Source: an uncultured delta proteobacterium
GTDB taxonomy: Bacteria > Desulfobacterota > Syntrophobacteria > BM002
DNA length: 64,000 bases
Reading direction: 5' to 3'
NCBI GenBank assembly: GCA_963712115.1
Contig: CAVQGX010000018.1
Span: 32,001 to 96,000 of the forward strand
Within the stretch, counting starts at the first letter, position 1; each line of letters begins with the position of its first letter. Shown in pieces: positions 1 through 64,000 of this stretch. Made by a program: the position numbers and the translations under genes. The notes beneath the pieces were generated by a model. That model worked only from the letters and a program-made list of their open reading frames with translations, had not been told where the DNA came from and did no database searches.

Positions 1-1469
1 AGGACATCGGTTCGTTCCCATTGCAGATCTCTCTCCTTGGCATAATAGAGCAGGTCGAGAGACATATTTCTGATACGGCTAACCATATGTTTTACAATTT
101 CCCAGCCCTCTTTCATTCGCTCCTGGTCTTCTTTCTCAAAACCAGATTCAACCCGGTACATGCCGCCGTCCAAACCTGTCAGTAGTCCCTTTATGCCGTG
201 GGAGATGGAACCTATCAACAACCCCAACGAAGACAGCTGATCCTGCAACTGGCGTATCTGAGTTATATTGGTGGACATCTCCATCACATGGGTTACCTCT
301 CCGGCAGCATTCTTGATGGGCGCGGTCCAGATTAGAACATTGTAACGTTCGCCGGTTTTGGAAGTTACCACCGTCTCTGCCTGTTGTGGTTTCCCCTCTT
401 CAAAAGTCTTCAAGATAGGACACTCGGGGCGTGGTTCACCCTCGTGGGTAAAAGCCTGGGCACAGAAAGAGCCAAACTCTTTACCAAAATCTTCGAGGAA
501 TTGCTTGTTGGCTGTCATCAGTTTGAGGTTTCTGTCCTGAACGGTTAAATAGCAGGGAGCCGCCTCAAAAAGTAACTGAAACCTCTGTTGACAGGTCATA
601 AGATCTTCCTGAAGACGACTAACCTCTGTTAGGTCGGCTGCCATCTCAAGGACCAATTCCACTTCACCGTCCCGATTTCTGATGGGAGCGGTGTGTACAA
701 TGACAGGAAGCTCAATACCCTTTAGATTTTTGACTCTCTCCCTCCTTCGCTGCCCCTGTGCAGTGCTAAGGGTTCTACCGACAGGACAGTTGTCTTTGCT
801 CCCTGCCTTCTCCGAATATATATCCCAGCTGTTGTGCCCTATCTTGTTTCCCAAACGCTCTTTGTAAAGCTGATTGGTCGCAACTACCTTATGCCCACTG
901 TTGTGGATAGAAACGAAGCAAGGCATCTCGTTGAAGTAGGTCAGTCCACTTTCGAGATCCTCCACTATGTTCCTCATGGCAGAAGACAAGCCCTCAACCA
1001 CCTGACCCACAGCAATCAGCCTCTCAGCTTCTACCAGTTTGGCTGACTTTTCTCGAACTAGATCTTCAAGGTTTTCTGTGTAATCCTTTAGCTGCCGCCT
1101 CATGGAAATTCTTTCTAGGGCTCTCTTGAGGGCTATTTCCAGAACTTCGTCTTTGATGGGTTTGGTGATGAAATCAGTTGCTTCATACTTGAGGCTCTTG
1201 ATGGCAAGGTCCATATCCCCGTGGCCGGTAACCATGATCACTTCTGTCTCTGGGTTTACCTGCTTAATTCTACGGAGCAGTTCTATGCCGTCCATAACCG
1301 GCATTCTGATATCGGTGAGAACTATGGGGGGATTGATTTCACTGAGAATTCGGAGGGCCTCCTCGCCATTTTCTGCAGTGTAGACTTCATACCCGAGGTC
1401 GGACAGAGATATGTCCAGAACTGCGCGAATATCTTCTTCATCATCTACTATTAATATTCTCTCGCCCAT
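1..1469 (-). CDS. Hybrid receiver-PAS-histidine kinase (3' end runs off the window)
   Basis: Manual minus-strand translation: MGERILIVDDEEDIRAVL receiver, PAS repeats, H-box GSISHGIKGLLTGLDGG near 170-215. Absent from the ORF track because it is truncated. Confidence 0.85.
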   Translation of the reverse strand, partial: MGERILIVDDEEDIRAVLDISLSDLGYEVYTAENGEEALRILSEINPPIVLTDIRMPVMDGIELLRRIKQVNPETEVIMVTGHGDMDLAIKSLKYEATDFITKPIKDEVLEIALKRALERISMRRQLKDYTENLEDLVREKSAKLVEAERLIAVGQVVEGLSSAMRNIVEDLESGLTYFNEMPCFVSIHNSGHKVVATNQLYKERLGNKIGHNSWDIYSEKAGSKDNCPVGRTLSTAQGQRRRERVKNLKGIELPVIVHTAPIRNRDGEVELVLEMAADLTEVSRLQEDLMTCQQRFQLLFEAAPCYLTVQDRNLKLMTANKQFLEDFGKEFGSFCAQAFTHEGEPRPECPILKTFEEGKPQQAETVVTSKTGERYNVLIWTAPIKNAAGEVTHVMEMSTNITQIRQLQDQLSSLGLLIGSISHGIKGLLTGLDGGMYRVESGFEKEDQERMKEGWEIVKHMVSRIRNMSLDLLYYAKERDLQWERTDV

Positions 1470-1558
1470 ATTTGTCCCATCCACTAGGGAAGTGGTCGAA
1501 ATATTTCCCCTTGCTGTTGGGCAGCGGCGACTCTGCTTCTGCCCTCTTAGTAAGAGGA

Positions 1559-1915
1559 TTATTCGCCTATGGTATTTCTCACTATCTTCAGCAGTTCGTC
1601 TCGATCAAAAGGCTTCTCGACAACAGCTACAGCCTTTTTTATTGCGAGGTGAGGCTTAGCCAGACCACTGATGACAATTACCGGGATATCCTTGAAATCA
1701 TCCATCTTTGTATACTTGCGGTAAAATTGAGGCCCCGTCACTTCCGGCATGTCAATATCCAGTGTTATCAAATCTGGTTTTTCCTTTTGCAACACTTCAA
1801 ACGCTTCGGGGGCGTTCACCGCGCTACAAGTTTCATAGCCATTATCGTGGAAAAAGCCTACAAGGTAGTAAACCACGTTCGGGTCATCGTCCACGACCAG
1901 GATCTTTTTCGCCAT
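1559..1915 (-). CDS. Single-domain response regulator (CheY-like)
   Basis: MAKKILVVDDD...DLITLDIDMP...EKPF; GGAGG RBS favours the start at 1915. Confidence 0.9.
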   Translation of the reverse strand: MAKKILVVDDDPNVVYYLVGFFHDNGYETCSAVNAPEAFEVLQKEKPDLITLDIDMPEVTGPQFYRKYTKMDDFKDIPVIVISGLAKPHLAIKKAVAVVEKPFDRDELLKIVRNTIGE

Positions 1916-2001
1916 AGTCCACCTCCACTGCAACTTTCAAGTTAATAGACGGCTCTGTTTTGTTTGATCAAAACGGATTACATTGACACCTGTCCTTATT
2001 A

Positions 2002-3549
2002 CTAATGGGGGATGGGAAATTCGATGATAAAACGAGCACCTTTACCGGACTTGACCTGTATGTTCCCACCGCAGTCTTTTATTATACCGTAACTTATTGA
2101 AAGACCGAGTCCTGTTCCCTTACCAATGCTTTTGGTTGTAAAGAAAGGTTCGAAAATCTTATCCAATTGATCTTTAGGGATCCCATTACCAGAATCAGCA
2201 ACCTCAACAGTCACCTTATCTCCGTCGCTGCTCGTCCTGAGCGTGATCTTTTCGAAGCCTTTCTTAATTAATGCTGTCGACAGTTTCTCTTCGATGGCAT
2301 CCCTGGCGTTCAATAAAAGGTTGATGAAAACCTGTTCCAAGCGAGCTGGGTCTGCCTTTATTGCGGGTATTCCTTCCGCAAGCTGCCAGACAACCTCTAT
2401 TCCCCTCACTTTCAACTGCTGACTCAAGAGTTCGTGGGCCCTTGTTAATAGATCGTTAACCTGGACCTTTTCAAGACTCACCTCGGTTTTTCGACCGAAT
2501 TCTCTCAGGTGATTTATAATTTTGGTGGCACGGTCGACGTTAGCAGTAATCTTCTCTGCCATAAGTTGCAGATGTTCATCCTCGATCTTTTCTTCCTTTT
2601 TGAGTTTTCTCAACAAAAAGCTGCTTGCGCTTTCCATGACAGCAAGAGGCTGATTCAGTTCGTGGGCAATACCGGTTGCCATTTCGCCCAAAGTTGCCAT
2701 TTTACTTGCCTGCAACAACTGCTGTTCGGTTTCCAGCCGCTTTGTTATATCGCTAGTGGTGACAAGCAGCACCCTTTGGCCGTTATACTCTGACGGTGAG
2801 ATCCTGATATTGACGTAAAGTGTCCCGCCATCTTGAGTTTTATGTTTCGCCTGGCCCAGAAATGTGGAAGTCCTCAGTTTTAGAGCGTAGTAGTCTATGT
2901 CCTCTTCACTAAACAAATCTAGAAATGACCTTTTAGTCACATAATCTTTGCTGCAGCCGTAGACTTTTTCCACGCTTTCGTTGCAATCAAGGATAGCTAG
3001 GGTGTCTATATCAAGCACAAAGACTGGATTCGGAATGTTGTTGAAAATAGAGTAGTACTTCATTTCCGATATTCTGAGTTTCTCTTCGAGTTCCTTTCTG
3101 TGAGTAATATCGAGATTCATCTCCATAACGGCGACTATCTCACCTTCAGAGTTCTTGATGGCGCAGGTTTTCACCACCCAATGCCTTCTGACTCCATCCT
3201 TGTCGGGACCCGACTCCTCACTCCAATGAGACTTTCCGTCTTCAAAGGTTTTTTCCACAGGACAGACTGGACATTTTTCACCGAGTCCCTTGTAGGCTTG
3301 ATAGCAGTAATCTCCAGGCTTTGGATCAAATTTGTCAGCGAATTCGCGGTTGTACCTGACAAGTCTGTAATTTCGGTCTTGGACTGTAATTATACAAGGC
3401 ACCAGATCGAACAACATCTGGTACTCATCCACACGTTTGTCCAGTTCGGCTTTTGTTAAAGTCAACTCCTCATCCCTCTCGCTGTCCGCGAGGGGCGGTT
3501 GACCAGTTCCTGGGTGTTGGTCATCCTTACCCATAGTTAGTATCTCCAT
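2002..3549 (-). CDS. PAS-domain sensor histidine kinase (NtrB-like)
   Basis: Two PAS domains, H-box AHELNQP, N-box NLLLNARDA, FEPFFTTK, GTGLGL. Confidence 0.93.
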   Translation of the reverse strand: MEILTMGKDDQHPGTGQPPLADSERDEELTLTKAELDKRVDEYQMLFDLVPCIITVQDRNYRLVRYNREFADKFDPKPGDYCYQAYKGLGEKCPVCPVEKTFEDGKSHWSEESGPDKDGVRRHWVVKTCAIKNSEGEIVAVMEMNLDITHRKELEEKLRISEMKYYSIFNNIPNPVFVLDIDTLAILDCNESVEKVYGCSKDYVTKRSFLDLFSEEDIDYYALKLRTSTFLGQAKHKTQDGGTLYVNIRISPSEYNGQRVLLVTTSDITKRLETEQQLLQASKMATLGEMATGIAHELNQPLAVMESASSFLLRKLKKEEKIEDEHLQLMAEKITANVDRATKIINHLREFGRKTEVSLEKVQVNDLLTRAHELLSQQLKVRGIEVVWQLAEGIPAIKADPARLEQVFINLLLNARDAIEEKLSTALIKKGFEKITLRTSSDGDKVTVEVADSGNGIPKDQLDKIFEPFFTTKSIGKGTGLGLSISYGIIKDCGGNIQVKSGKGARFIIEFPIPH

Positions 3550-3829
3550 TCAAACCAAAGCGAATTTGAATAATTGCCACCAGACATAGACAAAATCAAA
3601 CTCTCACCTTCGGTGATCTCGGAGGGGAGGTCGTTCTCTGTAATATTGCAATCCTAGTCAAAAGGTCGGCTTTTTAAGATCCAAGAAAAAAGCGATTCTG
3701 TCAAGGTCAATTTTCCCCTGTGTGTGGGGCAGTTGATCTCCATACGGCCGAATACCTGCCCCGTACCCAACGTGGAGCGGGATATTCGACAAAGGGAGAG
3801 GACTTTTCGAGTTGCTTGAAGCAAACTAA

Positions 3830-4051
3830 TTAGTCTTTTTGAGGCCATTCATGGATTTCGCGCTCTTCTACAAAATAGCAGAATCGGCTCCAGTCAAACT
3901 CACGCAAGGACACGGGGCACTTGAGTTTGACTTTGTGGTCGCTGATACCTATCACTTCCCAATCTCCGCGGCGCGGACCCTCCTCTATGTGGATCTTTTG
4001 CCCTACCTGAAAAGGGTAGGGCCGAAACATTGCAACTTTATAGACTGCCAT
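3830..4051 (-). CDS. Small hypothetical protein
   Basis: 73-aa ORF with AAGGAG RBS and natural composition. Confidence 0.7.
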   Translation of the reverse strand: MAVYKVAMFRPYPFQVGQKIHIEEGPRRGDWEVIGISDHKVKLKCPVSLREFDWSRFCYFVEEREIHEWPQKD

Positions 4052-4180
4052 CTTTTCTCCTTCTTATGGTGAGATCAAATTTGTCTGCTAATCGTAATTG
4101 ATATAGCTATGGCGGACAACCCACGATCCTGCCCTATCTTGAACTTTTAATCGCTGCCAATTAAGCTTTCTATTATATTA

Positions 4181-5398
4181 ATGCGATTTATCTGGAGGGA
4201 CCGGCGGATGAAAACAAAAGAGAGGTGGTCATATTCCGGGGAGGAAATGGTCAAGGCCCGTTTTGTCTCGAGACCAAACCGTTTTTTGGTGCAGTGCGAG
4301 GCGGAACATCACAATAGAATCAGAGCCTTCCTGCCAAATCCCGGCCGGCTTTGGGAACTCCTCTTGCCTGGCGCCACCCTTTATTTGCGGCGGGATGAAG
4401 GGATTGATGGGAGGCTCAGTACACGCAAAACCCAGCATACAGTCCTTGCCGTGGAGCGTGATGGACGGCCGATCTTTCTTCACACCCACGAGACAAATTC
4501 CGTAGCCCAATATCTTCTGGAAAATGCGCTGATTCCACCTCTGGAAGGATCAAGTATCGTTCAAGCCGAAGTACCAGTGGGGAGGAGCCGTTTTGATTTT
4601 CTTCTCAGTCACAAGGGCAAAGAACTCTATTTGGAAGTGAAATCCTGCACCCTTTTCGGAAACGGGGTGGCAATGTTCCCAGACGCGGTGACGGCCCGGG
4701 GGAAGAGACATATTCTGGAACTTGCAGAGATGAGTCGGAAGGGGATAAGAGTTTCAGTTTTGTTTATTGTGCATCATCCGAATGTTCAATGGTTCATGCC
4801 GGATTATCACACAGATCTCGATTTCAGCACTGCTATGCTTCAGTGTCAAGGAGATGTCCAATTTATACCAGCAGCCATCGGCTGGAACAAAGACCTGTCG
4901 CTGGATATTAGCCAAACGAAGATTTTAAAAATTCCGTGGAACTATTTGAAAAGGGAGGTCAAAGACAGGGGAAGCTATCTACTAATCGTAAAACTGGCAA
5001 AGAGAACTGCAATAAAGGCAGGCTGCTTGCCTGAAAGTTTTTTTCCAGCCGGATACTATGTCTATGTGGGATCGGCTATGAGCGGGCTCTCATCCCGCCT
5101 GGCAAGACACCGTCGCAAGAACAAGAAGATTCATTGGCACATCGACTATCTCACCGCCGAAGCCGGTCATGTTCTGCCCGTTCCGATCCGCTCGTCTAAG
5201 AGACAGGAGTGCGAAATCGCCGGAGCCTTGTCCTCGATTAGGCAAGCTGGTCAGACAGGATTTGGATCATCAGACTGTGAGTGCGTAACTCACCTTTTCT
5301 TCAGCCCAACTAATCCTCTCGAAAGCGAAGATTTTCATCAGTTACTGCAAAACTTCCGAATGAGAGCGCCTTCGGGTCGCACAGCGCAAAGAGCATAG
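4181..5398 (+). CDS. sfsA: SfsA DNA/RNA nuclease fused to a DUF123/GIY-YIG-like domain
   Basis: RPNRF, PNPGRL, RFDF, EVKSCTL, FPDAVTARG.RH; C-terminal GYYVYVGSA, RLARH, HWHIDYL, GFGSSDC.C.THL. Confidence 0.9.
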   Translation: MRFIWRDRRMKTKERWSYSGEEMVKARFVSRPNRFLVQCEAEHHNRIRAFLPNPGRLWELLLPGATLYLRRDEGIDGRLSTRKTQHTVLAVERDGRPIFLHTHETNSVAQYLLENALIPPLEGSSIVQAEVPVGRSRFDFLLSHKGKELYLEVKSCTLFGNGVAMFPDAVTARGKRHILELAEMSRKGIRVSVLFIVHHPNVQWFMPDYHTDLDFSTAMLQCQGDVQFIPAAIGWNKDLSLDISQTKILKIPWNYLKREVKDRGSYLLIVKLAKRTAIKAGCLPESFFPAGYYVYVGSAMSGLSSRLARHRRKNKKIHWHIDYLTAEAGHVLPVPIRSSKRQECEIAGALSSIRQAGQTGFGSSDCECVTHLFFSPTNPLESEDFHQLLQNFRMRAPSGRTAQRA

Positions 5399-5472
5399 CG
5401 CGAAGCGTTTTAACGTCATTTGCTCCGATTCACTTGCTTTTATTTTCTGTTGACCTCTTAAAGTTAACTTGG

Positions 5473-5766
5473 CTAGGGCAAATTCTTCACGATTTCTGCA
5501 AATTCCTCTTTTGTAAAAGCTTTGAGTGTTTTTGTTCTGATGTTCCCTTGGGCACCTAAAGCTAGAGTAGTTGTAAGCACAAACTCATCATTGGGAGCTT
5601 CACAAATCGCTACATAGTCATACTCCCCAAGGACTGTGTAAAAGCCAAGAACCTTTCCTCCCATCTCTTCAAAGCCCTTGATTGCCTCTTCGATCCTCTT
5701 GGGCGCCTCTCTGATATCTCTTATTCCTTGATCAGTGAGACTGTACAAACCAATATAAGTTGGCAT
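5473..5766 (-). CDS. GYD-domain protein
   Basis: TDQGI...GG..GEYD...GNIRTKTL family pattern. Confidence 0.85.
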   Translation of the reverse strand: MPTYIGLYSLTDQGIRDIREAPKRIEEAIKGFEEMGGKVLGFYTVLGEYDYVAICEAPNDEFVLTTTLALGAQGNIRTKTLKAFTKEEFAEIVKNLP

Positions 5767-6072
5767 AGGTCAACCTCCCTTATATGTTTGATTGTGGAAT
5801 GCCTTTTAGTCTCTATGTAAAATCCCCCAAGGAGTTAGCAAACCCCTCAGAGGCCTCATATGGGCACTTTCTGGAGACTCCACCACATGACTCACTCCAG
5901 AGTACTGAGAAATATTGCAGCGATGAGTGATATCCAGACCTAATTGAGAACTGTAGGACTGCTACAAGTTATGCTCTTCAGAGGATGAATCAAAGCAGGG
6001 GGTTTCGCTAATTTCAGAATAGGCTGAGAGGTCGTTCCGTGTAAATACGAAAAACCACCATTTTGAACCAAC

Positions 6073-6096
6073 AAAAAAGCGGAGCCGAAGCTCCCC
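6073..6096 (-). terminator. Intrinsic terminator
   Basis: Minus strand GGAGC-TTCG-GCTCC followed by GCTTTTTT, downstream of the 6167-9048 gene run. Confidence 0.65.
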
Positions 6097-6166
6097 AGGG
6101 TCTTTGGAAAGTGAATAGTGGAAGACAGCACTAGTAAACAAACTATAGGCAGTTACTCATCGTCAT

Positions 6167-6790
6167 TTATCTTAACCAGGTTAAAATCGACATTAGTAGA
6201 CTGAGTCCTAAGATAGCCAATATCATAGCCCATTCTCTCTTAAAGGCCTCCCGGATAAGGAAGGTATGAGCAGACCTATTGGGGTATGGCCTAATCGATG
6301 GAATCCACCTTGGAACTGTTGATATATATGTAACATATGCCTCTCCATACCTGCGAGCGAGCTTATCTTCTTCCCACAATATGGTTGGCTGATATGATAA
6401 AAAGAACAAAGCAACATAAATAGGTATAAACAAAAGAAGTCCACCCATAATTACAATTCCGAGCCCTATAAAGAAGGTACCCAAATAAGAGGGATTTCTT
6501 AAGTAAGCATAGGGCCCGGCAGTTACCGGTATTTTGAGGTGGCGATTGCTTTCTCTCACTCCCACGCTCCATATCCTTATTGTTTGCCCCAAAACTATGA
6601 GGGGGAAGGATATCTGCCAGTTGAGCAGACTAAATGTCCGATTATGATGGTAGCAAATCACTAAAATTAACAGGACGAAAATCACTAATAAACGATTTCT
6701 GTTCTTATATGACCATTTTCCAAGTCGCAGCATCAGACTCTCTCTGTCAAGTCTTCCTGCATGCTCGTACGTATTCTCTGTTTTTTTCAA
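6167..6790 (-). CDS. Isoprenylcysteine carboxyl methyltransferase (ICMT/PEMT) family membrane protein
   Basis: GPYAYLRNPSYLG, EE..L...YG..Y..Y...VPRWIP. Confidence 0.88.
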   Translation of the reverse strand: MKKTENTYEHAGRLDRESLMLRLGKWSYKNRNRLLVIFVLLILVICYHHNRTFSLLNWQISFPLIVLGQTIRIWSVGVRESNRHLKIPVTAGPYAYLRNPSYLGTFFIGLGIVIMGGLLLFIPIYVALFFLSYQPTILWEEDKLARRYGEAYVTYISTVPRWIPSIRPYPNRSAHTFLIREAFKREWAMILAILGLSLLMSILTWLR

Positions 6791-6802
6791 CTCTTTAACC
6801 TT

Positions 6803-7225
6803 TTATTCTTCGCCCCGCGACATCTTGGCTGGTTCTTTGAGTCCTCGCATGGAGAAGTAGACATCGCTGCCCTGTATGAATATCCTGACCCCATAGTCGC
6901 CCGATATTTCTTGCCCTTTGATAGTCCAGTTTTTCCATCCCTTTATCTTTTTTTGGCCACTGTGCCATGAGCGATAAAAATAAAGACCATATTTGTCATC
7001 GTATTTTATCAACTTATACTTAACATAGTTCTTGTCGAGATCTATTATATCCTCTGCTCTGCTAAAGCGACCCTCCCGTGTTCCCATCAACAAGGGGTCT
7101 GGTTCATGGATTACATTGCAAAAGGCATCTGGTTTTACCTCAGGATTATCAAATGGTGTGTTTCCCTTGATCGAACATCCAACGAAAATAAGCAGGAACA
7201 CCAGGCAAATAATAAGTCTTCTCAT
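6803..7225 (-). CDS. Hypothetical lipoprotein
   Basis: Signal peptide with lipobox FVGC. Confidence 0.7.
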   Translation of the reverse strand: MRRLIICLVFLLIFVGCSIKGNTPFDNPEVKPDAFCNVIHEPDPLLMGTREGRFSRAEDIIDLDKNYVKYKLIKYDDKYGLYFYRSWHSGQKKIKGWKNWTIKGQEISGDYGVRIFIQGSDVYFSMRGLKEPAKMSRGEE

Positions 7226-7297
7226 ACCAATCTCCTCTTTTTGCTTTGCACCTTTTTAATACTTTCATGATATGAACCGAAATTGTGGGCGATAGAA

Positions 7298-8026
7298 TTA
7301 AATTTGCCCTGTTCCCCGCGAATCGCTATCGGATCGACTAGTTTCGTCTTTGTATTCTTTATATGCTTGGCAGCCTTTCTTGTAACCCAAACTACAGGAA
7401 GTTTTGGTATCTTTTAAAGCTTTTTGTGGATCACCCTTCTGGAAATAACAACGCCCCCGGGTATAGTATGCCCAACCGTCATTAGGTTTCAGCTCAAGTG
7501 ATTTGGACAGATAATTAATGCTTTCGTCATATTCTTCAAGTTGCATATGAAGCCAGCCCAAATTATCGTAAGCTTCAGCATAATCTGGTTTGAGTTTAAT
7601 TACCATTTGAAAGTCAACTGTAGCTTCCCTGTAGCGTTTCACTTTAATATATACACGTCCTCGCCAAAAATATGCTCGGTAGTTATTAGGATCTAGTTCT
7701 ATTGCTTTGTCAAACTCCTGCAGAGCCTTCCGGTATATTTTCTTCCTGTATAGACTATGCCCGGTTCTGAGATGTTTTCTAATCTCTTTTTCTTTTCTGC
7801 TTGGTGACCATGTACTCTCCTTGCCTTCTATTAACCGCTTCCCCTCGTGCCAAAAGTCGCCAATCCACTTGGAAACTGTCTTGAAGGAGTTGTCAAAAGT
7901 ATCTTTCTTTGTTGTCCGTATAAGATAAATAGCTGACACAATAAGTAGTAATAAAACAACAGTGAAGACTCCAATGGCAAGGTAGTCTTTTGAATTCTCT
8001 TTACTGTGGCTATTTTGTTTATTCAT
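7298..8026 (-). CDS. Membrane-anchored TPR protein
   Basis: N-terminal TM helix and four TPR motifs (AYFWRG, AYDNLG, AYYTRG). Confidence 0.88.
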   Translation of the reverse strand: MNKQNSHSKENSKDYLAIGVFTVVLLLLIVSAIYLIRTTKKDTFDNSFKTVSKWIGDFWHEGKRLIEGKESTWSPSRKEKEIRKHLRTGHSLYRKKIYRKALQEFDKAIELDPNNYRAYFWRGRVYIKVKRYREATVDFQMVIKLKPDYAEAYDNLGWLHMQLEEYDESINYLSKSLELKPNDGWAYYTRGRCYFQKGDPQKALKDTKTSCSLGYKKGCQAYKEYKDETSRSDSDSRGTGQI

Positions 8027-9048
8027 ATTTCGAGGTAACTCCTTGCCAGCTCCAACACAAGCGCTGTTTCCCCTGGGGGCTTACTGGTTTTTTCCGACTC
8101 TCCTTTCGAATCATGGGCCGGACTTTTTGAATGCCATGGAACGACTGTCACCTTTGCCCCCTGTGGTCCCCAAATTCGAGGGTCGGTGGGACCGAACAGG
8201 GCAATGGTTGGCGTGTTGCAGGCAGCTGCCAAATGGGTAATACCGGAGTCGTTCCCCAGATAAAGAGAACTGTGCTTCATTAAAGCGGCCAGTTTTCCCA
8301 ACCGCCAATTATTTGCCAGTAGAAGTGAGGTCGATCCCACCTCAGAGCATAATTGCTGGACGATATGTCTGTCAGCAGGTCCCTCAATTAAAGAAATCTT
8401 AATCTTATTGTTACTTGATATTCTCATTATAACATCAAGCCAACCAGTGACTGACCACAGCTTCTTTCTTCCACCGCTGCCGGGATGCAACAAAACCAGC
8501 TGGTTTCCCGCCGTCACATTGTCCTGAACAAATCTGCGGGCCTCGAGAAAATCTTCCTGGGAAGGTGCAATAACTGGAGCGGGGCAGGGGAGGGAGGGAA
8601 TGCCTAGCTCTTCCAGTTGGCGGCATTGGTAATCAGAAACATGCAGGCCGAGATCCGGCTCTGGAAAAGGATCAATGCGGTATGAGGGTTTTTCATATAT
8701 CCTGGCAAGATTGTCAACAAGCGTCTGGCTGGAAGAACGGCAGAAGGCGAAAATAGAGTCTACCGGGGGCAATGAAGCAAATACTCCTGTCTCCAACTTT
8801 CCCTTCGAGTTGTAGAGGGGAGCCCAGCGCTTCTCCGCACAGTTGAGCACAACGTCGAAGTAGGGGCGAGAATGAATGATCTCTAAAATAGAGGGATTGC
8901 CTAGGAAGATGAAGCGAGTTTTAGAGTAAAAACGATGAATAGCCTCAAGCGGGGGCAGGCTTAAGATAAAGTCGCCGATAGCACCCTGGTGGACGATAAG
9001 AGTAGACTTCACGATTTCCCGGTTAGACCGGTCTGTAGGCAGAATCAA
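8023..9048 (-). CDS. Glycosyltransferase family 9 (heptosyltransferase-like)
   Basis: GAIGDFIL, HPGSG, GNDSGITHLAAA, LFGPTDP. Confidence 0.92.
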   Translation of the reverse strand: MILPTDRSNREIVKSTLIVHQGAIGDFILSLPPLEAIHRFYSKTRFIFLGNPSILEIIHSRPYFDVVLNCAEKRWAPLYNSKGKLETGVFASLPPVDSIFAFCRSSSQTLVDNLARIYEKPSYRIDPFPEPDLGLHVSDYQCRQLEELGIPSLPCPAPVIAPSQEDFLEARRFVQDNVTAGNQLVLLHPGSGGRKKLWSVTGWLDVIMRISSNNKIKISLIEGPADRHIVQQLCSEVGSTSLLLANNWRLGKLAALMKHSSLYLGNDSGITHLAAACNTPTIALFGPTDPRIWGPQGAKVTVVPWHSKSPAHDSKGESEKTSKPPGETALVLELARSYLEI

Positions 9049-9070
9049 AAACCGGTGGCTTTTATTGGAA

Positions 9071-9150
9071 AGGTTTCAGTGTTCAGGTTTCAGATTTTAC
9101 CCTTGATTTTTCTTTTTGCTGACACCTGAAACCTGACACCTGAAACCCTG
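9071..9150. repeat. Inverted heptamer-array element (TCAGGTT arm / CTGACAC-CTGAAAC arm)
   Basis: ggtttcagtgttcaggtttcag...ctgacacctgaaacctgacacctgaaaccctg; a second copy lies at ~19093-19148. Confidence 0.8.
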
Positions 9151-9276
9151 AGATTTGGTGTTTGGAATTTGATATTTTGCAATTCTCCACTACTCCAATA
9201 CTCCATTGCTCCAATAAGTAATTTCTTTGCTCAGTATGCTACACTCGCTCTGAATTTATGAAGGCTACAAGAAACT

Positions 9277-9570
9277 TTACTTGCATCCACCCTTCTGCGC
9301 ATTCCGCTTTCTTTCCGACCACCGTAGAATAGCTCCCACGATGCCGCCCGGTTCTTCAGGTTTTTCAGATTCAGATCGACTGTCAGATTTGAGCTTCTCC
9401 ACACCACCGCTAGCGGCAATAGCTGTTTGCAGACAGTCGCGCAAGTGGTCACAGAAGCGGCAGTTCTCCTGAGGCTGAATGATGCCGTTTTCATCCCTGG
9501 GCATGCAAGATTCAGGAATGCCAAAGCAAGAAGGCCTGTCGTCAACCATAAATTCTACCCAGAAGACCAA
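9277..9570 (-). CDS. Small Cys-rich hypothetical protein
   Basis: PSCFG...C..C....DCL; downstream of khpA; start may be the internal Met (MVDDRPSC). Confidence 0.6.
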   Translation of the reverse strand: MVFWVEFMVDDRPSCFGIPESCMPRDENGIIQPQENCRFCDHLRDCLQTAIAASGGVEKLKSDSRSESEKPEEPGGIVGAILRWSERKRNAQKGGCK

Positions 9571-9600
9571 AGAGCTGCGAGCTCGACAAAGTTGAATGGC

Positions 9601-9843
9601 TCAGAGCCCCTCTTCTTCAATGATCTCAAGAACTACACGCTTTTTGAGCTTAGCAGAGGCAGCGTTGAGGATTGTGCGCATAGCCTGGGCATTACGCCCT
9701 CGTTTGCCAATTACCTTGCCGAGGTCCTCTTTGGCTGTTCTCAGTTCGATTACTGAGGCATGTTCTCCTGCGACCTCGCTCACTCTCACCTGATCAGGAT
9801 GTTCAACCAGCGCCTTCGCCATAATTTCAATTAACTCTCTCAC
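9601..9843 (-). CDS. khpA: KH-domain RNA-binding protein KhpA
   Basis: [10 protein letters not shown]...[20 protein letters not shown]. Confidence 0.93.
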
Positions 9844-10050
9844 TGTCGCACCTCCATTGTCAACTGTGACAACGTCCGATATAAGATCATGCGGGAAAAT
9901 TGGAGTCGAGGATTTTTAGCGCAGATGATCGCTTCGACAAAATATATTCAGCCAATTGCTGCTGAGTCAAGCCTTTTTGCTATATGGGTTCGCTTCCGAG
10001 ATTTGCAGGACAAACGGCGGAAAGGGATTATTATCTTTTGGGACGGGGCC

Positions 10051-10854
10051 CTAGAGGGGATTACCAAGCACTTGTAAGAATTCCAGGACATGAGAAATTA
10101 CAATGGTCAAGATCACTCCAAGGGCAAGGAATCCCATTATGACAAGCGGCAGGAGGAGGGCAAAAAAAACTTTGGTTTTAGAGGTGTGGTGGGCCTGGCT
10201 AAGACCAACAAAGTATAACACTATTGCCCAAAGGGGCATTACTATCCTGCCCAGAAAGGGAATTACATTGATGATGGAGGTCGCGCCAGAGGCGTAGGCC
10301 ATCACCTGAAAGGTGGCTGAAAATGGACGTCGGCTTGCGAGTAGAATTCTAAGAACTAGGTGGACGAGCCCTGCAGCGAGGAAGATGAGGGCTAAGAATA
10401 GAACAGGAGTAAGCAAGATGGTACCAGCAAAGCGGACGGTGTTGTCTAAAGCGTTGCTTTCTATAATACCGTAGTGAATACCGAGGAGGGTAATCCAATA
10501 GCGGCCAATAATTTGTCCCAGAGATCCATAGATAAGCAAATATACAAGAGCGTTGCCTATACCAGCGTCGTAGTTTAAAGCTGAAAAGATAGCTGAGGGG
10601 CGAAAGAGAATGGACTTGCTGGTCCGCCAGAAGGCGGCCATATCCAACCATGAGCTTCGCATCTCCCACTCCACCCTCGGGGATTGTACCATCTTGCGCG
10701 CACCTTGTACGGAAGACGCCACTGACGAAACTTGTTCATCGGGGTAGATTATGAGTGTTTGGCAGCGAGGGCAAAAGAACGGCTGCTCTACAGTCATGCG
10801 GTTTGTGGCGCTGATTGCTCCCGCAAATTTACATTTTGGACAGCGAATAATCAT
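10051..10854 (-). CDS. Zinc-ribbon + YIP1 family membrane protein
   Basis: CPKC/CPRC N-terminus; Yip1-like five-TM C-terminus (F.ATFQV.AYASG). Confidence 0.8.
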   Translation of the reverse strand: MIIRCPKCKFAGAISATNRMTVEQPFFCPRCQTLIIYPDEQVSSVASSVQGARKMVQSPRVEWEMRSSWLDMAAFWRTSKSILFRPSAIFSALNYDAGIGNALVYLLIYGSLGQIIGRYWITLLGIHYGIIESNALDNTVRFAGTILLTPVLFLALIFLAAGLVHLVLRILLASRRPFSATFQVMAYASGATSIINVIPFLGRIVMPLWAIVLYFVGLSQAHHTSKTKVFFALLLPLVIMGFLALGVILTIVISHVLEFLQVLGNPL

Positions 10855-11067
10855 TGCATTTCATATTTAACGTTTACTTGCAATCGCTTCGCTCTGAACT
10901 ATCCTCAGAGTGCTCTGGCCATCTTCGAAGGACTCTACTCCAATTTTGAATAATAACATTATCCCCAGAGAGTTCATACCAATTCCTGTAGGAGCAAGCT
11001 GTGCGTGCCACGACGCAGAGCGCATTGCGCTGCGAGACGAGACTTTCAGCCGGCAGCTTACAACGGG

Positions 11068-11413
11068 CAGCTGGCAGGCAAAGAGTCACTTGCCTTCGGC
11101 GTCATTAGGTCACTACGCTCCGCTGTCATTTATTGTAAAAGGTTGAAGCCAGAGGTCAGAAGTCGGAGGTCGGAAGACAGAGGGCAGCAGGTCACTAGGC
11201 ACTAAGGACTAGGCACTAAACACCAAATTATATAAGAATTCAGGAGTCAGAATCCAGAATCCAGCAGGGAGAAACATAAAGAGTGTTCTTCCATTTTGGC
11301 TACTGGCTCCTGACGCCTGGCTCCTTGAGCTTTAAGACTTGAACGACTTAAAAGACTTAAAAGACTTAAAAGATTTCCTTTGACCTATGAGCTTTCAGCT
11401 GTGAGCTGATTTG
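11068..11413 (+). repeat. ~340-bp composite repeat, copy 1 (contains the 56-bp REP-like module A at 11083-11138)
   Basis: Near-identical to the reverse complement of 23036-23357; GACTTAAAA x3 here versus x2 there. Confidence 0.92.
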
Positions 11414-11450
11414 GCGATTTCAACCGACAAATGATAAATGTGAGATGCGT

Positions 11451-11506
11451 AACTGGGGCCCCAAAAAAAATTGGGGACTGAGCGGAGCGATGCGAGCGCG
11501 AAGAAA
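11451..11506 (+). repeat. Dispersed repeat D copy 1 (aactggggcc...ttggggactgagcggagcga.gcgagcgcgaagaaa)
   Basis: Second copy at 13649-13706. Confidence 0.85.
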
Positions 11507-11635
11507 CGAACAGTGATAAGTGGCTGTCGACATTACAAAAAATACTTTGACACTTTTATCTGACTATGGTACTCAGAGGAGAAAACGAGCAGGGTGATGT
11601 CAAACAACTTCGTCAGAAGCAGCTAGATGGAGTAA

Positions 11636-12490
11636 TTGGGCATGGCAGAGCAATTTGGGCGCGTGGCAATAGTTGGCCTTGGTTTGAAGGGAGGATCACT
11701 CGCAATGGTCCTTCGGAAGAAGCGCATTGCCAGGGAGGTCGTTGGTATAGATACGAATCAGACTATTCTAACCAAAGCAGTTCACCGTAATATTGTGGAC
11801 CAAGCGGTAGCAGAACTTGCAGAAGGTCTACCCCAAGCAGATCTGGTAGTCATAGCAGTGCCAACTCAATCCGCCCCTGAGGTTTTGGCCAGCGTTGCGC
11901 CCCATCTTCAGGTCGGTACAGTTGTGTGCGATGTGGGAAGGCTAAAAGGGCCTGTACTGGAAAAAGCAGGAGAAATACTACCTGAGGAGAATCCTTTTGT
12001 GGGCTGCCATCCTGTGGTTTACATGGAGGATAAAGATATCGATGAGGCTTTTCCTGCTCTCTTCCAAAACCGGCCCTGCATACTCACACTGGGCAGAAGG
12101 CGGGATGAGGAGGCTGTCAAACGGATCAGGGAGATGTGGGAGGCGGCAGGGTGCAAGGTCGAGGAAATGGACCCGGAGGTTCATGACCGGCTTTTTTCCG
12201 TACTAGAGGATCTTCCCGTCTTACTCATAAGACTTATCCATAAAGCTGCGGGTCAAGTAAGCCGCTATGTGGATGAGGTGGAAGATTATTTTAGCAGAGA
12301 GCTCAAAGAGATCGCCAAGATTGATGCCACCATTTCTCAGCAGGTGACGGAGAGATTTTGGGCTAATCGCAAATCAATTGTCCATGTTCTTGCCTATTAT
12401 CGCCTCAAACTAAAAGAAGTGAGCGAAGTACTACAGGGAGGAAGTCTCGATGATCTGAAGGCCCTATTGCAGCCGAGATATCGAGCATAA
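11636..12490 (+). CDS. tyrA: Prephenate/arogenate dehydrogenase family protein (divergent)
   Basis: Rossmann GLGLKGGSLA, DVG..K, HP, HDR; several active-site motifs are atypical. Confidence 0.7.
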   Translation: MGMAEQFGRVAIVGLGLKGGSLAMVLRKKRIAREVVGIDTNQTILTKAVHRNIVDQAVAELAEGLPQADLVVIAVPTQSAPEVLASVAPHLQVGTVVCDVGRLKGPVLEKAGEILPEENPFVGCHPVVYMEDKDIDEAFPALFQNRPCILTLGRRRDEEAVKRIREMWEAAGCKVEEMDPEVHDRLFSVLEDLPVLLIRLIHKAAGQVSRYVDEVEDYFSRELKEIAKIDATISQQVTERFWANRKSIVHVLAYYRLKLKEVSEVLQGGSLDDLKALLQPRYRA

Positions 12491-12541
12491 GCAGCTTTAT
12501 TCAGTCTCATGACCGCACAATTATTTATCTTAGGTGGGCCT

Positions 12542-12704
12542 TCAAAATTCTAAATCCTAAGCACGAAGCACGAAACAAATTCAAAATACCAATTCTTCAA
12601 TGTTCAAAATAAAATTGAACAAATAGACTCATCCTCGGTTTTGGTCCTTTGAATTTGGTGAATTCGAATTTGTTTCGGATTTCGATATTCGGATTTCGGA
12701 TTTC
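12542..12704. repeat. Inverted array element F (aaatcctaagcacgaa... / ...tttgtttcggatttcg)
   Basis: Complementary arms; homologous copy at ~55613-55745. Confidence 0.8.
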
Positions 12705-12744
12705 TATTGGTCTAATATTTTTATGCTGCCCGGCATAGGTCTTT

Positions 12745-13542
12745 TTGGGAATAGATGATTTGCCTATGGCCAGACCGTCTCCTGATCCTTCCATCACAAT
12801 TCCTCAGCTTGACGACCATCAGTCTAGGCCTCTTATGGCAAAAATGGCGCGTCTTTTACGCCAAATAGGCGCCTTGAAGGAGACTGAGCGATTCCGCCAA
12901 AACCTGAGACTGCCTCAGGAGGCCCTACGTTTGAGCCAACGGGCCTTTCGATTGTATGACGAATACCTAGTTTATGCCCTCAAAGAGCTAGGGAAAAAAG
13001 GCTGGCAGGTCTATTGCGCTCCGGGTTGTGCTGCCTGCTGTTTTAGCATGCCTGCAGGAATCAGCAATTGGGAGTTTCTCATAATTTATGATCATCTCCA
13101 GCAGGATGGACAACTTTCAAAGTTCTTCAGGAGAAATCTTGAAAGTTGCCAAGTACTCGCCCGGGTGAGTGGGCAACTGTTTGATGGGTGGACCAAGAAG
13201 GGAACCGAAGACAAGTCCAGATACGAGAGGCTTTTGCACGATTACATCCTGGCTAAACACCCCTGTGCTTTCCAAGGCGAATCACAGGATTGTCAGATCT
13301 ACTCGGTGCGACCACTGGCTTGTCGAATGCATTTTGCTTTCACCCCGCCTGAGTTATGTGACCCAACTCATCCCCATTTTTCTCAGGCAGTTCGTCTCAA
13401 TCTAAGTCCTCACGGTGATGCTGATGAGGAGTTGAAAAAGCTAGACTCCCGCCTAAACCTTGGCATTAGCGATCTCCTGGCTCCTGGGCTGGTCTCGCTG
13501 ACGGCCAATGTCCTGCGCTTCTCTCCTATTTCATGGATATAA
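12745..13542 (+). CDS. YkgJ-family CxxCxxCC cysteine-cluster protein
   Basis: CAPGCAACC, CAF, CQIYSVRPLACR. Confidence 0.85.
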   Translation: MGIDDLPMARPSPDPSITIPQLDDHQSRPLMAKMARLLRQIGALKETERFRQNLRLPQEALRLSQRAFRLYDEYLVYALKELGKKGWQVYCAPGCAACCFSMPAGISNWEFLIIYDHLQQDGQLSKFFRRNLESCQVLARVSGQLFDGWTKKGTEDKSRYERLLHDYILAKHPCAFQGESQDCQIYSVRPLACRMHFAFTPPELCDPTHPHFSQAVRLNLSPHGDADEELKKLDSRLNLGISDLLAPGLVSLTANVLRFSPISWI

Positions 13543-13648
13543 CATTTCTCATTTCTCATCTGTCATTTGCTATTTGGCAATTGTGATTTATCATTAAATA
13601 CTACTCTGCCGCGATTACCAGTGGCGGATATCGAATGAAGAAATGCGA

Positions 13649-13706
13649 AACTGGGGCCTCGACCAAGAGGTTGGGGACTGAGCGGAGCGAGGCGAGCGCG
13701 AAGAAA
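13649..13706 (+). repeat. Dispersed repeat D copy 2, abutting the uvrA start codon
   Basis: Matches 11451-11506. Confidence 0.85.
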
Positions 13707-16700
13707 TGAAAAATGATAACTGCATCAGGATAATAGGTGCAAAACAGAATAATCTAAAAAATCTGAGCCTGGACCTTCCCCGGGGACAACTTATCGCCGT
13801 TACTGGTGTGAGTGGCTCCGGCAAGTCAAGCCTGGCCTTGGAAACTCTTTATGCTGAGGGTCAACGGCGCTATGTTGAAACCTTCTCGCCCTATGCCCGC
13901 CAGTTCCTGGACAGACTTGACAGACCTCAGGTGGAGGCCATTATTGGCATCCCTCCAGCCATAGCCATAGAGCAAGGAAACCGCATCAAAAGTTCCCGTT
14001 CCACTGTGGGCACAATAACGGAACTTGCAGACCATCTCAAATTGCTCTTTGCCCGAACCGGAGTGCTCCATTGTGGGCAATGCGCCAGACCTGTTCATCA
14101 GGATAGCCTTGAGAACATTTGGTCCTCACTATCAAACGTCCCAGCAGAAACCCCGGCTCTGATAACTTTTCCATTGGAAAAGGAGGGTCGAACCATTGAG
14201 GATATTCGTCTCTATTTGTGGCGTCATGGGTTCCGTCGTCTTTGGCACCAGGGAAAAATACTTAACCTGGATGAACAGTCGATTCCTAATGACGAGCATC
14301 TTGATGTGTTGGTGGATAGAACTGTCTGGAGTCCGGAGAATAGAAAGCGGGTTTTTGACTCGATGGAGCAGGCCTACCATTTCGGCGAGGGTAAGCTCAA
14401 GGTAGTATTCCCCCCTGAGGTCGAGTATCAATTCTCAGCCACATACCATTGTGCTTTCTGTGACATTAGCTATCCTGCCCCCTCATCCCATCTCTTTTCC
14501 TTTAACAGTCCCTTGGGTGCCTGCGAGACCTGTCGAGGCTTCGGCCGAATTATCGATGTGGACCTCGATTTGGTGATACCAGACAAAAACTTGTCCTTGA
14601 AAAAGGGTGCAATCAAGCCGTGGTCCACAGGGCGGATGGAATACTATGATCTTATGGATTTCTGCACCGCGTTGGGAATCCCCACAGATATGCCCTTTAA
14701 CAAACTGTCACCAGGCCAGCAGGAGGCAGTAATAGAAGAAAGTGACGAATTCTACGGAGTCCGCGGCTTCTTTCGCTGGCTCGAAACCAAGACTTACAAG
14801 ATGCACGTTCGGGTTTTTCTTTCCCGCTACCGGGCCTATCTCACCTGTCCAGCCTGCGGAGGGAGTCGTTTTCAGCCTCTCACTCTGCTTTATCGGGTAG
14901 GTGATATGAACATTTCCGAAGTCAACCAGATTTCCATTACTCGGGCGCTGGTTTTTTTTAGACAGGTTGCCGGGACAATCAAGGCTGACCCTGCGTCTGC
15001 CTTGGTGTGCAGAGAGATCATTGCCCGTCTTACTTATTTGTCGGAAGTGGGGCTCGGCTATTTGAGTATGGATAGATCATCTCGTAGCCTTTCCGGAGGT
15101 GAGGTTCAGCGGGTCCACTTAACCCGTGCGCTGGGTTCACCGCTGGTCAATACTCTCTATGTGTTAGATGAGCCCAGTGTGGGTTTGCATCCCCGGGACA
15201 ACCAGAGACTGATAAACATCCTTAGGGCTCTCACACGCCAGCACAACACAGTAGTGGTAGTGGAGCACGACCCAGAGATCATTCGCGCCAGCGACTACCT
15301 CGTAGATCTGGGCCCGGGAGCAGGAGAGCGGGGCGGGGAGGCAGTATTTGCTGGACCCAGCGCTGATGTGGCTTCCGCCGAAAACTCTAGAACTGCTTTG
15401 TATCTCACTGGCCGCAGTCGCATCTCCCGACCAGGCAAAAGAAGAAAACCTCGTTCAGACCGTTGGTTGAATTTACTGGGCATAAAAACGCATAACCTCC
15501 AAAACCTTGATGTGCGCATTCCTTTGGGGCTTATGGTTGCTGTAACCGGAGTGTCCGGTTCCGGGAAAAGCACCTTAGTAGAAGAGGTACTCTATCGCAA
15601 CTGGCTTCGGGCCAAGGGGCTTGCCACTGACCCCCCTGGTTACTGTCGGAAGATAGAGGGTTGGAAGCATATCAACGATGTGGTGCTCATTGATCAGCAG
15701 CCCATTGGAAGATCTCCCCGGGCCAATCTGCTTACTTACACCGGAGCTTTGACCCCCATAAGGGATTTGTTTGCCAGGACGGATTTGGCAAAGCTGAGGA
15801 AATACGGTCCCGGTCATTTCTCCTTCAATGTGCCGGGTGGTCGCTGTGAGGCCTGTGCCGGCCAGGGATCCGAGAAAGTTGAGATGCAGTTTCTGGCTGA
15901 TGTTTATTTGGAATGTGGAGTGTGTAAAGGGAGCCGTTTCCGGGAAGAAATCCTGGAGGTGAGCTACCGGGGTTTTTCAATTGGACAGGTTTTGGGACTG
16001 ACCCTAAATGAAGCCATGGACCTCTTTGCAGATGAGCCGCGAGTCTTACGTGCTCTCTCCTTCCTGATTGGAGTGGGATTGGATTATCTGCGATTGGGAC
16101 AGCCCATCAGTACACTTTCGGGCGGTGAGAGTCAACGCTTGAAGCTTGCCCGCTCCCTGCAAGTAAAGGGTGACAAAAATACCCTAATCATCCTGGATGA
16201 ACCAACCACAGGGCTCCATGCTGATGACACCAAGTTGCTGGTGAAGACCTTGAATCGTCTTGTTGATGGAGGGAGCACAATTGTGGTGGTGGAACATAAT
16301 CTGGACGTAGTCCAATCTGTGGACCATGTAATTGACCTCGGCCCGGAAGGAGGAGATGAAGGAGGTAAGGTAGTCGCTGCAGGCACGCCAGAGGAAATCA
16401 GCAAGTCTTCAAAATCCCATACGGGCCGTTTTCTTGCCAAATACTGGGAGTCCACTGAAGAGGTCGTTGCCACCGGCAAGTTGCCCCAAAGCACTGATGA
16501 CCATGAGTTAGTGATGATCCGTGGCGCTCGGGAACATAATTTGAGAAATCTAAACCTGGATCTGCCCCGCGAGCAGCTAGTGGTAATTACCGGTGTGTCC
16601 GGGTCGGGCAAATCAACCCTGGCATTCAACGTCCTATTTGCCGAGGGCCAGCGCCGCTATTTGGATAGTCTTTCGACCTTTGCCAGGCAATATCTACCTA

Positions 16701-19003
16701 TTCTGGATCGGCCTGAGGCCGAGGAGATAAGCGGAGTGCCCCCAACTGTGGCCATTGATCAACGGAGCAGTCAAATGGGGCCTCGCTCCACTGTGGCAAC
16801 TATAACTGAGATCTATCACTACCTTCGCCTTCTGTTCAGCAAGGTAGGAGAGCCACACTGCCCAACCTGCGGTGACGGTATTAGCGCTATGAGCCCGGAA
16901 CAAATAACCCGAGACATGCGCCAAAAATTCAAAAGTAAGAATTTAATATTGCTTGCCCCCAAAATAATTGGTCGCAAGGGGTTTCACCGCCAGATCCTGG
17001 AGCGAGCTGTGGTTCAAGGCTATGACCAGGCCCGCATAGACGGCCAGTTATTATCTCTAGATCCTATTCCGAAGTTGAGACGATTTCAGGAACACGATGT
17101 GGAGATAGTCATTCGCAGGTGGCAAAGGCTTTTAAAGAAAAACGATATTCAACTCGCAGAGGCAGTGGACGAAGCCCTGGCTGTGGGCGATGGGCAAGTG
17201 GTCGCCTGGGGTGGTAACGGAAGAGAGGTGTTCTACAGCCGTCGTTTGACCTGCGGTCGTTGCCACCTCGGAATGCCTAGCCTCGATCCCCGGCTGTTCT
17301 CATTCAACAGCAGGCATGGCGCCTGCGAGGGTTGCGAAGGTGTCGGCCGATCGAGAGGTTCCGGGGATGAATCGGTCTGTATGGTATGCAATGGCTCTAG
17401 ATTGAACCAAACGGCTTTGAGCGTCAGGATTGGGGGTTTGAATATATGGGAAGTCTGTGCTCACTCTGTGTCAGCCGCCCGCGAGCTTTTCCTTTCTTGG
17501 CAGTTTGCCGGCCGAGAGGCTAAGATTGCCCAACCTCTTATTGATGAGATTCTCAACCGTCTCCATTTCCTCGAACAGGTAGGTCTAGGCTATCTGCACT
17601 TGGAGCGCAGTGCAGATACTCTGTCGGGTGGTGAAGCACAGAGGATCAGGTTAGCGGCTCAAATGGGGTCTAATCTGCGTGGCGTCTGCTACATTCTAGA
17701 TGAACCTACTGTTGGCCTTCATCCTCGTGACAATGAAAAGCTTTTGGAAACGCTCACTGAACTAAAGCGGAAAGGCAACACAATTGTAGTCGTCGAGCAC
17801 GATGAGGAGACGATCAGGAGGGCAGATCACCTCATTGATTTAGGTCCAGGTGCCGGGCAACACGGGGGTAATTTGGTTGCCAGTGGCACCCTGGCGGATT
17901 TGCAAAGAACACCTCAGTCAGTCACCGGCAGTTACCTGAATGGGGACGGTCGGAGGCGGTTAACTTCCAGGGAGAGGAAACCACCCTCAGGCAACTGGCT
18001 CAAACTGCACGGGGCTCGGGCGCGCAATCTTAAAAATATAGATGTTTTCTTGCCCCTGGGAACCTTTAGCTGCGTTACCGGCGTATCAGGGTCCGGTAAG
18101 TCCACTCTAGTGGAAGAAACACTGTACAAGGCCCTGGCCACCAAATTAAACAAATCCGATATTCAACCGGGGTCTCACCAAGATTTGCTTGGTTGGGAGA
18201 ACCTGGACCGGGTAATGAAGGTGGATCACAGTCCCATTGGTCGGACACCTCGCTCTGTGCCGGCTACCTACGTGGGGGTTTTAACTGAGATACGGCGGCT
18301 TTTTGCTTTAACCCCCGAAGCACGAGCCAGAGGTTACGGGCCGGGTCGGTTTTCATTCAACCTAGCCACTGGAAGATGCCAGAATTGCAAGGGTCAGGGG
18401 CAAGTTAGGGTAGAAATGGCCTTTTTGCCCGATGTCTATGTTAAGTGTGAGCAGTGTGGTGGTCACCGTTACAATAGTGAAACTCTGGCAGTACGGTACA
18501 AGGGAAAGAACATAGCAGAAGTTCTAGGGATGACCCTGGAAGAAGGAGCGGATTTTTTTGGGGCAGTAGGCAAGATTCAGCGCTCACTGCAATTGCTTGT
18601 TGATCTAGGCTTGGGATACCTTGGCATGGGGCAACCCAGTCCTACACTCTCCGGTGGTGAGGCTCAGAGACTGAAGTTAGCAAACGAACTCGCCACCAAC
18701 CACAAGGCCCGGATCCTCTATATCTTGGATGAACCCACCACCGGCCTTCACATTGCTGATGTAGAAAAGCTGGTAAAGGTATTGCAGGCACTGGTTGATC
18801 GAGGTCACACCCTAGTGGTGATCGAGCACAACTTGGAAGTAATAAAAGAGGCTGATTACATTATCGACCTTGGCCCTGAGGGGGGTGATGGAGGAGGAGA
18901 AGTTGTGGCGTCCGGCTCGCCCGTGGAGCTGTTGAACAAAACAGAGAGATCATACACAGCGCGTTACCTTAAAGCATATCTTCAAGGCAGTAATGGCGCA
19001 TAA
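13706..19003 (+). CDS. uvrA: Excinuclease ABC subunit A, tandem-duplicated form
   Basis: Four GVSGSGKS Walker A motifs, four LSGGE signatures and UvrA zinc fingers; two UvrA units in 1765 aa. Confidence 0.95.
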   Translation: MKNDNCIRIIGAKQNNLKNLSLDLPRGQLIAVTGVSGSGKSSLALETLYAEGQRRYVETFSPYARQFLDRLDRPQVEAIIGIPPAIAIEQGNRIKSSRSTVGTITELADHLKLLFARTGVLHCGQCARPVHQDSLENIWSSLSNVPAETPALITFPLEKEGRTIEDIRLYLWRHGFRRLWHQGKILNLDEQSIPNDEHLDVLVDRTVWSPENRKRVFDSMEQAYHFGEGKLKVVFPPEVEYQFSATYHCAFCDISYPAPSSHLFSFNSPLGACETCRGFGRIIDVDLDLVIPDKNLSLKKGAIKPWSTGRMEYYDLMDFCTALGIPTDMPFNKLSPGQQEAVIEESDEFYGVRGFFRWLETKTYKMHVRVFLSRYRAYLTCPACGGSRFQPLTLLYRVGDMNISEVNQISITRALVFFRQVAGTIKADPASALVCREIIARLTYLSEVGLGYLSMDRSSRSLSGGEVQRVHLTRALGSPLVNTLYVLDEPSVGLHPRDNQRLINILRALTRQHNTVVVVEHDPEIIRASDYLVDLGPGAGERGGEAVFAGPSADVASAENSRTALYLTGRSRISRPGKRRKPRSDRWLNLLGIKTHNLQNLDVRIPLGLMVAVTGVSGSGKSTLVEEVLYRNWLRAKGLATDPPGYCRKIEGWKHINDVVLIDQQPIGRSPRANLLTYTGALTPIRDLFARTDLAKLRKYGPGHFSFNVPGGRCEACAGQGSEKVEMQFLADVYLECGVCKGSRFREEILEVSYRGFSIGQVLGLTLNEAMDLFADEPRVLRALSFLIGVGLDYLRLGQPISTLSGGESQRLKLARSLQVKGDKNTLIILDEPTTGLHADDTKLLVKTLNRLVDGGSTIVVVEHNLDVVQSVDHVIDLGPEGGDEGGKVVAAGTPEEISKSSKSHTGRFLAKYWESTEEVVATGKLPQSTDDHELVMIRGAREHNLRNLNLDLPREQLVVITGVSGSGKSTLAFNVLFAEGQRRYLDSLSTFARQYLPILDRPEAEEISGVPPTVAIDQRSSQMGPRSTVATITEIYHYLRLLFSKVGEPHCPTCGDGISAMSPEQITRDMRQKFKSKNLILLAPKIIGRKGFHRQILERAVVQGYDQARIDGQLLSLDPIPKLRRFQEHDVEIVIRRWQRLLKKNDIQLAEAVDEALAVGDGQVVAWGGNGREVFYSRRLTCGRCHLGMPSLDPRLFSFNSRHGACEGCEGVGRSRGSGDESVCMVCNGSRLNQTALSVRIGGLNIWEVCAHSVSAARELFLSWQFAGREAKIAQPLIDEILNRLHFLEQVGLGYLHLERSADTLSGGEAQRIRLAAQMGSNLRGVCYILDEPTVGLHPRDNEKLLETLTELKRKGNTIVVVEHDEETIRRADHLIDLGPGAGQHGGNLVASGTLADLQRTPQSVTGSYLNGDGRRRLTSRERKPPSGNWLKLHGARARNLKNIDVFLPLGTFSCVTGVSGSGKSTLVEETLYKALATKLNKSDIQPGSHQDLLGWENLDRVMKVDHSPIGRTPRSVPATYVGVLTEIRRLFALTPEARARGYGPGRFSFNLATGRCQNCKGQGQVRVEMAFLPDVYVKCEQCGGHRYNSETLAVRYKGKNIAEVLGMTLEEGADFFGAVGKIQRSLQLLVDLGLGYLGMGQPSPTLSGGEAQRLKLANELATNHKARILYILDEPTTGLHIADVEKLVKVLQALVDRGHTLVVIEHNLEVIKEADYIIDLGPEGGDGGGEVVASGSPVELLNKTERSYTARYLKAYLQGSNGA

Positions 19004-19020
19004 TCCAGCAGGCAGCTAAT

Positions 19021-19076
19021 GAGTCACTTGCCTTCGGCGTCATTAGGTCACTACGCTCCGCTGTCATTCATTGTAA
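19021..19076 (+). repeat. REP-like module A copy
   Basis: gagtcacttgccttcggcgtcattaggtcactacgctccgctgtcatt..ttgtaa, 17 bp after the uvrA stop. Confidence 0.92.
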
Positions 19077-19272
19077 GAGGTAGAGGACAGAATTCAGGTT
19101 TCAGCTTTTTTGTTTCTCTTCCCTGACACCTGACACCTGAAACCCTGCGAATTGTTGTTTGGGATTTCCGATTGCTCTCGGCAGCCTCACCTTGGTTGCA
19201 TGGCGGCGGCAGTGGCGGGCAGGTGCTGTGGACCGGGTGGGGAGGATTGAATAAAACTATTCTATGATCTTA

Positions 19273-19680
19273 TCAAGACCCCTTCATTTTCGCCTCAATA
19301 ACGAGTTTGGCGGCTATTTCTGTAATATAGCGCATGCGACGTACTAAGGTTAAGATTAACTTTCTAAGAAGTGGCGAAAATGAATCATATTCTTTTGTGA
19401 GTCTGTCATGGTCAAGAACTCCCAACCTCACATATCCAAGAGCAACAGCCGAAGCGGCTCGAGGCACCTTGCCCCTTTCTAAGAATGCCATTTCGCCAAG
19501 GATTTGGCCCTCGCCAATAGTGGTAATGGACACCGCACCCTTAGGAGTGCTTTTTTGTATGCGAACCTGGCCTTCCAAAACGATATAGATCCAGTCTGTG
19601 GAGGTGCCCTCTCTCAAGATCACATCTCCATCTTGATACTCTTCTTCTTCCAGTAGCATGAATGGATCAATATCTATCAT
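19273..19680 (-). CDS. Cyclic nucleotide-binding domain protein
   Basis: YIVLEGQV, GEMAFL, PRAASAVA. Confidence 0.88.
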   Translation of the reverse strand: MIDIDPFMLLEEEEYQDGDVILREGTSTDWIYIVLEGQVRIQKSTPKGAVSITTIGEGQILGEMAFLERGKVPRAASAVALGYVRLGVLDHDRLTKEYDSFSPLLRKLILTLVRRMRYITEIAAKLVIEAKMKGS

Positions 19681-19936
19681 GATCTCAACCAGTTATCTGT
19701 AATTGCAGGGTTGAACTTTCATTGTTGCCTAAACTTCTACGCAAAGCACACAAATCACTCAATCAATGTTTGAGTCTCACAACAGCCTGTGGAATAAAGG
19801 TTTTTTCGTTAAGCAAGAGGATCAGCAGGAGCGGGAGGGAGAGAGATCCAGCCAGATCCGTGATCGCAGTAGGCCATTTATGAAACGTCCGGGCTATGGC
19901 TAATTTACTAGATGGTGGGGTCAAGGATCAAGAAAA

Positions 19937-20052
19937 ATCAGAGGACAGAAGACAGAAGTCGGAGGTCGGAAGTCAGAGGACAGAAGACAGAATTTCGGAT
20001 TGCGGATTTGGGATATGGGATGTGAGATATGAGATTTGGGATTGCGGATTTT
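19937..20052. repeat. Heptamer arrays (AGGACAG/AGGTCGG then GATTGCG/GATGTGA)
   Basis: Same module order at 47606-47740 and similar at 63845-63930. Confidence 0.8.
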
Positions 20053-20229
20053 TATCTGATCGCTGACGGCTGAATAGAACCGGCAAAACTGGCTAAACAG
20101 GCCAAACGAATTGTGAGGTTTGAACGATCGAATGACTAATGATAAACATTTATGATAGAATCGCGCTGCTTCGAGACAAGGAAGCATCCGGGCTAGAATC
20201 GATCAAGTAAACAAGGATAATAGTTAGAT

Positions 20230-20481
20230 ATGGACACGGGAGTCATTCTAAGAATAATACTGTTGATTGCGGCTTTTATTCTACTCTTTCTTCCTACCGT
20301 GTGGGCCATCCGGGACATAGCTTACCGCAGCTTCCCCTCCTTAAAGGCTAAAGCTATGTGGTTTGCCTTAGTAACGCTCCTGCCGCCAATTGGAGCGTTT
20401 GTCTACATTGCCGTGGGCCGGCGCCGGGCTGGGACAGCAGTTGAAGAAAAAGACCAGGGACCACTGACCACGGACAACTGA
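20230..20481 (+). CDS. PLDc N-terminal domain small membrane protein
   Basis: WAI.DI...K..W......LP.IG...Y...GR pattern. Confidence 0.8.
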   Translation: MDTGVILRIILLIAAFILLFLPTVWAIRDIAYRSFPSLKAKAMWFALVTLLPPIGAFVYIAVGRRRAGTAVEEKDQGPLTTDN

Positions 20482-20493
20482 CGGTAGATAAAA

Positions 20494-21168
20494 TTATTCT
20501 GTGGGCAAATAAGGTTCCAGGTCTTTTATGTATTTGGTAATAACCCTGTATCCCGAATCACTGAGGAGTTGGACTGCGGTGTCGCGATTGGCAGAAGGAA
20601 CCCTCATAACCAGTTCATGGATACCAGGATACTGGTGTAAGGGCAGGGTAATCATGCTCACGATGCTGATATTTGCATCTTTTAGTATGGTGCAGACATC
20701 TGCCAGCACTCCAATACGATCCTTTACCAGAACCACGAGGCGACCACTCTCCTGTTGAACTCCAAGGCCATCCAGCAGGACTTCCATCAGATCGGTGCTG
20801 GTTATAATTCCCACCAGTTTTTCACCTTCCACCACTGGTAGACTGCCAATCTTACGTTCGTGCAGGATCTTAGCAGCGCGTTCGATGGTGGCGTTGGGAG
20901 TTATGGTGATTGGGTCTTTTACCATTACGCTTTCCACGGTGAGCTTCTGCAAGACGTAGGTGAGTTCATAGATGCTCAAGGTGGTGGCTGGAGAGGCCCA
21001 AGCTTGTTTGATGTCCCGATCCGTAAGGATGCCTACCAGATTTCCCTTTTCGTCAACGACAGGTACCTGTTTGACGTTGTGCTCCCGCAGCAGATCTCGT
21101 GCTTTTACCAGGGGAGTATCAGGAGTTACCTTGATGAGATCAGTTGTCATTTTCCGACCCACATACAT
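20494..21168 (-). CDS. acuB: CBS-pair + ACT domain protein (AcuB-like)
   Basis: Two CBS domains, SPATTLS.YEL, C-terminal ACT (DRIGVLADV). Confidence 0.85.
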   Translation of the reverse strand: MYVGRKMTTDLIKVTPDTPLVKARDLLREHNVKQVPVVDEKGNLVGILTDRDIKQAWASPATTLSIYELTYVLQKLTVESVMVKDPITITPNATIERAAKILHERKIGSLPVVEGEKLVGIITSTDLMEVLLDGLGVQQESGRLVVLVKDRIGVLADVCTILKDANISIVSMITLPLHQYPGIHELVMRVPSANRDTAVQLLSDSGYRVITKYIKDLEPYLPTE

Positions 21169-21191
21169 AGTCTCCTCCTCTGCCTAATTTT

Positions 21192-21797
21192 CTAAAAAGT
21201 GATACCAGACCTATGCAATTGTTGCAGAAGGTCGTAGAAACCTTCTGAAGTCAGATATACCATCTGTATAGAAGGGCCAAACTGAATGTTATCTCGATTG
21301 ACCAAGGACTTGTTCTTGTAGGCAACCAAGCGCTTGTTGTTCACCAGCGTACCGTTGGTGGAGTTGGCGTCAACAATTTCGTAGGAATCTTCCTCCGCTG
21401 GCGCGACAAAATAGGTATGCAATTTGGAAACAGTTTTGTTGGTAATCACGATGTCGTTATTGGCAGCTCGACCAAGGCAGATCATATTAACAGGAGCTGA
21501 GCTGGCGTGCTTGGCTATTTCGATTACTAAGGTTTCATATATTTGAGATTCGGTGGAAGGGGAGATTTCTCCAGGAAGTTCGTCGCTGTATTCAGAAGAA
21601 AAAGTTTCAAATTGAAAAGCCGTGTCCTCTATCCAATCTCCGGCTTGCGGCCAGAGTAGCACGGGATATTTGTGTTTTGCTTGAAACAGGCTAGAGGTAA
21701 GCCCCGAGGCCTCTTTCAAATATTCAACGATTGGCCTAAACTCACCTGTCATCAAACTCTCCAAGACTAAGTCCTGTCCCGCTGCAGTCTCGGGCAA
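21192..21797 (-). CDS. FHA-domain protein
   Basis: LGRAANNDIV...VSKLH...DANSTNGT. Confidence 0.85.
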   Translation of the reverse strand: MPETAAGQDLVLESLMTGEFRPIVEYLKEASGLTSSLFQAKHKYPVLLWPQAGDWIEDTAFQFETFSSEYSDELPGEISPSTESQIYETLVIEIAKHASSAPVNMICLGRAANNDIVITNKTVSKLHTYFVAPAEEDSYEIVDANSTNGTLVNNKRLVAYKNKSLVNRDNIQFGPSIQMVYLTSEGFYDLLQQLHRSGITF

Positions 21798-21803
21798 AAA
21801 CCA

Positions 21804-22163
21804 CTATTCTTTGTGGCCGAGAATCATGAAATCTTCACCTTCCTGGAGAATGTATTCCTTATCTCCCAATCCGAATTCAGGGTCGTACCGGAAGGGTATT
21901 CTAAGATCATCTGCAGTTGCTATACGTTCCAAAATATAAGAGAGTACCGCGGTCATTTCATGGATGGCAGGAAGCATAACGTTTTGGGGAATGGCTATTT
22001 CCTTGAGGCCGAAATGGGTGTATATGCCACGGGTAACAAGTACTCCTTTTGCGGGTAGATGGACAATTTCCACCACTTGAGCAGCGTTTTTTTGATTAGC
22101 TATAGTTGCTACGATGACTTCCTGGGTGGAATCGGAACCGTTAAATAACTCGGGCATTAACAT
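21804..22163 (-). CDS. Hypothetical protein
   Basis: 119-aa ORF with AGGAG RBS, co-oriented with the FHA gene. Confidence 0.7.
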   Translation of the reverse strand: MLMPELFNGSDSTQEVIVATIANQKNAAQVVEIVHLPAKGVLVTRGIYTHFGLKEIAIPQNVMLPAIHEMTAVLSYILERIATADDLRIPFRYDPEFGLGDKEYILQEGEDFMILGHKE

Positions 22164-22668
22164 CTCCTGGGCTCAACTATTTTGTGCGTCTTCAAGTTAA
22201 TTACACGACTTCACCAGATTTGACAAGTCTTGCCCTCAGAGCCAAATTCGCTTGGCACTTCTGTTTATTGTTGAGTTTTTCCGACATGCACGTCTCATAC
22301 CACCTATATCGCATAGAGCATGGCGCATAGCGTCAATTAGTAGCATCGTTGAAGCCGTTGAAGTGGATGAAATCGTTCAAGTCGTTCGAATCGGTGCTGG
22401 AGGCCTCTCCCAGAGGAAAATCTCACACTTAGTTTGGCCGGTTTAGCCCGGTTGCCAGGTAGCACAGACAAGAATTCCACGTTCCGCGTTCCGACTTCCG
22501 CGTTTAAATCCTCGTCTCGCCTTATTTGGCATGCTGGTTGCTAATATAGTAAACGGTTAAAATCATATTACTCTTTAAGTGGTTGTTATATTTAAAAAAT
22601 TATCATGCAGGGGCGATTGGCCTTACCCGATTTTGTATACAATGAGATACATATACGGGAGGACTAAG

Positions 22669-22920
22669 ATGAAACTTACGGGTAAATTAGCTTACTACGA
22701 AAGCAAACTAAAACTTCTCAGTAACCCGAATTTAGATGCCAGTCTCTTGAAACTTGGATGCTGGGATGCTCCTTTCGAGAAAGCGGGGCTTTCGGATCCG
22801 CGAAGATGTCAGTATTTTATTAAGCAGTGCAAAAAATATTATGAGCAAAAGATAGATCGGATTCAGAAGGAGCAGCGCGCCGCTCGTCGCGGCAAATGGT
22901 ATGTCCGTTTGGGACTGTAG
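22669..22920 (+). CDS. Small basic hypothetical protein
   Basis: GGAGG RBS before ATG 22669 (MKLTGKLAYYE...). Confidence 0.65.
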   Translation: MKLTGKLAYYESKLKLLSNPNLDASLLKLGCWDAPFEKAGLSDPRRCQYFIKQCKKYYEQKIDRIQKEQRAARRGKWYVRLGL

Positions 22921-23035
22921 GCAAAATCTGGTTCACTCAGAACATCTCTAGGCATTATCTGTAATGCTTTCGCATGGCGCTAAGTGCGGAGCTCATAGCG
23001 TCAATTGGTCTAATCGTTAAATCCGTTCAAGTCGT

Positions 23036-23357
23036 CAAATCAGCTCACAGCTGAAAGCTCATAGGTCAAAGGAAATCTTTTAAGTCTTTTAAGTCGTTCA
23101 AGTCTTAAAGCTCAAGGAGCCAGGCGTCAGGAGCCAGTAGCCAAAATGGAAGAACACTCTTTATGTTTCTCCCTGCTGGATTCTGGATTCTGACTCCTGA
23201 ATTCTTATATAATTGGTGTTTAGTGCCTAGTCCTTAGTGCCTAGTGACCTGCTGCCCTCTGCCCTCTGACTTCCGACCTCTACCTATTACAACAAATGAC
23301 AGCGGAGCGTAGTGACCTAATGACGCCGAAGGCAAGTGACTCATTGCCTGCCAACTG
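23036..23357 (-). repeat. ~320-bp composite repeat, copy 2 (module A at 23287-23342)
   Basis: Reverse complement of 11068-11413. Confidence 0.92.
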
Positions 23358-23462
23358 TCTTGTGTCCTCTGATCCCTTGCCTCTGATTCCTTAACCCTTT
23401 TTATTGACTACACTGCTCAATTAAGATTAAATTGAACTCACCTATATAAAGATCAATGGTTG

Positions 23463-23659
23463 TCAACCCAGATGTTTCATGAATTGGTGTCACGAGACCA
23501 CGAAGATGCGCGTGCCACCGGGCAACCGTCCCGCGGTACCGCGGGATTGGTCCCGAGGCGTACCTGACTGGTACGTCGCAGGGGCCTGCACCTGAGGACG
23601 CGCGGAAGGACGGTCATAATCGTGGTCGCAGTAAGCGATTCATGAAACATCCGGGTTGA
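23463..23659 (+). mobile_element. ~197-bp palindromic MITE-like element C, copy 1
   Basis: ~22-bp terminal inverted repeats tcaacccagatgtttcatgaat/attcatgaaacatccgggttga; internal cccgcggtaccgcggg; inverted homologue at 52501-52697. Confidence 0.85.
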
Positions 23660-23733
23660 TCGGTCAAAGTATTATGAGTATTTCTCTGTAATGATATACA
23701 GACATAGAGCGAACCGTCGGAAGGAGAGAAGGT

Positions 23734-24900
23734 ATGACAGCAAAAAAGCCCCGTACCATAGCCATACTTACTGGTGGCGGCGACGTGCCCGGACTGAACC
23801 CATGCATCAAAGCACTGGTCTATCGTGGTATTGAGGAAGGGTTAAGGGTACTGGGAATCCGGAGAGGATGGGCAGGTCTTTTCGAGTTTAACCCTGACCA
23901 CCCCGATTCCATGAAAAAAAATATTATGGAGTTGGAGAAGGGGACAGTTCGCACCATAGACCGCTCCGGAGGTACCTATCTCCACACCTCGAGAACCAAT
24001 CCGGGAAGAGTCAAATACGAAAACGTCCCTGAGTTTCTCAAAGACCAGGCGAAGGAAAGTGAACTTAATGACTTTACCGAGCACGTGCTGAGCAACCTGA
24101 AACATCTAGGCATTGATGTATTAATTCCCATTGGAGGGGATGACACGCTCAGTTATGGAGAGCGTCTTCACGAAGAGGGCTTCCCCGTGGTGGCAATCCC
24201 TAAAACCATGGACAACGACGTCCATGGAACCGACTATTGTATTGGTTTTTCCACCGCGGTAACAAGGAGTGTCAATTTCATCCATTCTTTGCGCACCTCT
24301 ACCGGTTCCCATGAGCGCATCGCTGTTATAGAGCTCTTTGGCCGCTACTGTGGTGAAACTTCTCTGATCTCAGCGTATCTAGCGAGTGCTGACCGGGCCA
24401 TAATCTCTGAAGTTCCTTTTGACCCTGAGAGGCTCGCCCGTTTGATCATGGAGGACAAGCAGGCCAATCCCAGCAATTATGCCATGCTCACTATCAGTGA
24501 GGGTGCGCGCATGATCAGCGGCGACATGGTACAGTATGGAGAGGCCGACGCCTATGGTCACCGCAAACTTGGCGGGATTGGTATGATGACTGGTGAGGTT
24601 CTGAAGAAATTAACCGGGCAAAACATTATTTTCCAACAGCTCTCGTACCTAATGCGGAGTGGCGCCCCGGATTCCCTTGACCTGATGGTGGCAGTCAACT
24701 TTGCTAACATGGCCATCGACCTAGTTCTCAAAAAAGTGAGTGGCCGCATGGTCTCCTTGACCCAGGGAGTATACACGGATGTGTCCATGAGCGTCATTAC
24801 GAGCGGACAGAAAAGGGTTGATGTCAGAGAGCTATATGATGCGGAGCAATATCGGCCAAAGGTCCGCCACGTGATGGGAAAACCGATGTTTCTTTATTAG
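23734..24900 (+). CDS. pfkA: 6-phosphofructokinase (PfkA family, probably PPi-dependent)
   Basis: [22 protein letters not shown] and PKTMDND (the Asp/Lys pair typical of PPi-type enzymes). Confidence 0.92.
24879..24896 (+). repeat. attL core AAAACCGATGTTTCTTTA
   Basis: Identical to 39934-39951; encodes the pfk C-terminus KPMFL(Y). Confidence 0.92.
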
Positions 24901-26054
24901 ATCTCAGTTCGCCCAACAATTCCTACACACTTAACTGCCGTCCCCTCTGCTGGGTGCGTATAGGGTGCGGAAAGGTGCAAGTTATCTAGTTCGTCCACCT
25001 GGTTTTTATGCTCCCCTGGCATCCAGTGAGCGTACTTGTCCAAAGTGATACTCAACTGCATGGTGGCCCAGCTGCTTACTCACGTCAACGATGTTGTCAC
25101 CTTTGGCGATCCGCAGGGTGGCGTAGGTGTGGCGCAGGTCGTGAAACCTGATAGGTCGGGGTGAGATGTCTTGGAGTTTTCTCTGAAGGATGAAGTTGTA
25201 GTTTAGCCTGTTACCTGTTTCATCGGCGAATATCAGCCCGGAAATGCTTGCAACCTTGCGATGCTTCCTCAGGCCCTTGAGTGCTTCCACGGTTGCAGGA
25301 GTGAGATCGACCGTGCGAGTCTTCTTGTTCTTTGGAGGCCCGGTCCGATCCAAGCGGTAGTCATAAGCTCTTACTTACCTCGAGGGTCCTGTTGTTCAAA
25401 GTCGATGTCGGACCATTCAAGTGCAAGTACCTCGCCCAATCTCAAGCCGGTTCTGACTGCTAGCAAATAGGCTGTAGAAAGCTCAATTTCAAGCCCTGCT
25501 GCGTTTTCCAGCATTTGCTGTACCTCGGTAGCACTCAATGGATCGATGCTCGTTTCAGCCTGCCAGTTCCGCAATATTTCCGTGGTTCTCTGGCAGGGTT
25601 CTGATACTGATAATTTCATCCTCAATCGCATTTTCAAAGATACCGCTAAGCACTGCTAGAATTACTTGAGTTCCAGGCCGGAGAGTAGTCCCTTGCCTTT
25701 GAGATGTTCCGATAAAGTGCTTAACGTGTTTCCGTTTAATCTCATCGAGTCTTTTGCTGCCAAAATGAGGCTCAATGTGCAATCTGAAAACCTCCTTGTA
25801 TTTCATGCAGAGTGCTTTACAGCCTGCTCTCTGAGCGGAGAATCGAGCCATTGCTTGCCGTATTTGGCGACCGTCGGACGTTGATCCCTAACCATGCCCA
25901 TATCGCCAGCTGCAAGGCGCTCTCTTATCCTCCTTGCTACGTTGTTGGCAGTGCGCTTGTCGCCTATCTTCTTGCTCCGACGCCTGCCTTTGTGGTGGAT
26001 GAACACCCACCACTCCCCTGAATCTTTGACTTTTTCTCTAACGTTTACAGCCAT
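24897..26054 (-). pseudogene. int: Tyrosine integrase, full length but split by >=4 frameshifts as assembled
   Basis: Fragments: MAVNVREK arm domain; HIEPHFG..RLDEI; RTGLRLGEVLALEWSDIDF; RFHDLRHTYAT; LGH; then shifted SITLDKYAHW (catalytic Tyr) to TAA at 24897. Confidence 0.88.
24955..24968. promoter_or_regulatory. Putative integrase arm-type site TGCGTATAGGGYGC
   Basis: Repeated at 39847-39860 near the other end; both are followed by aggtrcaa..gtccacct. Confidence 0.6.
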
Positions 26055-26191
26055 CTTCAATCACTCTCCTTTCGTGCTCCGGGTGTTGCTCTCACCTATT
26101 CCCAGGTCATAACCAGCTTCGTTCGCTATTGTGTTCTCACTTGTGTTCTCACTTGTGTTCCTAATTTTCACAGGTCATAACCTACCTTGAA

Positions 26192-26418
26192 CTAGTCTGT
26201 TTCGGGATCCCGATTTGCTACTTTACTCCTTTCAGTTTCTTCCTTCAGCGTTTGACAGTGGCCTATAATTTCCTCTGCAGCCTTGACAAGCATCTGTCCT
26301 GCATCGATAAAAAAGAACTCCCCGCTGTTGTTCAGGTCTCCAGGATCCATGTTTTTGAGAAATTTCCCTATACCTTCCACTTTTTCAGCACACCCTAAAA
26401 GATCCTCGTAAATCATTG
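26192..26418 (-). CDS. Hypothetical element protein
   Basis: GGAGGAG RBS, MIYEDLLGCAEK..., overlapping the upstream stop. Confidence 0.55.
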
Positions 26419-26667
26419 GCTCTCCTCCTCTTTGGCCGGTTTCTGGCCGTTGCCAAGCAGCATGTTCTCGAACTGCGTCAACGTTTCTCCCACTTCCAAA
26501 AGTGATTCGCCCATACCCCACACAATATCACCGCCGTGTTTCGCTATTCTGTACTTCTCGAAATCGGAGCTCATAATCGCCGCCCATACGAAGTAGAGCT
26601 TTCCCATTTGTGGGCGAACCTCCTTCTCCCAAAAGCATTTTGCCTGTTCTACTCTTTCTTCATTCAT
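26413..26667 (-). CDS. Hypothetical element protein
   Basis: 84 aa, translationally coupled to neighbours. Confidence 0.6.
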   Translation of the reverse strand: MNEERVEQAKCFWEKEVRPQMGKLYFVWAAIMSSDFEKYRIAKHGGDIVWGMGESLLEVGETLTQFENMLLGNGQKPAKEEESQ

Positions 26668-26947
26668 CTGCTCTCACCTCCTCCCCGGTGGAGGCCTCCT
26701 CTTTGGCCTCAGCTTCCAGGATTTCAACCATTTGTTTGAAATGGAATAAGGTGTTGTTGTAGTTGGCCGTGATTTTGTCGAGTATTCTGTGTAGACCACG
26801 GCAGGCTTCAGTAAATCGGTTTCCATCTTCGCTTGCCTCCCCTGCTAGACCTATAGAACTACTAAGGGCAAGCAGGTTATCGCATTGTTCTTTCCAGACG
26901 AAGATTTGCTGGTGATACAACCTCAGGGCTTCTTCTTTAGTCATCAT
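26660..26947 (-). CDS. Hypothetical element protein
   Basis: 95 aa, AAGGAG RBS. Confidence 0.65.
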   Translation of the reverse strand: MMTKEEALRLYHQQIFVWKEQCDNLLALSSSIGLAGEASEDGNRFTEACRGLHRILDKITANYNNTLFHFKQMVEILEAEAKEEASTGEEVRADE

Positions 26948-27507
26948 AGGGTCACTCCTTTCACCCCTGAAACTCCCCTACCTGGTGCCGTGAGCCGCCG
27001 TAGGATCGACGATCGCCGAATTTAGGTACTTGGGCACGTCCCAGGATCCAGAAACGAAAAAACCCCCACCCCAGCCACGGCCAGAGTGAGGATGAACTGG
27101 TTTTGCGCGAGTTCTTCCCAGGCGCAGACGCACAGGCCCCCAGTGCCTCACGGCAAGGAACTCGGGAAACTGGTTATTTAAGTCTGCGCGGTTCATAGCT
27201 CTGCCTTTCGGGAAATTGGTTGACGTATATACTTTTAGTTTTAGTATATTGAAGTCAATGTCAAACATACGAATGCACGAAGCTCTTGCAACACCCAGAG
27301 GTGATTTGAGTTTGCAAACGAGAAATGCTACAAGCGCAAACTAGCAAAGAGATAGGAAATCTCGCCGGCGTATATCTCATGAAGTAGAAACAATCTCCTG
27401 AAAACCATTCGCATCTAGAGAAGTTGGAGAAGTCCTAAGAAATATGACTGACATCGAAATTCGTAGAAGGATTCTCACTGCCCGCTCGATGACCAATATG
27501 ACATGCA

Positions 27508-27837
27508 TCAAGAAAACAAATCCTCAAATAACATCAGGATCCCCAACTCATCAGCCACAGTCTTAACGCCCCGGGGCCCCTCATTTACCTTCACCGGACT
27601 GTTCCTCCTGCCAATCTCGAAATCGCCGGTACTTCGCCGGATAGAAAATGCACCATAAAAAAATCCAGTAAGGCTCGAAATCCTCTTCTCAGCACCCTTG
27701 ATGTGGCGGTATCTGCATTTTTTGCAACTCCATCCAGGCCAGCTCCGTGCCACAGCATGGTCGAGACAACGGGTATAAAGCGGACAGGCAAGATTCCGAT
27801 ACCGGTTGCCAGTAACTCTCCGAGGACGACGTTCCAT
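27508..27837 (-). CDS. Small Cys-motif (zinc-binding) phage-type protein
   Basis: CPLYTRCLDHAV...W..WSCKKC; AGGAGG RBS before MERRPRR. Confidence 0.6.
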   Translation of the reverse strand: MERRPRRVTGNRYRNLACPLYTRCLDHAVARSWPGWSCKKCRYRHIKGAEKRISSLTGFFYGAFSIRRSTGDFEIGRRNSPVKVNEGPRGVKTVADELGILMLFEDLFS

Positions 27838-28061
27838 TGACCGAGTTGGCCTCCTGCTGGTAAACTGAAAAGGCCAGCTGGTCAATTTTTCTCTTAACTA
27901 AGCCAGGAGATGCACGCTCCTGGCTTTTCAACTTTAGATTCCACCCCAAATGTTACCAGGGGGGGGTGCCCTGGGTATAGGGTCAGAAGTGAATGGGCGT
28001 TTCACGCATGTTTCACGCAACAAATAGACCTTGTGGAACAACAAACAGGCATTATAGAGCA

Positions 28062-28262
28062 TCAGTTATCTGGGCGTAGAGCCCGGTTCAAAACCTTCTC
28101 ATTCTCCAGCAGCCACTTCGCCACGTTTGGCAAATAATACAGGCGGACTTGATTGGTCACGCGAATAAAGGGAAACTGCTTTTCCGTCCTCAGCCGGGAT
28201 AGTGTTACCTTCTTCAAGCTCAACAGGTCCAACAGTGTGTCCTCTGTACAGAAATTCTCCAT
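28062..28262 (-). CDS. Excisionase-like winged-HTH protein
   Basis: LLDLLSLKKVTLSRLR....PFIRV....RLY....V.KWL pattern. Confidence 0.7.
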   Translation of the reverse strand: MENFCTEDTLLDLLSLKKVTLSRLRTEKQFPFIRVTNQVRLYYLPNVAKWLLENEKVLNRALRPDN

Positions 28263-28590
28263 TTTCAGTGCTTCTTCGTTCACGGCGCAAAACCTCCTCT
28301 TCAATGAAACTTTCAAGCCAATAGCAGCGAACTAGGTCGCCACGCTGATTTAGTTCTCTCCACCAGGCCAGTTTCCTCTCCTGACTCATAACCAAAAACA
28401 ATTGCACACACCTGGAGCAAAGAAACCCCTCGGCGTCCTGCGCCGGCTTGTAATCCGTAGCCTCTCCACAAAACCCACAGCGGGCGCCGCTGACTATGTC
28501 TCTCTCATCCTGGCGCATGCAATCCTCAGATTCGCAAAGCCACGGCCATTCCGGGCATTCAGGGCAATCCTGACAGGATCTCAATTGCAT
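28099..28590 (-). CDS. Cys-rich hypothetical protein (C-terminal extent uncertain)
   Basis: CQDCPEC, CGFC, CSRC; GGAGG RBS. Confidence 0.55.
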   Translation of the reverse strand: MQLRSCQDCPECPEWPWLCESEDCMRQDERDIVSGARCGFCGEATDYKPAQDAEGFLCSRCVQLFLVMSQERKLAWWRELNQRGDLVRCYWLESFIEEEVLRRERRSTENGEFLYRGHTVGPVELEEGNTIPAEDGKAVSLYSRDQSSPPVLFAKRGEVAAGE

Positions 28591-28610
28591 ACTTCCTCCT
28601 TTGACTTAGC

Positions 28611-28762
28611 TTAGGTCCAGCCTTTTGGACTAGGGACCGGATTGATCACGATGATCGGCGTGATCTCAAAACCACAGCCAGGGCATAGTGTTTTAACGCC
28701 GGTTGGATTTGTTTCGAAGATCTGATTGCACGCGGGACAACGCACAACACTACCTCTTTCAA
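28611..28762 (-). CDS. Small zinc-ribbon protein (start uncertain)
   Basis: CPACNQ...CPGCG. Confidence 0.45.
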
Positions 28763-29073
28763 TGTTTTGTAGTTCCCTGAGATTCCGCCTGCAGAGCCAA
28801 GTAGGCCTCCAGGAAGCCAAAGACGAAACTGGCGAAGAAAACTTGGTCAATTAGCTCACCGTGAGCCTTCGAAAGATGATCAGCAAGTGACTTGGCGGCA
28901 CTGGGTAATGCTTCACGAAGTTTTTGGGTCAGATCAGTCGCGGTTTGGAAATGCGCCATGATGGGGTCTTGCTGGCTGACTACCTCAAAAATATCTAAAC
29001 GTCGAGTAGCTAAAACTTCAAAGGCCTTTGTAACTACATCTTCGCTCAACGTCTCATAGTTCAAGGCTTGCAT
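28759..29073 (-). CDS. Hypothetical element protein
   Basis: 104-aa helical ORF immediately after the giant gene. Confidence 0.65.
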   Translation of the reverse strand: MQALNYETLSEDVVTKAFEVLATRRLDIFEVVSQQDPIMAHFQTATDLTQKLREALPSAAKSLADHLSKAHGELIDQVFFASFVFGFLEAYLALQAESQGTTKH

Positions 29074-29082
29074 CGCTTCACC

Positions 29083-32000
29083 TCATTGCGCGCGGCGCCG
29101 CGCCTTTGTTGGATAGCTCAAATAAGTTTGCCGGTACCAGCGCACTGCAGAGTCGTATAGTTGACGCTGCGCCGGCGTGAGTCCTCTTATAAACCGATAG
29201 CGCAGTTTCTTCGGCATGAAGGCTAATGGGTGGCTGATTTTAATGGCCTGCCGCAAAGCCTTATAATTCCCGCCCAGGTCAAAATATTGCTTTTTGTACT
29301 TCTCAGCGAGCTTCTGATCACCGTATTTGAGTGCCTGCTTGTAGTAGTAAAGTGCATTGCTCCTGGCTGTGGGTGTGCCAATAGAAATGTCTTGACCTTG
29401 CTCCCGGAGGTATTCACCTGCCAAATGACGGATTGCATAGTACGAGGCTTCACCCGGATCCGTGCTGTAGGTGATCAGGTTAGTAAGGTCGTGAATCAGG
29501 CCCCTAGTTGGCTTACTCGCCAAGTGGCGGTAGGGCATATCCAGAGAAAGAGTCCGGGCGATATGTTCAGCGCGATCACGGATCGGTCTTGGCCGTGATA
29601 TGTCAGGCCAGAGTGATACTCCCGTTAGGATCTCGAGCAAACTGCGTTCCAGGGGTCTGGCGCCCAGAAGCACCCTGCGCAGAGGAGGCAGATCGAAAAA
29701 CTCACCCATGTCTGTGGGCATCCAACCCATTTCCTTTAGCTTTTGTGCCGGCGTACGCTCTTTGGTGATCACGTCCATGATATCGTGGGGGAGCTCACCG
29801 GCACCGAACCACTCGAGGGCATCGGATAGAGCGCCCTGGAATCTGAGCGTGATCAGGCTACCATCCTCACGGCGACCGAGGATCAGGTGCAGTTGACGCC
29901 TGCCTGCCTGTCTCAGTTTTCTTTCTTCATCAGGCCAGAACGTAGCATTGTAAAGCATGGCTGCGGCATAGAGCATACTGGCCTTGACAGCGAGTTTAGT
30001 GCCCTTCCAAGCTATTTTCTTGGCACCGACTCCCGCTATCCTGGCCTTACGGCCTTTTACCTCTCCTTCATGCGGCAGGTTTTTGATGAGCCGGACATAC
30101 CTGGGAGCGTTGATCTCCATCCACGACCAAAAATAGATTAAGTGCTTGCGAAGCCATTGACCCGCCTCGGACACTGCTCCGTAATCACCTATCAGTTCCC
30201 GGGCGAGTTTTGCGGCTTTGTCGTCTCTATTCTTGATAGCGTCTATTTCGCTCTTTTTTGAAGCTCCATAGAGATTCTTGCCCTTGGCGAGCTCTGTCTT
30301 GAAATGACGGTAGGCAGCGAGTCGAAGGACGTTCTCGCGCCACATTGTAAAGTCTTTGATGTTCTTCCACCTCGCGCGGATCCAGTTCGGCTCTTCGCCG
30401 GCAATCAACTTGAAAAGGCCTTCTTCAGTGATATCCGGGATCTCGCGTACAGTAAAACCGGATCCAACGACACCCTTGCGGAGTGCCGTACGCAACTCGG
30501 GTGTCATCTCCTTGCCTTTAAGCTGCCAGGCCCATAAATCATTGGCTGCGTCTTTGACATATTTAAGAATCTTTGGGTCATAGGCCAGCGTGATATCCAA
30601 GTCGCCGCTAAGGTTGTTGATGTTGTATTTCACCACCCGGAATGGATTAAGGAGGATCCACTGTTTCCAGGAAGTACCGATCGCTCTTGATGCCTTTGCA
30701 AACGGCCCCTGATCCGGGAAATCCCGGAAGTTGTCTAGTGTATCGGCTAATCTTGTTGGAATGACCCATTGAGTTTTTGGTCGTCTTGCCAGCACACGTC
30801 GAACGTCCGGATCTTCTAAGGATTTTTCACCAGCTTGCACCCGTTCGAGCACTTTGTCAGTAATGCTATTTACAAAATAAAATCTAGGGTGCCTGTCGGG
30901 GCTCCATGGTCGATAATCCTCCGGTTTCATGTGTTCCCACGTTTTGAACTTATTTCCCAATTCCTCTTTAACCATTGCATTTCTGCCAGCAATGGCCTTG
31001 AAAATCGTAGCGGCCTGCATGGATCCAGGGCCGCCGTCTTTGACAAGCCACCCAAGGAATTTAAACCAATTCTCATGATTGGATCCCGGCCTGGTCCACA
31101 TTTCAGGATCTTCGGGGTAATCCTCCTTGTCAGCTAGGTACTGCTCCCAGGAGTCAGCCAGGTCCTCGATAACATCGTCATAGCCGGGACCATCGAGCTC
31201 GCCATCGTAGGCCATCTTTGCGAGCTTATTGTTGGACATGGCAATGCGTTGCTTATACCCGCGAAAAGGATCAACGTAGTCTTCATCCCCAGGTACCGGA
31301 GTGCTACCGTCTTTACGAGCAGGATTGGCCTGCTTGATTACTTCACGGTAATTCCACGCTTTGGCCTCGGACTCCAACTCTCCCCTGATATCGGCTTCGG
31401 CTTGAAGCTTGTCCAGGGTATGAACGGTTTCCAACTGCGCGAGTCCCTGGGCGATCACAACAAATTCAGACTGGAGATATTCAGTGTTGAAGTCTTTGAC
31501 TGATCCTACCCTCGCGATCTGCCAGCCTTTCCTCGAGAGCCTTACATCAGCGGTGGAAGTTCCAGGAGTCAACCGCCCCATGGCCATGTATTCAAGCACC
31601 TGATGATGGTAATAGGCATCGTTTTCTAAAACTTCTTCATGGAGTAGGTTGTTTTCAACGAGTTCCTCGCGTAGCCGGCGCATAAGCTGCTGGCGAGTCT
31701 CCAATGCCGTGCGAATGTATTCGCTTTGCGCTGCGGCTCCTTTGAATTTGCCGAGGTCGGCTATCACTTCCGCACGGTTCTTGTAACCAAAAGGAAGAAC
31801 TTCTTTCTCCTCGAACATGCCGCGATCGATATCACGCAGGAGATCCGGCAGGATGATATTGCGAGTGAAGACGTCATATTCCCAATTGGCAAGATTGCCG
31901 GTAATTTTTTTAAGTGCATGCAGCGCGGTAGCCTGAGAGTATTCGGGTACGGTTAAGTACTGTCTCAAGATATCGATTAAGCGTCCGTCTGTTTTCGGAT

Positions 32001-33669
32001 CCAGCTTGGGGAAAAGGCGCGAGATGCTGTGGTAAGCTTTGGTCACAGACTGGCGCAGCTGCATACTCACATTGGGCCTGGGGATCCCCTTAGCTTCATT
32101 CCAGCGACGCTCAACTTCTTCACTGGAACTTTTAAGATCGATACCCTTGGGAGGGGGTCTTACTGGTGCTTTTTTCCTTTTAAGTAACTCGTCGAGCTTT
32201 AGGCCTCCGGGAGGGATCATTTTCGAGATTTGGCCTTTAATGCTGGCCTTCTTTTTCTGGCCTCGCTCAATAGAGATGGCACCGGTTTCACTTCTTAAGA
32301 TTTGCTTTCCTTCGCGGAATAATCTCAAGGCGAGATGCCTAACCTTAGTCCAAACGTCATCCAAAGCTTGTTTTAGCTGCTGATTGAAAGTTTGATATTT
32401 AGTGTGTCCCTGGCGAATCAAATGCTTACTAACGGTCAACAAGTCAGCATATACCCTGGGTCCTTCCTTCATTTGAGTTGAAAAGGATCCTCGCTCGCTT
32501 CGTAGGGATTTGACCACTCGGCCTCGTGCCTCTTCATAGTCTTGCAAGGTTTGCAGGGCATCCCGGTAACCTTTGACCTGCCTTCTATTGAAATCAGGAT
32601 AACGCTCTTGGATCTTCGCATTGCGCTCTCGAACACTTTTTAACTGCAGAATGTCAAGGTCCTCTGTCTTTGCTTCAGGAATTTGCGGTGCTGGCCTTTT
32701 CCCTTTCGCTAGCCTCAGTTCATCTACACCATAGAGCTCCGGTGACTCTTTGTCTTCAACCAATATGTGCCTGGATTGTGGCCCTATTTCCTCGGTCGGC
32801 GCCACGATTACTCCCGGGCCGTCCGGCGTCTCGACTCGATCACCAACAGCGAAAAGTGGCTTTCCCACGGCTTCGGGCTTTGACGCCCTGACAGCTTCCA
32901 TTTCGATCTCTGCGGCGTTTTCTAGACCCTCAAGGGTTTCCGGATAAACGGATGGTTCGACGTCAGGTTCAGATTGTTGTTTCTCTGTGGTTTCGCTAGG
33001 TTCTACGTCGATTGCTTCGCCTTCGGCACGTCCCTCCAATATTTCATCTAATTCTTTGCCAACGAAAGGATGGCCCTCTTCGACCTCCCTTTCGAGATCC
33101 TCAACTGTTCTTGCTTCTGGGACTGGCTGCGCTGGCGCTTCAGCTTCAGGTGCTATCGCTTCTGCGCCTCGATGGATAACCAAACCACCACCGGCAGCTA
33201 TGCCGCCCAGGGTGCCGCCGATCGCTCCGGAATAAGCAGCACGTTTGGTTGTTTCCGCAAACTGATCAAAGAATGTCTCGACCTTTTCAACTGCACTTTT
33301 ATCCGGATTCTCCGCGAAGATAGTAGTTGCTGCGTCTGGATATTCCTGAATGAATTCGGTAATGGCCTCACGCCCCATGGCTTCGCCCAGAGCTTTCAGC
33401 TTGCCGATCAGGACCTTTTGCGGCTTCCAGAACTTTAGTGCCCCTTCAAGACCTACCTGCTCGAGCGGGACTTGCATCACAGCATTGGCAAAAGATGATG
33501 CAAAAGCACGCTTGGGATCCACTCCTTGAGATACGAGATTTTCGTACTGGCCACCCATGATCTGAGCGCCGATCATGGACATGCTTGCGATGCTTCCAGC
33601 TCGCCGTGCAATTTGCTCTGCCACTTCTTTGGTGATCTCGCGCCGTGCGAGCTTTGCACCTATCTTCAA
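29083..33669 (-). CDS. Giant phage internal-virion/ejection-like or large polyvalent protein (N-terminus extends to ~34310 through frameshifts)
   Basis: 1528-aa open frame; Gly/Ala-rich hydrophobic helices near the N-terminus; C-terminal RLAAY...AAKLARELIGDY...WLRKHLIYFWSW reminiscent of LPD38/podovirus internal proteins. The family call is an inference. Confidence 0.65.
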   Translation of the reverse strand: MKIGAKLARREITKEVAEQIARRAGSIASMSMIGAQIMGGQYENLVSQGVDPKRAFASSFANAVMQVPLEQVGLEGALKFWKPQKVLIGKLKALGEAMGREAITEFIQEYPDAATTIFAENPDKSAVEKVETFFDQFAETTKRAAYSGAIGGTLGGIAAGGGLVIHRGAEAIAPEAEAPAQPVPEARTVEDLEREVEEGHPFVGKELDEILEGRAEGEAIDVEPSETTEKQQSEPDVEPSVYPETLEGLENAAEIEMEAVRASKPEAVGKPLFAVGDRVETPDGPGVIVAPTEEIGPQSRHILVEDKESPELYGVDELRLAKGKRPAPQIPEAKTEDLDILQLKSVRERNAKIQERYPDFNRRQVKGYRDALQTLQDYEEARGRVVKSLRSERGSFSTQMKEGPRVYADLLTVSKHLIRQGHTKYQTFNQQLKQALDDVWTKVRHLALRLFREGKQILRSETGAISIERGQKKKASIKGQISKMIPPGGLKLDELLKRKKAPVRPPPKGIDLKSSSEEVERRWNEAKGIPRPNVSMQLRQSVTKAYHSISRLFPKLDPKTDGRLIDILRQYLTVPEYSQATALHALKKITGNLANWEYDVFTRNIILPDLLRDIDRGMFEEKEVLPFGYKNRAEVIADLGKFKGAAAQSEYIRTALETRQQLMRRLREELVENNLLHEEVLENDAYYHHQVLEYMAMGRLTPGTSTADVRLSRKGWQIARVGSVKDFNTEYLQSEFVVIAQGLAQLETVHTLDKLQAEADIRGELESEAKAWNYREVIKQANPARKDGSTPVPGDEDYVDPFRGYKQRIAMSNNKLAKMAYDGELDGPGYDDVIEDLADSWEQYLADKEDYPEDPEMWTRPGSNHENWFKFLGWLVKDGGPGSMQAATIFKAIAGRNAMVKEELGNKFKTWEHMKPEDYRPWSPDRHPRFYFVNSITDKVLERVQAGEKSLEDPDVRRVLARRPKTQWVIPTRLADTLDNFRDFPDQGPFAKASRAIGTSWKQWILLNPFRVVKYNINNLSGDLDITLAYDPKILKYVKDAANDLWAWQLKGKEMTPELRTALRKGVVGSGFTVREIPDITEEGLFKLIAGEEPNWIRARWKNIKDFTMWRENVLRLAAYRHFKTELAKGKNLYGASKKSEIDAIKNRDDKAAKLARELIGDYGAVSEAGQWLRKHLIYFWSWMEINAPRYVRLIKNLPHEGEVKGRKARIAGVGAKKIAWKGTKLAVKASMLYAAAMLYNATFWPDEERKLRQAGRRQLHLILGRREDGSLITLRFQGALSDALEWFGAGELPHDIMDVITKERTPAQKLKEMGWMPTDMGEFFDLPPLRRVLLGARPLERSLLEILTGVSLWPDISRPRPIRDRAEHIARTLSLDMPYRHLASKPTRGLIHDLTNLITYSTDPGEASYYAIRHLAGEYLREQGQDISIGTPTARSNALYYYKQALKYGDQKLAEKYKKQYFDLGGNYKALRQAIKISHPLAFMPKKLRYRFIRGLTPAQRQLYDSAVRWYRQTYLSYPTKARRRAQ

Positions 33670-34319
33670 GCCTTTTTTGGTCAGGCCGACTGCGGTAAGA
33701 AATGAAGCTATTTGCGTTCCATATTGAGGGGCTGACCTTAATTACGTCCTCCCAAAAGCCAGCTGATTTCCCTTCGTATTCAGGCGAAACTGCCAGTTCA
33801 GGCCGTTCCGCGATCGACTGGACGGCATCTGCCATTCTGTTTGAGCGTTTCTCCTTGAAGTTCCAGATTCATCCATTCAGGGCGATGAGTCATTAAGCCC
33901 CCTCCAGGGCGAGCCCCTGGTGCTAATTCCTCTGCCCATCTCTGCCAGTTCACCGTATGCTCGTAAGTGGTGCTTCAATGCCTTTCAGAGCGCTTCGGGC
34001 AACATCTTTAGTCCCTTGCCAGAGTGCTCCACCGAGTCGGCCAAGGGAATATTCCGGCCATCTTCTTCGGCAGCCACTATTCCTTGCTTGTGGACCTCGC
34101 AAATAGCGAGACAGAAGGCTTTGTTCCTCCTATTCGACTTGAGTCTTCAAGGTCATCTAGCGCTATTTCCGAGCCCAGTGGACTTCAGAATTGATTTTGC
34201 AACCTCTGAGGTAGCTCTAGTCCTGGAGGTTAATTTCAAGATGTCGATCTCAAGAGTAAGCATCCTGATGATCGGTATGGTCCTTTTTGGATTGTTTCTT
34301 TCGTTAACACCCGTAGCCA

Positions 34320-35006
34320 CCTTCTCCCTTAACTCCCCATCCCCACTCATCGGTAGCTGTCTTTATCCTACCTTCTTCAACCGGCATTAGACCGAGCAGG
34401 CTCAAGGCAAGATCCAAATAGGGACTGTATTCGGGTTGGGTCCTCAACCATTCTTGAAATGTTGCCGTAAGGCTCTTGTTCTTCGATGCCGCGCTGCATC
34501 TCACCAACTTGCCGCCATTACCTGTGGCAGTTCCAAGGTGGCAAAGCGTTCATAGGCATCGTATTTCTCAGCACCGATCATGCTTTCTTCTGCGCTTCGT
34601 GTCTTTTTAAGATCAAGCTGTGATTTGACCATATCGCTTGAATGTTGAAGGCCCATGCTTGCCATTTTGCGATCCGAGCAGGGATTCTTCTTCTTCCCAT
34701 GCAGGTGCTAAAAATTCGCGTCTTGCACCGAGGAAGTCTTTGACCCGATCTTTCCAGTCTTCAGGGCCGCCGAATTTTAGTCCCCCCAGCTGTTTAAAGG
34801 CTTTTGTTTGCAAAGCACTAGGGCCGCTGGTTCCAGGTAATTTACCGCTCATAAGGTGTTGCACCCTTGCCGATCAAAGGCGTGAGGTAGCCAGCAAACT
34901 CTTTTGACAACTCTCGCTGTTCTTTTGTCCATCGTTTTATGTCTTTGTCGGTTTTGGATTTGCCGTGCTGCTCCTCGTACCAACCTGTTAGACTTCCTCC
35001 GAACAT
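34320..35006 (-). pseudogene. Frameshifted ~230-aa gene, small ejection-protein-like
   Basis: AAGGAGG RBS, MFGGSLTGW...; fragments 34613-34864 and 34304-34507 join by frameshifts. Confidence 0.45.
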
Positions 35007-35180
35007 GGCTATTCCTCCTTTATTTCTAGGATTTCTCTTGCTTTCGACGAAATGCGTTCTGACATTGGCTTCTCGCCCTTAAGGATTCGAGAAACGAACG
35101 ACTGCGAAACTGCGAAGTTGTGCAAATTTATTGATGCTCATATCCCGACGTTTGAGCTCACTTCTTTAGTTGCTCTGCAG

Positions 35181-35378
35181 TCACCAGCAAACCCGTCTCT
35201 GGTTTTCGCCGGCAACTTGGTCGTAACTTTCCTCGTTGGTGGCTGTCAGCTCTTCACCGGGATCCGGATGCTCTTCTTCCTTTTCTCTCTGGGATTTGCA
35301 AGAAATGCAGCCACGTCTTTTTCGCGGTATGTTAAAAAGTGCGGGTGTAGCTCCTGAACTCGTCCAGTAATCGTCCAT
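35181..35378 (-). CDS. Hypothetical element protein (possibly frameshifted)
   Basis: Overlapping ORF fragments between 35006 and 35403. Confidence 0.35.
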   Translation of the reverse strand: MDDYWTSSGATPALFNIPRKRRGCISCKSQREKEEEHPDPGEELTATNEESYDQVAGENQRRVCW

Positions 35379-35402
35379 TCATTGTCACCCTCGACTATTC
35401 GC

Positions 35403-35819
35403 TCAGTTAAAGCGCGAAGAATTTCCACCTTCTTTTGGTGTCGGTTTGTTCTGTTGCAGGTGGGCACTGGCCTGGTTTTGCCGTAGCTCGAGTATAGGAA
35501 GAGTAAGGCCGCACTCAAAAATGGACTGGCGCAAGATAGAAATTTGCTGTCGGCATTCCTCAACGTCGGCGTTATCCACCTCGCCTAGAATTTGGGCAGC
35601 CAAAATGTCGGGGAAGGAGAGTTGAGCGGTTTCAAGTTTTTTCTGCATCTCAATCATTTTGTTTTGCACCTGGAAAGTTGCAGCGGCAATTTGGGTCGCT
35701 TTCTCATCAATCTGTTTGACCGCTTGGTCGGCTTTTTGGAATAGTTGGTCGATAATTAATTGCATAGTTTTCCTCTCCTCCCAATCTCTCTGCATTTCGT
35801 TCGTAGTAACATTCGCCAT
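35403..35819 (-). CDS. Coiled-coil hypothetical protein
   Basis: 138 aa, Q/E/A-rich heptads. Confidence 0.6.
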   Translation of the reverse strand: MANVTTNEMQRDWEERKTMQLIIDQLFQKADQAVKQIDEKATQIAAATFQVQNKMIEMQKKLETAQLSFPDILAAQILGEVDNADVEECRQQISILRQSIFECGLTLPILELRQNQASAHLQQNKPTPKEGGNSSRFN

Positions 35820-35841
35820 CGAGCACTTCTTATGACCTAAA

Positions 35842-36771
35842 TTAAAAATCGATATCTAGCACCTTAGGAAGGCTATCTTCCACATCAGGTATTTGTCCAT
35901 ATAAGGCATTCGTATCCGTCTCCTGGGGCTCGTATTTTTCGTTCATTGATTTTTGCATCTGCTGAAACCTATTCCGGGCAATAGCTTTTACGTATCCGGT
36001 CACGTTTTGCTTGTTAAAAGAGAATTTCTTGTCTGCTGCTCTTTCTAAAGTAACCTCAAGCGCAGCGCACAGGCACTCAGCACAAGTTTCACCGCATAGA
36101 GCTATCAACTCGTTTAAGATCGTCTGTACTCGTCGACTGCTAATGGTTTGGGTTTTGTTCTCAAGTCGGGCTTTATCGAGAAAAGAGATTATTAGCTTTT
36201 GGGTTTTTTCTGATTGCTCACAAAAATCAGGTAGGGAAATGAGAAGACCGTTTAGGTCTTCGAGTTTTCCACAAGATATATTCTTTATAATTTTTTTACA
36301 TTCTTGTTTGTGTCCAGCAACCGTTACCTTACCGTTACTTTCATCGTTACTTTCATCCCCCAACCTTCCTTGATAAGTAGGCCAATTTGCTATGGTTATT
36401 AGCGTAAATGAACCGTTACTTTTAAGGCGTTGTTCGTGAGGCGATTGTGAGTTCATTGTGAGGACGGTCTTTTCGATTACAATCATTCCCTGGGACTCAA
36501 ACCACTTCAGAATGACGCGAATAGTTTTTTTGTTCGGTTTCTTTTTGACATGTCTTTGGTAGTGGCTTACCCCTTCAGCAATCTTATCCATAGAGGTCAG
36601 TACCTGGCCTGTCTTTACAATAACAATGCCTGTTTTCCCCATAGATACTCGGCACCCCTTATGATTCGCCTTCCAAAGCAACCAAGTCCACACACGGTGA
36701 TAAAGTGGGGGCATTCTCCAGACCATAGAGTCCTCTGTTTTTCTCCAACTTTTGACGTAACCTCTATGCAT
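35842..36771 (-). CDS. Phage replication initiator / replisome organiser-like protein
   Basis: MHRGYVKSWRK...W.WLLWKANH...GQVLTS...FTLITIANWPTYQ; next to DnaB; internal iteron-like repeats. Confidence 0.75.
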   Translation of the reverse strand: MHRGYVKSWRKTEDSMVWRMPPLYHRVWTWLLWKANHKGCRVSMGKTGIVIVKTGQVLTSMDKIAEGVSHYQRHVKKKPNKKTIRVILKWFESQGMIVIEKTVLTMNSQSPHEQRLKSNGSFTLITIANWPTYQGRLGDESNDESNGKVTVAGHKQECKKIIKNISCGKLEDLNGLLISLPDFCEQSEKTQKLIISFLDKARLENKTQTISSRRVQTILNELIALCGETCAECLCAALEVTLERAADKKFSFNKQNVTGYVKAIARNRFQQMQKSMNEKYEPQETDTNALYGQIPDVEDSLPKVLDIDF

Positions 36772-36991
36772 CCTCATCACCTCCAAACCGGGCGGCATAG
36801 AGATCTTGGATTTGCTCAATCATCTCGTTTTCATCACCATCAAAAGTAATCTGGCCGTTTTCGTCAGCGAGCTCACAGAGAAGTCGAAAGAGCTTGACCC
36901 CTTCTTCACCCATTTCACGGCGAATTCGCTTCACCAGCTTTTTGGGGATTACAACATCACCCTGCAGTTTCTTGATCTGTAATTTACTCAT
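36764..36991 (-). CDS. Hypothetical element protein
   Basis: Start overlaps the dnaB end; MSKLQIKK... Confidence 0.55.
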   Translation of the reverse strand: MSKLQIKKLQGDVVIPKKLVKRIRREMGEEGVKLFRLLCELADENGQITFDGDENEMIEQIQDLYAARFGGDEDA

Positions 36992-38327
36992 GTGCTCGAT
37001 CTTCAAACCTTGTATATTGAGCTTGCCAAACAAGGCTAACTGTACCTGTAGGTCCTTTCCGATTTTTCGCTATGTTCACTTCAGCTAGGCCGGCATGTCC
37101 TTTCGTGCATTCGCTTTTTTTGCCCTTGGCACAAAACTGGCAGTAATGTTGGTCTTGATAGAGAAGTAATACCAAGTCTGCATCTTGTTCAATATCCCCA
37201 GATTCACGCAGATCTGAAAGAAGAGGTCGCTTATTTTCTCGAGACTCGCATGAACGATTAAGCTGGCTCAGAAGCAGTACCGGCACTTTTAACTCACGCG
37301 CTAACGCCTTCATGGTTCTGGTCGTTTCCCCTATTTCCAGATACCTCTGTTTTTCTCGCCTGTCCGATCTGATCAATTGCAAGTAATCAATCGTGACCAG
37401 GGCAAGTCCTTTCATCCTCGCCTTTGCTTGACGGGCGAGAAATCGTATCTGTTGAGCGGTTAATGATGGTGAATCGTTGGCAAGGATGGGGAGTTCCGCC
37501 AGGTCGCCGGCTGCGTGCACAAGTCGAGTCCAGTCCTCCGCCTTGAGGTGCCCACTCTGGATCAACTGCGAGGGTATCTTGGCTCGGCTGCTAAGGGATC
37601 TATCGGCCAACGAATCAGCATCCATTTCCAGAGTGAAGATCGCCACGGGGCCTGCTTGCGCAACGTGTTCGGCTATTTGCTGAGCTATGGCGCTTTTGCC
37701 CATGCTCGGACGGCCTGCCAGCACGATAAGATCTCCATCTTGCAAACCGTTAGTCAATTTATTTAAGCCAACAAAAGGAGTAGGAGCGCCGCTTACATAA
37801 TTAGGGTGCTTGGTGCGAGCCTCTATCCGACGGATTCCGTCTTTCACAAGAGTACGCATGTCTGTGAAATGGGTGTTGGTCCCACAATATTCGACGTTTG
37901 TCAGTTCTGACGAAATTCGAGCTATGACCTCTTCGATCGGCTGCTCTTCATCAGTAACCATCTCCATGGCACCATGAAGCAGAGAGATTGTTGATCGTCG
38001 TACTGCTTTCTCCTTGATGATCCTGGCATAGTTTGCGAGTGATTCACTGGTAAGGCTGGGAGTGAGATCCATTAGGTGGGCGATGTAAGAGGCTCCTCCT
38101 ACATCGTCAAGTTTTTTCCTCTCACGCAGAGCATTGTTGAGGCTTACAGAGTCAATCGGTTCGCCTTGGGCGTCTAACCCCAGCATAGTGCTGAATATGA
38201 CACGGTGAGCTCCCCGGTAGAACCATTCTGGCCGGATCTCAACATCAGGGGGAATGGCGCCTGAAAGGAGGATTCCGCCAATCAGTGAAGATTCTGCGTC
38301 AAGATTATGTGGTGGGACTCTCTGCAT
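36984..38327 (-). CDS. dnaB: Replicative DNA helicase DnaB (element-encoded)
   Basis: PPHNLDAE, AGRPSMGKS, IDYLQL, LSQLNR, LSDLRESGDIEQDAD, AKNRKGPTG. Confidence 0.93.
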   Translation of the reverse strand: MQRVPPHNLDAESSLIGGILLSGAIPPDVEIRPEWFYRGAHRVIFSTMLGLDAQGEPIDSVSLNNALRERKKLDDVGGASYIAHLMDLTPSLTSESLANYARIIKEKAVRRSTISLLHGAMEMVTDEEQPIEEVIARISSELTNVEYCGTNTHFTDMRTLVKDGIRRIEARTKHPNYVSGAPTPFVGLNKLTNGLQDGDLIVLAGRPSMGKSAIAQQIAEHVAQAGPVAIFTLEMDADSLADRSLSSRAKIPSQLIQSGHLKAEDWTRLVHAAGDLAELPILANDSPSLTAQQIRFLARQAKARMKGLALVTIDYLQLIRSDRREKQRYLEIGETTRTMKALARELKVPVLLLSQLNRSCESRENKRPLLSDLRESGDIEQDADLVLLLYQDQHYCQFCAKGKKSECTKGHAGLAEVNIAKNRKGPTGTVSLVWQAQYTRFEDRAHE

Positions 38328-38457
38328 TGCTTGTTTCCTCGTCGGTCTTGGAGAGACGGTCAATAATCTCGTCGATCTCTCGTAGTTGAGTGTTCACTTC
38401 ATCGCGGAGATCCAATAAAGCCGCACGTTTTCCGCGCCAAAAGTCGATATCGCTCAC
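38305..38457 (-). CDS. 50-aa coiled-coil hypothetical protein (not in the ORF track)
   Basis: GTG start, SDIDFWRGKRAALLDLRDEVNTQLREIDEII...; fills the gap between xis and dnaB. Confidence 0.5.
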   Translation of the reverse strand: MSDIDFWRGKRAALLDLRDEVNTQLREIDEIIDRLSKTDEETSNAESPTT

Positions 38458-38480
38458 AGCATTCCCTTCGAGTTAAGGGT

Positions 38481-38729
38481 TTAAAGATCCGAAAGAACGT
38501 CTTCGACAATTGCATCAACCTGGCTGCCGTTCACGCGGAACTTCTCCAGCCATGCATCAATATCGCCATAGGCCACCAGAATGGTTCCCGAAGACAAGCG
38601 GAAGTGGGAGAGCCCATCTTTGAGCCAATCACGGAAGGTGCGGATACTCACGCCAGCATACTTGGCTACCGGACCGATCTTGGCGTATCCACGAAGGTCT
38701 GATGTCCTATCTGTGCACCCCAGATTCAT
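38481..38729 (-). CDS. Excisionase/AlpA-like HTH protein
   Basis: VAKYAGVSIRTFRDWLKDGL...IDAWLE. Confidence 0.8.
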   Translation of the reverse strand: MNLGCTDRTSDLRGYAKIGPVAKYAGVSIRTFRDWLKDGLSHFRLSSGTILVAYGDIDAWLEKFRVNGSQVDAIVEDVLSDL

Positions 38730-38904
38730 TTTGACAATCCTGCCTATTAGCCCAGCCGTGGTCGCGCCAATTTATGCCCTGCTCCTGCAAATGACGCTGG
38801 ACAGCCTGTCGAACTTCCACAGATACTGATGAAAGATTTCGCCTGGCAGCTTCGCGCAACGCCGTCACCAAGCTCTCGTCAGCTTTGACCGAAATAAGTG
38901 CCAT
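38707..38904 (-). CDS. Ribbon-helix-helix (CopG/Arc-like) regulator
   Basis: ISVKADESLVTALREAARRNLSSVSVEVRQAV; AGGAGG RBS. Confidence 0.72.
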   Translation of the reverse strand: MALISVKADESLVTALREAARRNLSSVSVEVRQAVQRHLQEQGINWRDHGWANRQDCQNESGVHR

Positions 38905-39065
38905 AGTCTTTAGCCTCCTAAAAACATCTGCGCGGTCATTGTGCCTCTTTGGGAAGTTGGTTTGTGCTTGGAACTATCTTAAATTATTTTGAGTATGACG
39001 ATACACCACCACGTCATAGCCTTGCAAAATGGGCAAATTTAAAAAATTTCTGAACAGAGTTGTTT

Positions 39066-39713
39066 CTAAGTGGAAGATTTTTTGGCCGGATCTGGGTGGA
39101 GGCATTCAGATGGTAAGGATCGTGAAACGGCTCGTATCTGATCTCCAAGTTTTTGACCAGACTCCTCATGGTCAATTCTTTCCAAAAAAGCATTGGCAAA
39201 ACGGAAAAAAGGACCCTTATAGTCAGTGCTGTCTGGAGGACGACTCAATCCTGCCTTTTTGCCAGTCGTTAAAACGTAGATCTTAATAAGGTCTTCAATC
39301 AGAGCTTTTAAGGCGATTTTTGGTGCCCCTCTTTTATCATGGGGAAGATTGTCGAGAGCAAAGTCCGCTGCATTTTTGAGACGATGTACGTCCACTTCAA
39401 TTGCCTCCAAATCAGAAACGCTCAATTTCATAGCAGCCCGAGCCGTGGGACTTAACCCCTTGAAGATATCAACTAATTTTTGACTTTGACGACTTACTTT
39501 TCGAAGATCGTCTCTCACAGGAGCAAGGCGTTCTTTGGTATCAAAAGTTTGCTTAGCCGAGAGATACTTGCGTGCAGCGTCATTGAGTTTTTTCTTGAGT
39601 TCAGCAGTATATGGAACTCCGAGCACCTGTGCTATTTTGTTTAGGTCTTTTTTGGTAAAAGGATCATTCGGGTAATCAGTAATCCCAATAAAGCGTGCTC
39701 TTTTTGAAGTCAT
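39066..39713 (-). CDS. Hypothetical element protein (first gene after the structured RNA)
   Basis: 215-aa intact ORF. Confidence 0.7.
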   Translation of the reverse strand: MTSKRARFIGITDYPNDPFTKKDLNKIAQVLGVPYTAELKKKLNDAARKYLSAKQTFDTKERLAPVRDDLRKVSRQSQKLVDIFKGLSPTARAAMKLSVSDLEAIEVDVHRLKNAADFALDNLPHDKRGAPKIALKALIEDLIKIYVLTTGKKAGLSRPPDSTDYKGPFFRFANAFLERIDHEESGQKLGDQIRAVSRSLPSECLHPDPAKKSST

Positions 39714-39742
39714 CGCTGTCCCTTGCGAATTATCCCAGAGGG

Positions 39743-39799
39743 AGTGTGGCCAGGCGCTGGGACTGAGCGCTCTTCGGATCCGGAATCCTAGGCCACACT
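39743..39799 (-). ncRNA. Candidate structured RNA (three-way junction) of the integrated element
   Basis: AGUGUGGCC/GGCCACACU outer stem enclosing GGAU/AUCC and GCGCU/AGCGC hairpins linked by GAAGA; starts just after a sigma70-like promoter. Confidence 0.55.
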
Positions 39800-39802
39800 A
39801 TT

Positions 39803-39831
39803 TTTGTAGCATTTTACCAACCACTTTGCAA
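39803..39831 (-). promoter_or_regulatory. Sigma70-like promoter of the element
   Basis: TTGCAA-N17-TACAAA. Confidence 0.5.
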
Positions 39832-39933
39832 AACATGGAAAAAGGTTGCGTATAGGGCGCAAAACAGGTACAATTTTGTCCACCTTTTTAGGGATTGATC
39901 CTTGTGATTTCAATTACTTACGTGATCTGGGTT

Positions 39934-39951
39934 AAAACCGATGTTTCTTTA
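39934..39951 (+). repeat. attR core AAAACCGATGTTTCTTTA (displaced original pfk 3' end)
   Basis: Identical to 24879-24896 and followed by CTAA (TAC TAA = Tyr-stop). Confidence 0.92.
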
Positions 39952-40057
39952 CTAACCTCAGGTAGCAAAGACGGGAGGGTAAACCAAGGGCAGTCACAAA
40001 CAGAACGTCAATATTCAAGCACAATGTGGCGCAAGGCTTAAGCAACTGTGTTGCTTG

Positions 40058-41185
<1,128 letters not shown>

Positions 41186-41360
41186 AACATACAAGGCGCA
41201 GGGTGCACGGCGAATTCATAGAATCCATTAGCCAGTAGCCAGTAGTCAGGAGCTGAAAGGGACTCGTTTCAGTTCTTATCTTGTGAATACTGGATGCTGG
41301 CTCTTTCACCTTATGCCTCGAGCCTTGCACCTTGTGCCCTAGCATGGGGGAGGAGAAAGC

Positions 41361-43628
41361 GTGACCACAAAAGCTGTTATTGAAGGACAACTAAAAAAAG
41401 AGCGGCTTCTCAACCGTATCACCCATCAGCTACACGACGCCAGGGACTTGGATGAGATTTTACTTTATTTAAAAGATGAAATTATTGCCCTTTTTGATGC
41501 AGAAAGAATCACCGTTTACGGTGTTGATACTGAAAAGCGAGAGATTTTTTCCAAAATAAAAGAGGGTGACGAGGTTAAAGAGATCCGGCTAAACCTTGAA
41601 AAGACCAGTGTGGCTGGTCACACTGCGGTTTCCGGTAAGACCTTCAATGTTGCAGATGTCTACGACTCAGATGAACTCAAGAAGCTAGATGCAGATCTCA
41701 AGTTCGATGATCACTGGGATCAGATCAGCGGATTCAAAACCCGGCAGCTACTCTCTGGTCCCATTTTATACAACAAGTATTTGAAAGGGGTACTTGAGGT
41801 AATCAACAAGGTCGGAGGCGATAGATTTTCTCCAGAAGATGAGAAATATATGGGAGAAATATGCAAGGTGTTGGGGCTCGCCTTCCACAACCAGAGCCGC
41901 ATACAAAGACAACCTTCTAAATTTGACTACCTATTAACCCAACAGATTATCAGTGAAGATGATCTCAACAAGGCTATAGCGAAAGCTAGAGAACAAAAAG
42001 GTGACTTGCCCACCGTTCTGGTCCACGATTTCAACGTGTCCAAGAAGGCTCTAGCCAGGTCGTTTGAAGACTACTATGGTGTCCCCTTCGTCTTCTACGA
42101 AGACAGAATCATCATTCCCTCGGAACTGGTCAGGGGTCTCAATCTCGGATATCTGAAAAGGAATTTCTGGGTGCCCATTCAAAAAGAAGACGGCAAAATG
42201 ATAATAGTAATCGATGATCCGCACAACGCTGAACGGGTTAAAGAGATCAAAAATCTCATGCATGCTGAGGAATATGAGTTCAGGGTGGCGCTGAGGGAAG
42301 ACATCCTTAGCTTCATTGACACTGCTCTCGGCGACGAGGCAGAATCCACTTCGGTCAGTACGATTCTCGGCGAGCTCGAGGGTGAACGTGGGTACAGGGA
42401 AGAAGAGGAAGATGAACTATTGAATGAGAGTGATGCGGGTATAGTCCGACTGGCCAACCAGCTCATAAAAGATGCATATGATCAGGGCTCCTCAGACATC
42501 CACATAGAGCCCTACTTCGGCAAGCAGCCCACAGAGATTCGCTTCCGACGGGATGGAGCCTGCTACAAGTACATGGACGTTCCCCACACCCACTCCAGGC
42601 CCTTGGTGAGTCGGGTCAAAATTATGGCTAAACTGGACATTGCCGAAAAGAGGTTGCCACAAAGCGGCAAAATAAAGCTCAAGTATGGCAAGAGGGATGT
42701 GGAACTGCGGGTGGAAGTTACACCTACCGCCGGTGGAAGAGAGGATATTGTCCTCCGGGTCTTGGCTTCTGGAAAGCCACTACCACTTGAGAAGATGGCT
42801 TTTTCAGAGCCAAATCTCAAGAAGCTGACGGATCTCGCTGAGAAACCATATGGAATAATATTGGTGGTTGGCCCGACGGGCTCAGGCAAGACTACTACCT
42901 TACACTCTGTTCTTGGACACATCAACCGCCCAGAAGTGAAGATCTGGACTGCGGAGGACCCGGTTGAGATATCTCAGTATGGCCTACGCCAGGTGCAAAC
43001 CCACGCCAAGATCGGTTACACCTTTGCGGAGGCCATGAGGTCATTCCTTCGAGCCGATCCAGATGTGATTATGGTCGGTGAAATGCGTGACGCGGAAACA
43101 GCTGCCATCGGATTGGAGGCCTCGCTTACTGGTCATTTAGTGCTGAGCACCCTGCACACCAACAGTGCCCCGGAGACTGTGACCCGCCTTATTGACATGG
43201 GGATGAATCCGTTGAATTTTGCCGATGCCTTGCTGGGTATCCTGGCCCAGCGACTGGTAAGGACTATTTGTCCGGAATGCAGAGAGGGTTACCACCCGGA
43301 GAAGCAAGAATTTGACATCTTGGCGCAAGAATATGGCGAAGATCTTTTCGAGGAACTCAACTTGGACTACAAAGACGACCTTCAGCTTTACCGCGGGCGT
43401 GGCTGTCATAATTGTAACGACAGCGGTTATCGGGGAAGAGCTGGCATACACGAGTTGCTTGTAGCCAGTGAAGAAATCAAAGAACTTATCCAGAATAGAG
43501 CCCACATGGAAGAAATTCGCAGGGCAGCTATAAACGAGGGGATGCGTACTCTCAAACAGGATGGAATTCTTAAGGTCTTCCAGGGTTTGACCGATTTTTC
43601 CCAGGTAAGAAGGGTTTGCATTATCTAG
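41361..43628 (+). CDS. GAF-domain GspE/PilB-family secretion/pilus ATPase
   Basis: N-terminal GAF; SDIHIEP, GPTGSGKTTTL, EDPVE, LRADPDVIMVGEMRD, STLHTN, CPEC/CHNC. Confidence 0.92.
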   Translation: MTTKAVIEGQLKKERLLNRITHQLHDARDLDEILLYLKDEIIALFDAERITVYGVDTEKREIFSKIKEGDEVKEIRLNLEKTSVAGHTAVSGKTFNVADVYDSDELKKLDADLKFDDHWDQISGFKTRQLLSGPILYNKYLKGVLEVINKVGGDRFSPEDEKYMGEICKVLGLAFHNQSRIQRQPSKFDYLLTQQIISEDDLNKAIAKAREQKGDLPTVLVHDFNVSKKALARSFEDYYGVPFVFYEDRIIIPSELVRGLNLGYLKRNFWVPIQKEDGKMIIVIDDPHNAERVKEIKNLMHAEEYEFRVALREDILSFIDTALGDEAESTSVSTILGELEGERGYREEEEDELLNESDAGIVRLANQLIKDAYDQGSSDIHIEPYFGKQPTEIRFRRDGACYKYMDVPHTHSRPLVSRVKIMAKLDIAEKRLPQSGKIKLKYGKRDVELRVEVTPTAGGREDIVLRVLASGKPLPLEKMAFSEPNLKKLTDLAEKPYGIILVVGPTGSGKTTTLHSVLGHINRPEVKIWTAEDPVEISQYGLRQVQTHAKIGYTFAEAMRSFLRADPDVIMVGEMRDAETAAIGLEASLTGHLVLSTLHTNSAPETVTRLIDMGMNPLNFADALLGILAQRLVRTICPECREGYHPEKQEFDILAQEYGEDLFEELNLDYKDDLQLYRGRGCHNCNDSGYRGRAGIHELLVASEEIKELIQNRAHMEEIRRAAINEGMRTLKQDGILKVFQGLTDFSQVRRVCII

Positions 43629-43778
43629 CCGAAACCTGCCCTTTCAAATATTTTCAACCTAACCGGCGTCTCCTTATAGTCAGATGTAACAGGTTATTAT
43701 TTTTACTGGAATTTAAATAGCTAAAATTGTATGTTGGGATATAGCTACATAGCTCAAAATTAAGCAAGGAGGTAGCAG

Positions 43779-44174
43779 ATGATGAGTGGTAAGAAAATTG
43801 TAATCATTGACGACGATCCGGAGATCTGCGATGCCATGAGCGAGATCCTTTCCGAATATGACTACCAGGTATTTACTGCCTTAGATACAAAATCAGGTTA
43901 CCAACTTCTTTTAGAACAAAGACCAGACCTCCTTATTCTGGATATCATGATGGCAACCATGCACGAGGGCTTGGATTTTGCCACCAAGATGAAGGAAAGG
44001 GAGGGGGTATACGGCATGCCCATAATGATAGTCTCAGCCCGGCCACCGGCAGAAAAAGGCTACGGCCGGACCCTAGAAGAAGACCTTGACTGGATACATG
44101 CAGATATTTTCATGGAGAAACCCATCGAGCCGGAAGAGCTCATCCATAATGTTAAAATCCTCTTAAAGGGCTAA
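43779..44174 (+). CDS. Single-domain response regulator
   Basis: IIDDD, LILDIMM, EKP. Confidence 0.9.
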   Translation: MMSGKKIVIIDDDPEICDAMSEILSEYDYQVFTALDTKSGYQLLLEQRPDLLILDIMMATMHEGLDFATKMKEREGVYGMPIMIVSARPPAEKGYGRTLEEDLDWIHADIFMEKPIEPEELIHNVKILLKG

Positions 44175-44269
44175 GTCTGAAAGGCTGTTATTTTTCAGAC
44201 AGTGGTAGTTTTTAACAGAGAAACATGGGGCTCTCACGGGATCGTGTAGCCAGGAGAGAGCTAGGCACG

Positions 44270-46150
44270 ATGAAAATTTTGCTGATTGATAATAACGTGC
44301 AAACCAGGACAGACCTGGAAGTCGCCGTGAAGAAAGACGGATATGATTTTTTTGCCGCTAGTGAAGGTGGTGAGGGGCTGGAGATTTTTATCCGGGAACT
44401 GCCGGATATAGTCGTCTTGGACATGGGCCTGACTGATATAGATGGCATTGCATTAGTGAAGAAGATAAAAGAGCAAAACCCTGATGTTCAAGTCATTGTC
44501 ACTAGTGAAAGCTTTGAACTGGACCTGGCGATTCAGGCGCTGCAATGTGATGTAACCGATTTAGTCAAGAAGCCAATAAGGAAGGAAGCTCTGGCCGCTG
44601 CCCTTCGGCTCTCAGAAGAGAGGCTCTGGAAGAGCAACAAGCTTAAAGAATATGTTGAGAATCTGGAGGGGTTGATCAAGGATACCACTGAAGAGCTGCA
44701 AAAGAGGCACGAACTCGAACACAACCTTATCCAGACCTCAATGGATGGAATCATAGCCAATGACCGCAGGGGCAACATTATAATTTTCAACGAGGGTGCA
44801 GAACGCATTTACGGCTACACTCGTGAGGAAGCGGTCACCAGCTTACATGTGACCCAGCTCTACTCCGAGGGAGTTGCCAGGAAGATCAAGAAGACGATCT
44901 ATGGGCCCGAGTTCGGTGGTCCCGGAAGATTGATCAACTATGAGACGGAAATTCTCACCAAAAGAGGTGAAACTCGTCCCATCTTGCTTTCAGCAACTCT
45001 GCTTTACGAACAAGGCCGAGAGGTGGCTACTGTGGGCTACTTTAAGGACATGCGTGAAGTAAAACGCCTCGAGCGAGAGCTCGTAACGCGCTATGAGTTT
45101 GAACACAATCTTGTCCAGACCTCAATGGATGGAATCATCGCCAATGACCGCAAGGGTAACATTATAATCTTCAATGAGGGTGCAGAGCGCATTTACGGCT
45201 ACACCTCCGATGAAGCTCTCTCGGGAATGAGTGTTACCAAGCTTTATCCCAAGGGTGAGGCCAGGAGGATCAAGAAACTAACTTATAGCGATGACTACGG
45301 CGGCCCCGGTAGGCTGCTCAACTATGAAGCAAAGGCTCTGACCAAGAAGGGCGAGTTGGTTCCAATCCTACTCTCGGCAACTTTCCTTTATGAGGAGGGG
45401 CAGGAGGTAGCCATGGTTGGCTACTTCAAGGACATGCGCCAGGTCAGGCGGTTAGAGGCTGAGCTTATCGAGAGCGAGCGAATGGCCGGCATGGGCCGTG
45501 CCACAGCGGGCATCGCCCATGGAGTTAAAAACATTCTCCACGGCATGAAACTTGGCGCTTTTATGGTGGACAAGGGGTTGGAAAAAGACAAAGCTGACTT
45601 GCTCCGTAAAGGGTGGAACCTGGTAGGCAAGAATATTAATCGCATCTCTCGGATGACTTTGGATATGCTGAGCTATGCTCGTAGTGGCCCACCGGTACGG
45701 CAAAGGTGTTCTTTAAATGATATTGTCAATGAAGTCTGCGAGTTGATGGAGGAAAAAGCTATAAGGCGACAAATCGAACTGATTTGGGATCTGGACCCAT
45801 CAGTGCCTTTGGTTGAGGTAGATGCGGAGGGTATTCATTCCTGCCTCCTGAACCTGGTGACCAATGCCATTGAGGCCTTTCCAGAAACCAGCAGTGGCGG
45901 CCAGATTACCGTGTCCAGCCGAGACGAAGCAGAGACAGGAGTGATTTTGCAGGTCAAAGACACCGGGCGAGGCATGACCAAAGAATTACAGGAGCAGGTT
46001 TTTGAGCATCTTTACAGCACCAAGGGGGCCAGAGGAACAGGTCTGGGGCTGGCCATCACCCAAAAAATAGTTCGCGAACATGGTGGCACCATTCAACTGG
46101 AGTCCGAGCCCAACAAGGGTTCCTGCTTCACCATTCGCCTGCCGAAGTAA
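44270..46150 (+). CDS. Receiver-PAS-PAS histidine kinase
   Basis: Receiver domain, two near-duplicate PAS units (384-bp period, 44717 vs 45101), AHGVKN H-box, GTGLGL. Confidence 0.92.
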   Translation: MKILLIDNNVQTRTDLEVAVKKDGYDFFAASEGGEGLEIFIRELPDIVVLDMGLTDIDGIALVKKIKEQNPDVQVIVTSESFELDLAIQALQCDVTDLVKKPIRKEALAAALRLSEERLWKSNKLKEYVENLEGLIKDTTEELQKRHELEHNLIQTSMDGIIANDRRGNIIIFNEGAERIYGYTREEAVTSLHVTQLYSEGVARKIKKTIYGPEFGGPGRLINYETEILTKRGETRPILLSATLLYEQGREVATVGYFKDMREVKRLERELVTRYEFEHNLVQTSMDGIIANDRKGNIIIFNEGAERIYGYTSDEALSGMSVTKLYPKGEARRIKKLTYSDDYGGPGRLLNYEAKALTKKGELVPILLSATFLYEEGQEVAMVGYFKDMRQVRRLEAELIESERMAGMGRATAGIAHGVKNILHGMKLGAFMVDKGLEKDKADLLRKGWNLVGKNINRISRMTLDMLSYARSGPPVRQRCSLNDIVNEVCELMEEKAIRRQIELIWDLDPSVPLVEVDAEGIHSCLLNLVTNAIEAFPETSSGGQITVSSRDEAETGVILQVKDTGRGMTKELQEQVFEHLYSTKGARGTGLGLAITQKIVREHGGTIQLESEPNKGSCFTIRLPK

Positions 46151-46152
46151 GT

Positions 46153-46313
46153 AATGTATCATTTCACATCTAACTTTTATCATTTGGTCGTTGAAGTCGT
46201 TCGAATCGTTAAACCCGTTGAAATCGTTCAAATCGTTGAAATCGTCAAACATTTCGAAATCCGCAATCTACAATCCAAAATCTAAAATCTCCCCTATACT
46301 CTATGCCCACTGC
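46153..46313. repeat. Nonamer (TCGTTGAAA) and heptamer (AATCCGC) arrays
   Basis: Tandem degenerate units between convergent stop codons. Confidence 0.75.
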
Positions 46314-46805
46314 TCACTTTTTCTTCGGTATATCAAAGGTCCTACCAATAACCCTTTCCGCTGCCCCTACTTGATCTTCTGCAATGACACACATGGAGGA
46401 TGTAATGGTAGTGGCGATGCTGAAAACTGTTATTCCGGCTTGTTCTAGTGCTCCAAAAAGCAGACCGGACGTGCCAGGACGAATGTCAAAATGAGCTCCC
46501 AAGACTCGAATCACCGCTACGGAGCGCCGCAGTTCCAAAGCCTGAGGCTGCATTCTATTAGTAACCTCCTTTAGTTCGGGCTCCAGGCGGGAGAAATCGT
46601 CGTTGGCAATACAGATGATCAAGTCACGGTTAAAATCGCCGGCGCAGCCTTCGAGGACAAATTTTACTGGAACGTTGTGGCGTTCCAGCAGGTCAAAGAG
46701 CGGCCTAGTTGCCCCTGGGCGAGTAGGGAGACGAAGAAAATTAAGCTGGATCAAATCGCGCAGAATTTTGAGGGGAAAGATTTCTAAGGTCTCGGTGACT
46801 CCCAC
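46314..46805 (-). CDS. Stand-alone aspartokinase-type ACT domain protein
   Basis: PTRPGA; VIRVLGAHFDIRPGTSGLLF.AL..AGI...SIATT..S. Confidence 0.75.
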   Translation of the reverse strand: MGVTETLEIFPLKILRDLIQLNFLRLPTRPGATRPLFDLLERHNVPVKFVLEGCAGDFNRDLIICIANDDFSRLEPELKEVTNRMQPQALELRRSVAVIRVLGAHFDIRPGTSGLLFGALEQAGITVFSIATTITSSMCVIAEDQVGAAERVIGRTFDIPKKK

Positions 46806-46867
46806 GGTCGTCCCCCTTCTCGACAGAAGGTTCTTCAGTAAGGCTTTGCAGATGGCTCGCTGGCGGG

Positions 46868-47389
46868 TCAGGGTAACTCAAAGGCATCTCCCAGATAGCC
46901 GACCGCCTTCTCCACATCTTCTGTGTTGAGGACGCATGATATCACCGAACTGGCATTGTTAATAGAAAGTATGTATATGCCATTCATTCTGAGAGTGGTG
47001 AGCAGTCGTTCCGTTATCCTGGGACGTTCCTTATGCGGATAAATAGATATCACCTTCACCCGAGGGTGATACATGAAATCTCTGATCCCAAGTGATTTTT
47101 CATTCGTATCCAGTAAATCCAAGGCCTTATCGAGGAATTCAGCGTCGATGCAGAGGCATAGGGAGGTATTTCCAGCGGAGTCTTTATATTTATTGATAAA
47201 GCGTATATTAATGGAGTGTGTTCCCAGTAACTTTAGTACGGTAGCGGAAGAATCGCTATTTTCTCCCGGCAGAAGTAAGGTGACGGAAGCCAGTTCCGGG
47301 CTCTGGAGAATACCGGTGATTCTTATCCTCTCTGGTTTTGGGGCGCCTATACGGCGCATTATTTCGAGAGTTTTACTTTGCCTATCCAT
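46868..47389 (-). CDS. Stand-alone aspartokinase-type ACT domain protein
   Basis: Two ACT-like repeats ending SSVISCVL...VEKAV..L..AF. Confidence 0.72.
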   Translation of the reverse strand: MDRQSKTLEIMRRIGAPKPERIRITGILQSPELASVTLLLPGENSDSSATVLKLLGTHSINIRFINKYKDSAGNTSLCLCIDAEFLDKALDLLDTNEKSLGIRDFMYHPRVKVISIYPHKERPRITERLLTTLRMNGIYILSINNASSVISCVLNTEDVEKAVGYLGDAFELP

Positions 47390-47573
47390 GGGTAATTTCC
47401 CTAAGGGAAATTAGAGGAAAAAGGAGACCACCAAACTATCATTGGGTCATTTAACGTTGGTCATTTGAGATTAATCATTTATTATTGAGCTCTTAAAAAT
47501 TGTTTTTGCTTTAAAATGGGAGCAAACCCCATCAGTGAATGATAGATGAAGAAGCGTAAAATGACCAGGAGAT

Positions 47574-47870
47574 TTCGCATCTGTCATTCACCGTCCTCGA
47601 GCAAACGGGCAGAATTCGGAGGTCGGAGATCAGAAGTCGGAAGTCAGAGGACAGAATTTTGGATTGCGGATTTAGGATTGCGGATTGCGAATTTGGGATG
47701 TGAGATGTGGGATACGGGATGTGAGATTTCGGATTGCGAAACCGGGAACCCGCCCCAAGGGTGGGAGTCAGAAGGACAATTTCGAAATGTTTGAGGAGTC
47801 TACGATTTCTTCGGTTTCTACGGTTTCTACGATTTGAACGATTTAAACGACTAGATGACAAATGAGAAAT
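47574..47870. repeat. Mosaic of heptamer and nonamer arrays
   Basis: AGGTCGG, GATTGCG, GATGTGA, TCTACGGTT and AATGAGA modules. Confidence 0.78.
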
Positions 47871-48872
47871 GAAGAAATAATAGACTCCACCTACACCATC
47901 CGCCTTCGGGTAATGACCCTCGCCCTTGTGGTGGGTGGTTTATTGATGGCTGTCAAGTTCGTGGCTTACTTTACCACGGGCTCAGCAGCGATTCTTTCCG
48001 ACGCCCTTGAGTCTATTATAAATGTGGTTGCCAGTGGCTTTGTCCTCTACAGCATCTATTTGAGCCATCAGCCTCCTGATAAAACTCATCCCTATGGCCA
48101 CGGTAAGATTGAATACTTTGCAGTTGGTTTCGAGGGAGCACTCATCATCCTGGCGGCCGGGGCTATCCTCTACAAAGCAATCCCCGCTTTTTTCCAGGTA
48201 AGAATGCTGAGCAAGCTGGACTTCGGTATCTTTCTGGTGCTCGGAACTTCAGCTGTAAATCTTGTAATGGGGTTTTTCCTTATCCGCACCGGGCGCAGGA
48301 CCAGGTCCGCTCCTGTGGAAGCGGACGGCAAACACCTGCTCACCGATGTCTTCACCAGTGTGGGGGTGGTGATCGGCTTGGTTTTAGTTAAGGTGACCGG
48401 CTTGAACTGGTGGGATCCTTTAACCGCCTGTGCAGTTGCAGTCAATATAGTCATTACCGGTTGGCACTTGGTGAAACAGTCTTTTGGTAGACTGATGGAT
48501 GAAGCCGATCCAGAATTACTTGGAAGAATTGTTGAGATTTTAAACCAACATCGACACCCTGACTGGATAGATATTCATCAACTGCGGACTCGGCACTACG
48601 GAAATAAAGTTCACTTAGATTTTCACCTCGTTGTCCCACGAAGTCTTGGCCTTCCTGAAGCACACGTGGAGGCCAAAGAAATCGAGGAGAAAATTCTGAG
48701 CTCTCTAGTGGAAGTGGAGGAAGTCATCGTCCACGTGGATCCGTGCGAGGATCCCCTGTGCGAATGGTGTATGCGAGATAAGTGTCAGGATCGAAGCAAA
48801 GATTCTATTGGTGCAGCCGAGCCCTGGCTGGTGGAAAAAGTGGTGATGAAACGGCAGCATCGGGGGGAATGA
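47862..48872 (+). CDS. Cation diffusion facilitator (FieF-like)
   Basis: SAAILSDALES, PPDKTHPYGHGKIEY, HLLTD, VIVHVDP. Confidence 0.93.
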   Translation: MRNEEIIDSTYTIRLRVMTLALVVGGLLMAVKFVAYFTTGSAAILSDALESIINVVASGFVLYSIYLSHQPPDKTHPYGHGKIEYFAVGFEGALIILAAGAILYKAIPAFFQVRMLSKLDFGIFLVLGTSAVNLVMGFFLIRTGRRTRSAPVEADGKHLLTDVFTSVGVVIGLVLVKVTGLNWWDPLTACAVAVNIVITGWHLVKQSFGRLMDEADPELLGRIVEILNQHRHPDWIDIHQLRTRHYGNKVHLDFHLVVPRSLGLPEAHVEAKEIEEKILSSLVEVEEVIVHVDPCEDPLCEWCMRDKCQDRSKDSIGAAEPWLVEKVVMKRQHRGE

Positions 48873-48873
48873 A

Positions 48874-49177
48874 CTAGGCACTAAACAGCTGGCAGCTTGC
48901 AGCGGGCAGCTGGCAGGCAGAGGACAGAGGTCGAGAGGTCGGAAGTCAGAGGTCAGAGGGCAGAAGACAGAGGCAGTTGTTCAAAGTTTAAAGTTCCAAG
49001 TTCAATGCTAAGAGTGAAGGGTTTCCAACGCTTACGGCTCACTGCTTACCGTTTACTGTTAACGAATTGACTAGTCTACCAATTGACTAATTAACTATTT
49101 CAGCGACTTCAACTATTTGACCAAATCGCCCTGAGCCTTGCGCCCTTTGCCTTAGTGAATGAGAAATGAGAAATGAC
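48874..49177. repeat. Mosaic of at least seven short-unit arrays
   Basis: TAGGCAC, GCAGCTG, AGGTCAG, GTTCAAA, TTGACTAA, CCTTGCG and AATGAGA modules in series. Confidence 0.78.
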
Positions 49178-50453
49178 AACGGCGCGGTTGGTTTATGCAG
49201 ATGAATCGGGTCAAATGTATGACCATCCTTATCTGGAGATGGCTGGATCCAGTGGCGGCAGGTGGAGGGAAGTTGAGGACGATATTCTCATACCCCTGCC
49301 CCCGGGTAGTGATCTCTTTCTGCTCCCAGACAGGATGCCGGTAGGTTACGACCGCAAAGAAAAACGATTCATCAAAATTGAGGAGGATCCCCACAACCCC
49401 CAAAGCAAGGTGCAGGCAGTGGCTGCCTTTATGGCGCCTGCACATACGCAAATACTCACTGCTGCTTACCACAGTGAGCAAAACGCTCCGGTTTTACCAC
49501 TATTTAGCTACACTGCCGTGGGCTGGCAGGAGGGCCAGTTCGTGGTGGCTGGCGTCCGCGTAGACCCTTTGGTGCGCCAAGATATCGACCAGTTTGATCT
49601 TGAAAGGCTCGAAAGGAGGGCCAGAAGGGCTCTTGACCTTCAACGCCAAAACCGGCTCATTCAACACCTTGGTACCTGTGCACTTACCTACGGATGCCCG
49701 GCAGCGAGGAATTACTTTTTAGGGCGTTGGGAGGCGCCACTTCCCACCTCCCCCCAGTGTAATTCTTCCTGCCTCGGTTGTATCAGTCTGCAAGAGAGCG
49801 ACTACATATGTGCCTCGCAGGAGCGTATTACCTTTGTCCCCACCCCTGAAGAGATAGCCGAGGTTGCGGTGAGTCATCTGCAGGAGGCTGAAGATCCATT
49901 GGTGAGCTTCGGCCAGGGATGCGAGGGTGAGCCTCTCCTGCAAGGTAAAACTTTGAAGGAAGCGATTAAGCTCATCCGAAGTCAGATTGGGGCCGGCACC
50001 ATTAATCTGAATACCAACGGCAGCCTGCCGCAAACCATTGCTGAACTTCGGGATAACGGTCTAGACAGTATTCGAGTAAGTTTGAACAGTGCCAGGGAAG
50101 TATATTACCAGGCCTATTACAGACCCCGGGGGTACAGTTATTCTGATGTCACAGGTGCCATCCGAGCCATGAAGAGTAGAGACGGCTTTGTATCCATCAA
50201 CCTTTTAACCCTGCCTGGCCTTACCGACGAGGAAGGGGAAGTGGAGGCTATAATTCGACTGATCGATGGAACAGGCATCGACCTGATTCAGATGCGGAAT
50301 CTCAATATTGACCCTGAATGGTATCTGCGGGGAATTGGTTATCGCTCTAGTGGCCGGAGCATTGGTATCCTTGAAATGATGAAGAGGATTCGCCTATCTC
50401 ACCCCCAAGTGAATTTCGGCTATTTCAACCCCTGTCTTAATCCAGGCAAGTAG
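49173..50453 (+). CDS. Radical SAM protein
   Basis: CNSSCLGC motif, SFGQGCEGEP, NTNGS. Confidence 0.9.
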   Translation: MTTARLVYADESGQMYDHPYLEMAGSSGGRWREVEDDILIPLPPGSDLFLLPDRMPVGYDRKEKRFIKIEEDPHNPQSKVQAVAAFMAPAHTQILTAAYHSEQNAPVLPLFSYTAVGWQEGQFVVAGVRVDPLVRQDIDQFDLERLERRARRALDLQRQNRLIQHLGTCALTYGCPAARNYFLGRWEAPLPTSPQCNSSCLGCISLQESDYICASQERITFVPTPEEIAEVAVSHLQEAEDPLVSFGQGCEGEPLLQGKTLKEAIKLIRSQIGAGTINLNTNGSLPQTIAELRDNGLDSIRVSLNSAREVYYQAYYRPRGYSYSDVTGAIRAMKSRDGFVSINLLTLPGLTDEEGEVEAIIRLIDGTGIDLIQMRNLNIDPEWYLRGIGYRSSGRSIGILEMMKRIRLSHPQVNFGYFNPCLNPGK

Positions 50454-50462
50454 AGATCCACT

Positions 50463-50683
50463 TGTGGATTGTAGATTTCAGATTGTAGATTTGGTAAGGC
50501 ATAGAGCATAGAGCACGGGGCATAGAGTAAGGAGCCAGGAGTCAGAATCCAGAATTCAGGAGAAAAGCAATCAAAATTAAGTTCCTCTCAACTACTTGCC
50601 ACTGACTACTGGCTACCTCTTTATGGTGCCTAGTGTTTAGTGCTTAGTGCCTAGTGGTTTCTATGCAATCTGCAATCTTAAAT
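50463..50683. repeat. Nested inverted heptamer arrays
   Basis: GATTGTA, GCATAGA and GAGTCAG arms followed by their complements in reverse order. Confidence 0.75.
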
Positions 50684-51450
50684 CACCTTTTGGAGTCGTT
50701 CAGATAAGACGGTAGATACTCCAGATTGACATTATGCATGGCAGATAGAATGTTTCCGCGGATTTTCCGGTTTTTTCGATAGAGGCTCTGAAGGATCTCC
50801 CTGATTTCCTGGCGTTTGCCGGTGTTCTTCGAAGGACAGGGATTCACTGTTACGGGAAAGCCCAGGCTTTGGTGAAATCGACGGATTGTTGCTGAATCCA
50901 GAAGAGATAAGGGCCGGATAACTGTTATATCACCGCCGAAAAAAGGCTGCCGAGGCAGCATGGTAGATAGCTGGGAGCCATAGAAAATATTTATAAAGAA
51001 AGTCTCAATGAGATCGTCGAGATTGTGACCGAAGGCGATTTTATTGCAGTTCAGTCTGCCGGCCTCTTTGAAAAGTGCGGTGCGGCGGAGCCGAGAACAT
51101 AGGAAACAGGGATTCTCACTGTTTTCTTCGCTGTGGGCTCTGGGGCCAAACTCACTATCAACTATCCGGTGAGAGACACTTAAAGATTCTACCCATTCCT
51201 GCACGGAAGAGTAGTCTTCACCCTCAAAACCCAATTCCACGTGGACCGCAAAGAGCTCGTAGGCAATGGGAATTCGATTCAGTCGATTGTGCAGGAGCCA
51301 CAAGAGAGATGTGCTGTCCACGCCGCCACTTAAGGCCACAAGAATGCGGTCCTCAGCCTCTATTAGGCTGTAGCGTTCAATAGCCTTGCCAACAAGCCGG
51401 CGAACCTTTTTTTCAACGAAGGGAGGTTTAGAACCTGAGTGCTGGGACAT
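50683..51450 (-). CDS. ttcA: tRNA 2-thiocytidine(32) synthetase TtcA family
   Basis: SGGVDS PP-loop, PCFLCSRLRR, GHNLDD, IRPL. Confidence 0.85.
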   Translation of the reverse strand: MSQHSGSKPPFVEKKVRRLVGKAIERYSLIEAEDRILVALSGGVDSTSLLWLLHNRLNRIPIAYELFAVHVELGFEGEDYSSVQEWVESLSVSHRIVDSEFGPRAHSEENSENPCFLCSRLRRTALFKEAGRLNCNKIAFGHNLDDLIETFFINIFYGSQLSTMLPRQPFFGGDITVIRPLSLLDSATIRRFHQSLGFPVTVNPCPSKNTGKRQEIREILQSLYRKNRKIRGNILSAMHNVNLEYLPSYLNDSKR

Positions 51451-51574
51451 GACTTACAGAACCTCTTCACTCCACTATTCTATCGCTCCATTTGCTGAGC
51501 GAAAAGGAGCTAAGTTCAGGATCGATAATTATTTCATAAGATGGATTGTCAGGCAAACATTTAAGCTTAAGCAG

Positions 51575-51608
51575 CTAGCCCGGATTATTCATGAATTATC
51601 CGGGCTAG
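51575..51608. repeat. 34-bp palindrome: collapsed element C (termini only)
   Basis: ctagcccggattattcatgaattatccgggctag matches the element C terminal repeats. Confidence 0.8.
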
Positions 51609-51623
51609 AAGGAGGGTGAGTAC

Positions 51624-52001
51624 ATGAGGGAAATAATTGCCACAGAAAAGGCACCAAAGGCTGTTGGTCCATACTCGCAGGCAGTACGGTTCGCTAATCT
51701 GGTATTTGTCTCCGGACAGATTCCTTTGGATCCTAGGAGCGGCGAAATTGTGGGAGGAGACATAGAGGTTCAGGCCAAGCAGGTTCTTGAAAATCTGAAG
51801 GCCATAGTTGAAGCCAGTGGAATGGGGTTAGAAAACGTATTGAAATGTACCTGCTTTCTGAAAAACATGGAGCATTTCGCCAGATTCAATTCAGTTTATA
51901 ATACCTACTTTGCGAATGTTCTTCCAGCGAGGGAAACTGTAGAAGTCTCTCGGCTCCCGAAGGATGTCTTGGTCGAAATCTCGGCAATTTGTGGGAAATA
52001 G
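51624..52001 (+). CDS. ridA: RidA/YjgF reactive intermediate deaminase
   Basis: APKAVGPYSQAV, SGQIP, PARETVEVSRLPK.VLVEI. Confidence 0.92.
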   Translation: MREIIATEKAPKAVGPYSQAVRFANLVFVSGQIPLDPRSGEIVGGDIEVQAKQVLENLKAIVEASGMGLENVLKCTCFLKNMEHFARFNSVYNTYFANVLPARETVEVSRLPKDVLVEISAICGK

Positions 52002-52176
52002 TTAGATCTGGCGGAAGATACGGTGGGCTGAGCGCTAAGCGTTGGGTGCAATTTTGGCGAGATGGCGAGAGTGGTAAAACAACATCTATTGTCCAGAATA
52101 TTCAGCTACTGTCTTTCGTCTCGCCCTGAACCTAAGCCCTGACACCTCACGTCTCGCCATATAGCTATTTGAAAAC

Positions 52177-52209
52177 AAAAAAACGGTGACAGCTTCATAA
52201 ACGTCACCG
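52177..52209 (-). terminator. Probable intrinsic terminator after rubredoxin
   Basis: CGGTGAC/GTCACCG stem followed by a T7 run on the minus strand. Confidence 0.5.
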
Positions 52210-52250
52210 CTTCAGAATAATACGCAGCAAGAACTGATCAAAAACGATTC

Positions 52251-52412
52251 TCAGGTCTGCTTTTCAAAATCATCTTTGCCAGCACCGCAGATGGGGCAAG
52301 TCCAGTCCTCAGGAAGATCTTCAAACGAGGTTCCAGCGGGAATACCCCCTTCGTCGTCACCTACCGCCGGATCATACACATAACCGCAAACTTGGCAGAC
52401 CCACTTGTCCAT
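52251..52412 (-). CDS. Rubredoxin (53 aa, below the ORF-track cutoff)
   Basis: [53 protein letters not shown]; GGAGG RBS. Confidence 0.96.
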
Positions 52413-52500
52413 AACCTCCTCCTTTTCCGCCTAATCTTGAGGCTCATCACCCCGGGTAATACATTGCAGAACTACTAATTAAATCACCGAGTGTTACAAT

Positions 52501-52697
52501 CTAGCCAGGATGTTTCATGAATCGCTTACTGCGACCACGGATATGGCCATCCTTCCGTGCGTCCTCGTGTGTTGGGCCCTGCGACGTACCATTTAGGTAC
52601 GCCTCGGGACCAATCCCGCGGTACCGCGGGACGGTTGCCCGGTGGCACGCCCATCTTCGTGGTCTTGTGACACCAATTCATAAAACATCCAGGCTAG
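52501..52697 (-). mobile_element. MITE-like element C, copy 2
   Basis: CTAG-bounded terminal inverted repeats; reverse complement aligns end-to-end with 23463-23659. Confidence 0.85.
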
Positions 52698-52834
52698 GAC
52701 ACTTTACAATTTTTATCTATGATTCGCAACCACCATTTCCCATTTCAAATTTATCATTTATCATTTATTCATTTGGCATGATTAGTTAAAAAGTTGTTAG
52801 GATCCGTCGTTGAATAATAAATGACAAATGCTAG

Positions 52835-53896
52835 ATGATAAATGTAAGGGTAATGGGTAGGCAAGAGTCCATAGTAATAGACGGTGGTTACGGTGAAGGT
52901 GGTGGCCAGATCCTCCGCACCTCTTTGTCTTTGGCCATAATTACAGGGAAGCCTCTCAAGCTGGTGAACATCCGGGGGGGACGCAAGAAGCCAGGTTTGC
53001 GACCTCAACATCTTACAGCGGTTCGGGCTTGCGCATCTTTATGCGGGGCTAAACTTGATGGTGCTAAGTTGGATGCAACAAAACTCACTTTTGCCCCCGG
53101 AATCATTGTCCCAGGCTCCTATGAATTTCATATAGGTACAGCCGGCGCCGCTACCTTGGTGTTGCAAACTATTTTACCACCCCTCTCCATGGCAAACGGC
53201 GAGTCTAGCCTTCTGATAAGTGGTGGGACCCATGTCCCTTGGAGCCCGCCATATCATCATGTAGCGCAGGTACTTATTCCTACCCTAAACCAGCTTGGCT
53301 TCAAGTGCGAAACTCTCCTCAATCGTTGGGGTTGGTATCCAAAGGGAGGAGGGGTAATCCAGGCCAGGGTCAAACCTCACAGCCCTCTAGGGTCGTTCAA
53401 CTTAGATCAACCATTCGAATTGAGACGCATCAGTGGTATTTCAGCCAGCAGCGGGTTACCAGAACACATAAGAGTCCGACAAAAGAATCAGGTGGAGACT
53501 CGTCTGCAGAACGCTGGTATCCAAGGTGAAATCGAATTAATGGATGTACATGCTAGGAATCCGGGGACGCTGGTATTTCTCTGTGTTCACGGAAAGGATT
53601 CTTTAGCGGGTTTTTCTTCTCTGGGAGCTCGTGGCAAACGAGCTGAACTGGTGGCGGACGAGGCCGCTGATGATTTTTTTCATTTCCTGGAGTCAAGAGC
53701 TGCACTTGACCGTCACCTAGCCGACCAGCTTCTAATCTACCTGGCTAGTGCGCCAGGAAAGCAACGATTCACTACATCCAAGGTTACCCAGCATTTGCTA
53801 ACCAACGCTTGGGTCATAGAGAAGTTTCTGCCCGTTAAGTTTGAGATAGAGGGCGGACTTGGTGAACCTGGCACAGTGATCAAGAGAGACGTTTAG
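52835..53896 (+). CDS. rtcA: RNA 3'-terminal phosphate cyclase
   Basis: IDG..GEGGGQILR, PGLRPQHL, GWYPKGGG, HLADQL, HLLTN; true start may be the downstream Met at ~52854. Confidence 0.93.
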   Translation: MINVRVMGRQESIVIDGGYGEGGGQILRTSLSLAIITGKPLKLVNIRGGRKKPGLRPQHLTAVRACASLCGAKLDGAKLDATKLTFAPGIIVPGSYEFHIGTAGAATLVLQTILPPLSMANGESSLLISGGTHVPWSPPYHHVAQVLIPTLNQLGFKCETLLNRWGWYPKGGGVIQARVKPHSPLGSFNLDQPFELRRISGISASSGLPEHIRVRQKNQVETRLQNAGIQGEIELMDVHARNPGTLVFLCVHGKDSLAGFSSLGARGKRAELVADEAADDFFHFLESRAALDRHLADQLLIYLASAPGKQRFTTSKVTQHLLTNAWVIEKFLPVKFEIEGGLGEPGTVIKRDV

Positions 53897-53900
53897 CAGA

Positions 53901-53952
53901 GGGCATAGAGCATGGAGTCTTGAATATTTATCTTACCCTATGCTCTATGCCC
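53901..53952. repeat. Inverted GCATAGA/TCTATGC heptamer hairpin after the rtcA stop
   Basis: gggcatagagcatggagt...accctatgctctatgccc. Confidence 0.75.
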
Positions 53953-54118
53953 CATGCGCCATGCTGAAAAAATGAACAATGACTGGTGGCAAATTTTGTG
54001 TTAGTCTGATGCGAATTCCCGCGACAATTGCTTACCTTCATTTCCAACACCAAACTCGGTATTCGCTTTCCTCAATAGTGGGAAGTTTACACGTGCCCCA
54101 TTTGGGCGTGGAGGTGAC

Positions 54119-55570
54119 ATGAAACAGCAACAAATGTTCGAGAAAATCCTGGTGGCCAATCGCGGTGAGATTGCCGTGCGGATTATGCGATCGGCACAAG
54201 AGCTACACATCAAGACCGTGGCTATCTACGAGGAGACAGACAAAGACGCTTTTCACATCACCCAGGGAGATGAAGCTATCTGCGTGGGACCAGGTCCTAG
54301 GAAGGACTACCTTAACATTGAAGGCATTATCGAAGCAGCCAGGAAAACCGGGGCTCAGGCCATCCATCCCGGCTATGGTTTTTTAGCAGAAAATCCAGAT
54401 TTTTCCAAAGCCTGCACTGATGCTGGTCTGGTTTTCATCGGCCCGCCTTCCGATGTTATCAGGAATCTGGGAAGCAAAGTAATCGCCCGCCAAATAGCAA
54501 TAGATGCAGGCATACCGGTTATTCCGGCAACAGAGAATCTTTCGCTGGGAGGACAGGGTGAAGAGGAGGCTCTGGCCTTCGCCGCTGAGCAGGGCTACCC
54601 CATAATGATAAAAGCAGTATCAGGGGGTGGGGGCCGTGGCATTCGCAGGGTGGAAGATAAAAAAGGACTGCTGGAAGGGTTAAAACGGTCCCGCTCAGAG
54701 GCCATGATGTCTTTTGGAAACGATGAAATTTATCTTGAGAAATGCCTCCAACGCCCCCAACACATAGAGGTGCAGATTTTGGCGGACCACCATGGCAATG
54801 TGGTTCATATGGGGACCCGCAACTGCTCAATTCAACGTCGCCACCAGAAACTTATTGAGATGGCCCCGGCAGGCCTGAAAAAACAATTAGCCGATGAGAT
54901 CTGCACCGCAGCGGTTAAGATCACTAAAGCTGCGAGCTATCTCAATGCTGGTACAGTCGAATTCCTGGTGGGAGCAGATGGAGAATTCTATTTTCTCGAG
55001 GTGAACACGCGCATTCAGGTTGAGCACACAGTAACCGAAATGGTGACAGGAATTGACTTGGTAAGGGAGCAATTGCTTATCGCCATGGGTGAGCCTATTA
55101 GCTTTTCTCAAGATCAAGTGGTGGAGCGAGGTTATGCAATTGAGCTGAGAATCAATGCAGAGGATCCCAAAAATAATTTTCTCGCAAGCCCTGGATTAGT
55201 GCAGGTCTACCAACCTCCTGGGGGACATGGGGTGCGTTTAGATGGAGCCATATATCAGGGGTATGAGATTCCACGCTATTATGACTCCATGTTGGTAAAA
55301 TTAACCGTCTACGGTTACACCTGGCGAGAAGCGGTGGACCGGTTGGCCCGTGCCCTAAAAGGATTCGTTATACTTGGTGTCAAGACCACTATTCCCTATT
55401 TTCAGAAGATTCTGCAGGAGCCGGATTTCATCCAAATGAAGTTCGATACATCTTACATTGATACCCATCCTCATCTCGTGCAGTATTTGGAAGAGGAAAG
55501 GGAAATGGAGAAAATAGCTCGTCTTATTGCCGAGATCAGCGCCTATGGATTCAACCCACATGCACAGTGA
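54119..55570 (+). CDS. pycA: Biotin carboxylase (pyruvate carboxylase subunit A / AccC-like)
   Basis: ANRGEIA, HPGYGFLAEN, GGGGRG, CSIQRRHQK, EVNTRIQVEH, RINAED, YYDSM. Confidence 0.9.
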   Translation: MKQQQMFEKILVANRGEIAVRIMRSAQELHIKTVAIYEETDKDAFHITQGDEAICVGPGPRKDYLNIEGIIEAARKTGAQAIHPGYGFLAENPDFSKACTDAGLVFIGPPSDVIRNLGSKVIARQIAIDAGIPVIPATENLSLGGQGEEEALAFAAEQGYPIMIKAVSGGGGRGIRRVEDKKGLLEGLKRSRSEAMMSFGNDEIYLEKCLQRPQHIEVQILADHHGNVVHMGTRNCSIQRRHQKLIEMAPAGLKKQLADEICTAAVKITKAASYLNAGTVEFLVGADGEFYFLEVNTRIQVEHTVTEMVTGIDLVREQLLIAMGEPISFSQDQVVERGYAIELRINAEDPKNNFLASPGLVQVYQPPGGHGVRLDGAIYQGYEIPRYYDSMLVKLTVYGYTWREAVDRLARALKGFVILGVKTTIPYFQKILQEPDFIQMKFDTSYIDTHPHLVQYLEEEREMEKIARLIAEISAYGFNPHAQ

Positions 55571-55612
55571 TCAAGCATAGGGCATGGAGCAGAGAGCAGG
55601 GACAACCAGGCG

Positions 55613-55745
55613 CGGAAGCACGAAATTCGAAATCCTAAGCACTAAACAAATACGAATGTCCAAATCTCAAAATTCCAAAGGATCAGCGATAGAGAAATAG
55701 GTTTTGGAAATTTGAATTTTGAATTTCGGATTTGTTTCGGATTTT
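55613..55745. repeat. Inverted array element F copy
   Basis: Homologous to 12542-12704. Confidence 0.75.
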
Positions 55746-55771
55746 ACAAGGTTTTCAAATAACAAGTAATT

Positions 55772-57448
55772 GTGGAGACTCAGGAAATGGAAGGGCGAAT
55801 AACCACAGCAATGAGCACCGTGGAAATCCTGGAAGTCTTGCGGAATGCAAAGGGCTATTATCTTTGTAACAACGAAAGAGATGTTTCACAATCTGACTTT
55901 AAGAATCGCTTGATGCCCATGACCACAGTGCGGGTGGCTCCCTACAGGGAGGCAGCAGGGTTTTTTTCCGTGGAGGTAAGTGGGGGTGCTTCAGTACACG
56001 TTGACCTGATGCGGAAACAGGTTAATCCTTTTGAAAGGCTTAGAATTGCCCGAAAGGCCATGCCAAGGACACTACTTCAGGCTGTATGCCGGGGAGCGAG
56101 TTTGTTTGGCTATCGCCATTATCCTGACAATGTCATTAGACTCACGGTGAGAGAGTTTGCTAAATACATTGATGTCTGGCGGGTCTATGATTTTCTCAAT
56201 CATGTCCCCAACATGATGCCAGTTTTCGAGGAAGTCCAACGGACAGGGCGAATACTCATGCCCAGCATCTGTTTCAGTACCGGCAAAGAGCACACTGATG
56301 ATTATTACGTGCAAAAAGTAAAGGAAATCTTGGATGTAACCGGGCCCGATGTGATCATTTCCATAAAGAATCACTCCGGCTTGGGGACACCAAGGCGGAT
56401 TGGTAGGTTGGTAGAGGCAATCCATAAATCCTCTCCTGACGTCATATTGCACTACCACGGATGTAATACTGACGGTAATGATATTGGCCGGATGATCGCT
56501 GCGATTACAGCAGGAGTAAAGATCTGTGATGTGGCAGACCACGGTTTGGGTGCTGTTTACGGCCAGGCCCCTGCACTTACGCTGATCCAGACCCTGGAAG
56601 ACTATGGAAAAGAAGCTGTTGGCATGGATGTCCAGGCTCTGGTGAAATCATCAGATGTCTTACGAAAAGAGCGCAGGATCTATGAGCCCTTTGAGAATGT
56701 CTTCCGCGGGCATGACCCAACTGTGGCTTCCTACAAGCTTACCGGTGGTGCCGCGGGTAGCACCTTCGAGCAGGCAGACAAAGGCGGCTTTCTTGATCGG
56801 ATGCCAGAGATCCTCGAGGAAATGGCTCGAGTGCAGGTAGAACTGGGGAACTGGTGGTCAGTGACACCAGGGTCGCAGATACTCTGGACCACGGCAGTTA
56901 ACAATGTGCTCTACGGTCGCTACGAGAAACCATCTTTGGATCTGAAGAACCTAATCCTCGGCAGGTACGGACCGCTGCCTTTCTACGATCCTCAAGAATG
57001 GATATACTCAAAGGTACTGGAATATCAACGATCCGACGGGAAAAAATGGCACCAGGTTCTTGCCGAAGAAGGAGGAGTGGTGAAACCCCGGGATGTAGAT
57101 TTGGAAAGGGAGCGCGAGAGTTTGGAGACAAAATTAGGACGGCCGGTCTCCAATGAAGATCTGGCTCTTTACTTACTTTATCCCTTCGATGGCAATTCCT
57201 TTCTGAAGTTCGAGGCCCAGTACGGCAAAACTTGGCTTCTGCCGCCGGAGGTGTGGTTCAAACATGGTGGTTTTAAAGATGGCGAGCGCATTACATTTCA
57301 GGATGAAAATGGCAAGCCGCATTATATAGAAATAATCTCAACCCGCCGCGAAGGAGCCACTGTGATTATTTCGCTGCTGGTGGACCACGCCTTTCATACC
57401 CAGAGCGTTACTCTTGAAGGAGGAGGTGCCCGTCCCTCTCCGGCTTGA
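55772..57448 (+). CDS. Pyruvate carboxyltransferase subunit (PycB/OadA-like) lacking the biotinyl domain
   Basis: RDVSQS, E..GGA, P.ERLR, RG....GY..YPD, VTPGSQI; no MKM biotin site. Confidence 0.8.
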   Translation: METQEMEGRITTAMSTVEILEVLRNAKGYYLCNNERDVSQSDFKNRLMPMTTVRVAPYREAAGFFSVEVSGGASVHVDLMRKQVNPFERLRIARKAMPRTLLQAVCRGASLFGYRHYPDNVIRLTVREFAKYIDVWRVYDFLNHVPNMMPVFEEVQRTGRILMPSICFSTGKEHTDDYYVQKVKEILDVTGPDVIISIKNHSGLGTPRRIGRLVEAIHKSSPDVILHYHGCNTDGNDIGRMIAAITAGVKICDVADHGLGAVYGQAPALTLIQTLEDYGKEAVGMDVQALVKSSDVLRKERRIYEPFENVFRGHDPTVASYKLTGGAAGSTFEQADKGGFLDRMPEILEEMARVQVELGNWWSVTPGSQILWTTAVNNVLYGRYEKPSLDLKNLILGRYGPLPFYDPQEWIYSKVLEYQRSDGKKWHQVLAEEGGVVKPRDVDLERERESLETKLGRPVSNEDLALYLLYPFDGNSFLKFEAQYGKTWLLPPEVWFKHGGFKDGERITFQDENGKPHYIEIISTRREGATVIISLLVDHAFHTQSVTLEGGGARPSPA

Positions 57449-57477
57449 CAGCTAGCAGCAGGCAGGGGGCAGGTAAT

Positions 57478-57533
57478 GAGTCACTTGCCTTCGGCGTCAT
57501 TAGGTCACTACGCTGCGCTGTCATTTATTGTAA
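57478..57533 (+). repeat. REP-like module A copy
   Basis: 56-bp match to 11083/19021/62192. Confidence 0.92.
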
Positions 57534-57582
57534 AAGGTAGAGGCCAGGGGTCGGAAGTCAAAGGTCGGAAGTCAGATTTTTC

Positions 57583-57608
57583 TGTGGGAGCGGCTTTCCA
57601 GCCGCGAT
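57583..57608 (+). repeat. GTRG-type REP palindrome
   Basis: tgtgggagcggct-ttcc-agccgcgat resembles the classical GTGGGAGC..GCGAT REP layout. Confidence 0.55.
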
Positions 57609-57659
57609 CTGAATTGCGAAATGAGAAATGATTAAATGTGAAATGACGGGGGAGCAGGG

Positions 57660-58028
57660 ATGAAGCGACGAACGGTTTTGTTAAACATTATTTTTACTTG
57701 TGGATTGGCTGTTCTTTTACTGCCTGATGCATGGGCGCAAGACTACGGTCAAATCCGAGCCTTGAAAAACAGGGCAGAGACCGTAAATCAACAAAAGAAT
57801 CATTTTGTCGCTCAGGTATTGCACTCATATAACATACCCTGTCAGGTTACCGCGGAGGGCATTGTTGCTCGGCTGCATATTCAAAATCGCTGGTATGATG
57901 TCAACCAAATTGAGATTGTTCCGGTAACTAGAGAGGTGGAAGGGGGTTACCAGGTCATAGCTCATGAAATATTCTTCTACACAGAAGGTGATATCCTCCA
58001 CTTAGTTTCAGCAGCTACAATCCGTTAA
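57660..58028 (+). CDS. Secreted hypothetical protein
   Basis: Sec signal peptide ending AWA. Confidence 0.7.
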   Translation: MKRRTVLLNIIFTCGLAVLLLPDAWAQDYGQIRALKNRAETVNQQKNHFVAQVLHSYNIPCQVTAEGIVARLHIQNRWYDVNQIEIVPVTREVEGGYQVIAHEIFFYTEGDILHLVSAATIR

Positions 58029-58119
58029 GGACCAGTTTAATTGGCGAATTAGTTCATTAGTCAAATAGTTTGCCATTTGCGATTTAACCATTTAACAAAT
58101 CGATAAATTGACCAACTGC

Positions 58120-60006
58120 CTACTCCTCGCTGTCATCCGCGGGTTCGTCAAAACGAAACTTGATCTCGTAGATCCCGTCTTCCAGACTTTTGTGGATTAC
58201 ATAGCCAGTTTTACGAAATACTCGGAGCATTTTCCGATTGGCTGCCAGGACGTATGCCATGAACCCGGTAACTCCTTTGCTTCGGGCGATTTCGGTCAAA
58301 TAGCAAACCAGGAATGTTCCGATGCCCTTGTGCTGCAATTCCGACCTCACGGCAAAATCTACCTCGGCGAAATTAGATTCTTGATCTAAGATGTAACGTC
58401 CCACCGAGATTATCTTTTCAGAGCCGATATCCCCCACAACACCAATAATGGTCATCTCATTTTCGTAATCGATATTTGCCATGGCCTGGGTGTCTCGATG
58501 GGGAAAAACCCTCATACTCGAAAGAAATCGATAGTAGATGTCTTCATCGGGAAGCGAGTAAAAGAATTCCTGCAGGGCTCTTTCATCGGTAGGCTTAATT
58601 GGACGGAAGAGGACTTCAAAATCAGAGTCGAAAGCCTGGTATCTTTCCCATTCTTCCGGATAGAACTGGCCAAGGGGAGAGGAGATAATTTGGTCGTCGT
58701 ACACATAGCGAATTTGTTTCGCTTGCTCCAGCAGTTGTTCGCGAAATCTCGGATGGGCAATATTAATTAGACTTAACGCCCTTTCCCTGAGAGTTTTGCC
58801 GTGCAGATTGGCAATGCCAAACTCTGTGACCACGTACTGAGCGGAAGCTCTGGTACCAACAACGCCGGCACCGAGACTGAGGTGGGAGACTATCCGAGAC
58901 TTTTTCCCATCGGAGCTGGTGCTCGGCAGCACAATGATGGACTTTCCACCTGGGGACCGTGATGCCCCTACGCTGAACTCCACATATCCTCCAAAGCCGC
59001 TATATACCTTATGCCCCAGGGAGTCAGCGCAGACCTGTCCGGAAAGATCTACCTGCAAAGCTGAATTAATTGCCGTCATTCCATGGTTTTTGCTGATGAT
59101 CTCGGGATGATTGACATAATCGCTTGGATAGAATTCAACTTGGGGATTGTTATGAACGAAATCGAATAGCTTGCGCGTGCCCAGACAAAAACTTGCTATT
59201 ATTTTGTCTTGGTGAATGGACTTTTTCTTACCGGTTATTACGCCTTTTTCTACCAAGGGCAGATAGGCGTCGGTAATCATTTCTGAATGTACACCAAGGT
59301 CTCTCTTGTCTGTCAGATGTGAGAGAACTGCAGTCAAAATGCGACCGATACCTACCTGGATGGTTGAGCCGTCCTCGACCAGTTTAGCCACATATATTGC
59401 CATCCTCTCAGCAATGGCTCGACGCTCAGGTATGGCAATCTCGATGAGTGGTTCGCTGTGCTCAACGATGGCATCCAACTCAGTAACGTGAATAAAACTG
59501 TCACCTAATACTCGAGGCATCCTAGGATTTATCTGTGCCACCACATGACGACCACACTCGACTGCAGCCTTGACCACGTCCACAGAAACCCCCAAGCTAC
59601 AAAATCCGTGCTCGTCTGGAGGAGATACCTGGATAATGGTAAGATCGAGATTGAGCACTCCACTTTTGAAAAGGTTTGGTGCTTGCGAGAGATAAACCGG
59701 GATGTAATCCGCTCGTCCCTCGAACACGGCCTCCCGTAAGGTGTCGGTAACGAAGAAAGTCTTAACCCGGCAGGCACGCAGCAGTCTTTCTTGGATAAAG
59801 GGACTCGGGCCAAAGGCGATGAAGTAGATTATCTCCACATCCACATACTGACCCAGGCGGGAAGCCAAAACCTGCACCAGGTGTTGAGGAGTGCTGCAAC
59901 CGCTACCAATAAATATCCTGCTGCCGTTCTTAAGACAGTGGGCGAGAGCGTCGGAAGCAGTTGTGAGCTTGCTCTGGTAGAGGTGCTGCCAGTTTGCCTT
60001 ATACAT
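58120..60006 (-). CDS. Acetyl-CoA hydrolase/CoA-transferase fused to a GNAT domain
   Basis: SPPDEHGFCSLG, DLGVHSEM, INSALQVDLSGQ, VVTEFGIA; C-terminal RPIKPTD...GIGT...N.KML. Confidence 0.92.
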   Translation of the reverse strand: MYKANWQHLYQSKLTTASDALAHCLKNGSRIFIGSGCSTPQHLVQVLASRLGQYVDVEIIYFIAFGPSPFIQERLLRACRVKTFFVTDTLREAVFEGRADYIPVYLSQAPNLFKSGVLNLDLTIIQVSPPDEHGFCSLGVSVDVVKAAVECGRHVVAQINPRMPRVLGDSFIHVTELDAIVEHSEPLIEIAIPERRAIAERMAIYVAKLVEDGSTIQVGIGRILTAVLSHLTDKRDLGVHSEMITDAYLPLVEKGVITGKKKSIHQDKIIASFCLGTRKLFDFVHNNPQVEFYPSDYVNHPEIISKNHGMTAINSALQVDLSGQVCADSLGHKVYSGFGGYVEFSVGASRSPGGKSIIVLPSTSSDGKKSRIVSHLSLGAGVVGTRASAQYVVTEFGIANLHGKTLRERALSLINIAHPRFREQLLEQAKQIRYVYDDQIISSPLGQFYPEEWERYQAFDSDFEVLFRPIKPTDERALQEFFYSLPDEDIYYRFLSSMRVFPHRDTQAMANIDYENEMTIIGVVGDIGSEKIISVGRYILDQESNFAEVDFAVRSELQHKGIGTFLVCYLTEIARSKGVTGFMAYVLAANRKMLRVFRKTGYVIHKSLEDGIYEIKFRFDEPADDSEE

Positions 60007-60221
60007 CTCTTGCTTTACCTATCCATTAAAGTAAATTGTCTTCACCCATTGAAACTGAAATTGAATAGACTCGTTCACGGGATTATATGGTTGGTTACAA
60101 TACTGTTCAAGGGGTAGTTGATCAAAGGTTTCTCTTGACAACTATAGAGGCTCAATTTTTAATGAAAAAACTTTGCCTAGCCCAGATATTTCCGCTTTTT
60201 TGATGCAAAGGAGGATAATTT

Positions 60222-61157
60222 ATGAGTAGCCGAGGACTGGTTTTCCTTTTTCCTGGACAAGGGTCACAATATGTTGGCATGGGAAAAGCCTTCTATGACG
60301 AGTATCAAGAAGTCCGGGACCTCTTTTCCCGGGCCAACAAGGTCCTCGAGATGGACGTGGAACAGCTCTGCTTCGAGGGCCCGGAAGATGAACTGCTGCT
60401 CACCCATAATGTCCAACCTGCAATCACCCTGATAAACATGGCATGCTCAATGGTTCTCACGCTGCAAGGCGTGGAGGCTGCAGCAGCAGCCGGTCATAGT
60501 CTTGGAGAATACAGTGCCATTCATCTGGCTGGAATTATCGATGAAAGAACTGTGCTGGAGTTGGTGCGACTCAGGGGCCAGCTTATGCAGAAAGCAGCAG
60601 ATGAGCAACCAGGCGCTATGGCAGCTATTCTTAATCTGCCTGCGGAAAAGATTGATGAGGTTTGTGAGAGCTGTGACATTGAGATGGCCAATTATAACTC
60701 TCCGGGGCAAATAATTGTGAGCGGTGTCGAAGAAAGTGTTATTCGGGCAATGGAGATCTGCTCCGATGCTGGGGCGAAAAGATGTGTGCGGTTGAATGTG
60801 AGCGGTCCATGGCATAGTCGGTGTATGGTAACGGCCAGGGAGAAGTTTGAGCCTGAATTGGCGCAGTACATATTCCAGGATCCAATAATCCCCGTTGTGG
60901 CTAATGTGGATGGTGCCTACGTGCGAGACGGTAATAGTGCCAGAGAAAATCTTGCCCAGCAATTATGCGCCCCTGTTCTCTGGCAGCAATCAATTGAAAG
61001 GTTGATCAACGACGGGCATCAAAGGTTTGTTGAAGTTGGGCCCAAAAAGGTGCTAAGAGGCCTAATGCGGCAGATTGACCGCAATGTGGAGGTCTATAAC
61101 GTGGAGGATCCAGAGAGTCTGGAGGCATTTCTGAAAGCAGTGAGGGGAGAAGAGTAA
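60222..61157 (+). CDS. fabD: Malonyl CoA-ACP transacylase
   Basis: FPGQGSQ, GHSLGEY, NYNSPGQ, VSGPWHS. Confidence 0.95.
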   Translation: MSSRGLVFLFPGQGSQYVGMGKAFYDEYQEVRDLFSRANKVLEMDVEQLCFEGPEDELLLTHNVQPAITLINMACSMVLTLQGVEAAAAAGHSLGEYSAIHLAGIIDERTVLELVRLRGQLMQKAADEQPGAMAAILNLPAEKIDEVCESCDIEMANYNSPGQIIVSGVEESVIRAMEICSDAGAKRCVRLNVSGPWHSRCMVTAREKFEPELAQYIFQDPIIPVVANVDGAYVRDGNSARENLAQQLCAPVLWQQSIERLINDGHQRFVEVGPKKVLRGLMRQIDRNVEVYNVEDPESLEAFLKAVRGEE

Positions 61158-61356
61158 TCGGTCAGAGGACAGAAGACAGAAGACAGAAGGCAGCAGGCAG
61201 TCCAACTAGGCACTAGACACTATGCACTAAGCACTAACTCAATGAGAGAATAGCCCTGCGCCCTGAGCCTTATGCCTGGATGCTCACCGTTGAATGTTTT
61301 GGCTATTCGATCTGTTCTACGATTCGAGCTGGAAAGACTAGAGGAGGAAGATTAGC

Positions 61357-62178
61357 ATGAAGGACCAGCTTAATAAGGTAAACGAGAGTGTGGCTTTTCT
61401 CGAAAGAGAGACCGAACTTCGCCCACACATAGCCGTTGTGCTCGGGACTGGCCTGGGCGGGCTAGCCGATAAAATTGAAGCTGCTGCCGTGATTCCATAC
61501 AAGAACATACCAAATTTTCCCATTTCAACAGTATTAAGCCACGAGGGTCGTTTAATATTTGGCTCGTTGGGGGGTAAAACGATGGCGGCAATGCAGGGCC
61601 GTTTTCACTTTTACGAAGGCTACGAACCAAAGGAGATCACTTTTCCTATCCGGGTCATGGCGGCTATGGGGATAAAGACCTTGCTCATCTCTAATGCTGC
61701 TGGTGGACTTGATCTTTCTTTCCAGGCTGGTGACCTCATGCTCATAAGCGATCATATAAATCTCACCGGTCAAAATCCGCTGCGAGGCGATAACGTAGAT
61801 GAGTGGGGACCACGTTTCCCTGATATGACCGCACCGTACAATCGGGGACTCATTAACCTGGCTCGAAAGGCGGCAAAGGACCTGGACATCAAAATCCATA
61901 AGGGTGTTTACGTTGGTGTTCCAGGTCCGAGTATGGAAACCGCGGCAGAAACCCGTTTTCTTCGAATAATCGGGGCTGATGCTGTGGGAATGTCCACCAT
62001 CCCAGAGGTTATTGTTGCCGTACACGCAGGTCTCAGAGTTCTTGGGTTGTCAGTGATCACCAATGTGAATGATCCAGACAACTACCAGCCGGCTCCCCTT
62101 GAGCAGGTCATTGCCACGGCAAAAGGGGCGGAACCAAAGCTGGTGAGGTTGGTGGAGGAGATTCTTAGGCGGGTTTAG
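61357..62178 (+). CDS. punA: Purine nucleoside phosphorylase (trimeric type)
   Basis: VLGTGLG, QGRFHFYEG, NAAGG, GPSMET.AE, VGMST.PE. Confidence 0.92.
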   Translation: MKDQLNKVNESVAFLERETELRPHIAVVLGTGLGGLADKIEAAAVIPYKNIPNFPISTVLSHEGRLIFGSLGGKTMAAMQGRFHFYEGYEPKEITFPIRVMAAMGIKTLLISNAAGGLDLSFQAGDLMLISDHINLTGQNPLRGDNVDEWGPRFPDMTAPYNRGLINLARKAAKDLDIKIHKGVYVGVPGPSMETAAETRFLRIIGADAVGMSTIPEVIVAVHAGLRVLGLSVITNVNDPDNYQPAPLEQVIATAKGAEPKLVRLVEEILRRV

Positions 62179-62191
62179 GCGGGCAGGCAAT

Positions 62192-62247
62192 GAGTCACTT
62201 GCCTTCGGCGTCATTAGGTCACTACGCTCCGCTGTCATTTGTTGTAA
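62192..62247 (+). repeat. REP-like module A copy
   Basis: 56-bp match, 13 bp after the PNP stop. Confidence 0.92.
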
Positions 62248-62425
62248 TAGGTAGAAGAAAGAGGAGAGTCTAACTAGGGACTATGCACTTGGCACCCAAG
62301 AGTGATTACACTTCGCGCATGTGCGCTTCTTTGTCACTTGGGCTGCGCCCGTCATTAGGCCTGACGGCCGTCATTGGGGGGGGTGTGTCATCACAATGAA
62401 TGACAATAAATGACAGCTAAGCGTA

Positions 62426-63811
62426 ATGACGGCGAAGCCACATGACCTGATGGTATTTTCTAGAGCGGAGCCGAATAATATGAGGAACGCCGGAGAAAAC
62501 AGGACTCGGGTAGATTTAGTCATACACAATGCCAAGGTTCTTACCCTCAACGATTCGGATGATATCCTTAATCCGGGAGCTGTTGCCATCCGTAATGACG
62601 AAATAGTGTGGGTTGGCCCCGAAGACTCATGGCCCGGCCAATTTGAGCCGGGGGAGCGGCTGAATATGGCCGGCGGTTTGATAATGCCGGGTTTGATAAA
62701 CGCGCACACCCACGCTGCCATGACCTGTTTTCGAGGCCTGGCCGATGACCTGCCTCTTTCTGTGTGGCTGAATGAACACATTTTTCCTGCCGAGAGAAAG
62801 ATTAATGGGGAATTGGTCTACAAGGGAACTCTTCTGGCTTGTGCGGAAATGATTTTGAGCGGAACCACAACTTTCTGCGACATGTACTTATTTGAAGACC
62901 AAGTGGCGAAAGCTGCCCATGAAGCCGGCATGAGGGCCCTAGTAGGAGAAGTCCTTTACGACTTCCCATCTCCCAATTACGGACCGCCGGAAAATGGTTT
63001 ATCTTTCACCAAGGAACTGATTAATACCTGGGAAAAGGACCCCCTGGTCTCAGTTGCTGTAGAGCCCCACGCGGTTTACACGTGCTCTCCCGACTTGCTA
63101 AGAGCTTGTCATGACATAGCACTGGAATACGGGGTTCCCATGATTATCCACCTTGCGGAGTCGCAGGATGAAGTAGATCAGGTTAAGAACCTATACCGAA
63201 AGTCACCAGTAATGCACCTGGAAAAGCTGGGGCTTCTGGGGCCGCACCTTGTTGCCGACCACTGTGTTGTCCTTGAAGTTGAGGAGATGGACTTACTTGC
63301 CGAGAGAGGTGTAAAAGTTGTCCATAATCCCGAGAGTAATATGAAACTGGCTTCTGGTGTTGCACCAGCGGTTGAACTATTGGCTCGCGGTGTTGCAATG
63401 GGCCTGGGAACAGATGGCTGTGCCAGTAACAATAACTTGGACATGTTGGCGGAAATGGACACCGCCGCCAAACTACACAAGGTTTACAGACTTGATCCCA
63501 CTGTTATGGAGGCCAGGACGGTTACGCACTTAGCCGTCAGAGGAGGCTCCAGAGTCTTGGGTGTGGAAGACAAAGTGGGTTGCCTCGAGCCTGGCAAAAA
63601 GGCTGACATCATTGGTTTGGACCTGGATAAGCCCCACCTGACTCCACTTTATAATATATATTCTCATGTTGTTTACGCAGCATCCGCCGCTGACGTTACA
63701 CTGAGCATTATTAATGGCCGGGTAGTGATGCGAAATCGTGAATTACTCACCTTGGATGTGGAACGGGTCATGGCTGAGGTTCGAGCTATCGCGAAGCAGA
63801 TTAAGTCCTAG
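62426..63811 (+). CDS. mtaD: 5'-methylthioadenosine/S-adenosylhomocysteine deaminase family amidohydrolase
   Basis: NAHTH, RGLADDLPL..WL, PHAVYTC, HLAES, SNMKLASG, GTDGCASNN; start uncertain (62426/62480). Confidence 0.88.
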   Translation: MTAKPHDLMVFSRAEPNNMRNAGENRTRVDLVIHNAKVLTLNDSDDILNPGAVAIRNDEIVWVGPEDSWPGQFEPGERLNMAGGLIMPGLINAHTHAAMTCFRGLADDLPLSVWLNEHIFPAERKINGELVYKGTLLACAEMILSGTTTFCDMYLFEDQVAKAAHEAGMRALVGEVLYDFPSPNYGPPENGLSFTKELINTWEKDPLVSVAVEPHAVYTCSPDLLRACHDIALEYGVPMIIHLAESQDEVDQVKNLYRKSPVMHLEKLGLLGPHLVADHCVVLEVEEMDLLAERGVKVVHNPESNMKLASGVAPAVELLARGVAMGLGTDGCASNNNLDMLAEMDTAAKLHKVYRLDPTVMEARTVTHLAVRGGSRVLGVEDKVGCLEPGKKADIIGLDLDKPHLTPLYNIYSHVVYAASAADVTLSIINGRVVMRNRELLTLDVERVMAEVRAIAKQIKS

Positions 63812-63834
63812 CGCAAAGCGGTTCATCAAGCATG

Positions 63835-64000
63835 CAGCGGGCAGCAGAAGTCAGATGAGCAGAGGGCAGAGGACAGAGAGAAGATTTTAGATTGTAGATT
63901 GCGGATTTCGAATTTCGAATTTCGAAATTATTGAACTGCGATTTGAATGCTTTTTTCGATTTCAACGACTTGAACGACTTGCAACGCTTCTGAACGATCA
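63835..64000. repeat. Heptamer/nonamer array mosaic
   Basis: AGGACAG, GATTGCG, AATTTCG and TTGAACGAC modules. Confidence 0.72.

Follow-up and report, generated by a model that had tools for sequence, protein, structure and literature searches.

Degenerate tandem heptamer arrays and composite repeat modules in the host intergenic gaps of a deltaproteobacterial genome window

Here we describe degenerate tandem arrays, mainly of 7-nt units, in the host intergenic gaps of one 64-kb window of one genome, the window being the whole stretch of DNA analysed. The arrays are real and far above chance, and they are of a known kind, that of the long simple-sequence or STRR-like repeats. With moderate confidence, we regard them as lineage-specific and fast-evolving, copied in composite modules and largely selfish or neutral.

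Extent, periods and distribution of the arrays

A lag-match scan (score of at least 9) of the 13,204 nt of non-coding DNA, in 53 segments, detected 27 period-7 arrays, 844 nt in total, against a mean of 0.0 and a maximum of 0 in 50 dinucleotide shuffles; the same scan found no period-7 array in the coding DNA of the window. Period 9 also stands out (6 arrays versus 0.08 in shuffles), but octamers are marginal, since a single period-8 array was found versus 0.14. With Tandem Repeats Finder, period 7 accounts for 42 of 81 rows, period 14 or 21 for 11 and period 9 for 11. The first-pass annotation, which had placed arrays of 7-, 8- and 9-mers in a list of gaps, is sustained at essentially all of those gaps, for the heptamers and nonamers if hardly for the octamers. 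Its claim of a limited vocabulary common to the gaps also holds: 62 distant array pairs align at a score of at least 22, versus 11.8 (maximum 16) after permutation of unit columns.

Units are very degenerate, number from 2 to 16 per array, and show higher-order periods of 14, 16 and 21 nt. According to Tandem Repeats Finder, period 14 fits the array at 9119 at 100% versus 86% for period 7 and that at 47656 at 94% versus 80%, while period 21 fits the array at 47695 at 89% versus 75%. The transition/transversion ratio between neighbouring units is unremarkable (0.91). Besides the modules described below, the following sites carry arrays:

9180..9216, plus strand: octamer array CTCCAMTA, the only clear one, of about 4.6 units, fitted better by period 16 (lag-match scan)
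12541..12704, unstranded: TTCTAAA, AAGCACG and TTCGGAT arrays, with an imperfect inverted pair (I11; z=-3.18)
13543..13576, plus strand: CATTTCT array (complement of the AATGAGA family), from the base after the stop of 12745-13542
22306..22504, unstranded: divergent gap with ATAGCGC, TCGTTGAAG (nonamer) and TTCCGCG arrays (repeats D4, D5)
41193..41342, unstranded: hairpin with a CCAGTAG array between arms of CAAGGCG and CCTTGNG type (z=-3.68; flip z=-2.08); it adjoins an IS110 element
48886..49005, plus strand: CAGCTGG, CAGAGGT and GTTCAAA arrays, beginning 13 nt past the stop of 47862-48872
49158..49176, plus strand: AATGAGA array within which a radical SAM gene begins (start codon at 49173); homologues of this gene align from residue 1-6
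50454..50682, plus strand: convergent gap that folds in its entirety into a single nested hairpin, with plus-strand G.U pairs
52733..52768, plus strand: TCATTTA array, 66 nt before the start at 52835
53936..53965, plus strand: CTATGCY array, complement of GCATAGA (array table)
55623..55744, plus strand: AAATTCGAAATCC... repeat, resembling 12545-12592, and GAATTTT array (D8; z=-4.17 on the minus strand)
61163..61269, plus strand: CAGAAGA, ACTAGGC and GCCCTGM arrays, beginning 5 nt past the stop of 60222-61157

Among gaps of at least 100 nt, period-7 arrays occur in 18 of 24 host gaps versus none of the 14 gaps of an integrated 15-kb element (Fisher p=4e-6), in agreement with the earlier description of that element as array-free. 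This supports a genome-resident repeat system that avoids the recently integrated element. In the region from 1 to 9 kb, neither of the two gaps holds such an array. All gap types are affected (divergent 6/8, convergent 3/4, tandem 9/12), which contradicts the view of the arrays as specific 3'-UTR features. They had also been said to begin a few bp past stop codons, and this is true of a minority: an array lies within 15 nt past the stop in 6 of 31 genes and within 50 nt in 12, the corresponding figures on the start side being 2 and 5. The AATGAGA arrays at 47855, 49158 and 57611 lie on or just before start codons, two of them overlapping the codon. Seven of nine TCAGRAK loci are purine-rich on the plus strand, on which most neighbouring genes are also encoded, so that array orientation and transcription are inseparable here.

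Composite modules and their copies

As the first reading had it, the organisation is modular: most arrays are parts of a few composite modules (A, B and X) of about 80-375 nt, one of which includes a 48-nt core that also occurs elsewhere.

9071..9147, unstranded: module X, AGGTTTC-type and complementary CTGACAC/CTGAAAC arrays forming a hairpin (array table, alignment)
11068..11427, plus strand: module A, copy 1 (dispersed-repeat comparison)
11083..11130, plus strand: 48-nt core, copy 1 of 5, 0 mismatches
19021..19068, plus strand: core, copy 2, 18 nt past the stop of the 13706-19003 gene
19939..20215, plus strand: module B, copy 1 (D1 repeat)
23022..23357, minus strand: module A, copy 2 (inverted), lying 11.7 kb away from copy 1
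23295..23342, minus strand: core, copy 3, within module A copy 2
46151..46316, minus strand: module B, copy 3, inverted (I9)
47603..47875, plus strand: module B, copy 2 (array and repeat comparison)
57478..57525, plus strand: core, copy 4, 1 mismatch, 30 nt past the stop of 55772-57448
62192..62239, plus strand: core, copy 5, 14 nt past the stop of 61357-62178
63843..64000, plus strand: module B, copy 4, truncated where the window ends

Module A is a 375-nt module in two nearly identical copies. Copy 1 runs from GCAGCTG-type units through the core, a CAGAGGT/CGGAAGT array and a CACTAGG array to an inner hairpin (CAGGAGT/CAGAATC arm versus CTGGCTC/CTGACGC arm) and a GACTTAAAA nonamer array. The copies share a repeat block of 142 nt at 99% identity (I2; further blocks I3, I6 and I8). 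Their alignment has 323 matches, 13 mismatches and 37 columns with gaps, and includes indels of 14 nt (two heptamers) and 9 nt (one nonamer), both of whole units. This pair supports recent copying and, with it, the earlier suggestion of active propagation.

The core has five copies in the window versus 0 matches in 100 shuffles; four of the five are identical though their flanks differ, and a purine array always follows on the 3' side (5/5). Copy 2 is followed by a copy of module X, copy 4 has GCAGSNG units and a GGTCGGAAGTCA array as its flanks, and a degenerate inverted partial copy lies near copy 5 (62401-62446). No match to the core was found in 80 fetched loci, nor in Rfam.

Module B occupies four gaps, with shared array order and spacer and very different unit counts. 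In copy 1, a CAGARGW array and a GGATTKN/GGGATRT array (16 units in all) are followed by a nonamer array and by AATGAYA units that precede the start at 20230; in copy 2, the ATG of the 47862 gene falls within the terminal AATGAGA array; copy 3 stands directly past the stop of the minus-strand gene 46314-46805 and holds a TCGTTGAAA nonamer array. Module X at 9071..9147 is the sole strictly complementary array pair, its surroundings (9049-9230) folding on the minus strand with z=-4.67, and has a diverged copy at 19088-19167 (75% identity, D6 repeat). Homology edges between module copies fall inside arrays, and the composite modules showed neither defined ends nor terminal inverted repeats nor target duplications. 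The window also contains a MITE-like 185-nt element with 22-nt terminal inverted repeats.

Hairpins, binding sites and other rival readings

Complementary arm pairs had been considered frequent, and long hairpins their product. Long hairpins do arise in a subset of gaps: folding beats that of dinucleotide shuffles, with z<=-2 for one or both strands, in 8 of the 20 gaps that carry arrays. The other 12, however, fold no better, a single within-gap array pair out of 70 shows Watson-Crick complementarity at a score of at least 22, and random block flips are beaten (z<-2) in just 3 of 19 gaps, with mean z of -0.39 and +0.07. Furthermore, duplex energies within gaps are no different from those between gaps (p=0.23 and 0.53), and chimeric halves pair as well as native ones (mean rank of native 0.49 and 0.50). 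A general orientation or pairing rule is absent from the arrays. That they make long 3'-end RNA hairpins, serving as terminators or mRNA stabilisers, is unlikely in our view. The convergent gap 50454-50682 speaks for it, its TTGTAGA, GCATAGA and AGGAGYC/AGAATYC arrays being mirrored by CTGRCTA, TAGTGCY and TGCAATC (z=-5.49; none of 200 shuffles and none of 30 flips as good), together with the single long hairpin of about 300 nt formed by module A (11040-11440, z=-3.83), the array starts close behind 6 of 31 stops, and the absence of canonical terminator-like sites from the gaps of 44-64 kb, a region where none of 22 such sites lies in a gap (coordinates read by eye). Against it, however, stand the shuffle, flip and chimera results, the divergent gaps, which have no 3' ends and are equally array-bearing, and module B, whose copies are purine/G+T-rich throughout, without a complementary arm.

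A different role is suggested by the closest match in print, the class-3 paired heptamer sites of Geobacter metallireducens, likewise a former deltaproteobacterium. These sites (Gmet_I301-I308), described as "putative global regulator binding sites" (Aklujkar et al., 2009; PMC2700814), consist of tandem MTYCTGA heptamers (units ATTCTGA, CTCCTGA, CTTCTGA), a consensus also present here. Taking as a match three such units with at most 3 mismatches, MTYCTGA/TCAGRAK has 20 matches in the window versus 0.06 expected, the best three carrying 1 mismatch, and 6 matches in 1.17 Mb of 80 unrelated loci. Both sets are intergenic, and the G. metallireducens genome carries, in addition, 8-mer and 9-mer arrays in pairs on opposite strands (PMC2700814). 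Its class-3 sites, as described there, have about 5 units, number 8 pairs per 4-Mb genome and are always opposed pairs 75-115 nt apart (PMC2700814), whereas the TCAGRAK loci of the window number nine in 64 kb, split 7 to 2 between the strands, are mostly unpaired, have 2-16 units and are embedded in composite modules with other array families. Mirroring the proposal for those paired 7-, 8- and 9-mer sites (PMC2700814), the arrays could be bound by a protein that recognises specific DNA or RNA sequences, and would then act as global regulatory sites; candidates are nucleoid proteins, for example IHF/HU, and a single-strand binder that keeps to a 7-nt register. We consider this doubtful. The over-representation of the consensus, the vocabulary common to the gaps and the AATGAGA arrays at starts argue for it, as do the TAACTGA arrays upstream of start codons in Beggiatoaceae (PMC4679880) and the altered reporter output on heptamer deletion in Nostoc 7120, described in a preprint. 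Nevertheless, the degeneracy and variable number of the units, the many families side by side, the occurrence at gap positions of every kind and the 0 matches in the window to the class-1 and class-2 consensus sequences of G. metallireducens argue against it; no binding protein is known for any such system, the Geobacter proposal being itself a hypothesis.

Two further readings seem far weaker. The first-pass annotation likened the arrays to repeats that reportedly flank four-helix-bundle (TIGR02436) and GxxExxY genes, and the paired arrays could accordingly be attachment or cassette sites left empty, part of a gene-shuffling system that encloses these genes elsewhere and whose enzyme is encoded elsewhere. 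Small ORFs without a family match in Pfam/NCBIfam do lie between array-rich gaps (22579-22920 and 57660-58028), but no PF05635/TIGR02436, GxxExxY/PDDEXK_3 or RAYT-type/Y1-transposase match was found in 62 + 56 ORFs (Pfam) and 15 ORFs (NCBIfam), module ends are not defined sites, and a literature search joining these family names with repeats yielded nothing relevant; the cassette idea is therefore without support in the window and very improbable. An assembly or sequencing artefact is scarcely credible, given that the arrays are confined to non-coding DNA, keep a consistent module architecture from gap to gap, embed start and stop codons in frame with conserved genes, and have comparable published counterparts (PMC4679880, PMC2700814, PMC4692102).

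Known repeat systems and the proposed origin

The named protein relatives of the window belong to Deltaproteobacteria, Syntrophobacteria and Desulfobaccales MAGs, and the host is a Desulfobacterota-type, sulfate-reducer-like deltaproteobacterium. A cyanobacterial host was rejected, these relatives being deltaproteobacterial and the HIP1 count in the window being 0. The short tandemly repeated repetitive (STRR) sequences of cyanobacteria, reportedly described by Mazel et al. in 1990, likewise comprise several tandem heptanucleotide families scattered over non-coding DNA. The resemblance to them proposed earlier is nonetheless one in kind only, because the host is not a cyanobacterium, and none of the three canonical STRR units forms an array in the window; moreover, nonamer arrays and conserved non-repetitive cores belong to the system here.

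The arrays are of one kind with the long simple sequence repeats of bacteria, with STRR in cyanobacteria and with the GGGAATC arrays found in Xanthomonas. Among long simple-sequence repeats, heptamers form the class met most often, and polymerase slippage is the cause put forward (Mrazek, 2007, summarised in PMC4679880 and PMC4692102). The account of Rehm et al. (2015; PMC4692102), where STRR are also mentioned, describes Xanthomonas arrays that vary in length among close relatives and lie on average 28 nt from the 5'-neighbouring ORF. The GGGAATC / GGGGAYT heptamers of Xanthomonas and Nostoc resemble the present arrays in being intergenic, variable in unit number, nearer to the upstream ORF end than to the next ORF and, for some pairs, arranged as inverted repeats, but they constitute a single G-rich quadruplex-forming unit (PMC4692102), whereas many units are mixed here; GGGAATC has 0 array matches in the window. 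The TAACTGA direct repeats, described from marine Beggiatoaceae and from some Cyanobacteria and Bacteroidetes (MacGregor, 2015; PMC4679880), share the location a few nt upstream of starts with AATGAGA, yet a single unit predominates there and contains stop codons in every reading frame (PMC4679880), while start-proximal arrays are here just one family among several. Like REP/BIME/REPIN elements and MITEs, the modules are short, dispersed, non-coding and hairpin-capable, and lie between genes; unlike them, they lack defined ends, terminal inverted repeats and target duplications, and no RAYT-type gene occurs in the window. The small dispersed repeats (SDR) of Nostocaceae, reportedly described by Elhai et al. 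in 2008, are very small conserved units nested in other intergenic repeats, and the 48-nt core behaves similarly. SDR are reported from Nostocaceae only (PMC5861425).

Some observations sit uneasily with neutrality. Substitutions between the module A copies are not commoner inside arrays than outside (3/144 versus 10/192, p=0.16). The recurrence of MTYCTGA/TCAGRAK in Geobacter, a different order, hints at sequence-specific selection, for example by a binding protein, rather than neutral drift; the identity of four core copies amid differing flanks could mean constraint; and the excess of arrays abutting stops over starts (6 versus 2 of 31), with AATGAGA on two starts, suggests a positional function.

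In the reading that we favour, of lineage-specific arrays copied as modules, module A follows the plan of 48-nt core, TCAGRAG array, ACTAGGC array, inner hairpin and nonamer array; module B that of purine array, GGATTKC array, spacer, nonamer array and AATGAYA array; and module X that of an AGGTTTC/CTGAAAC hairpin. The alignments show that modules are copied between gaps and that the copies are then altered by whole-unit insertion or deletion. Units would be gained and lost by replication slippage, and the modules would be copied by recombination or template switching inside arrays, as suggested by homology that ends in arrays and by the lack of terminal inverted repeats and target duplications; over time, only the non-repetitive cores would remain recognisable. 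Hairpins would be a property of some modules, and may provide RNA structure at 3' ends that lack canonical terminators. Taken as a whole, the system would be selfish or neutral for the most part and would build up with the time spent in the genome, which would explain why the recently integrated element is free of arrays.

Tandem arrays in the host intergenic DNA

Tandem Repeats Finder returned 81 rows for the window, of which, by manual tally, 42 have a period of 7, 11 a period of 14 or 21 and 11 a period of 9. A lag-match scan of the non-coding DNA (13,204 nt in 53 segments) recovered 27 period-7 arrays covering 844 nt, whereas 50 dinucleotide-preserving shuffles of the same DNA contained none (mean 0.0, maximum 0). 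The same scan found six period-9 arrays against 0.08 expected, one or two arrays apiece at periods 10-12 and none at periods 4-6, as well as no period-7 array in the coding DNA of the window. The octamers are marginal (one period-8 array against 0.14 expected, with 9180-9216 as the single clear case). At a relaxed score threshold there are 68 arrays with a period of 7-9, 55 of them non-coding. They have the properties of long simple-sequence repeats, with head-to-tail units of 5-11 nt and a length beyond chance expectation, and several are better fitted by a 14-, 16- or 21-nt period than by the basic one, as would be expected if two- or three-unit blocks duplicate in place. Moreover, array families are common to different gaps, with 62 distant pairs at a score of at least 22 against 11.8 (maximum 16) under column permutation.

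For the gap counts, the gene set was corrected by adding three small real genes:

1559-1933, response regulator
9601-9843, KhpA
52251-52412, rubredoxin

With this set, a period-7 array is present in 18 of the 24 host gaps of at least 100 nt between 9 and 64 kb, and arrays account for 17.9% of the bases of such host gaps. None of the 14 gaps of the integrated 15-kb element (24.9-40.0 kb) and neither of the two gaps below 9 kb has one (host versus element, Fisher p=4e-6). The shuffle controls, together with this contrast between host and element, establish that the arrays are real and well beyond chance. They are restricted to long-resident non-coding DNA, and the element is free of them, as had been noticed from the sequence alone.

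By gap type, arrays are present in 9 of the 12 tandem, 6 of the 8 divergent and 3 of the 4 convergent host gaps, so that they are not specifically 3′-UTR features, contrary to what had been proposed. On the stop side of 31 genes, an array lies within 15 nt in 6 and within 50 nt in 12, while on the start side of 31 genes the numbers are 2 and 5; starting close to stop codons is a property of some arrays, commoner than at starts, but not a general rule. Three genes carry AATGAGA-type arrays on or just before their start codons:

47855-47872, AATGAGA-type array
49158-49176, AATGAGA-type array
57611-57631, AATGAGA-type array

Every unit of these arrays contains an ATG, so that consecutive ATGs are spread over the three reading frames, and translation initiation could be altered if the number of units changed. 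Over 44-64 kb, neither the sigma-70-like promoter consensus (21 versus 21.1) nor the intrinsic terminator consensus (22 versus 19.2) is in excess, and all 22 terminator-like sites fall outside the gaps (coordinates read by eye).

The element itself (24880-39953) has at either end a 17-nt direct repeat, AAACCGATGTTTCTTTA (24880-24896 and 39937-39953), whose left copy is the 3′ end of a phosphofructokinase gene. Genes in the element and just past its right end include:

25006-25353 and 25555-25851, two integrase fragments of the element, apparently split
29083-33669, 1528-aa ORF of the element, no Pfam match
36984-38363, DnaB-type helicase of the element
40058-41059, minus strand, IS110-family transposase, past the right end

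The IS110 gene adjoins an array hairpin (41193-41342) and has CTTAAGC on either side (about 40036 and 41098). In Geobacter metallireducens, insertion sequences have been reported to keep a set spacing from the class-1 repeat sites; ISGme8/9 were not found in the part of the supplement files that was searched.

Composite modules and their folding

In addition to the tandem arrays, the repeat search revealed long dispersed copies of composite blocks, here called modules A, B and X:

11068-11427, plus strand, module A, copy 1 (repeat search)
23022-23357, minus strand, module A, copy 2, inverted (repeat search)
19.9, 47.6 and 63.8 kb, plus strand, module B, three copies
46.15-46.33 kb, minus strand, module B, fourth copy
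9071-9147, module X, AGGTTTC/CTGAAAC hairpin
19088-19167, module X, second copy, fused to a core (repeat search)

The two copies of module A are nearly identical (323 matching, 13 mismatching and 37 gap columns in the alignment). Their internal gaps comprise a 14-nt indel, i.e., two heptamers, in the CAGAGGT array, a 9-nt indel, i.e., one nonamer, in the GACTTAAAA array, and a single base, with another 13-nt gap at the 3′ edge of the block. Homology starts and stops within arrays, and neither terminal inverted repeats nor a target duplication was seen in the two copies. Module B presents a constant order in all four gaps, namely a CAGARGW array, a GGATTKN array, the spacer TTCGAAATGTTTGA, a nonamer array and AATGAYA units, with widely varying unit counts; its copies are G+T-rich over their whole length and have no opposed arm. 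The arrays belong to a few modules, copied and then changed by whole-unit indels, the variation in unit number being observed between paralogous copies only (module A indels and module B unit counts). Neither the comparison of substitutions in array and non-array sequence of the module A copies nor the transition/transversion ratio within arrays (0.91) gave a signal. The inverted copies of module A flank an 11.6-kb segment of ordinary genes, and 360-nt inverted repeats at such a distance (11068-23357) could mediate inversion of the segment.

Module A starts with a 48-nt non-repetitive core, of which the window has five copies, four of them perfect and one with a single mismatch, against none in 100 shuffles. 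In every case GCAGSNG-type units lie 5′ of the core and a purine-rich heptamer array lies 3′ of it, and three of the five copies lie in sense orientation 14-30 nt past a stop codon. The core has no Rfam match, and its nhmmer profile, searched against 80 loci fetched from other genomes, gave a single weak hit (E=0.45) and nothing credible. The word GTCATT/AATGAC is present four times in the core. It is also dense in the gap 62179-62425, which has no tandem array in our own scan yet folds well (z=-3.44) and contains a degenerate inverted core copy (62401-62446).

The proposal that the arrays form complementary arm pairs, and hence hairpins, holds for a subset and fails as a general statement. 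Strict Watson-Crick alignment yielded a single complementary pair (9075/9119) out of the 70 within-gap array pairs. RNA duplex energies are -0.394 kcal/mol per nt within gaps versus -0.372 between gaps, and within-gap duplexes are not better (p=0.23 on the plus and 0.53 on the minus strand). Chimeric gaps, made of a 5′ half and a foreign 3′ half, pair as well as native ones (mean rank 0.49 and 0.50), native halves falling in the best tenth in only 1 and 2 of 20 gaps. Random flips of array and spacer blocks gave a mean z of -0.39 (plus strand) and +0.07 (minus strand), with 3 of 19 gaps below -2 on the better strand (one long gap left out). Against dinucleotide shuffles, z reaches -2 or lower on at least one strand in 8 of the 20 array-bearing gaps:

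9049-9600, gap with z of -2 or lower
10855-11635, likewise
12491-12744, likewise
41060-41360, likewise
50451-50686, likewise, only the plus strand folded
52413-52834, likewise, signal from a separate MITE-like element
53897-54118, likewise
55571-55771, likewise

The clearest hairpin occupies the convergent gap 50454-50682, where mirrored arrays are nested as one (z=-5.49), with G.U pairs on the plus strand. The hairpin of module A (about 300 nt, z=-3.83) pairs a heptamer arm with a nonamer arm through a common 5-bp word, AAGTC/GACTT.

The window contains further repeats and duplications:

52505-52689 and 23471-23655 (inverted), 185-nt GC-rich dispersed element, 91% identity between copies
11471-11522 and 13671-13722, 52-nt repeat, 90% identity
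44225-46150, hybrid histidine kinase gene

The 185-nt element, which accounts for the strong folding of the gap 52413-52834, has 22-nt terminal inverted repeats whose outer 7 nt differ between copies while remaining inverted repeats inside each; it resembles a MITE or a structured RNA and has no Rfam match. The first copy of the 52-nt repeat lies 114 nt upstream of the start at 11636, preceded by GGGGCCCC and an A-run, and the second overlaps the start codon at 13706. The ORF beginning there (13706-19003, 1765 aa) contains two sets of UvrA-type domains (UvrA interaction and DNA-binding domains and several ABC ATPase modules) and is a predicted double-length UvrA paralogue. The histidine kinase gene has an internal 384-nt tandem duplication (44717-45438, 1.9 copies, 75% matches) that corresponds to duplicated PAS domains.

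Relation to known repeat systems

Intergenic repeats dominated by heptamers have been on record for 35 years, in cyanobacteria, Xanthomonas, Beggiatoaceae, Bacteroidetes and Geobacter, and we know of no accepted mechanism or function for them. The canonical units of the cyanobacterial short tandemly repeated repetitive sequences, STRR1-3, are CCCCAGT, TTGGTCA and CAACAGT. In many bacteria heptamers are the most abundant class of long simple-sequence repeats, with polymerase slippage as the proposed cause (Mrazek 2007, cited in PMC4679880 and PMC4692102). The GGGAATC arrays of Xanthomonas lie on average 28 nt from the 5′-neighbouring ORF, form inverted pairs in some cases and differ in length between close relatives (PMC4692102), while the TAACTGA arrays of Beggiatoaceae are placed directly upstream of start codons (PMC4679880).

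The arrays of the window resemble STRRs in that heptanucleotides are repeated in tandem at non-coding sites scattered over many gaps (27 arrays, 18 of 24 host gaps). Nevertheless, STRR hosts are (heterocystous) cyanobacteria, and a cyanobacterial framing found no support here. Protein searches were made with two host genes:

60222-61157, FabD
54119-55570, biotin carboxylase

The named relatives of FabD are MAGs labelled "Deltaproteobacteria bacterium" (88, 70 and 63%) together with one bacterium each of the Syntrophobacteria (68%) and the Syntrophobacteraceae (60%), while those of biotin carboxylase come from Deltaproteobacteria (82%), Syntrophobacteria (80%), Desulfobaccales (76%) and Desulfobacterales (75%). 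Cyanobacterial names are absent from the best 120 matches of either search. The protein searches also show that relatives with 90-98% identity exist. HIP1, the hallmark palindrome of cyanobacteria (GCGATCGC), has 0 occurrences in the 64 kb. The named deltaproteobacterial relatives (60-88% identity) and this count rule out a cyanobacterial host; judged by its protein relatives, it is an uncultured deltaproteobacterium of the Desulfobacterota type. The STRR1-3 units have no tandem-dimer match with at most two mismatches each in the window, and their one-mismatch similarity to two array consensus sequences is at chance level only. "STRR-like" does not imply a cyanobacterium.

The closest known system is that of the G. 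metallireducens class-3 sites, to which the arrays are related in sequence. That genome has tandem repeat pairs of 8-mers (24), 9-mers (21) and 7-mers (8) (Aklujkar et al., 2009; PMC2700814). In all three classes the paired arrays lie on opposite strands at variable spacing, the consensus of the 7-mers being MTYCTGA, and IHF/HU-type global regulators have been proposed to bind them (PMC2700814). In the window, (MTYCTGA)3 with at most three mismatches occurs 20 times against 0.06 expected, while the 80 unrelated loci have 6 in their 1.17 Mb; the best matches (ATTCTGGATTCTGACTCCTGA and relatives) are composed of ATTCTGA and CTCCTGA units, as in Geobacter (supplement S9 of PMC2700814). Class-3 sites are opposed-strand pairs about 75-115 nt apart (PMC2700814). 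Opposed arms exist in the window at 11233/11297 and its 23 kb copy, at 50528/about 50600 and, as a variant, at 9071/9119, whereas the TCAGRAK loci (the complement of MTYCTGA) at 19938, 47630, 48939, 61162 and 11156 lack an opposed arm belonging to their own family. Neither the class-1 nor the class-2 consensus has a match in the window. The literature searched contained no further report of heptamer arrays in deltaproteobacteria.

Other classes of repeats fit less well. REP/REPIN sequences have a defined palindromic unit and a cognate Y1 (IS200/IS605-like) transposase, whereas the modules lack defined ends and no Y1-transposase gene was found among 118 window ORFs with Pfam (62 larger and 56 smaller) or among 15 with NCBIfam. 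In the same ORFs there is neither a four-helix-bundle gene (PF05635/TIGR02436) nor a GxxExxY/PDDEXK_3 gene, and the suggestion that arrays mark empty cassette sites found no support in the window. MITEs possess terminal inverted repeats, target-site duplications and a uniform length, while module homology fades within arrays; MITE features are present only in the separate 185-nt element. Rfam 15 at gathering score and a tRNA scan each gave 0 matches over the whole window, and distant-mode blastn of the gap 22921-23733 against plasmids gave none.

A link with the radical SAM gene at 49173-50453 was also considered. The contig search with this protein returned at least 80 loci, from other lineages and with no close relatives among them; the gene is patchily distributed over phyla. 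Among the matches listed, the best has 61% identity (Desulfobacterales) and many are from Bacteroidota and Omnitrophota; the relatives at 45-61% include Desulfobacterota, Bacteroidota, Omnitrophota, Planctomycetota and others. The protein falls below every curated NCBIfam cutoff, and the ESM Atlas gave "radical SAM protein" clusters only. In 4 of the 80 loci (L021, L042, L047 and L068) the gene has a heptamer array no more than about 90 nt away, probably only as a result of array-rich genomes, and the link was rejected because arrays occur in many gaps of these four genomes. Complementary paired heptamer arrays are also seen in Chitinophagaceae, Thermodesulfobacteriota and PVC-group MAG loci:

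L068, L047, L011, L052, L053 and L042, loci of other lineages with paired arrays
L021, 1654-2656, likewise

In L021, a SEEP-SRB2 MAG, the arrays lie within a 976-aa ORF (1468-4398, minus strand) and are not intergenic.

Origin and significance of the arrays

A joint reading seems to us somewhat probable. Replication slippage would be the source of unit gain and loss, and new module copies would arise through recombination or template switches inside arrays, a step suggested by the modules' lack of defined ends. Arrays would build up with residence time, which would explain why the integrated element has none, and the hairpins of some modules may stand in for canonical terminators.

The main rival, that a sequence-specific protein binds the arrays, is in our view unlikely, with the heptamer consensus common to the window and Geobacter, the invariance of the 48-nt core and the positional preferences of the arrays speaking in its favour. 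TCAGRAK/MTYCTGA arrays occur in both the window and G. metallireducens, i.e., across orders of the former Deltaproteobacteria. A bolder version, which we regard as quite improbable, would make these arrays and the GTCAYT-rich core cis-elements of a conserved system. A putative heptamer-register binding protein or recombinase would use the arrays for 3′-end or translation-start control and copy modules from gap to gap without defined transposon ends.

The observation made in the first-pass annotation was largely right. This is a real, dense and modular heptamer/nonamer repeat system, of a known kind but in a lineage for which it had not been described. In this uncultured Desulfobacterota lineage it reaches a high density (17.9% of host gap bases) and offers several handles for study. 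A recent duplicate displays whole-unit indels, and composite modules with conserved non-repetitive cores make the copies traceable. Furthermore, the heptamer consensus also occurs in Geobacter, a relative amenable to genetics that would allow tests of binding proteins and of effects on expression.

Follow-up and report, generated by a model that had tools for sequence, protein, structure and literature searches.

Phage satellites of the PICI and P4-like types have median sizes of 9.5-10 kb and PLE of 17.7 kb in the figures given by de Sousa et al. (2023, PMC10085698), and the 15.1-kb element described here, the pfk element, is comparable to them in size. It was found within a window of 64,000 nucleotides, the whole stretch of DNA that was analysed. 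Like PICI and P4-like satellites, it has an integrase at one end, a small HTH excisionase-like regulator and its own replication module, and is without a full virion module. It differs from them in its replication genes, which encode a DnaB helicase and a DnaD-like initiator instead of Pri-Rep or the alpha primase-helicase, in its dead integrase and in devoting 39% of its length to a giant virion-type gene and a partner. Moreover, homologues of Psu/Sid/Delta, capsid-morphogenesis proteins and TerS were not found among its ORFs with Pfam and PHROGs. Literature searches returned no paper tying a giant virion-type gene to any satellite.

The giant itself is similar in size to the large polyvalent proteins surveyed by Iyer, Burroughs, Anand, de Souza and Aravind (2017, PMC5512222). 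According to this source, the polyvalent proteins of phages are considered to be loaded into the capsid and injected, and approx. 40% of the polyvalent proteins in the original survey sit in conjugative elements. The N-terminal domain and the C-terminal module of the giant are common to LPD-bearing proteins, but no effector or LPD domain was recognised in it with Pfam.

We see a nearly even chance that the pfk element is a defunct copy of a class of small, non-autonomous, phage-derived, satellite-like integrative elements. The present copy is broken: both the integrase gene and the one preceding the giant are pseudogenes, and the 5' end of the giant is apparently missing. A new satellite class had been proposed in the preliminary description; the small, att-bounded build and its recurrence in another genome agree with this proposal, but this copy is not intact.

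Boundaries and insertion site

The pfk element is a phage-derived island of 15,076 bp (24879-39954) at the 3' end of pfk, which encodes a 388-aa phosphofructokinase (23734-24900, plus strand). A 21-nt direct repeat, whose two copies agree at 20 of 21 positions, marks its ends; by our own arithmetic, 18 kb of sequence would contain approx. 0.002 pairs of this kind by chance. It was a tyrosine integrase that put the element into the 3' end of pfk, whose last codons the inserted DNA restores. The features of the two ends are as follows.

24879-24899, no strand: attL, left copy of the 21-nt repeat, also the final codons and stop of pfk
24900-26060, minus strand: tyrosine integrase pseudogene with pieces of PF14659 and PF00589, colinear with phrog_1, also inspected in three-frame translation
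24952-24968, no strand: inner 17-nt repeat containing GCGTATAGGG, 88% with its partner at 39844-39860
26129-26160, no strand: perfect 12-nt tandem repeat, 2.7 copies, approx. 70-100 nt upstream of the integrase start
39844-39860, no strand: partner of the inner 17-nt repeat, just inside the right end
39934-39954, no strand: attR, right copy of the 21-nt repeat, from the direct-repeat search

The inner 17-mers may be arm-type sites of the integrase, and the 12-nt tandem repeat is a possible operator. Both att copies are present, every assignable gene lies on the minus strand, and the giant and the broken gene before it take up approx. 5.9 of 15.08 kb (39%), all as described beforehand (intact att sites, unidirectional gene order, about 40% of the length in two virion-like genes). 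The claimed lack of capsid, terminase and tail genes was also borne out, since none of the 27 element ORFs matched capsid, portal, terminase, tail or lysis families in Pfam (E≤0.01) or PHROGs (E≤0.01), although divergent structural genes may escape both collections and several ORFs adjoining giants in phage contexts are likewise unmatched. The remaining window outside the element contains host genes only.

The integrase is broken up into four ORFs whose frames alternate (25803-26060, 25555-25851, 25371-25637 and 25006-25353), and these match phrog_1 positions 114-180, 190-249, 252-317 and 329-422 in that order. The int gene listed earlier is indeed integrase-derived sequence at the end of the element, but it is a pseudogene with at least three, probably four, frameshifts. 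The present copy would no longer be able to excise by itself. On visual inspection alone, the region of the catalytic Tyr seems to lie in one more frame, presumably at 24900-25079, for which Pfam gave no match.

The pseudogenes of the element fit a decaying prophage remnant equally well. The element would then be what is left of a podovirus-like temperate prophage at pfk, from which one or more internal deletions took the head, tail, packaging and lysis genes while the remainder slowly decays. We regard this origin, the chief competitor of the satellite-like reading, as quite possible, if somewhat doubtful. The broken integrase is in line with it, as is an IS110 transposase located 100 bp outside attR, whereas the survival of both att copies and of the inner repeats argues against it.

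Replication genes, regulators and small ORFs

The right part of the element, up to the leader of its first gene, comprises the following features.

35403-35819, minus strand: 138-aa ORF, helical by eye only, without a match in Pfam, PHROGs, NCBIfam or PADLOC
35842-36819, minus strand: replication initiator/DnaD-like helicase loader, 325 aa (phrog_2514, 1.9e-21)
36984-38363, minus strand: DnaB-family replicative helicase, 459 aa, ORF intact (PF03796, 6.3e-90; PF00772, 4.5e-24; TIGR00665, 2.3e-131)
38481-38729, minus strand: excisionase-like HTH_17/MerR-type regulator, 82 aa (HTH_17, E 1.9e-4, below cut-off; phrog_66, 2.4e-5; TIGR01764, 5e-4)
38707-38904, minus strand: ribbon-helix-helix-like protein, 65 aa (RHH_1, E 6.4e-4)
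39066-39713, minus strand: first gene of the element, 215 aa, without a match in Pfam, PHROGs, NCBIfam or PADLOC
39738-39803, minus strand: stable branched hairpin, 66 nt, in the leader of the 215-aa ORF (z -3.2)

DnaB and the initiator were assigned as expected; the latter showed 39.5% identity to Paenibacillus phage genes. It contains a 12-nt tandem repeat of 3.1 copies (36322-36357), possibly iterons. The RHH and Xis proteins named beforehand do have matches, but these stay below the Pfam cut-offs, with 20.0 against 20.5 bits for the former and 22.1 against 27 bits for the latter. For the 215-aa ORF, the Atlas gave unnamed clusters only. Of the structured RNA proposed ahead of it, the single hairpin holds, with none of 200 shuffles folding equally well, but the 220-nt leader as a whole was not unusually stable (z -0.95) and had no match in Rfam.

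Between the giant and the integrase, the element carries small ORFs.

26192-26947, minus strand: three small ORFs of 109, 84 and 95 aa, unmatched in Pfam, PHROGs, NCBIfam and PADLOC
27062-27093, minus strand: terminator-like hairpin, 14 pairs and a T run, which would end the long operon
27508-27949, minus strand: overlapping Cys-rich small ORFs of 125 and 86 aa, unmatched in Pfam, PHROGs, NCBIfam and PADLOC
28062-28316, minus strand: HTH/excisionase-like ORF, 84 aa, with very weak matches (phrog_2790, E 0.0097; phrog_25262, E 0.0021)
28099-28590, minus strand: 163-aa ORF, N-terminal half Cys-rich, unmatched in Pfam and PHROGs
28611-28850, minus strand: zinc-ribbon-like ORF, 79 aa (Zn_ribbon_4, E 1.7e-4, below cut-off; phrog_9188, E 8e-4)
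28759-29073, minus strand: 104-aa ORF with a weak DUF6809 match (E 0.0049)

An ORF at 26978-27268 overlaps the terminator-like hairpin and is probably not a gene. The 3' half of the 163-aa ORF overlaps the 84-aa ORF in a different frame. The supposed zinc-finger ORFs came down to one sub-threshold zinc-ribbon match, and the second Xis to the weak match to phrog_2790.

The giant gene and the gene before it

One long operon of the element ends in the giant gene, which is preceded by remains of reading frames.

29083-33669, minus strand: giant ORF, 1528 aa, from the ORF call, with 92 homologues
33670-33835, minus strand: probable remainder of the 5' end of the giant gene, out of frame, from the offset comparison with relatives
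34616-35015, minus strand: 5' portion, with frameshifts, of the gene preceding the giant (P0095, 2.4e-11; P0096, 5e-8)

The giant has an N-terminal domain (residues ~30-150) that is common to polyvalent proteins and 36% identical to the LPD22/LPD3-bearing P0084. A hydrophobic stretch rich in Gly and a linker rich in acidic residues and Pro lead from there to a conserved, all-helical C-terminal module of ~1000 aa (residues ~500-1528), for which no Pfam family was matched. Many of the 92 homologues bear polyvalent-protein domains (LPD3, LPD22, LPD23, PBECR3, ART-PolyVal, SLT), and relatives of the C-terminal module also bear InPase, RadC or SNF2-like domains. The giant is a member of the phage 'large polyvalent protein' group. 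An AF2 model was obtained with a pLDDT of 68.8. For the C-terminal module, the model matched phage giants only, with 79 viral structure models in BFVD (E≤1e-3). Most of these cover C-terminal portions of such giants and bear the name 'large polyvalent protein associated domain', and models of this name were the best matches by fold.

The module had no match among 72,556 plasmids (PLSDB). Together with the matches to viral structure models, this speaks against an integrated plasmid or an integrative element mobilised by conjugation, in which the polyvalent protein would pass through a type IV secretion system. The share of surveyed polyvalent proteins in conjugative elements cited above and the element's own replication module would suit such an origin. 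However, no relaxase, T4SS or coupling protein was matched in a Pfam scan of 29 ORFs (27 of the element, pfk and the IS110 transposase), and relatives of the giant adjoin MuF-like, TerS-like, holin, endolysin and tail-fibre genes. Conjugative mobilisation is considered very improbable.

The podovirus-type ejection module of the preliminary description did not survive as more than an analogy. The giant matched no PDB chain by sequence and had no significant match by fold (best E 0.15; N4 gp50, E 0.88), so that no solved ejection protein was matched. The resemblance to podovirus ejection proteins (T7 gp14-16, N4 vRNAP type) is positional and analogical: giants in phage contexts come after internal-virion or virion structural genes and precede tail-fibre, holin or endolysin genes, and some relatives, such as P0004, have an N-terminal SLT lytic transglycosylase. 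T7 gp16 carries an SLT lytic transglycosylase as well.

Both virion-like genes, small and giant, are present and the giant's group is phage-associated, but neither gene seems whole. Relatives, among them one from an archaeal virus, have ~190-380 residues ahead of the N-terminal domain compared to ~30 in frame here. The giant thus appears to be 5'-truncated, having lost its native start and ~190 or more N-terminal residues. The gene before it belongs to a family of proteins of 167-308 aa (P0095/P0096) and was detected by tblastn with HSPs in frames -3 and -1 (E 8.6e-26). It changes frame at ~34847 by a 1-nt insertion outside any homopolymer and probably a second time near 34695, and the sequence is broken up still more as far as 33836; at least one and probably two or more frameshifts are present. 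This damage again suits a deletion remnant.

The distribution of the damage suits it less. Five to seven indels fall in ~2.6 kb (integrase and the gene before the giant) and none in ~7 kb (giant, DnaB and initiator), for which our own post-hoc arithmetic gives roughly 1e-3 to 1e-4 under uniformity. The C-terminal module of the giant also shows no erosion, with 84 of 90 highly conserved columns kept (family range 78-99%). The same uneven frameshifts, the kept positions and the intact DnaB and initiator ORFs could instead point to an immobilised element whose surviving genes were co-opted by the host or are still mobilised in trans. The C-terminal module, DnaB and the initiator would then stay open as useful after the death of the integrase, possibly for exclusion of related phages or for mobilisation in trans by an integrase that a related resident element supplies. 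Nevertheless, this explanation is unlikely: PADLOC found no defence families for 18 ORFs, a 4.6-kb ORF can remain open by chance under recent decay, and the giant is without a native start.

Relatives of the giant in other genomes

For comparison of contexts, 39 genome loci with the C-terminal module were fetched. Wherever the matched ORF was mapped, the module was located at its C-terminus; these ORFs range from 1233 to >4300 aa, with the 1528-aa giant among the shortest. The contexts of the giant vary among the loci. Six of them (L002, L004, L006, L010, L018 and L029) are clearly phage-like, and in these, genes for virion, tail or lysis proteins lie no more than 10 kb away. They include the giants closest in sequence (L002 with 49%, L004 with 50%), which adjoin virion structural, endolysin and tail-fibre-assembly genes. 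With respect to close relatives being full prophages with structural modules, this was found in part: it applies to the giant gene, since its counterparts in L002 and L004 stand beside virion and lysis genes, but not to the whole element, since no other element gene is shared apart from the few matches given below. The deletion remnant gains from these contexts and from the decay of other copies, namely L003, whose giant is shortened and directly preceded by an IstB gene of IS21 type, and L025, with the giant in four ORFs.

In contrast, L016, L028, L030 and L037, which come from different phyla, have replication genes whose ends lie 1.4-2.7 kb upstream of their giants, and the arrangement is therefore not the scar of a single deletion. 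In L030, the initiator adjoins a TerS-like gene (PF03592, 2.9e-14), and host-like genes set in 1.4 kb past the giant. The DNA fetched for L016, L028 and L030 stops short of their left ends, which could hold structural genes, and both boundaries are defined only for L037 and the pfk element. The recurrence that favours a satellite-like element consists of L037 and the placement of the replication genes in the other three loci. Apart from the giant, only DnaB (L026), the initiator (L030, weak) and integrase pieces (L004, L025 and L037, weak) were matched in the fetched loci, so that the class rests on architecture and not on gene content.

A functional element of the satellite-like class would excise and replicate after induction, and the capsids of a helper, probably a podovirus-like phage, would take it up. 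Through the conserved C-terminal module of ~1000 aa, the element's own giant would become part of these particles; delivered into the next cell along with the DNA, it would act there at an early stage.

L037, from a Bacillota MAG (JAJYMS010000134.1, locus coordinates 490-16997), is an independent element of 16.4 kb that is built in the same way. Its 64-nt att repeats (63/64) lie 16,444 bp apart at the 3' end of a tRNA-Ser, and between them, an intact integrase of 386 aa (phrog_1, 2.4e-83) and a primase-helicase are accompanied by small ORFs, a giant of 1382 aa and a minor head protein that is MuF-like (phrog_4311, 9.5e-24); no match to capsid or terminase was found. L037 is thus att-bounded like the pfk element, with a tyrosine integrase and replication gene(s) and with capsid and terminase unmatched, and its giant shares the C-terminal module at 34% identity (E 9e-83). 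Such an equally reduced gene set with clean att repeats and an intact integrase argues against a deletion remnant, and the existence of an intact element of similar build in a bacterium unrelated to this one hints at what may be a new kind of phage hitch-hiker. L037 differs in its target (tRNA-Ser instead of pfk), in its primase-helicase instead of DnaB and a DnaD-like initiator, in the MuF-like gene before the giant instead of one of the P0095/P0096 family and in its integrase, a pseudogene in the pfk element. Beyond the giant, the sole similarity common to both elements is the weak integrase match.

Insertion site and gene content

The element spans positions 24879-39954 of the window and its borders are formed by a 21-nt direct repeat (20/21 identity), in agreement with the preliminary description, which had placed att sites at both ends. 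According to our own arithmetic, chance alone would produce ~0.002 such repeat pairs in the 18 kb examined. The final codons and stop of pfk, a phosphofructokinase gene (388 aa, + strand, PF00365 2.7e-66), lie in the left copy, and translation of the right copy would give identical end residues. Thus, integration took place in the 3' end of pfk, and the element restored the gene. A tRNA scan of the window was negative, which rules out a tRNA as insertion target. At 53-90 bp inward from either element end, a second pair of repeats, 17-mers that contain GCGTATAGGG, may represent arm-type sites.

All assignable genes are on the minus strand, as expected from the unidirectional order proposed earlier. 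Counted from attR, the element contains:

leader with a stable, branched hairpin of 66 nt
215-aa ORF (-)
RHH-like ORF (-)
HTH_17/excisionase-like ORF (-)
DnaB gene (-)
DnaD-like initiator/loader gene (-), with a 12-nt repeat (x3.1) inside it at 36322-36357
138-aa ORF (-), without family match
35015-33670 (-), fragmented region with the small gene directly 5' of the giant gene (pre-giant gene)
29083-33669 (-), giant gene (1528 aa)
several small Cys-rich or HTH-like ORFs (-), with weak matches only
27093-27062 (-), terminator-like hairpin
three small ORFs (-), without family match
26129-26160, perfect 12-nt tandem repeat (x2.7) upstream of the integrase start
integrase gene (-), in pieces

The predicted replication genes were found with strong matches, namely PF03796 (6.3e-90) and TIGR00665 (2.3e-131) for DnaB and phrog_2514 (1.9e-21) for the initiator, which shares 39.5% identity with Paenibacillus phage genes. 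The repeat inside the initiator gene may comprise iterons or an origin. Matches to RHH and excisionase families were present at the proposed genes, both below the Pfam threshold. The proposed structured RNA was reduced to the single 66-nt hairpin (z -3.2), as the whole 220-nt leader is not unusually stable (z -0.95) and Rfam had no match anywhere in the element. The 215-aa ORF had no family in Pfam, PHROGs, NCBIfam or PADLOC and led to unnamed clusters only in the ESM Atlas. PADLOC detected no defence system in the element, just an HTH look-alike, and NCBIfam contributed nothing new for its ORFs.

Capsid, portal, terminase, tail and lysis families were matched by none of the 27 element ORFs (Pfam and PHROGs, E<=0.01), and the claim that capsid, terminase and tail genes are missing was therefore upheld. 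ORFs of 4.6 kb, 1.4 kb and 1.0 kb are open under table 11. The unassigned coding space amounts to ~3 kb of ORFs of <=163 aa and ~1.7 kb of fragments and is too small for a virion module. The whole element had no megablast match among phages.

Decay of the window copy

The integrase gene stands at the element end as described, yet it is a pseudogene in at least four pieces. Its four ORFs, in alternating frames, match successive positions of the PHROG integrase profile (114-180, 190-249, 252-317 and 329-422). The PF00589 match of the last piece ends at profile position 159 of 172, and a Tyr-containing end was seen by eye in a further frame, in a piece that has no Pfam match. At least three and probably four frameshifts separate the pieces.

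The pre-giant gene (34616-35015, with further fragments to 33836) is broken as well. An exhaustive HMMER search with its 83-aa piece retrieved the proteins P0095 (167 aa) and P0096 (266 aa). With tblastn (E 8.6e-26), residues 29-85 of P0095 aligned to frame -3 (35015-34848) and residues 86-159 to frame -1 (34846-34625), followed by a weak third segment in frame -2. The first frameshift is a single extra base at ~34847. Homopolymer sequencing error was rejected as the cause because this base lies outside any homopolymer and because runs of >=6 are similarly dense inside and outside the element (1.46 versus 1.14 per kb).

The relatives of this gene did not bear out its designation as virion-like. 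A family search with P0096 gave 16 proteins with uninformative names, one of them with PF13884, and the sole PHROG matched by the family was phrog_3742, which is uncharacterised. No counterpart of the gene was found beside the giants of other genomes: the pre-giant region had no tblastx match in 40 loci (the 39 genome loci carrying giant relatives and L001), and the only match with E<0.01 (window 33451-33564, L001) falls within the N-terminal domain of the giant. The pre-giant pieces gave nothing significant against 92 giant homologs (blastp), P0095 and P0096 gave nothing at E<0.5 against the ORFs immediately upstream of giants, and the upstream ORFs of different giants showed no mutual similarity at 1e-3.

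The N-terminal domain of the giant begins at residue ~30 in the window copy, compared with residues ~193-381 in relatives and ~212 in an archaeal virus, and just ~24 open codons precede the first start codon. Judged from these positions, the native 5' end was probably lost to frameshifts. The DnaB and initiator ORFs are open, and of 90 highly conserved alignment columns, the C-terminal module of the giant (residues ~500-1528) has retained 84 (family range 78-99%). Indels are thus unevenly spread, with 5-7 in ~2.6 kb versus 0 in ~7 kb (P ~1e-3 to 1e-4 under uniformity, by post-hoc arithmetic). Recent decay, selection on the surviving ORFs or local assembly problems are possible reasons. The copy of the element in the window is dead.

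The giant protein and its C-terminal module

The 1528-aa giant matched no Pfam, PHROG or NCBIfam family and no PDB sequence (phmmer, E<=1). In the protein database, 92 homologs were found at E<=1e-3; residues ~890-1528 are common to all of them and residues ~500-1528 to about a third. Precomputed Pfam annotation of the homologs includes PF18760, PF18763, PF18812, PF18838, PF18834, PF18798 and PF01464, and rescans confirmed LPD3, LPD22, LPD23, PBECR3, SLT, InPase and ART-PolyVal. Many homologs carry domains that define large polyvalent proteins, a concept from PMC5512222; RadC and SNF2-like domains also occur among them. The giant is homologous to proteins with LPD and effector domains. It does not itself contain two or more such recognisable domains, and all that it shares with the polyvalent group are two unnamed conserved regions. 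Antisense frames at 29500-31600 (+) with tblastn matches in many loci were rejected as genes, being shadows of the conserved sense frame.

A genome scan for the module yielded 39 loci, mostly in MAGs, where it forms the C-terminus of proteins of 1233 to >4300 aa. The taxa comprise Nitrospirae/Nitrospira, sulfate-reducing groups of deltaproteobacteria (Desulfo- lineages, Geobacter, Syntrophus), Gemmatimonadetes, Anaerolineales, Bacteroidetes, Denitrovibrio, Alphaproteobacteria, Synergistaceae and Bacillota. One locus (L027, NZ_FUYP01000003.1) belongs to a cultured isolate, Sphingopyxis flava R11H, whose giant of at least 4283 aa contains the module with 31% identity; the isolate could serve as an experimental system.

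The AlphaFold2 model of the module is all-helical (mean pLDDT 68.8, pTM 0.55). It had no Foldseek match in the PDB at E<=1e-3 and matched 79 viral structure models (BFVD) at the same threshold; most of those with a name are tailed-phage proteins labelled 'large polyvalent protein associated domain'. Cellulophaga phage phi19:3 and Escherichia phage PTXU04 are among the phages with matching giants. The module is absent from 72,556 plasmids (PLSDB). Among 50,697 INPHARED records, the giant had a tblastn match in one, an archaeal podo-like virus, covering the N-terminal domain only. Given the viral model matches and the absence from plasmids, the module is an unannotated anchor specific to phages, at the C-terminus of giant virion-type proteins. 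Its position and the known polyvalent proteins of phages suggest a role in encapsidation or ejection, and for polyvalent proteins the module is a good candidate for the anchor used in these steps. The podovirus-type ejection module named in the preliminary description was not recovered in a comparison with T7 gp16-like internal core proteins, as neither phmmer (E<=1) nor Foldseek (E<=1e-3) found similarity to solved core or ejection proteins in the PDB. Independently of any satellite, a large (~1000 aa), widespread and unannotated module has been defined by its 39 genome loci and 79 viral models.

Contexts of the relatives and nature of the element

For 27 of the 39 loci, genes around the giants were assigned by comparing ORFs of >=130 aa with Pfam and/or PHROGs, a scan that more divergent structural genes could escape. 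Virion, tail or lysis genes were found near the giant in six loci:

L002, virion structural protein upstream of the giant
L004, endolysin and tail-fibre-assembly genes downstream of the giant
L006, Mtd_N/collagen tail fibre
L010, holin
L018, Phage_capsid
L029, virion structural/internal virion protein and endolysin

The giants closest to that of the window (49-50% identity) are those of L002 and L004. Their phage contexts, together with the pseudogenes in the element, speak for a deletion remnant of a podovirus-like prophage, as does the fact that both ends were defined in two elements only (window and L037). None of the 27 ORFs matched the large terminase, portal, major capsid, tail or lysis genes of a complete tailed prophage (Pfam, PHROGs). 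We consider the remnant a serious though somewhat doubtful explanation, and the finding would then be an ordinary one.

Another arrangement recurs across phyla and points to a satellite. In L016, L028, L030 and L037, 1.4-2.7 kb separate the end of the replication genes from the giant downstream of them, and the distance in the window is 2.2 kb. An integrase directly follows the giant in L022 and L025, and a tRNA lies within 0.5-4.8 kb after it in L003, L007 and L016. Convincing att repeats were absent from the fetched DNA of L003, L007, L016, L022, L025, L026, L028 and L030; an 18/20 repeat in L016 was within chance by our own arithmetic. When all element reading frames were compared with the 40 loci (tblastn), the giant alone recurred, with the exceptions of DnaB (L026), a weak initiator (L030) and weak integrase pieces (L004, L025, L037). 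Two copies look damaged: in L003 (2464-6719), an IS21 IstB gene lies directly upstream of a shortened giant of 1233 aa, and in L025 (2-12664), the giant region is divided into four ORFs (2146, 349, 1317 and 340 aa).

Within the proposed class, the strongest candidate for a member that is still alive is L037 (490-16997 of JAJYMS010000134.1, a Bacillota MAG), an element of 16.4 kb in tRNA-Ser(tga). A 64-nt repeat (63/64) over the tRNA 3' end recurs 16,444 bp away. Between its copies lie genes for an intact integrase (phrog_1 2.4e-83), for a primase-helicase, for a MuF-like minor head protein (phrog_4311 9.5e-24) and for a 1382-aa giant that shares the C-terminal module, as well as small ORFs; no capsid or terminase was matched among its ORFs (Pfam, PHROGs). 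In L030 (55-14000, Desulfuromonadaceae MAG), a TerS-like gene (PF03592 2.9e-14) adjoins a DnaD-like initiator and a primase-helicase. Two ORFs without named family and a 1960-aa giant with InPase and ART-PolyVal domains follow, and host-like PEP-CTERM, AMIN and TPR genes begin 1.4 kb past the giant.

Known satellites exploit their helpers by capsid resizing, terminase redirection or capsid genes of their own. The element resembles a generic satellite in its size (15.1 kb), att repeats, integrase (here a pseudogene), own DnaB and initiator, and 0/27 structural or packaging matches; a functional integrase for excision is lacking in this copy. It differs from the described classes. P4-like satellites carry psu, delta, sid, alpA, epsilon, alpha and an integrase, with median sizes of ~10 kb for P4-like elements, 9.5 kb for PICI and 17.7 kb for PLE (PMC10085698), whereas the element has just the broken integrase and the HTH_17 excisionase-like gene of the P4-like set (PHROGs). 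Compared with PICI and cfPICI, taken as int, alpA and pri-rep with terS, capsid morphogenesis or a capsid gene set, it has a PICI-like layout, but its replication genes are of the DnaB/DnaD-like type and TerS, capsid, portal and protease matches are absent (Pfam, PHROGs). An integrative conjugative or mobilisable element would imply transfer by a conjugative route, which is highly improbable, as relaxase, coupling protein and T4SS had no Pfam match in 29 proteins and the module is absent from PLSDB. Host co-option of the surviving genes or trans-mobilisation is improbable, and some weight is left to explanations beyond those considered here.

The proposed anatomy was mostly right and the satellite idea was not refuted, although this copy is dead and the evidence for an element class is architectural. 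Owing to L037, the recurring replication-to-giant juxtaposition, the TerS-like gene of L030 and the PICI-like layout, we tentatively favour, at not quite an even chance, that the element is a decayed member of a satellite-like class that would supply helper particles with a giant injected protein of its own. That a whole family of 15-20-kb satellites across several phyla loads its giants into podovirus-like helper particles is rather unlikely on present data. Each such satellite would combine an integrase and a replication module with the giant and a single small partner gene associated with the virion, and would neither remodel nor build capsids. The C-terminal module would act as capsid-incorporation and ejection signal, and the satellite would reach a new cell along with its own early-acting protein. 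The window would hold a dead copy and L037 a live one, with L030, L016 and L028 as candidates. If true, an own injected protein would be a new satellite strategy that parasitises the internal protein cargo of the helper, not its shell, and satellites would extend to poorly studied anaerobic and environmental phyla. Literature searched by title and beginning of abstract contained no satellite with a polyvalent, internal virion or ejection protein, which does not prove absence.

No second phage region or helper phage was found within the window, and the sequence around the element is ordinary chromosome with two-component systems, a UvrA-like ATPase, a T2SS-type ATPase and carboxylases. Just upstream of pfk, coding density is low (22000-23700), and open frames of >=120 aa cover just 24% of 22001-24000. 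Further features of the flanks are:

4181-5398 (+), 405-aa ORF joining SfsA (N-terminal OB and nuclease domains) to a C-terminal DUF123 domain
13706-19003 (+), 1765-aa ORF with several matches to ABC ATPases in addition to UvrA interaction and DNA-binding domains; UvrA is far smaller
40058-41059 (-), IS110-family transposase (PF01548 1.5e-27, PF02371 3.9e-18), ~100 bp outside attR
41012-41159 (+), sub-threshold Rfam sX15-like match (31.2 bits versus a gathering score of 55, E 0.081), overlapping the 5' end of the transposase gene on the opposite strand
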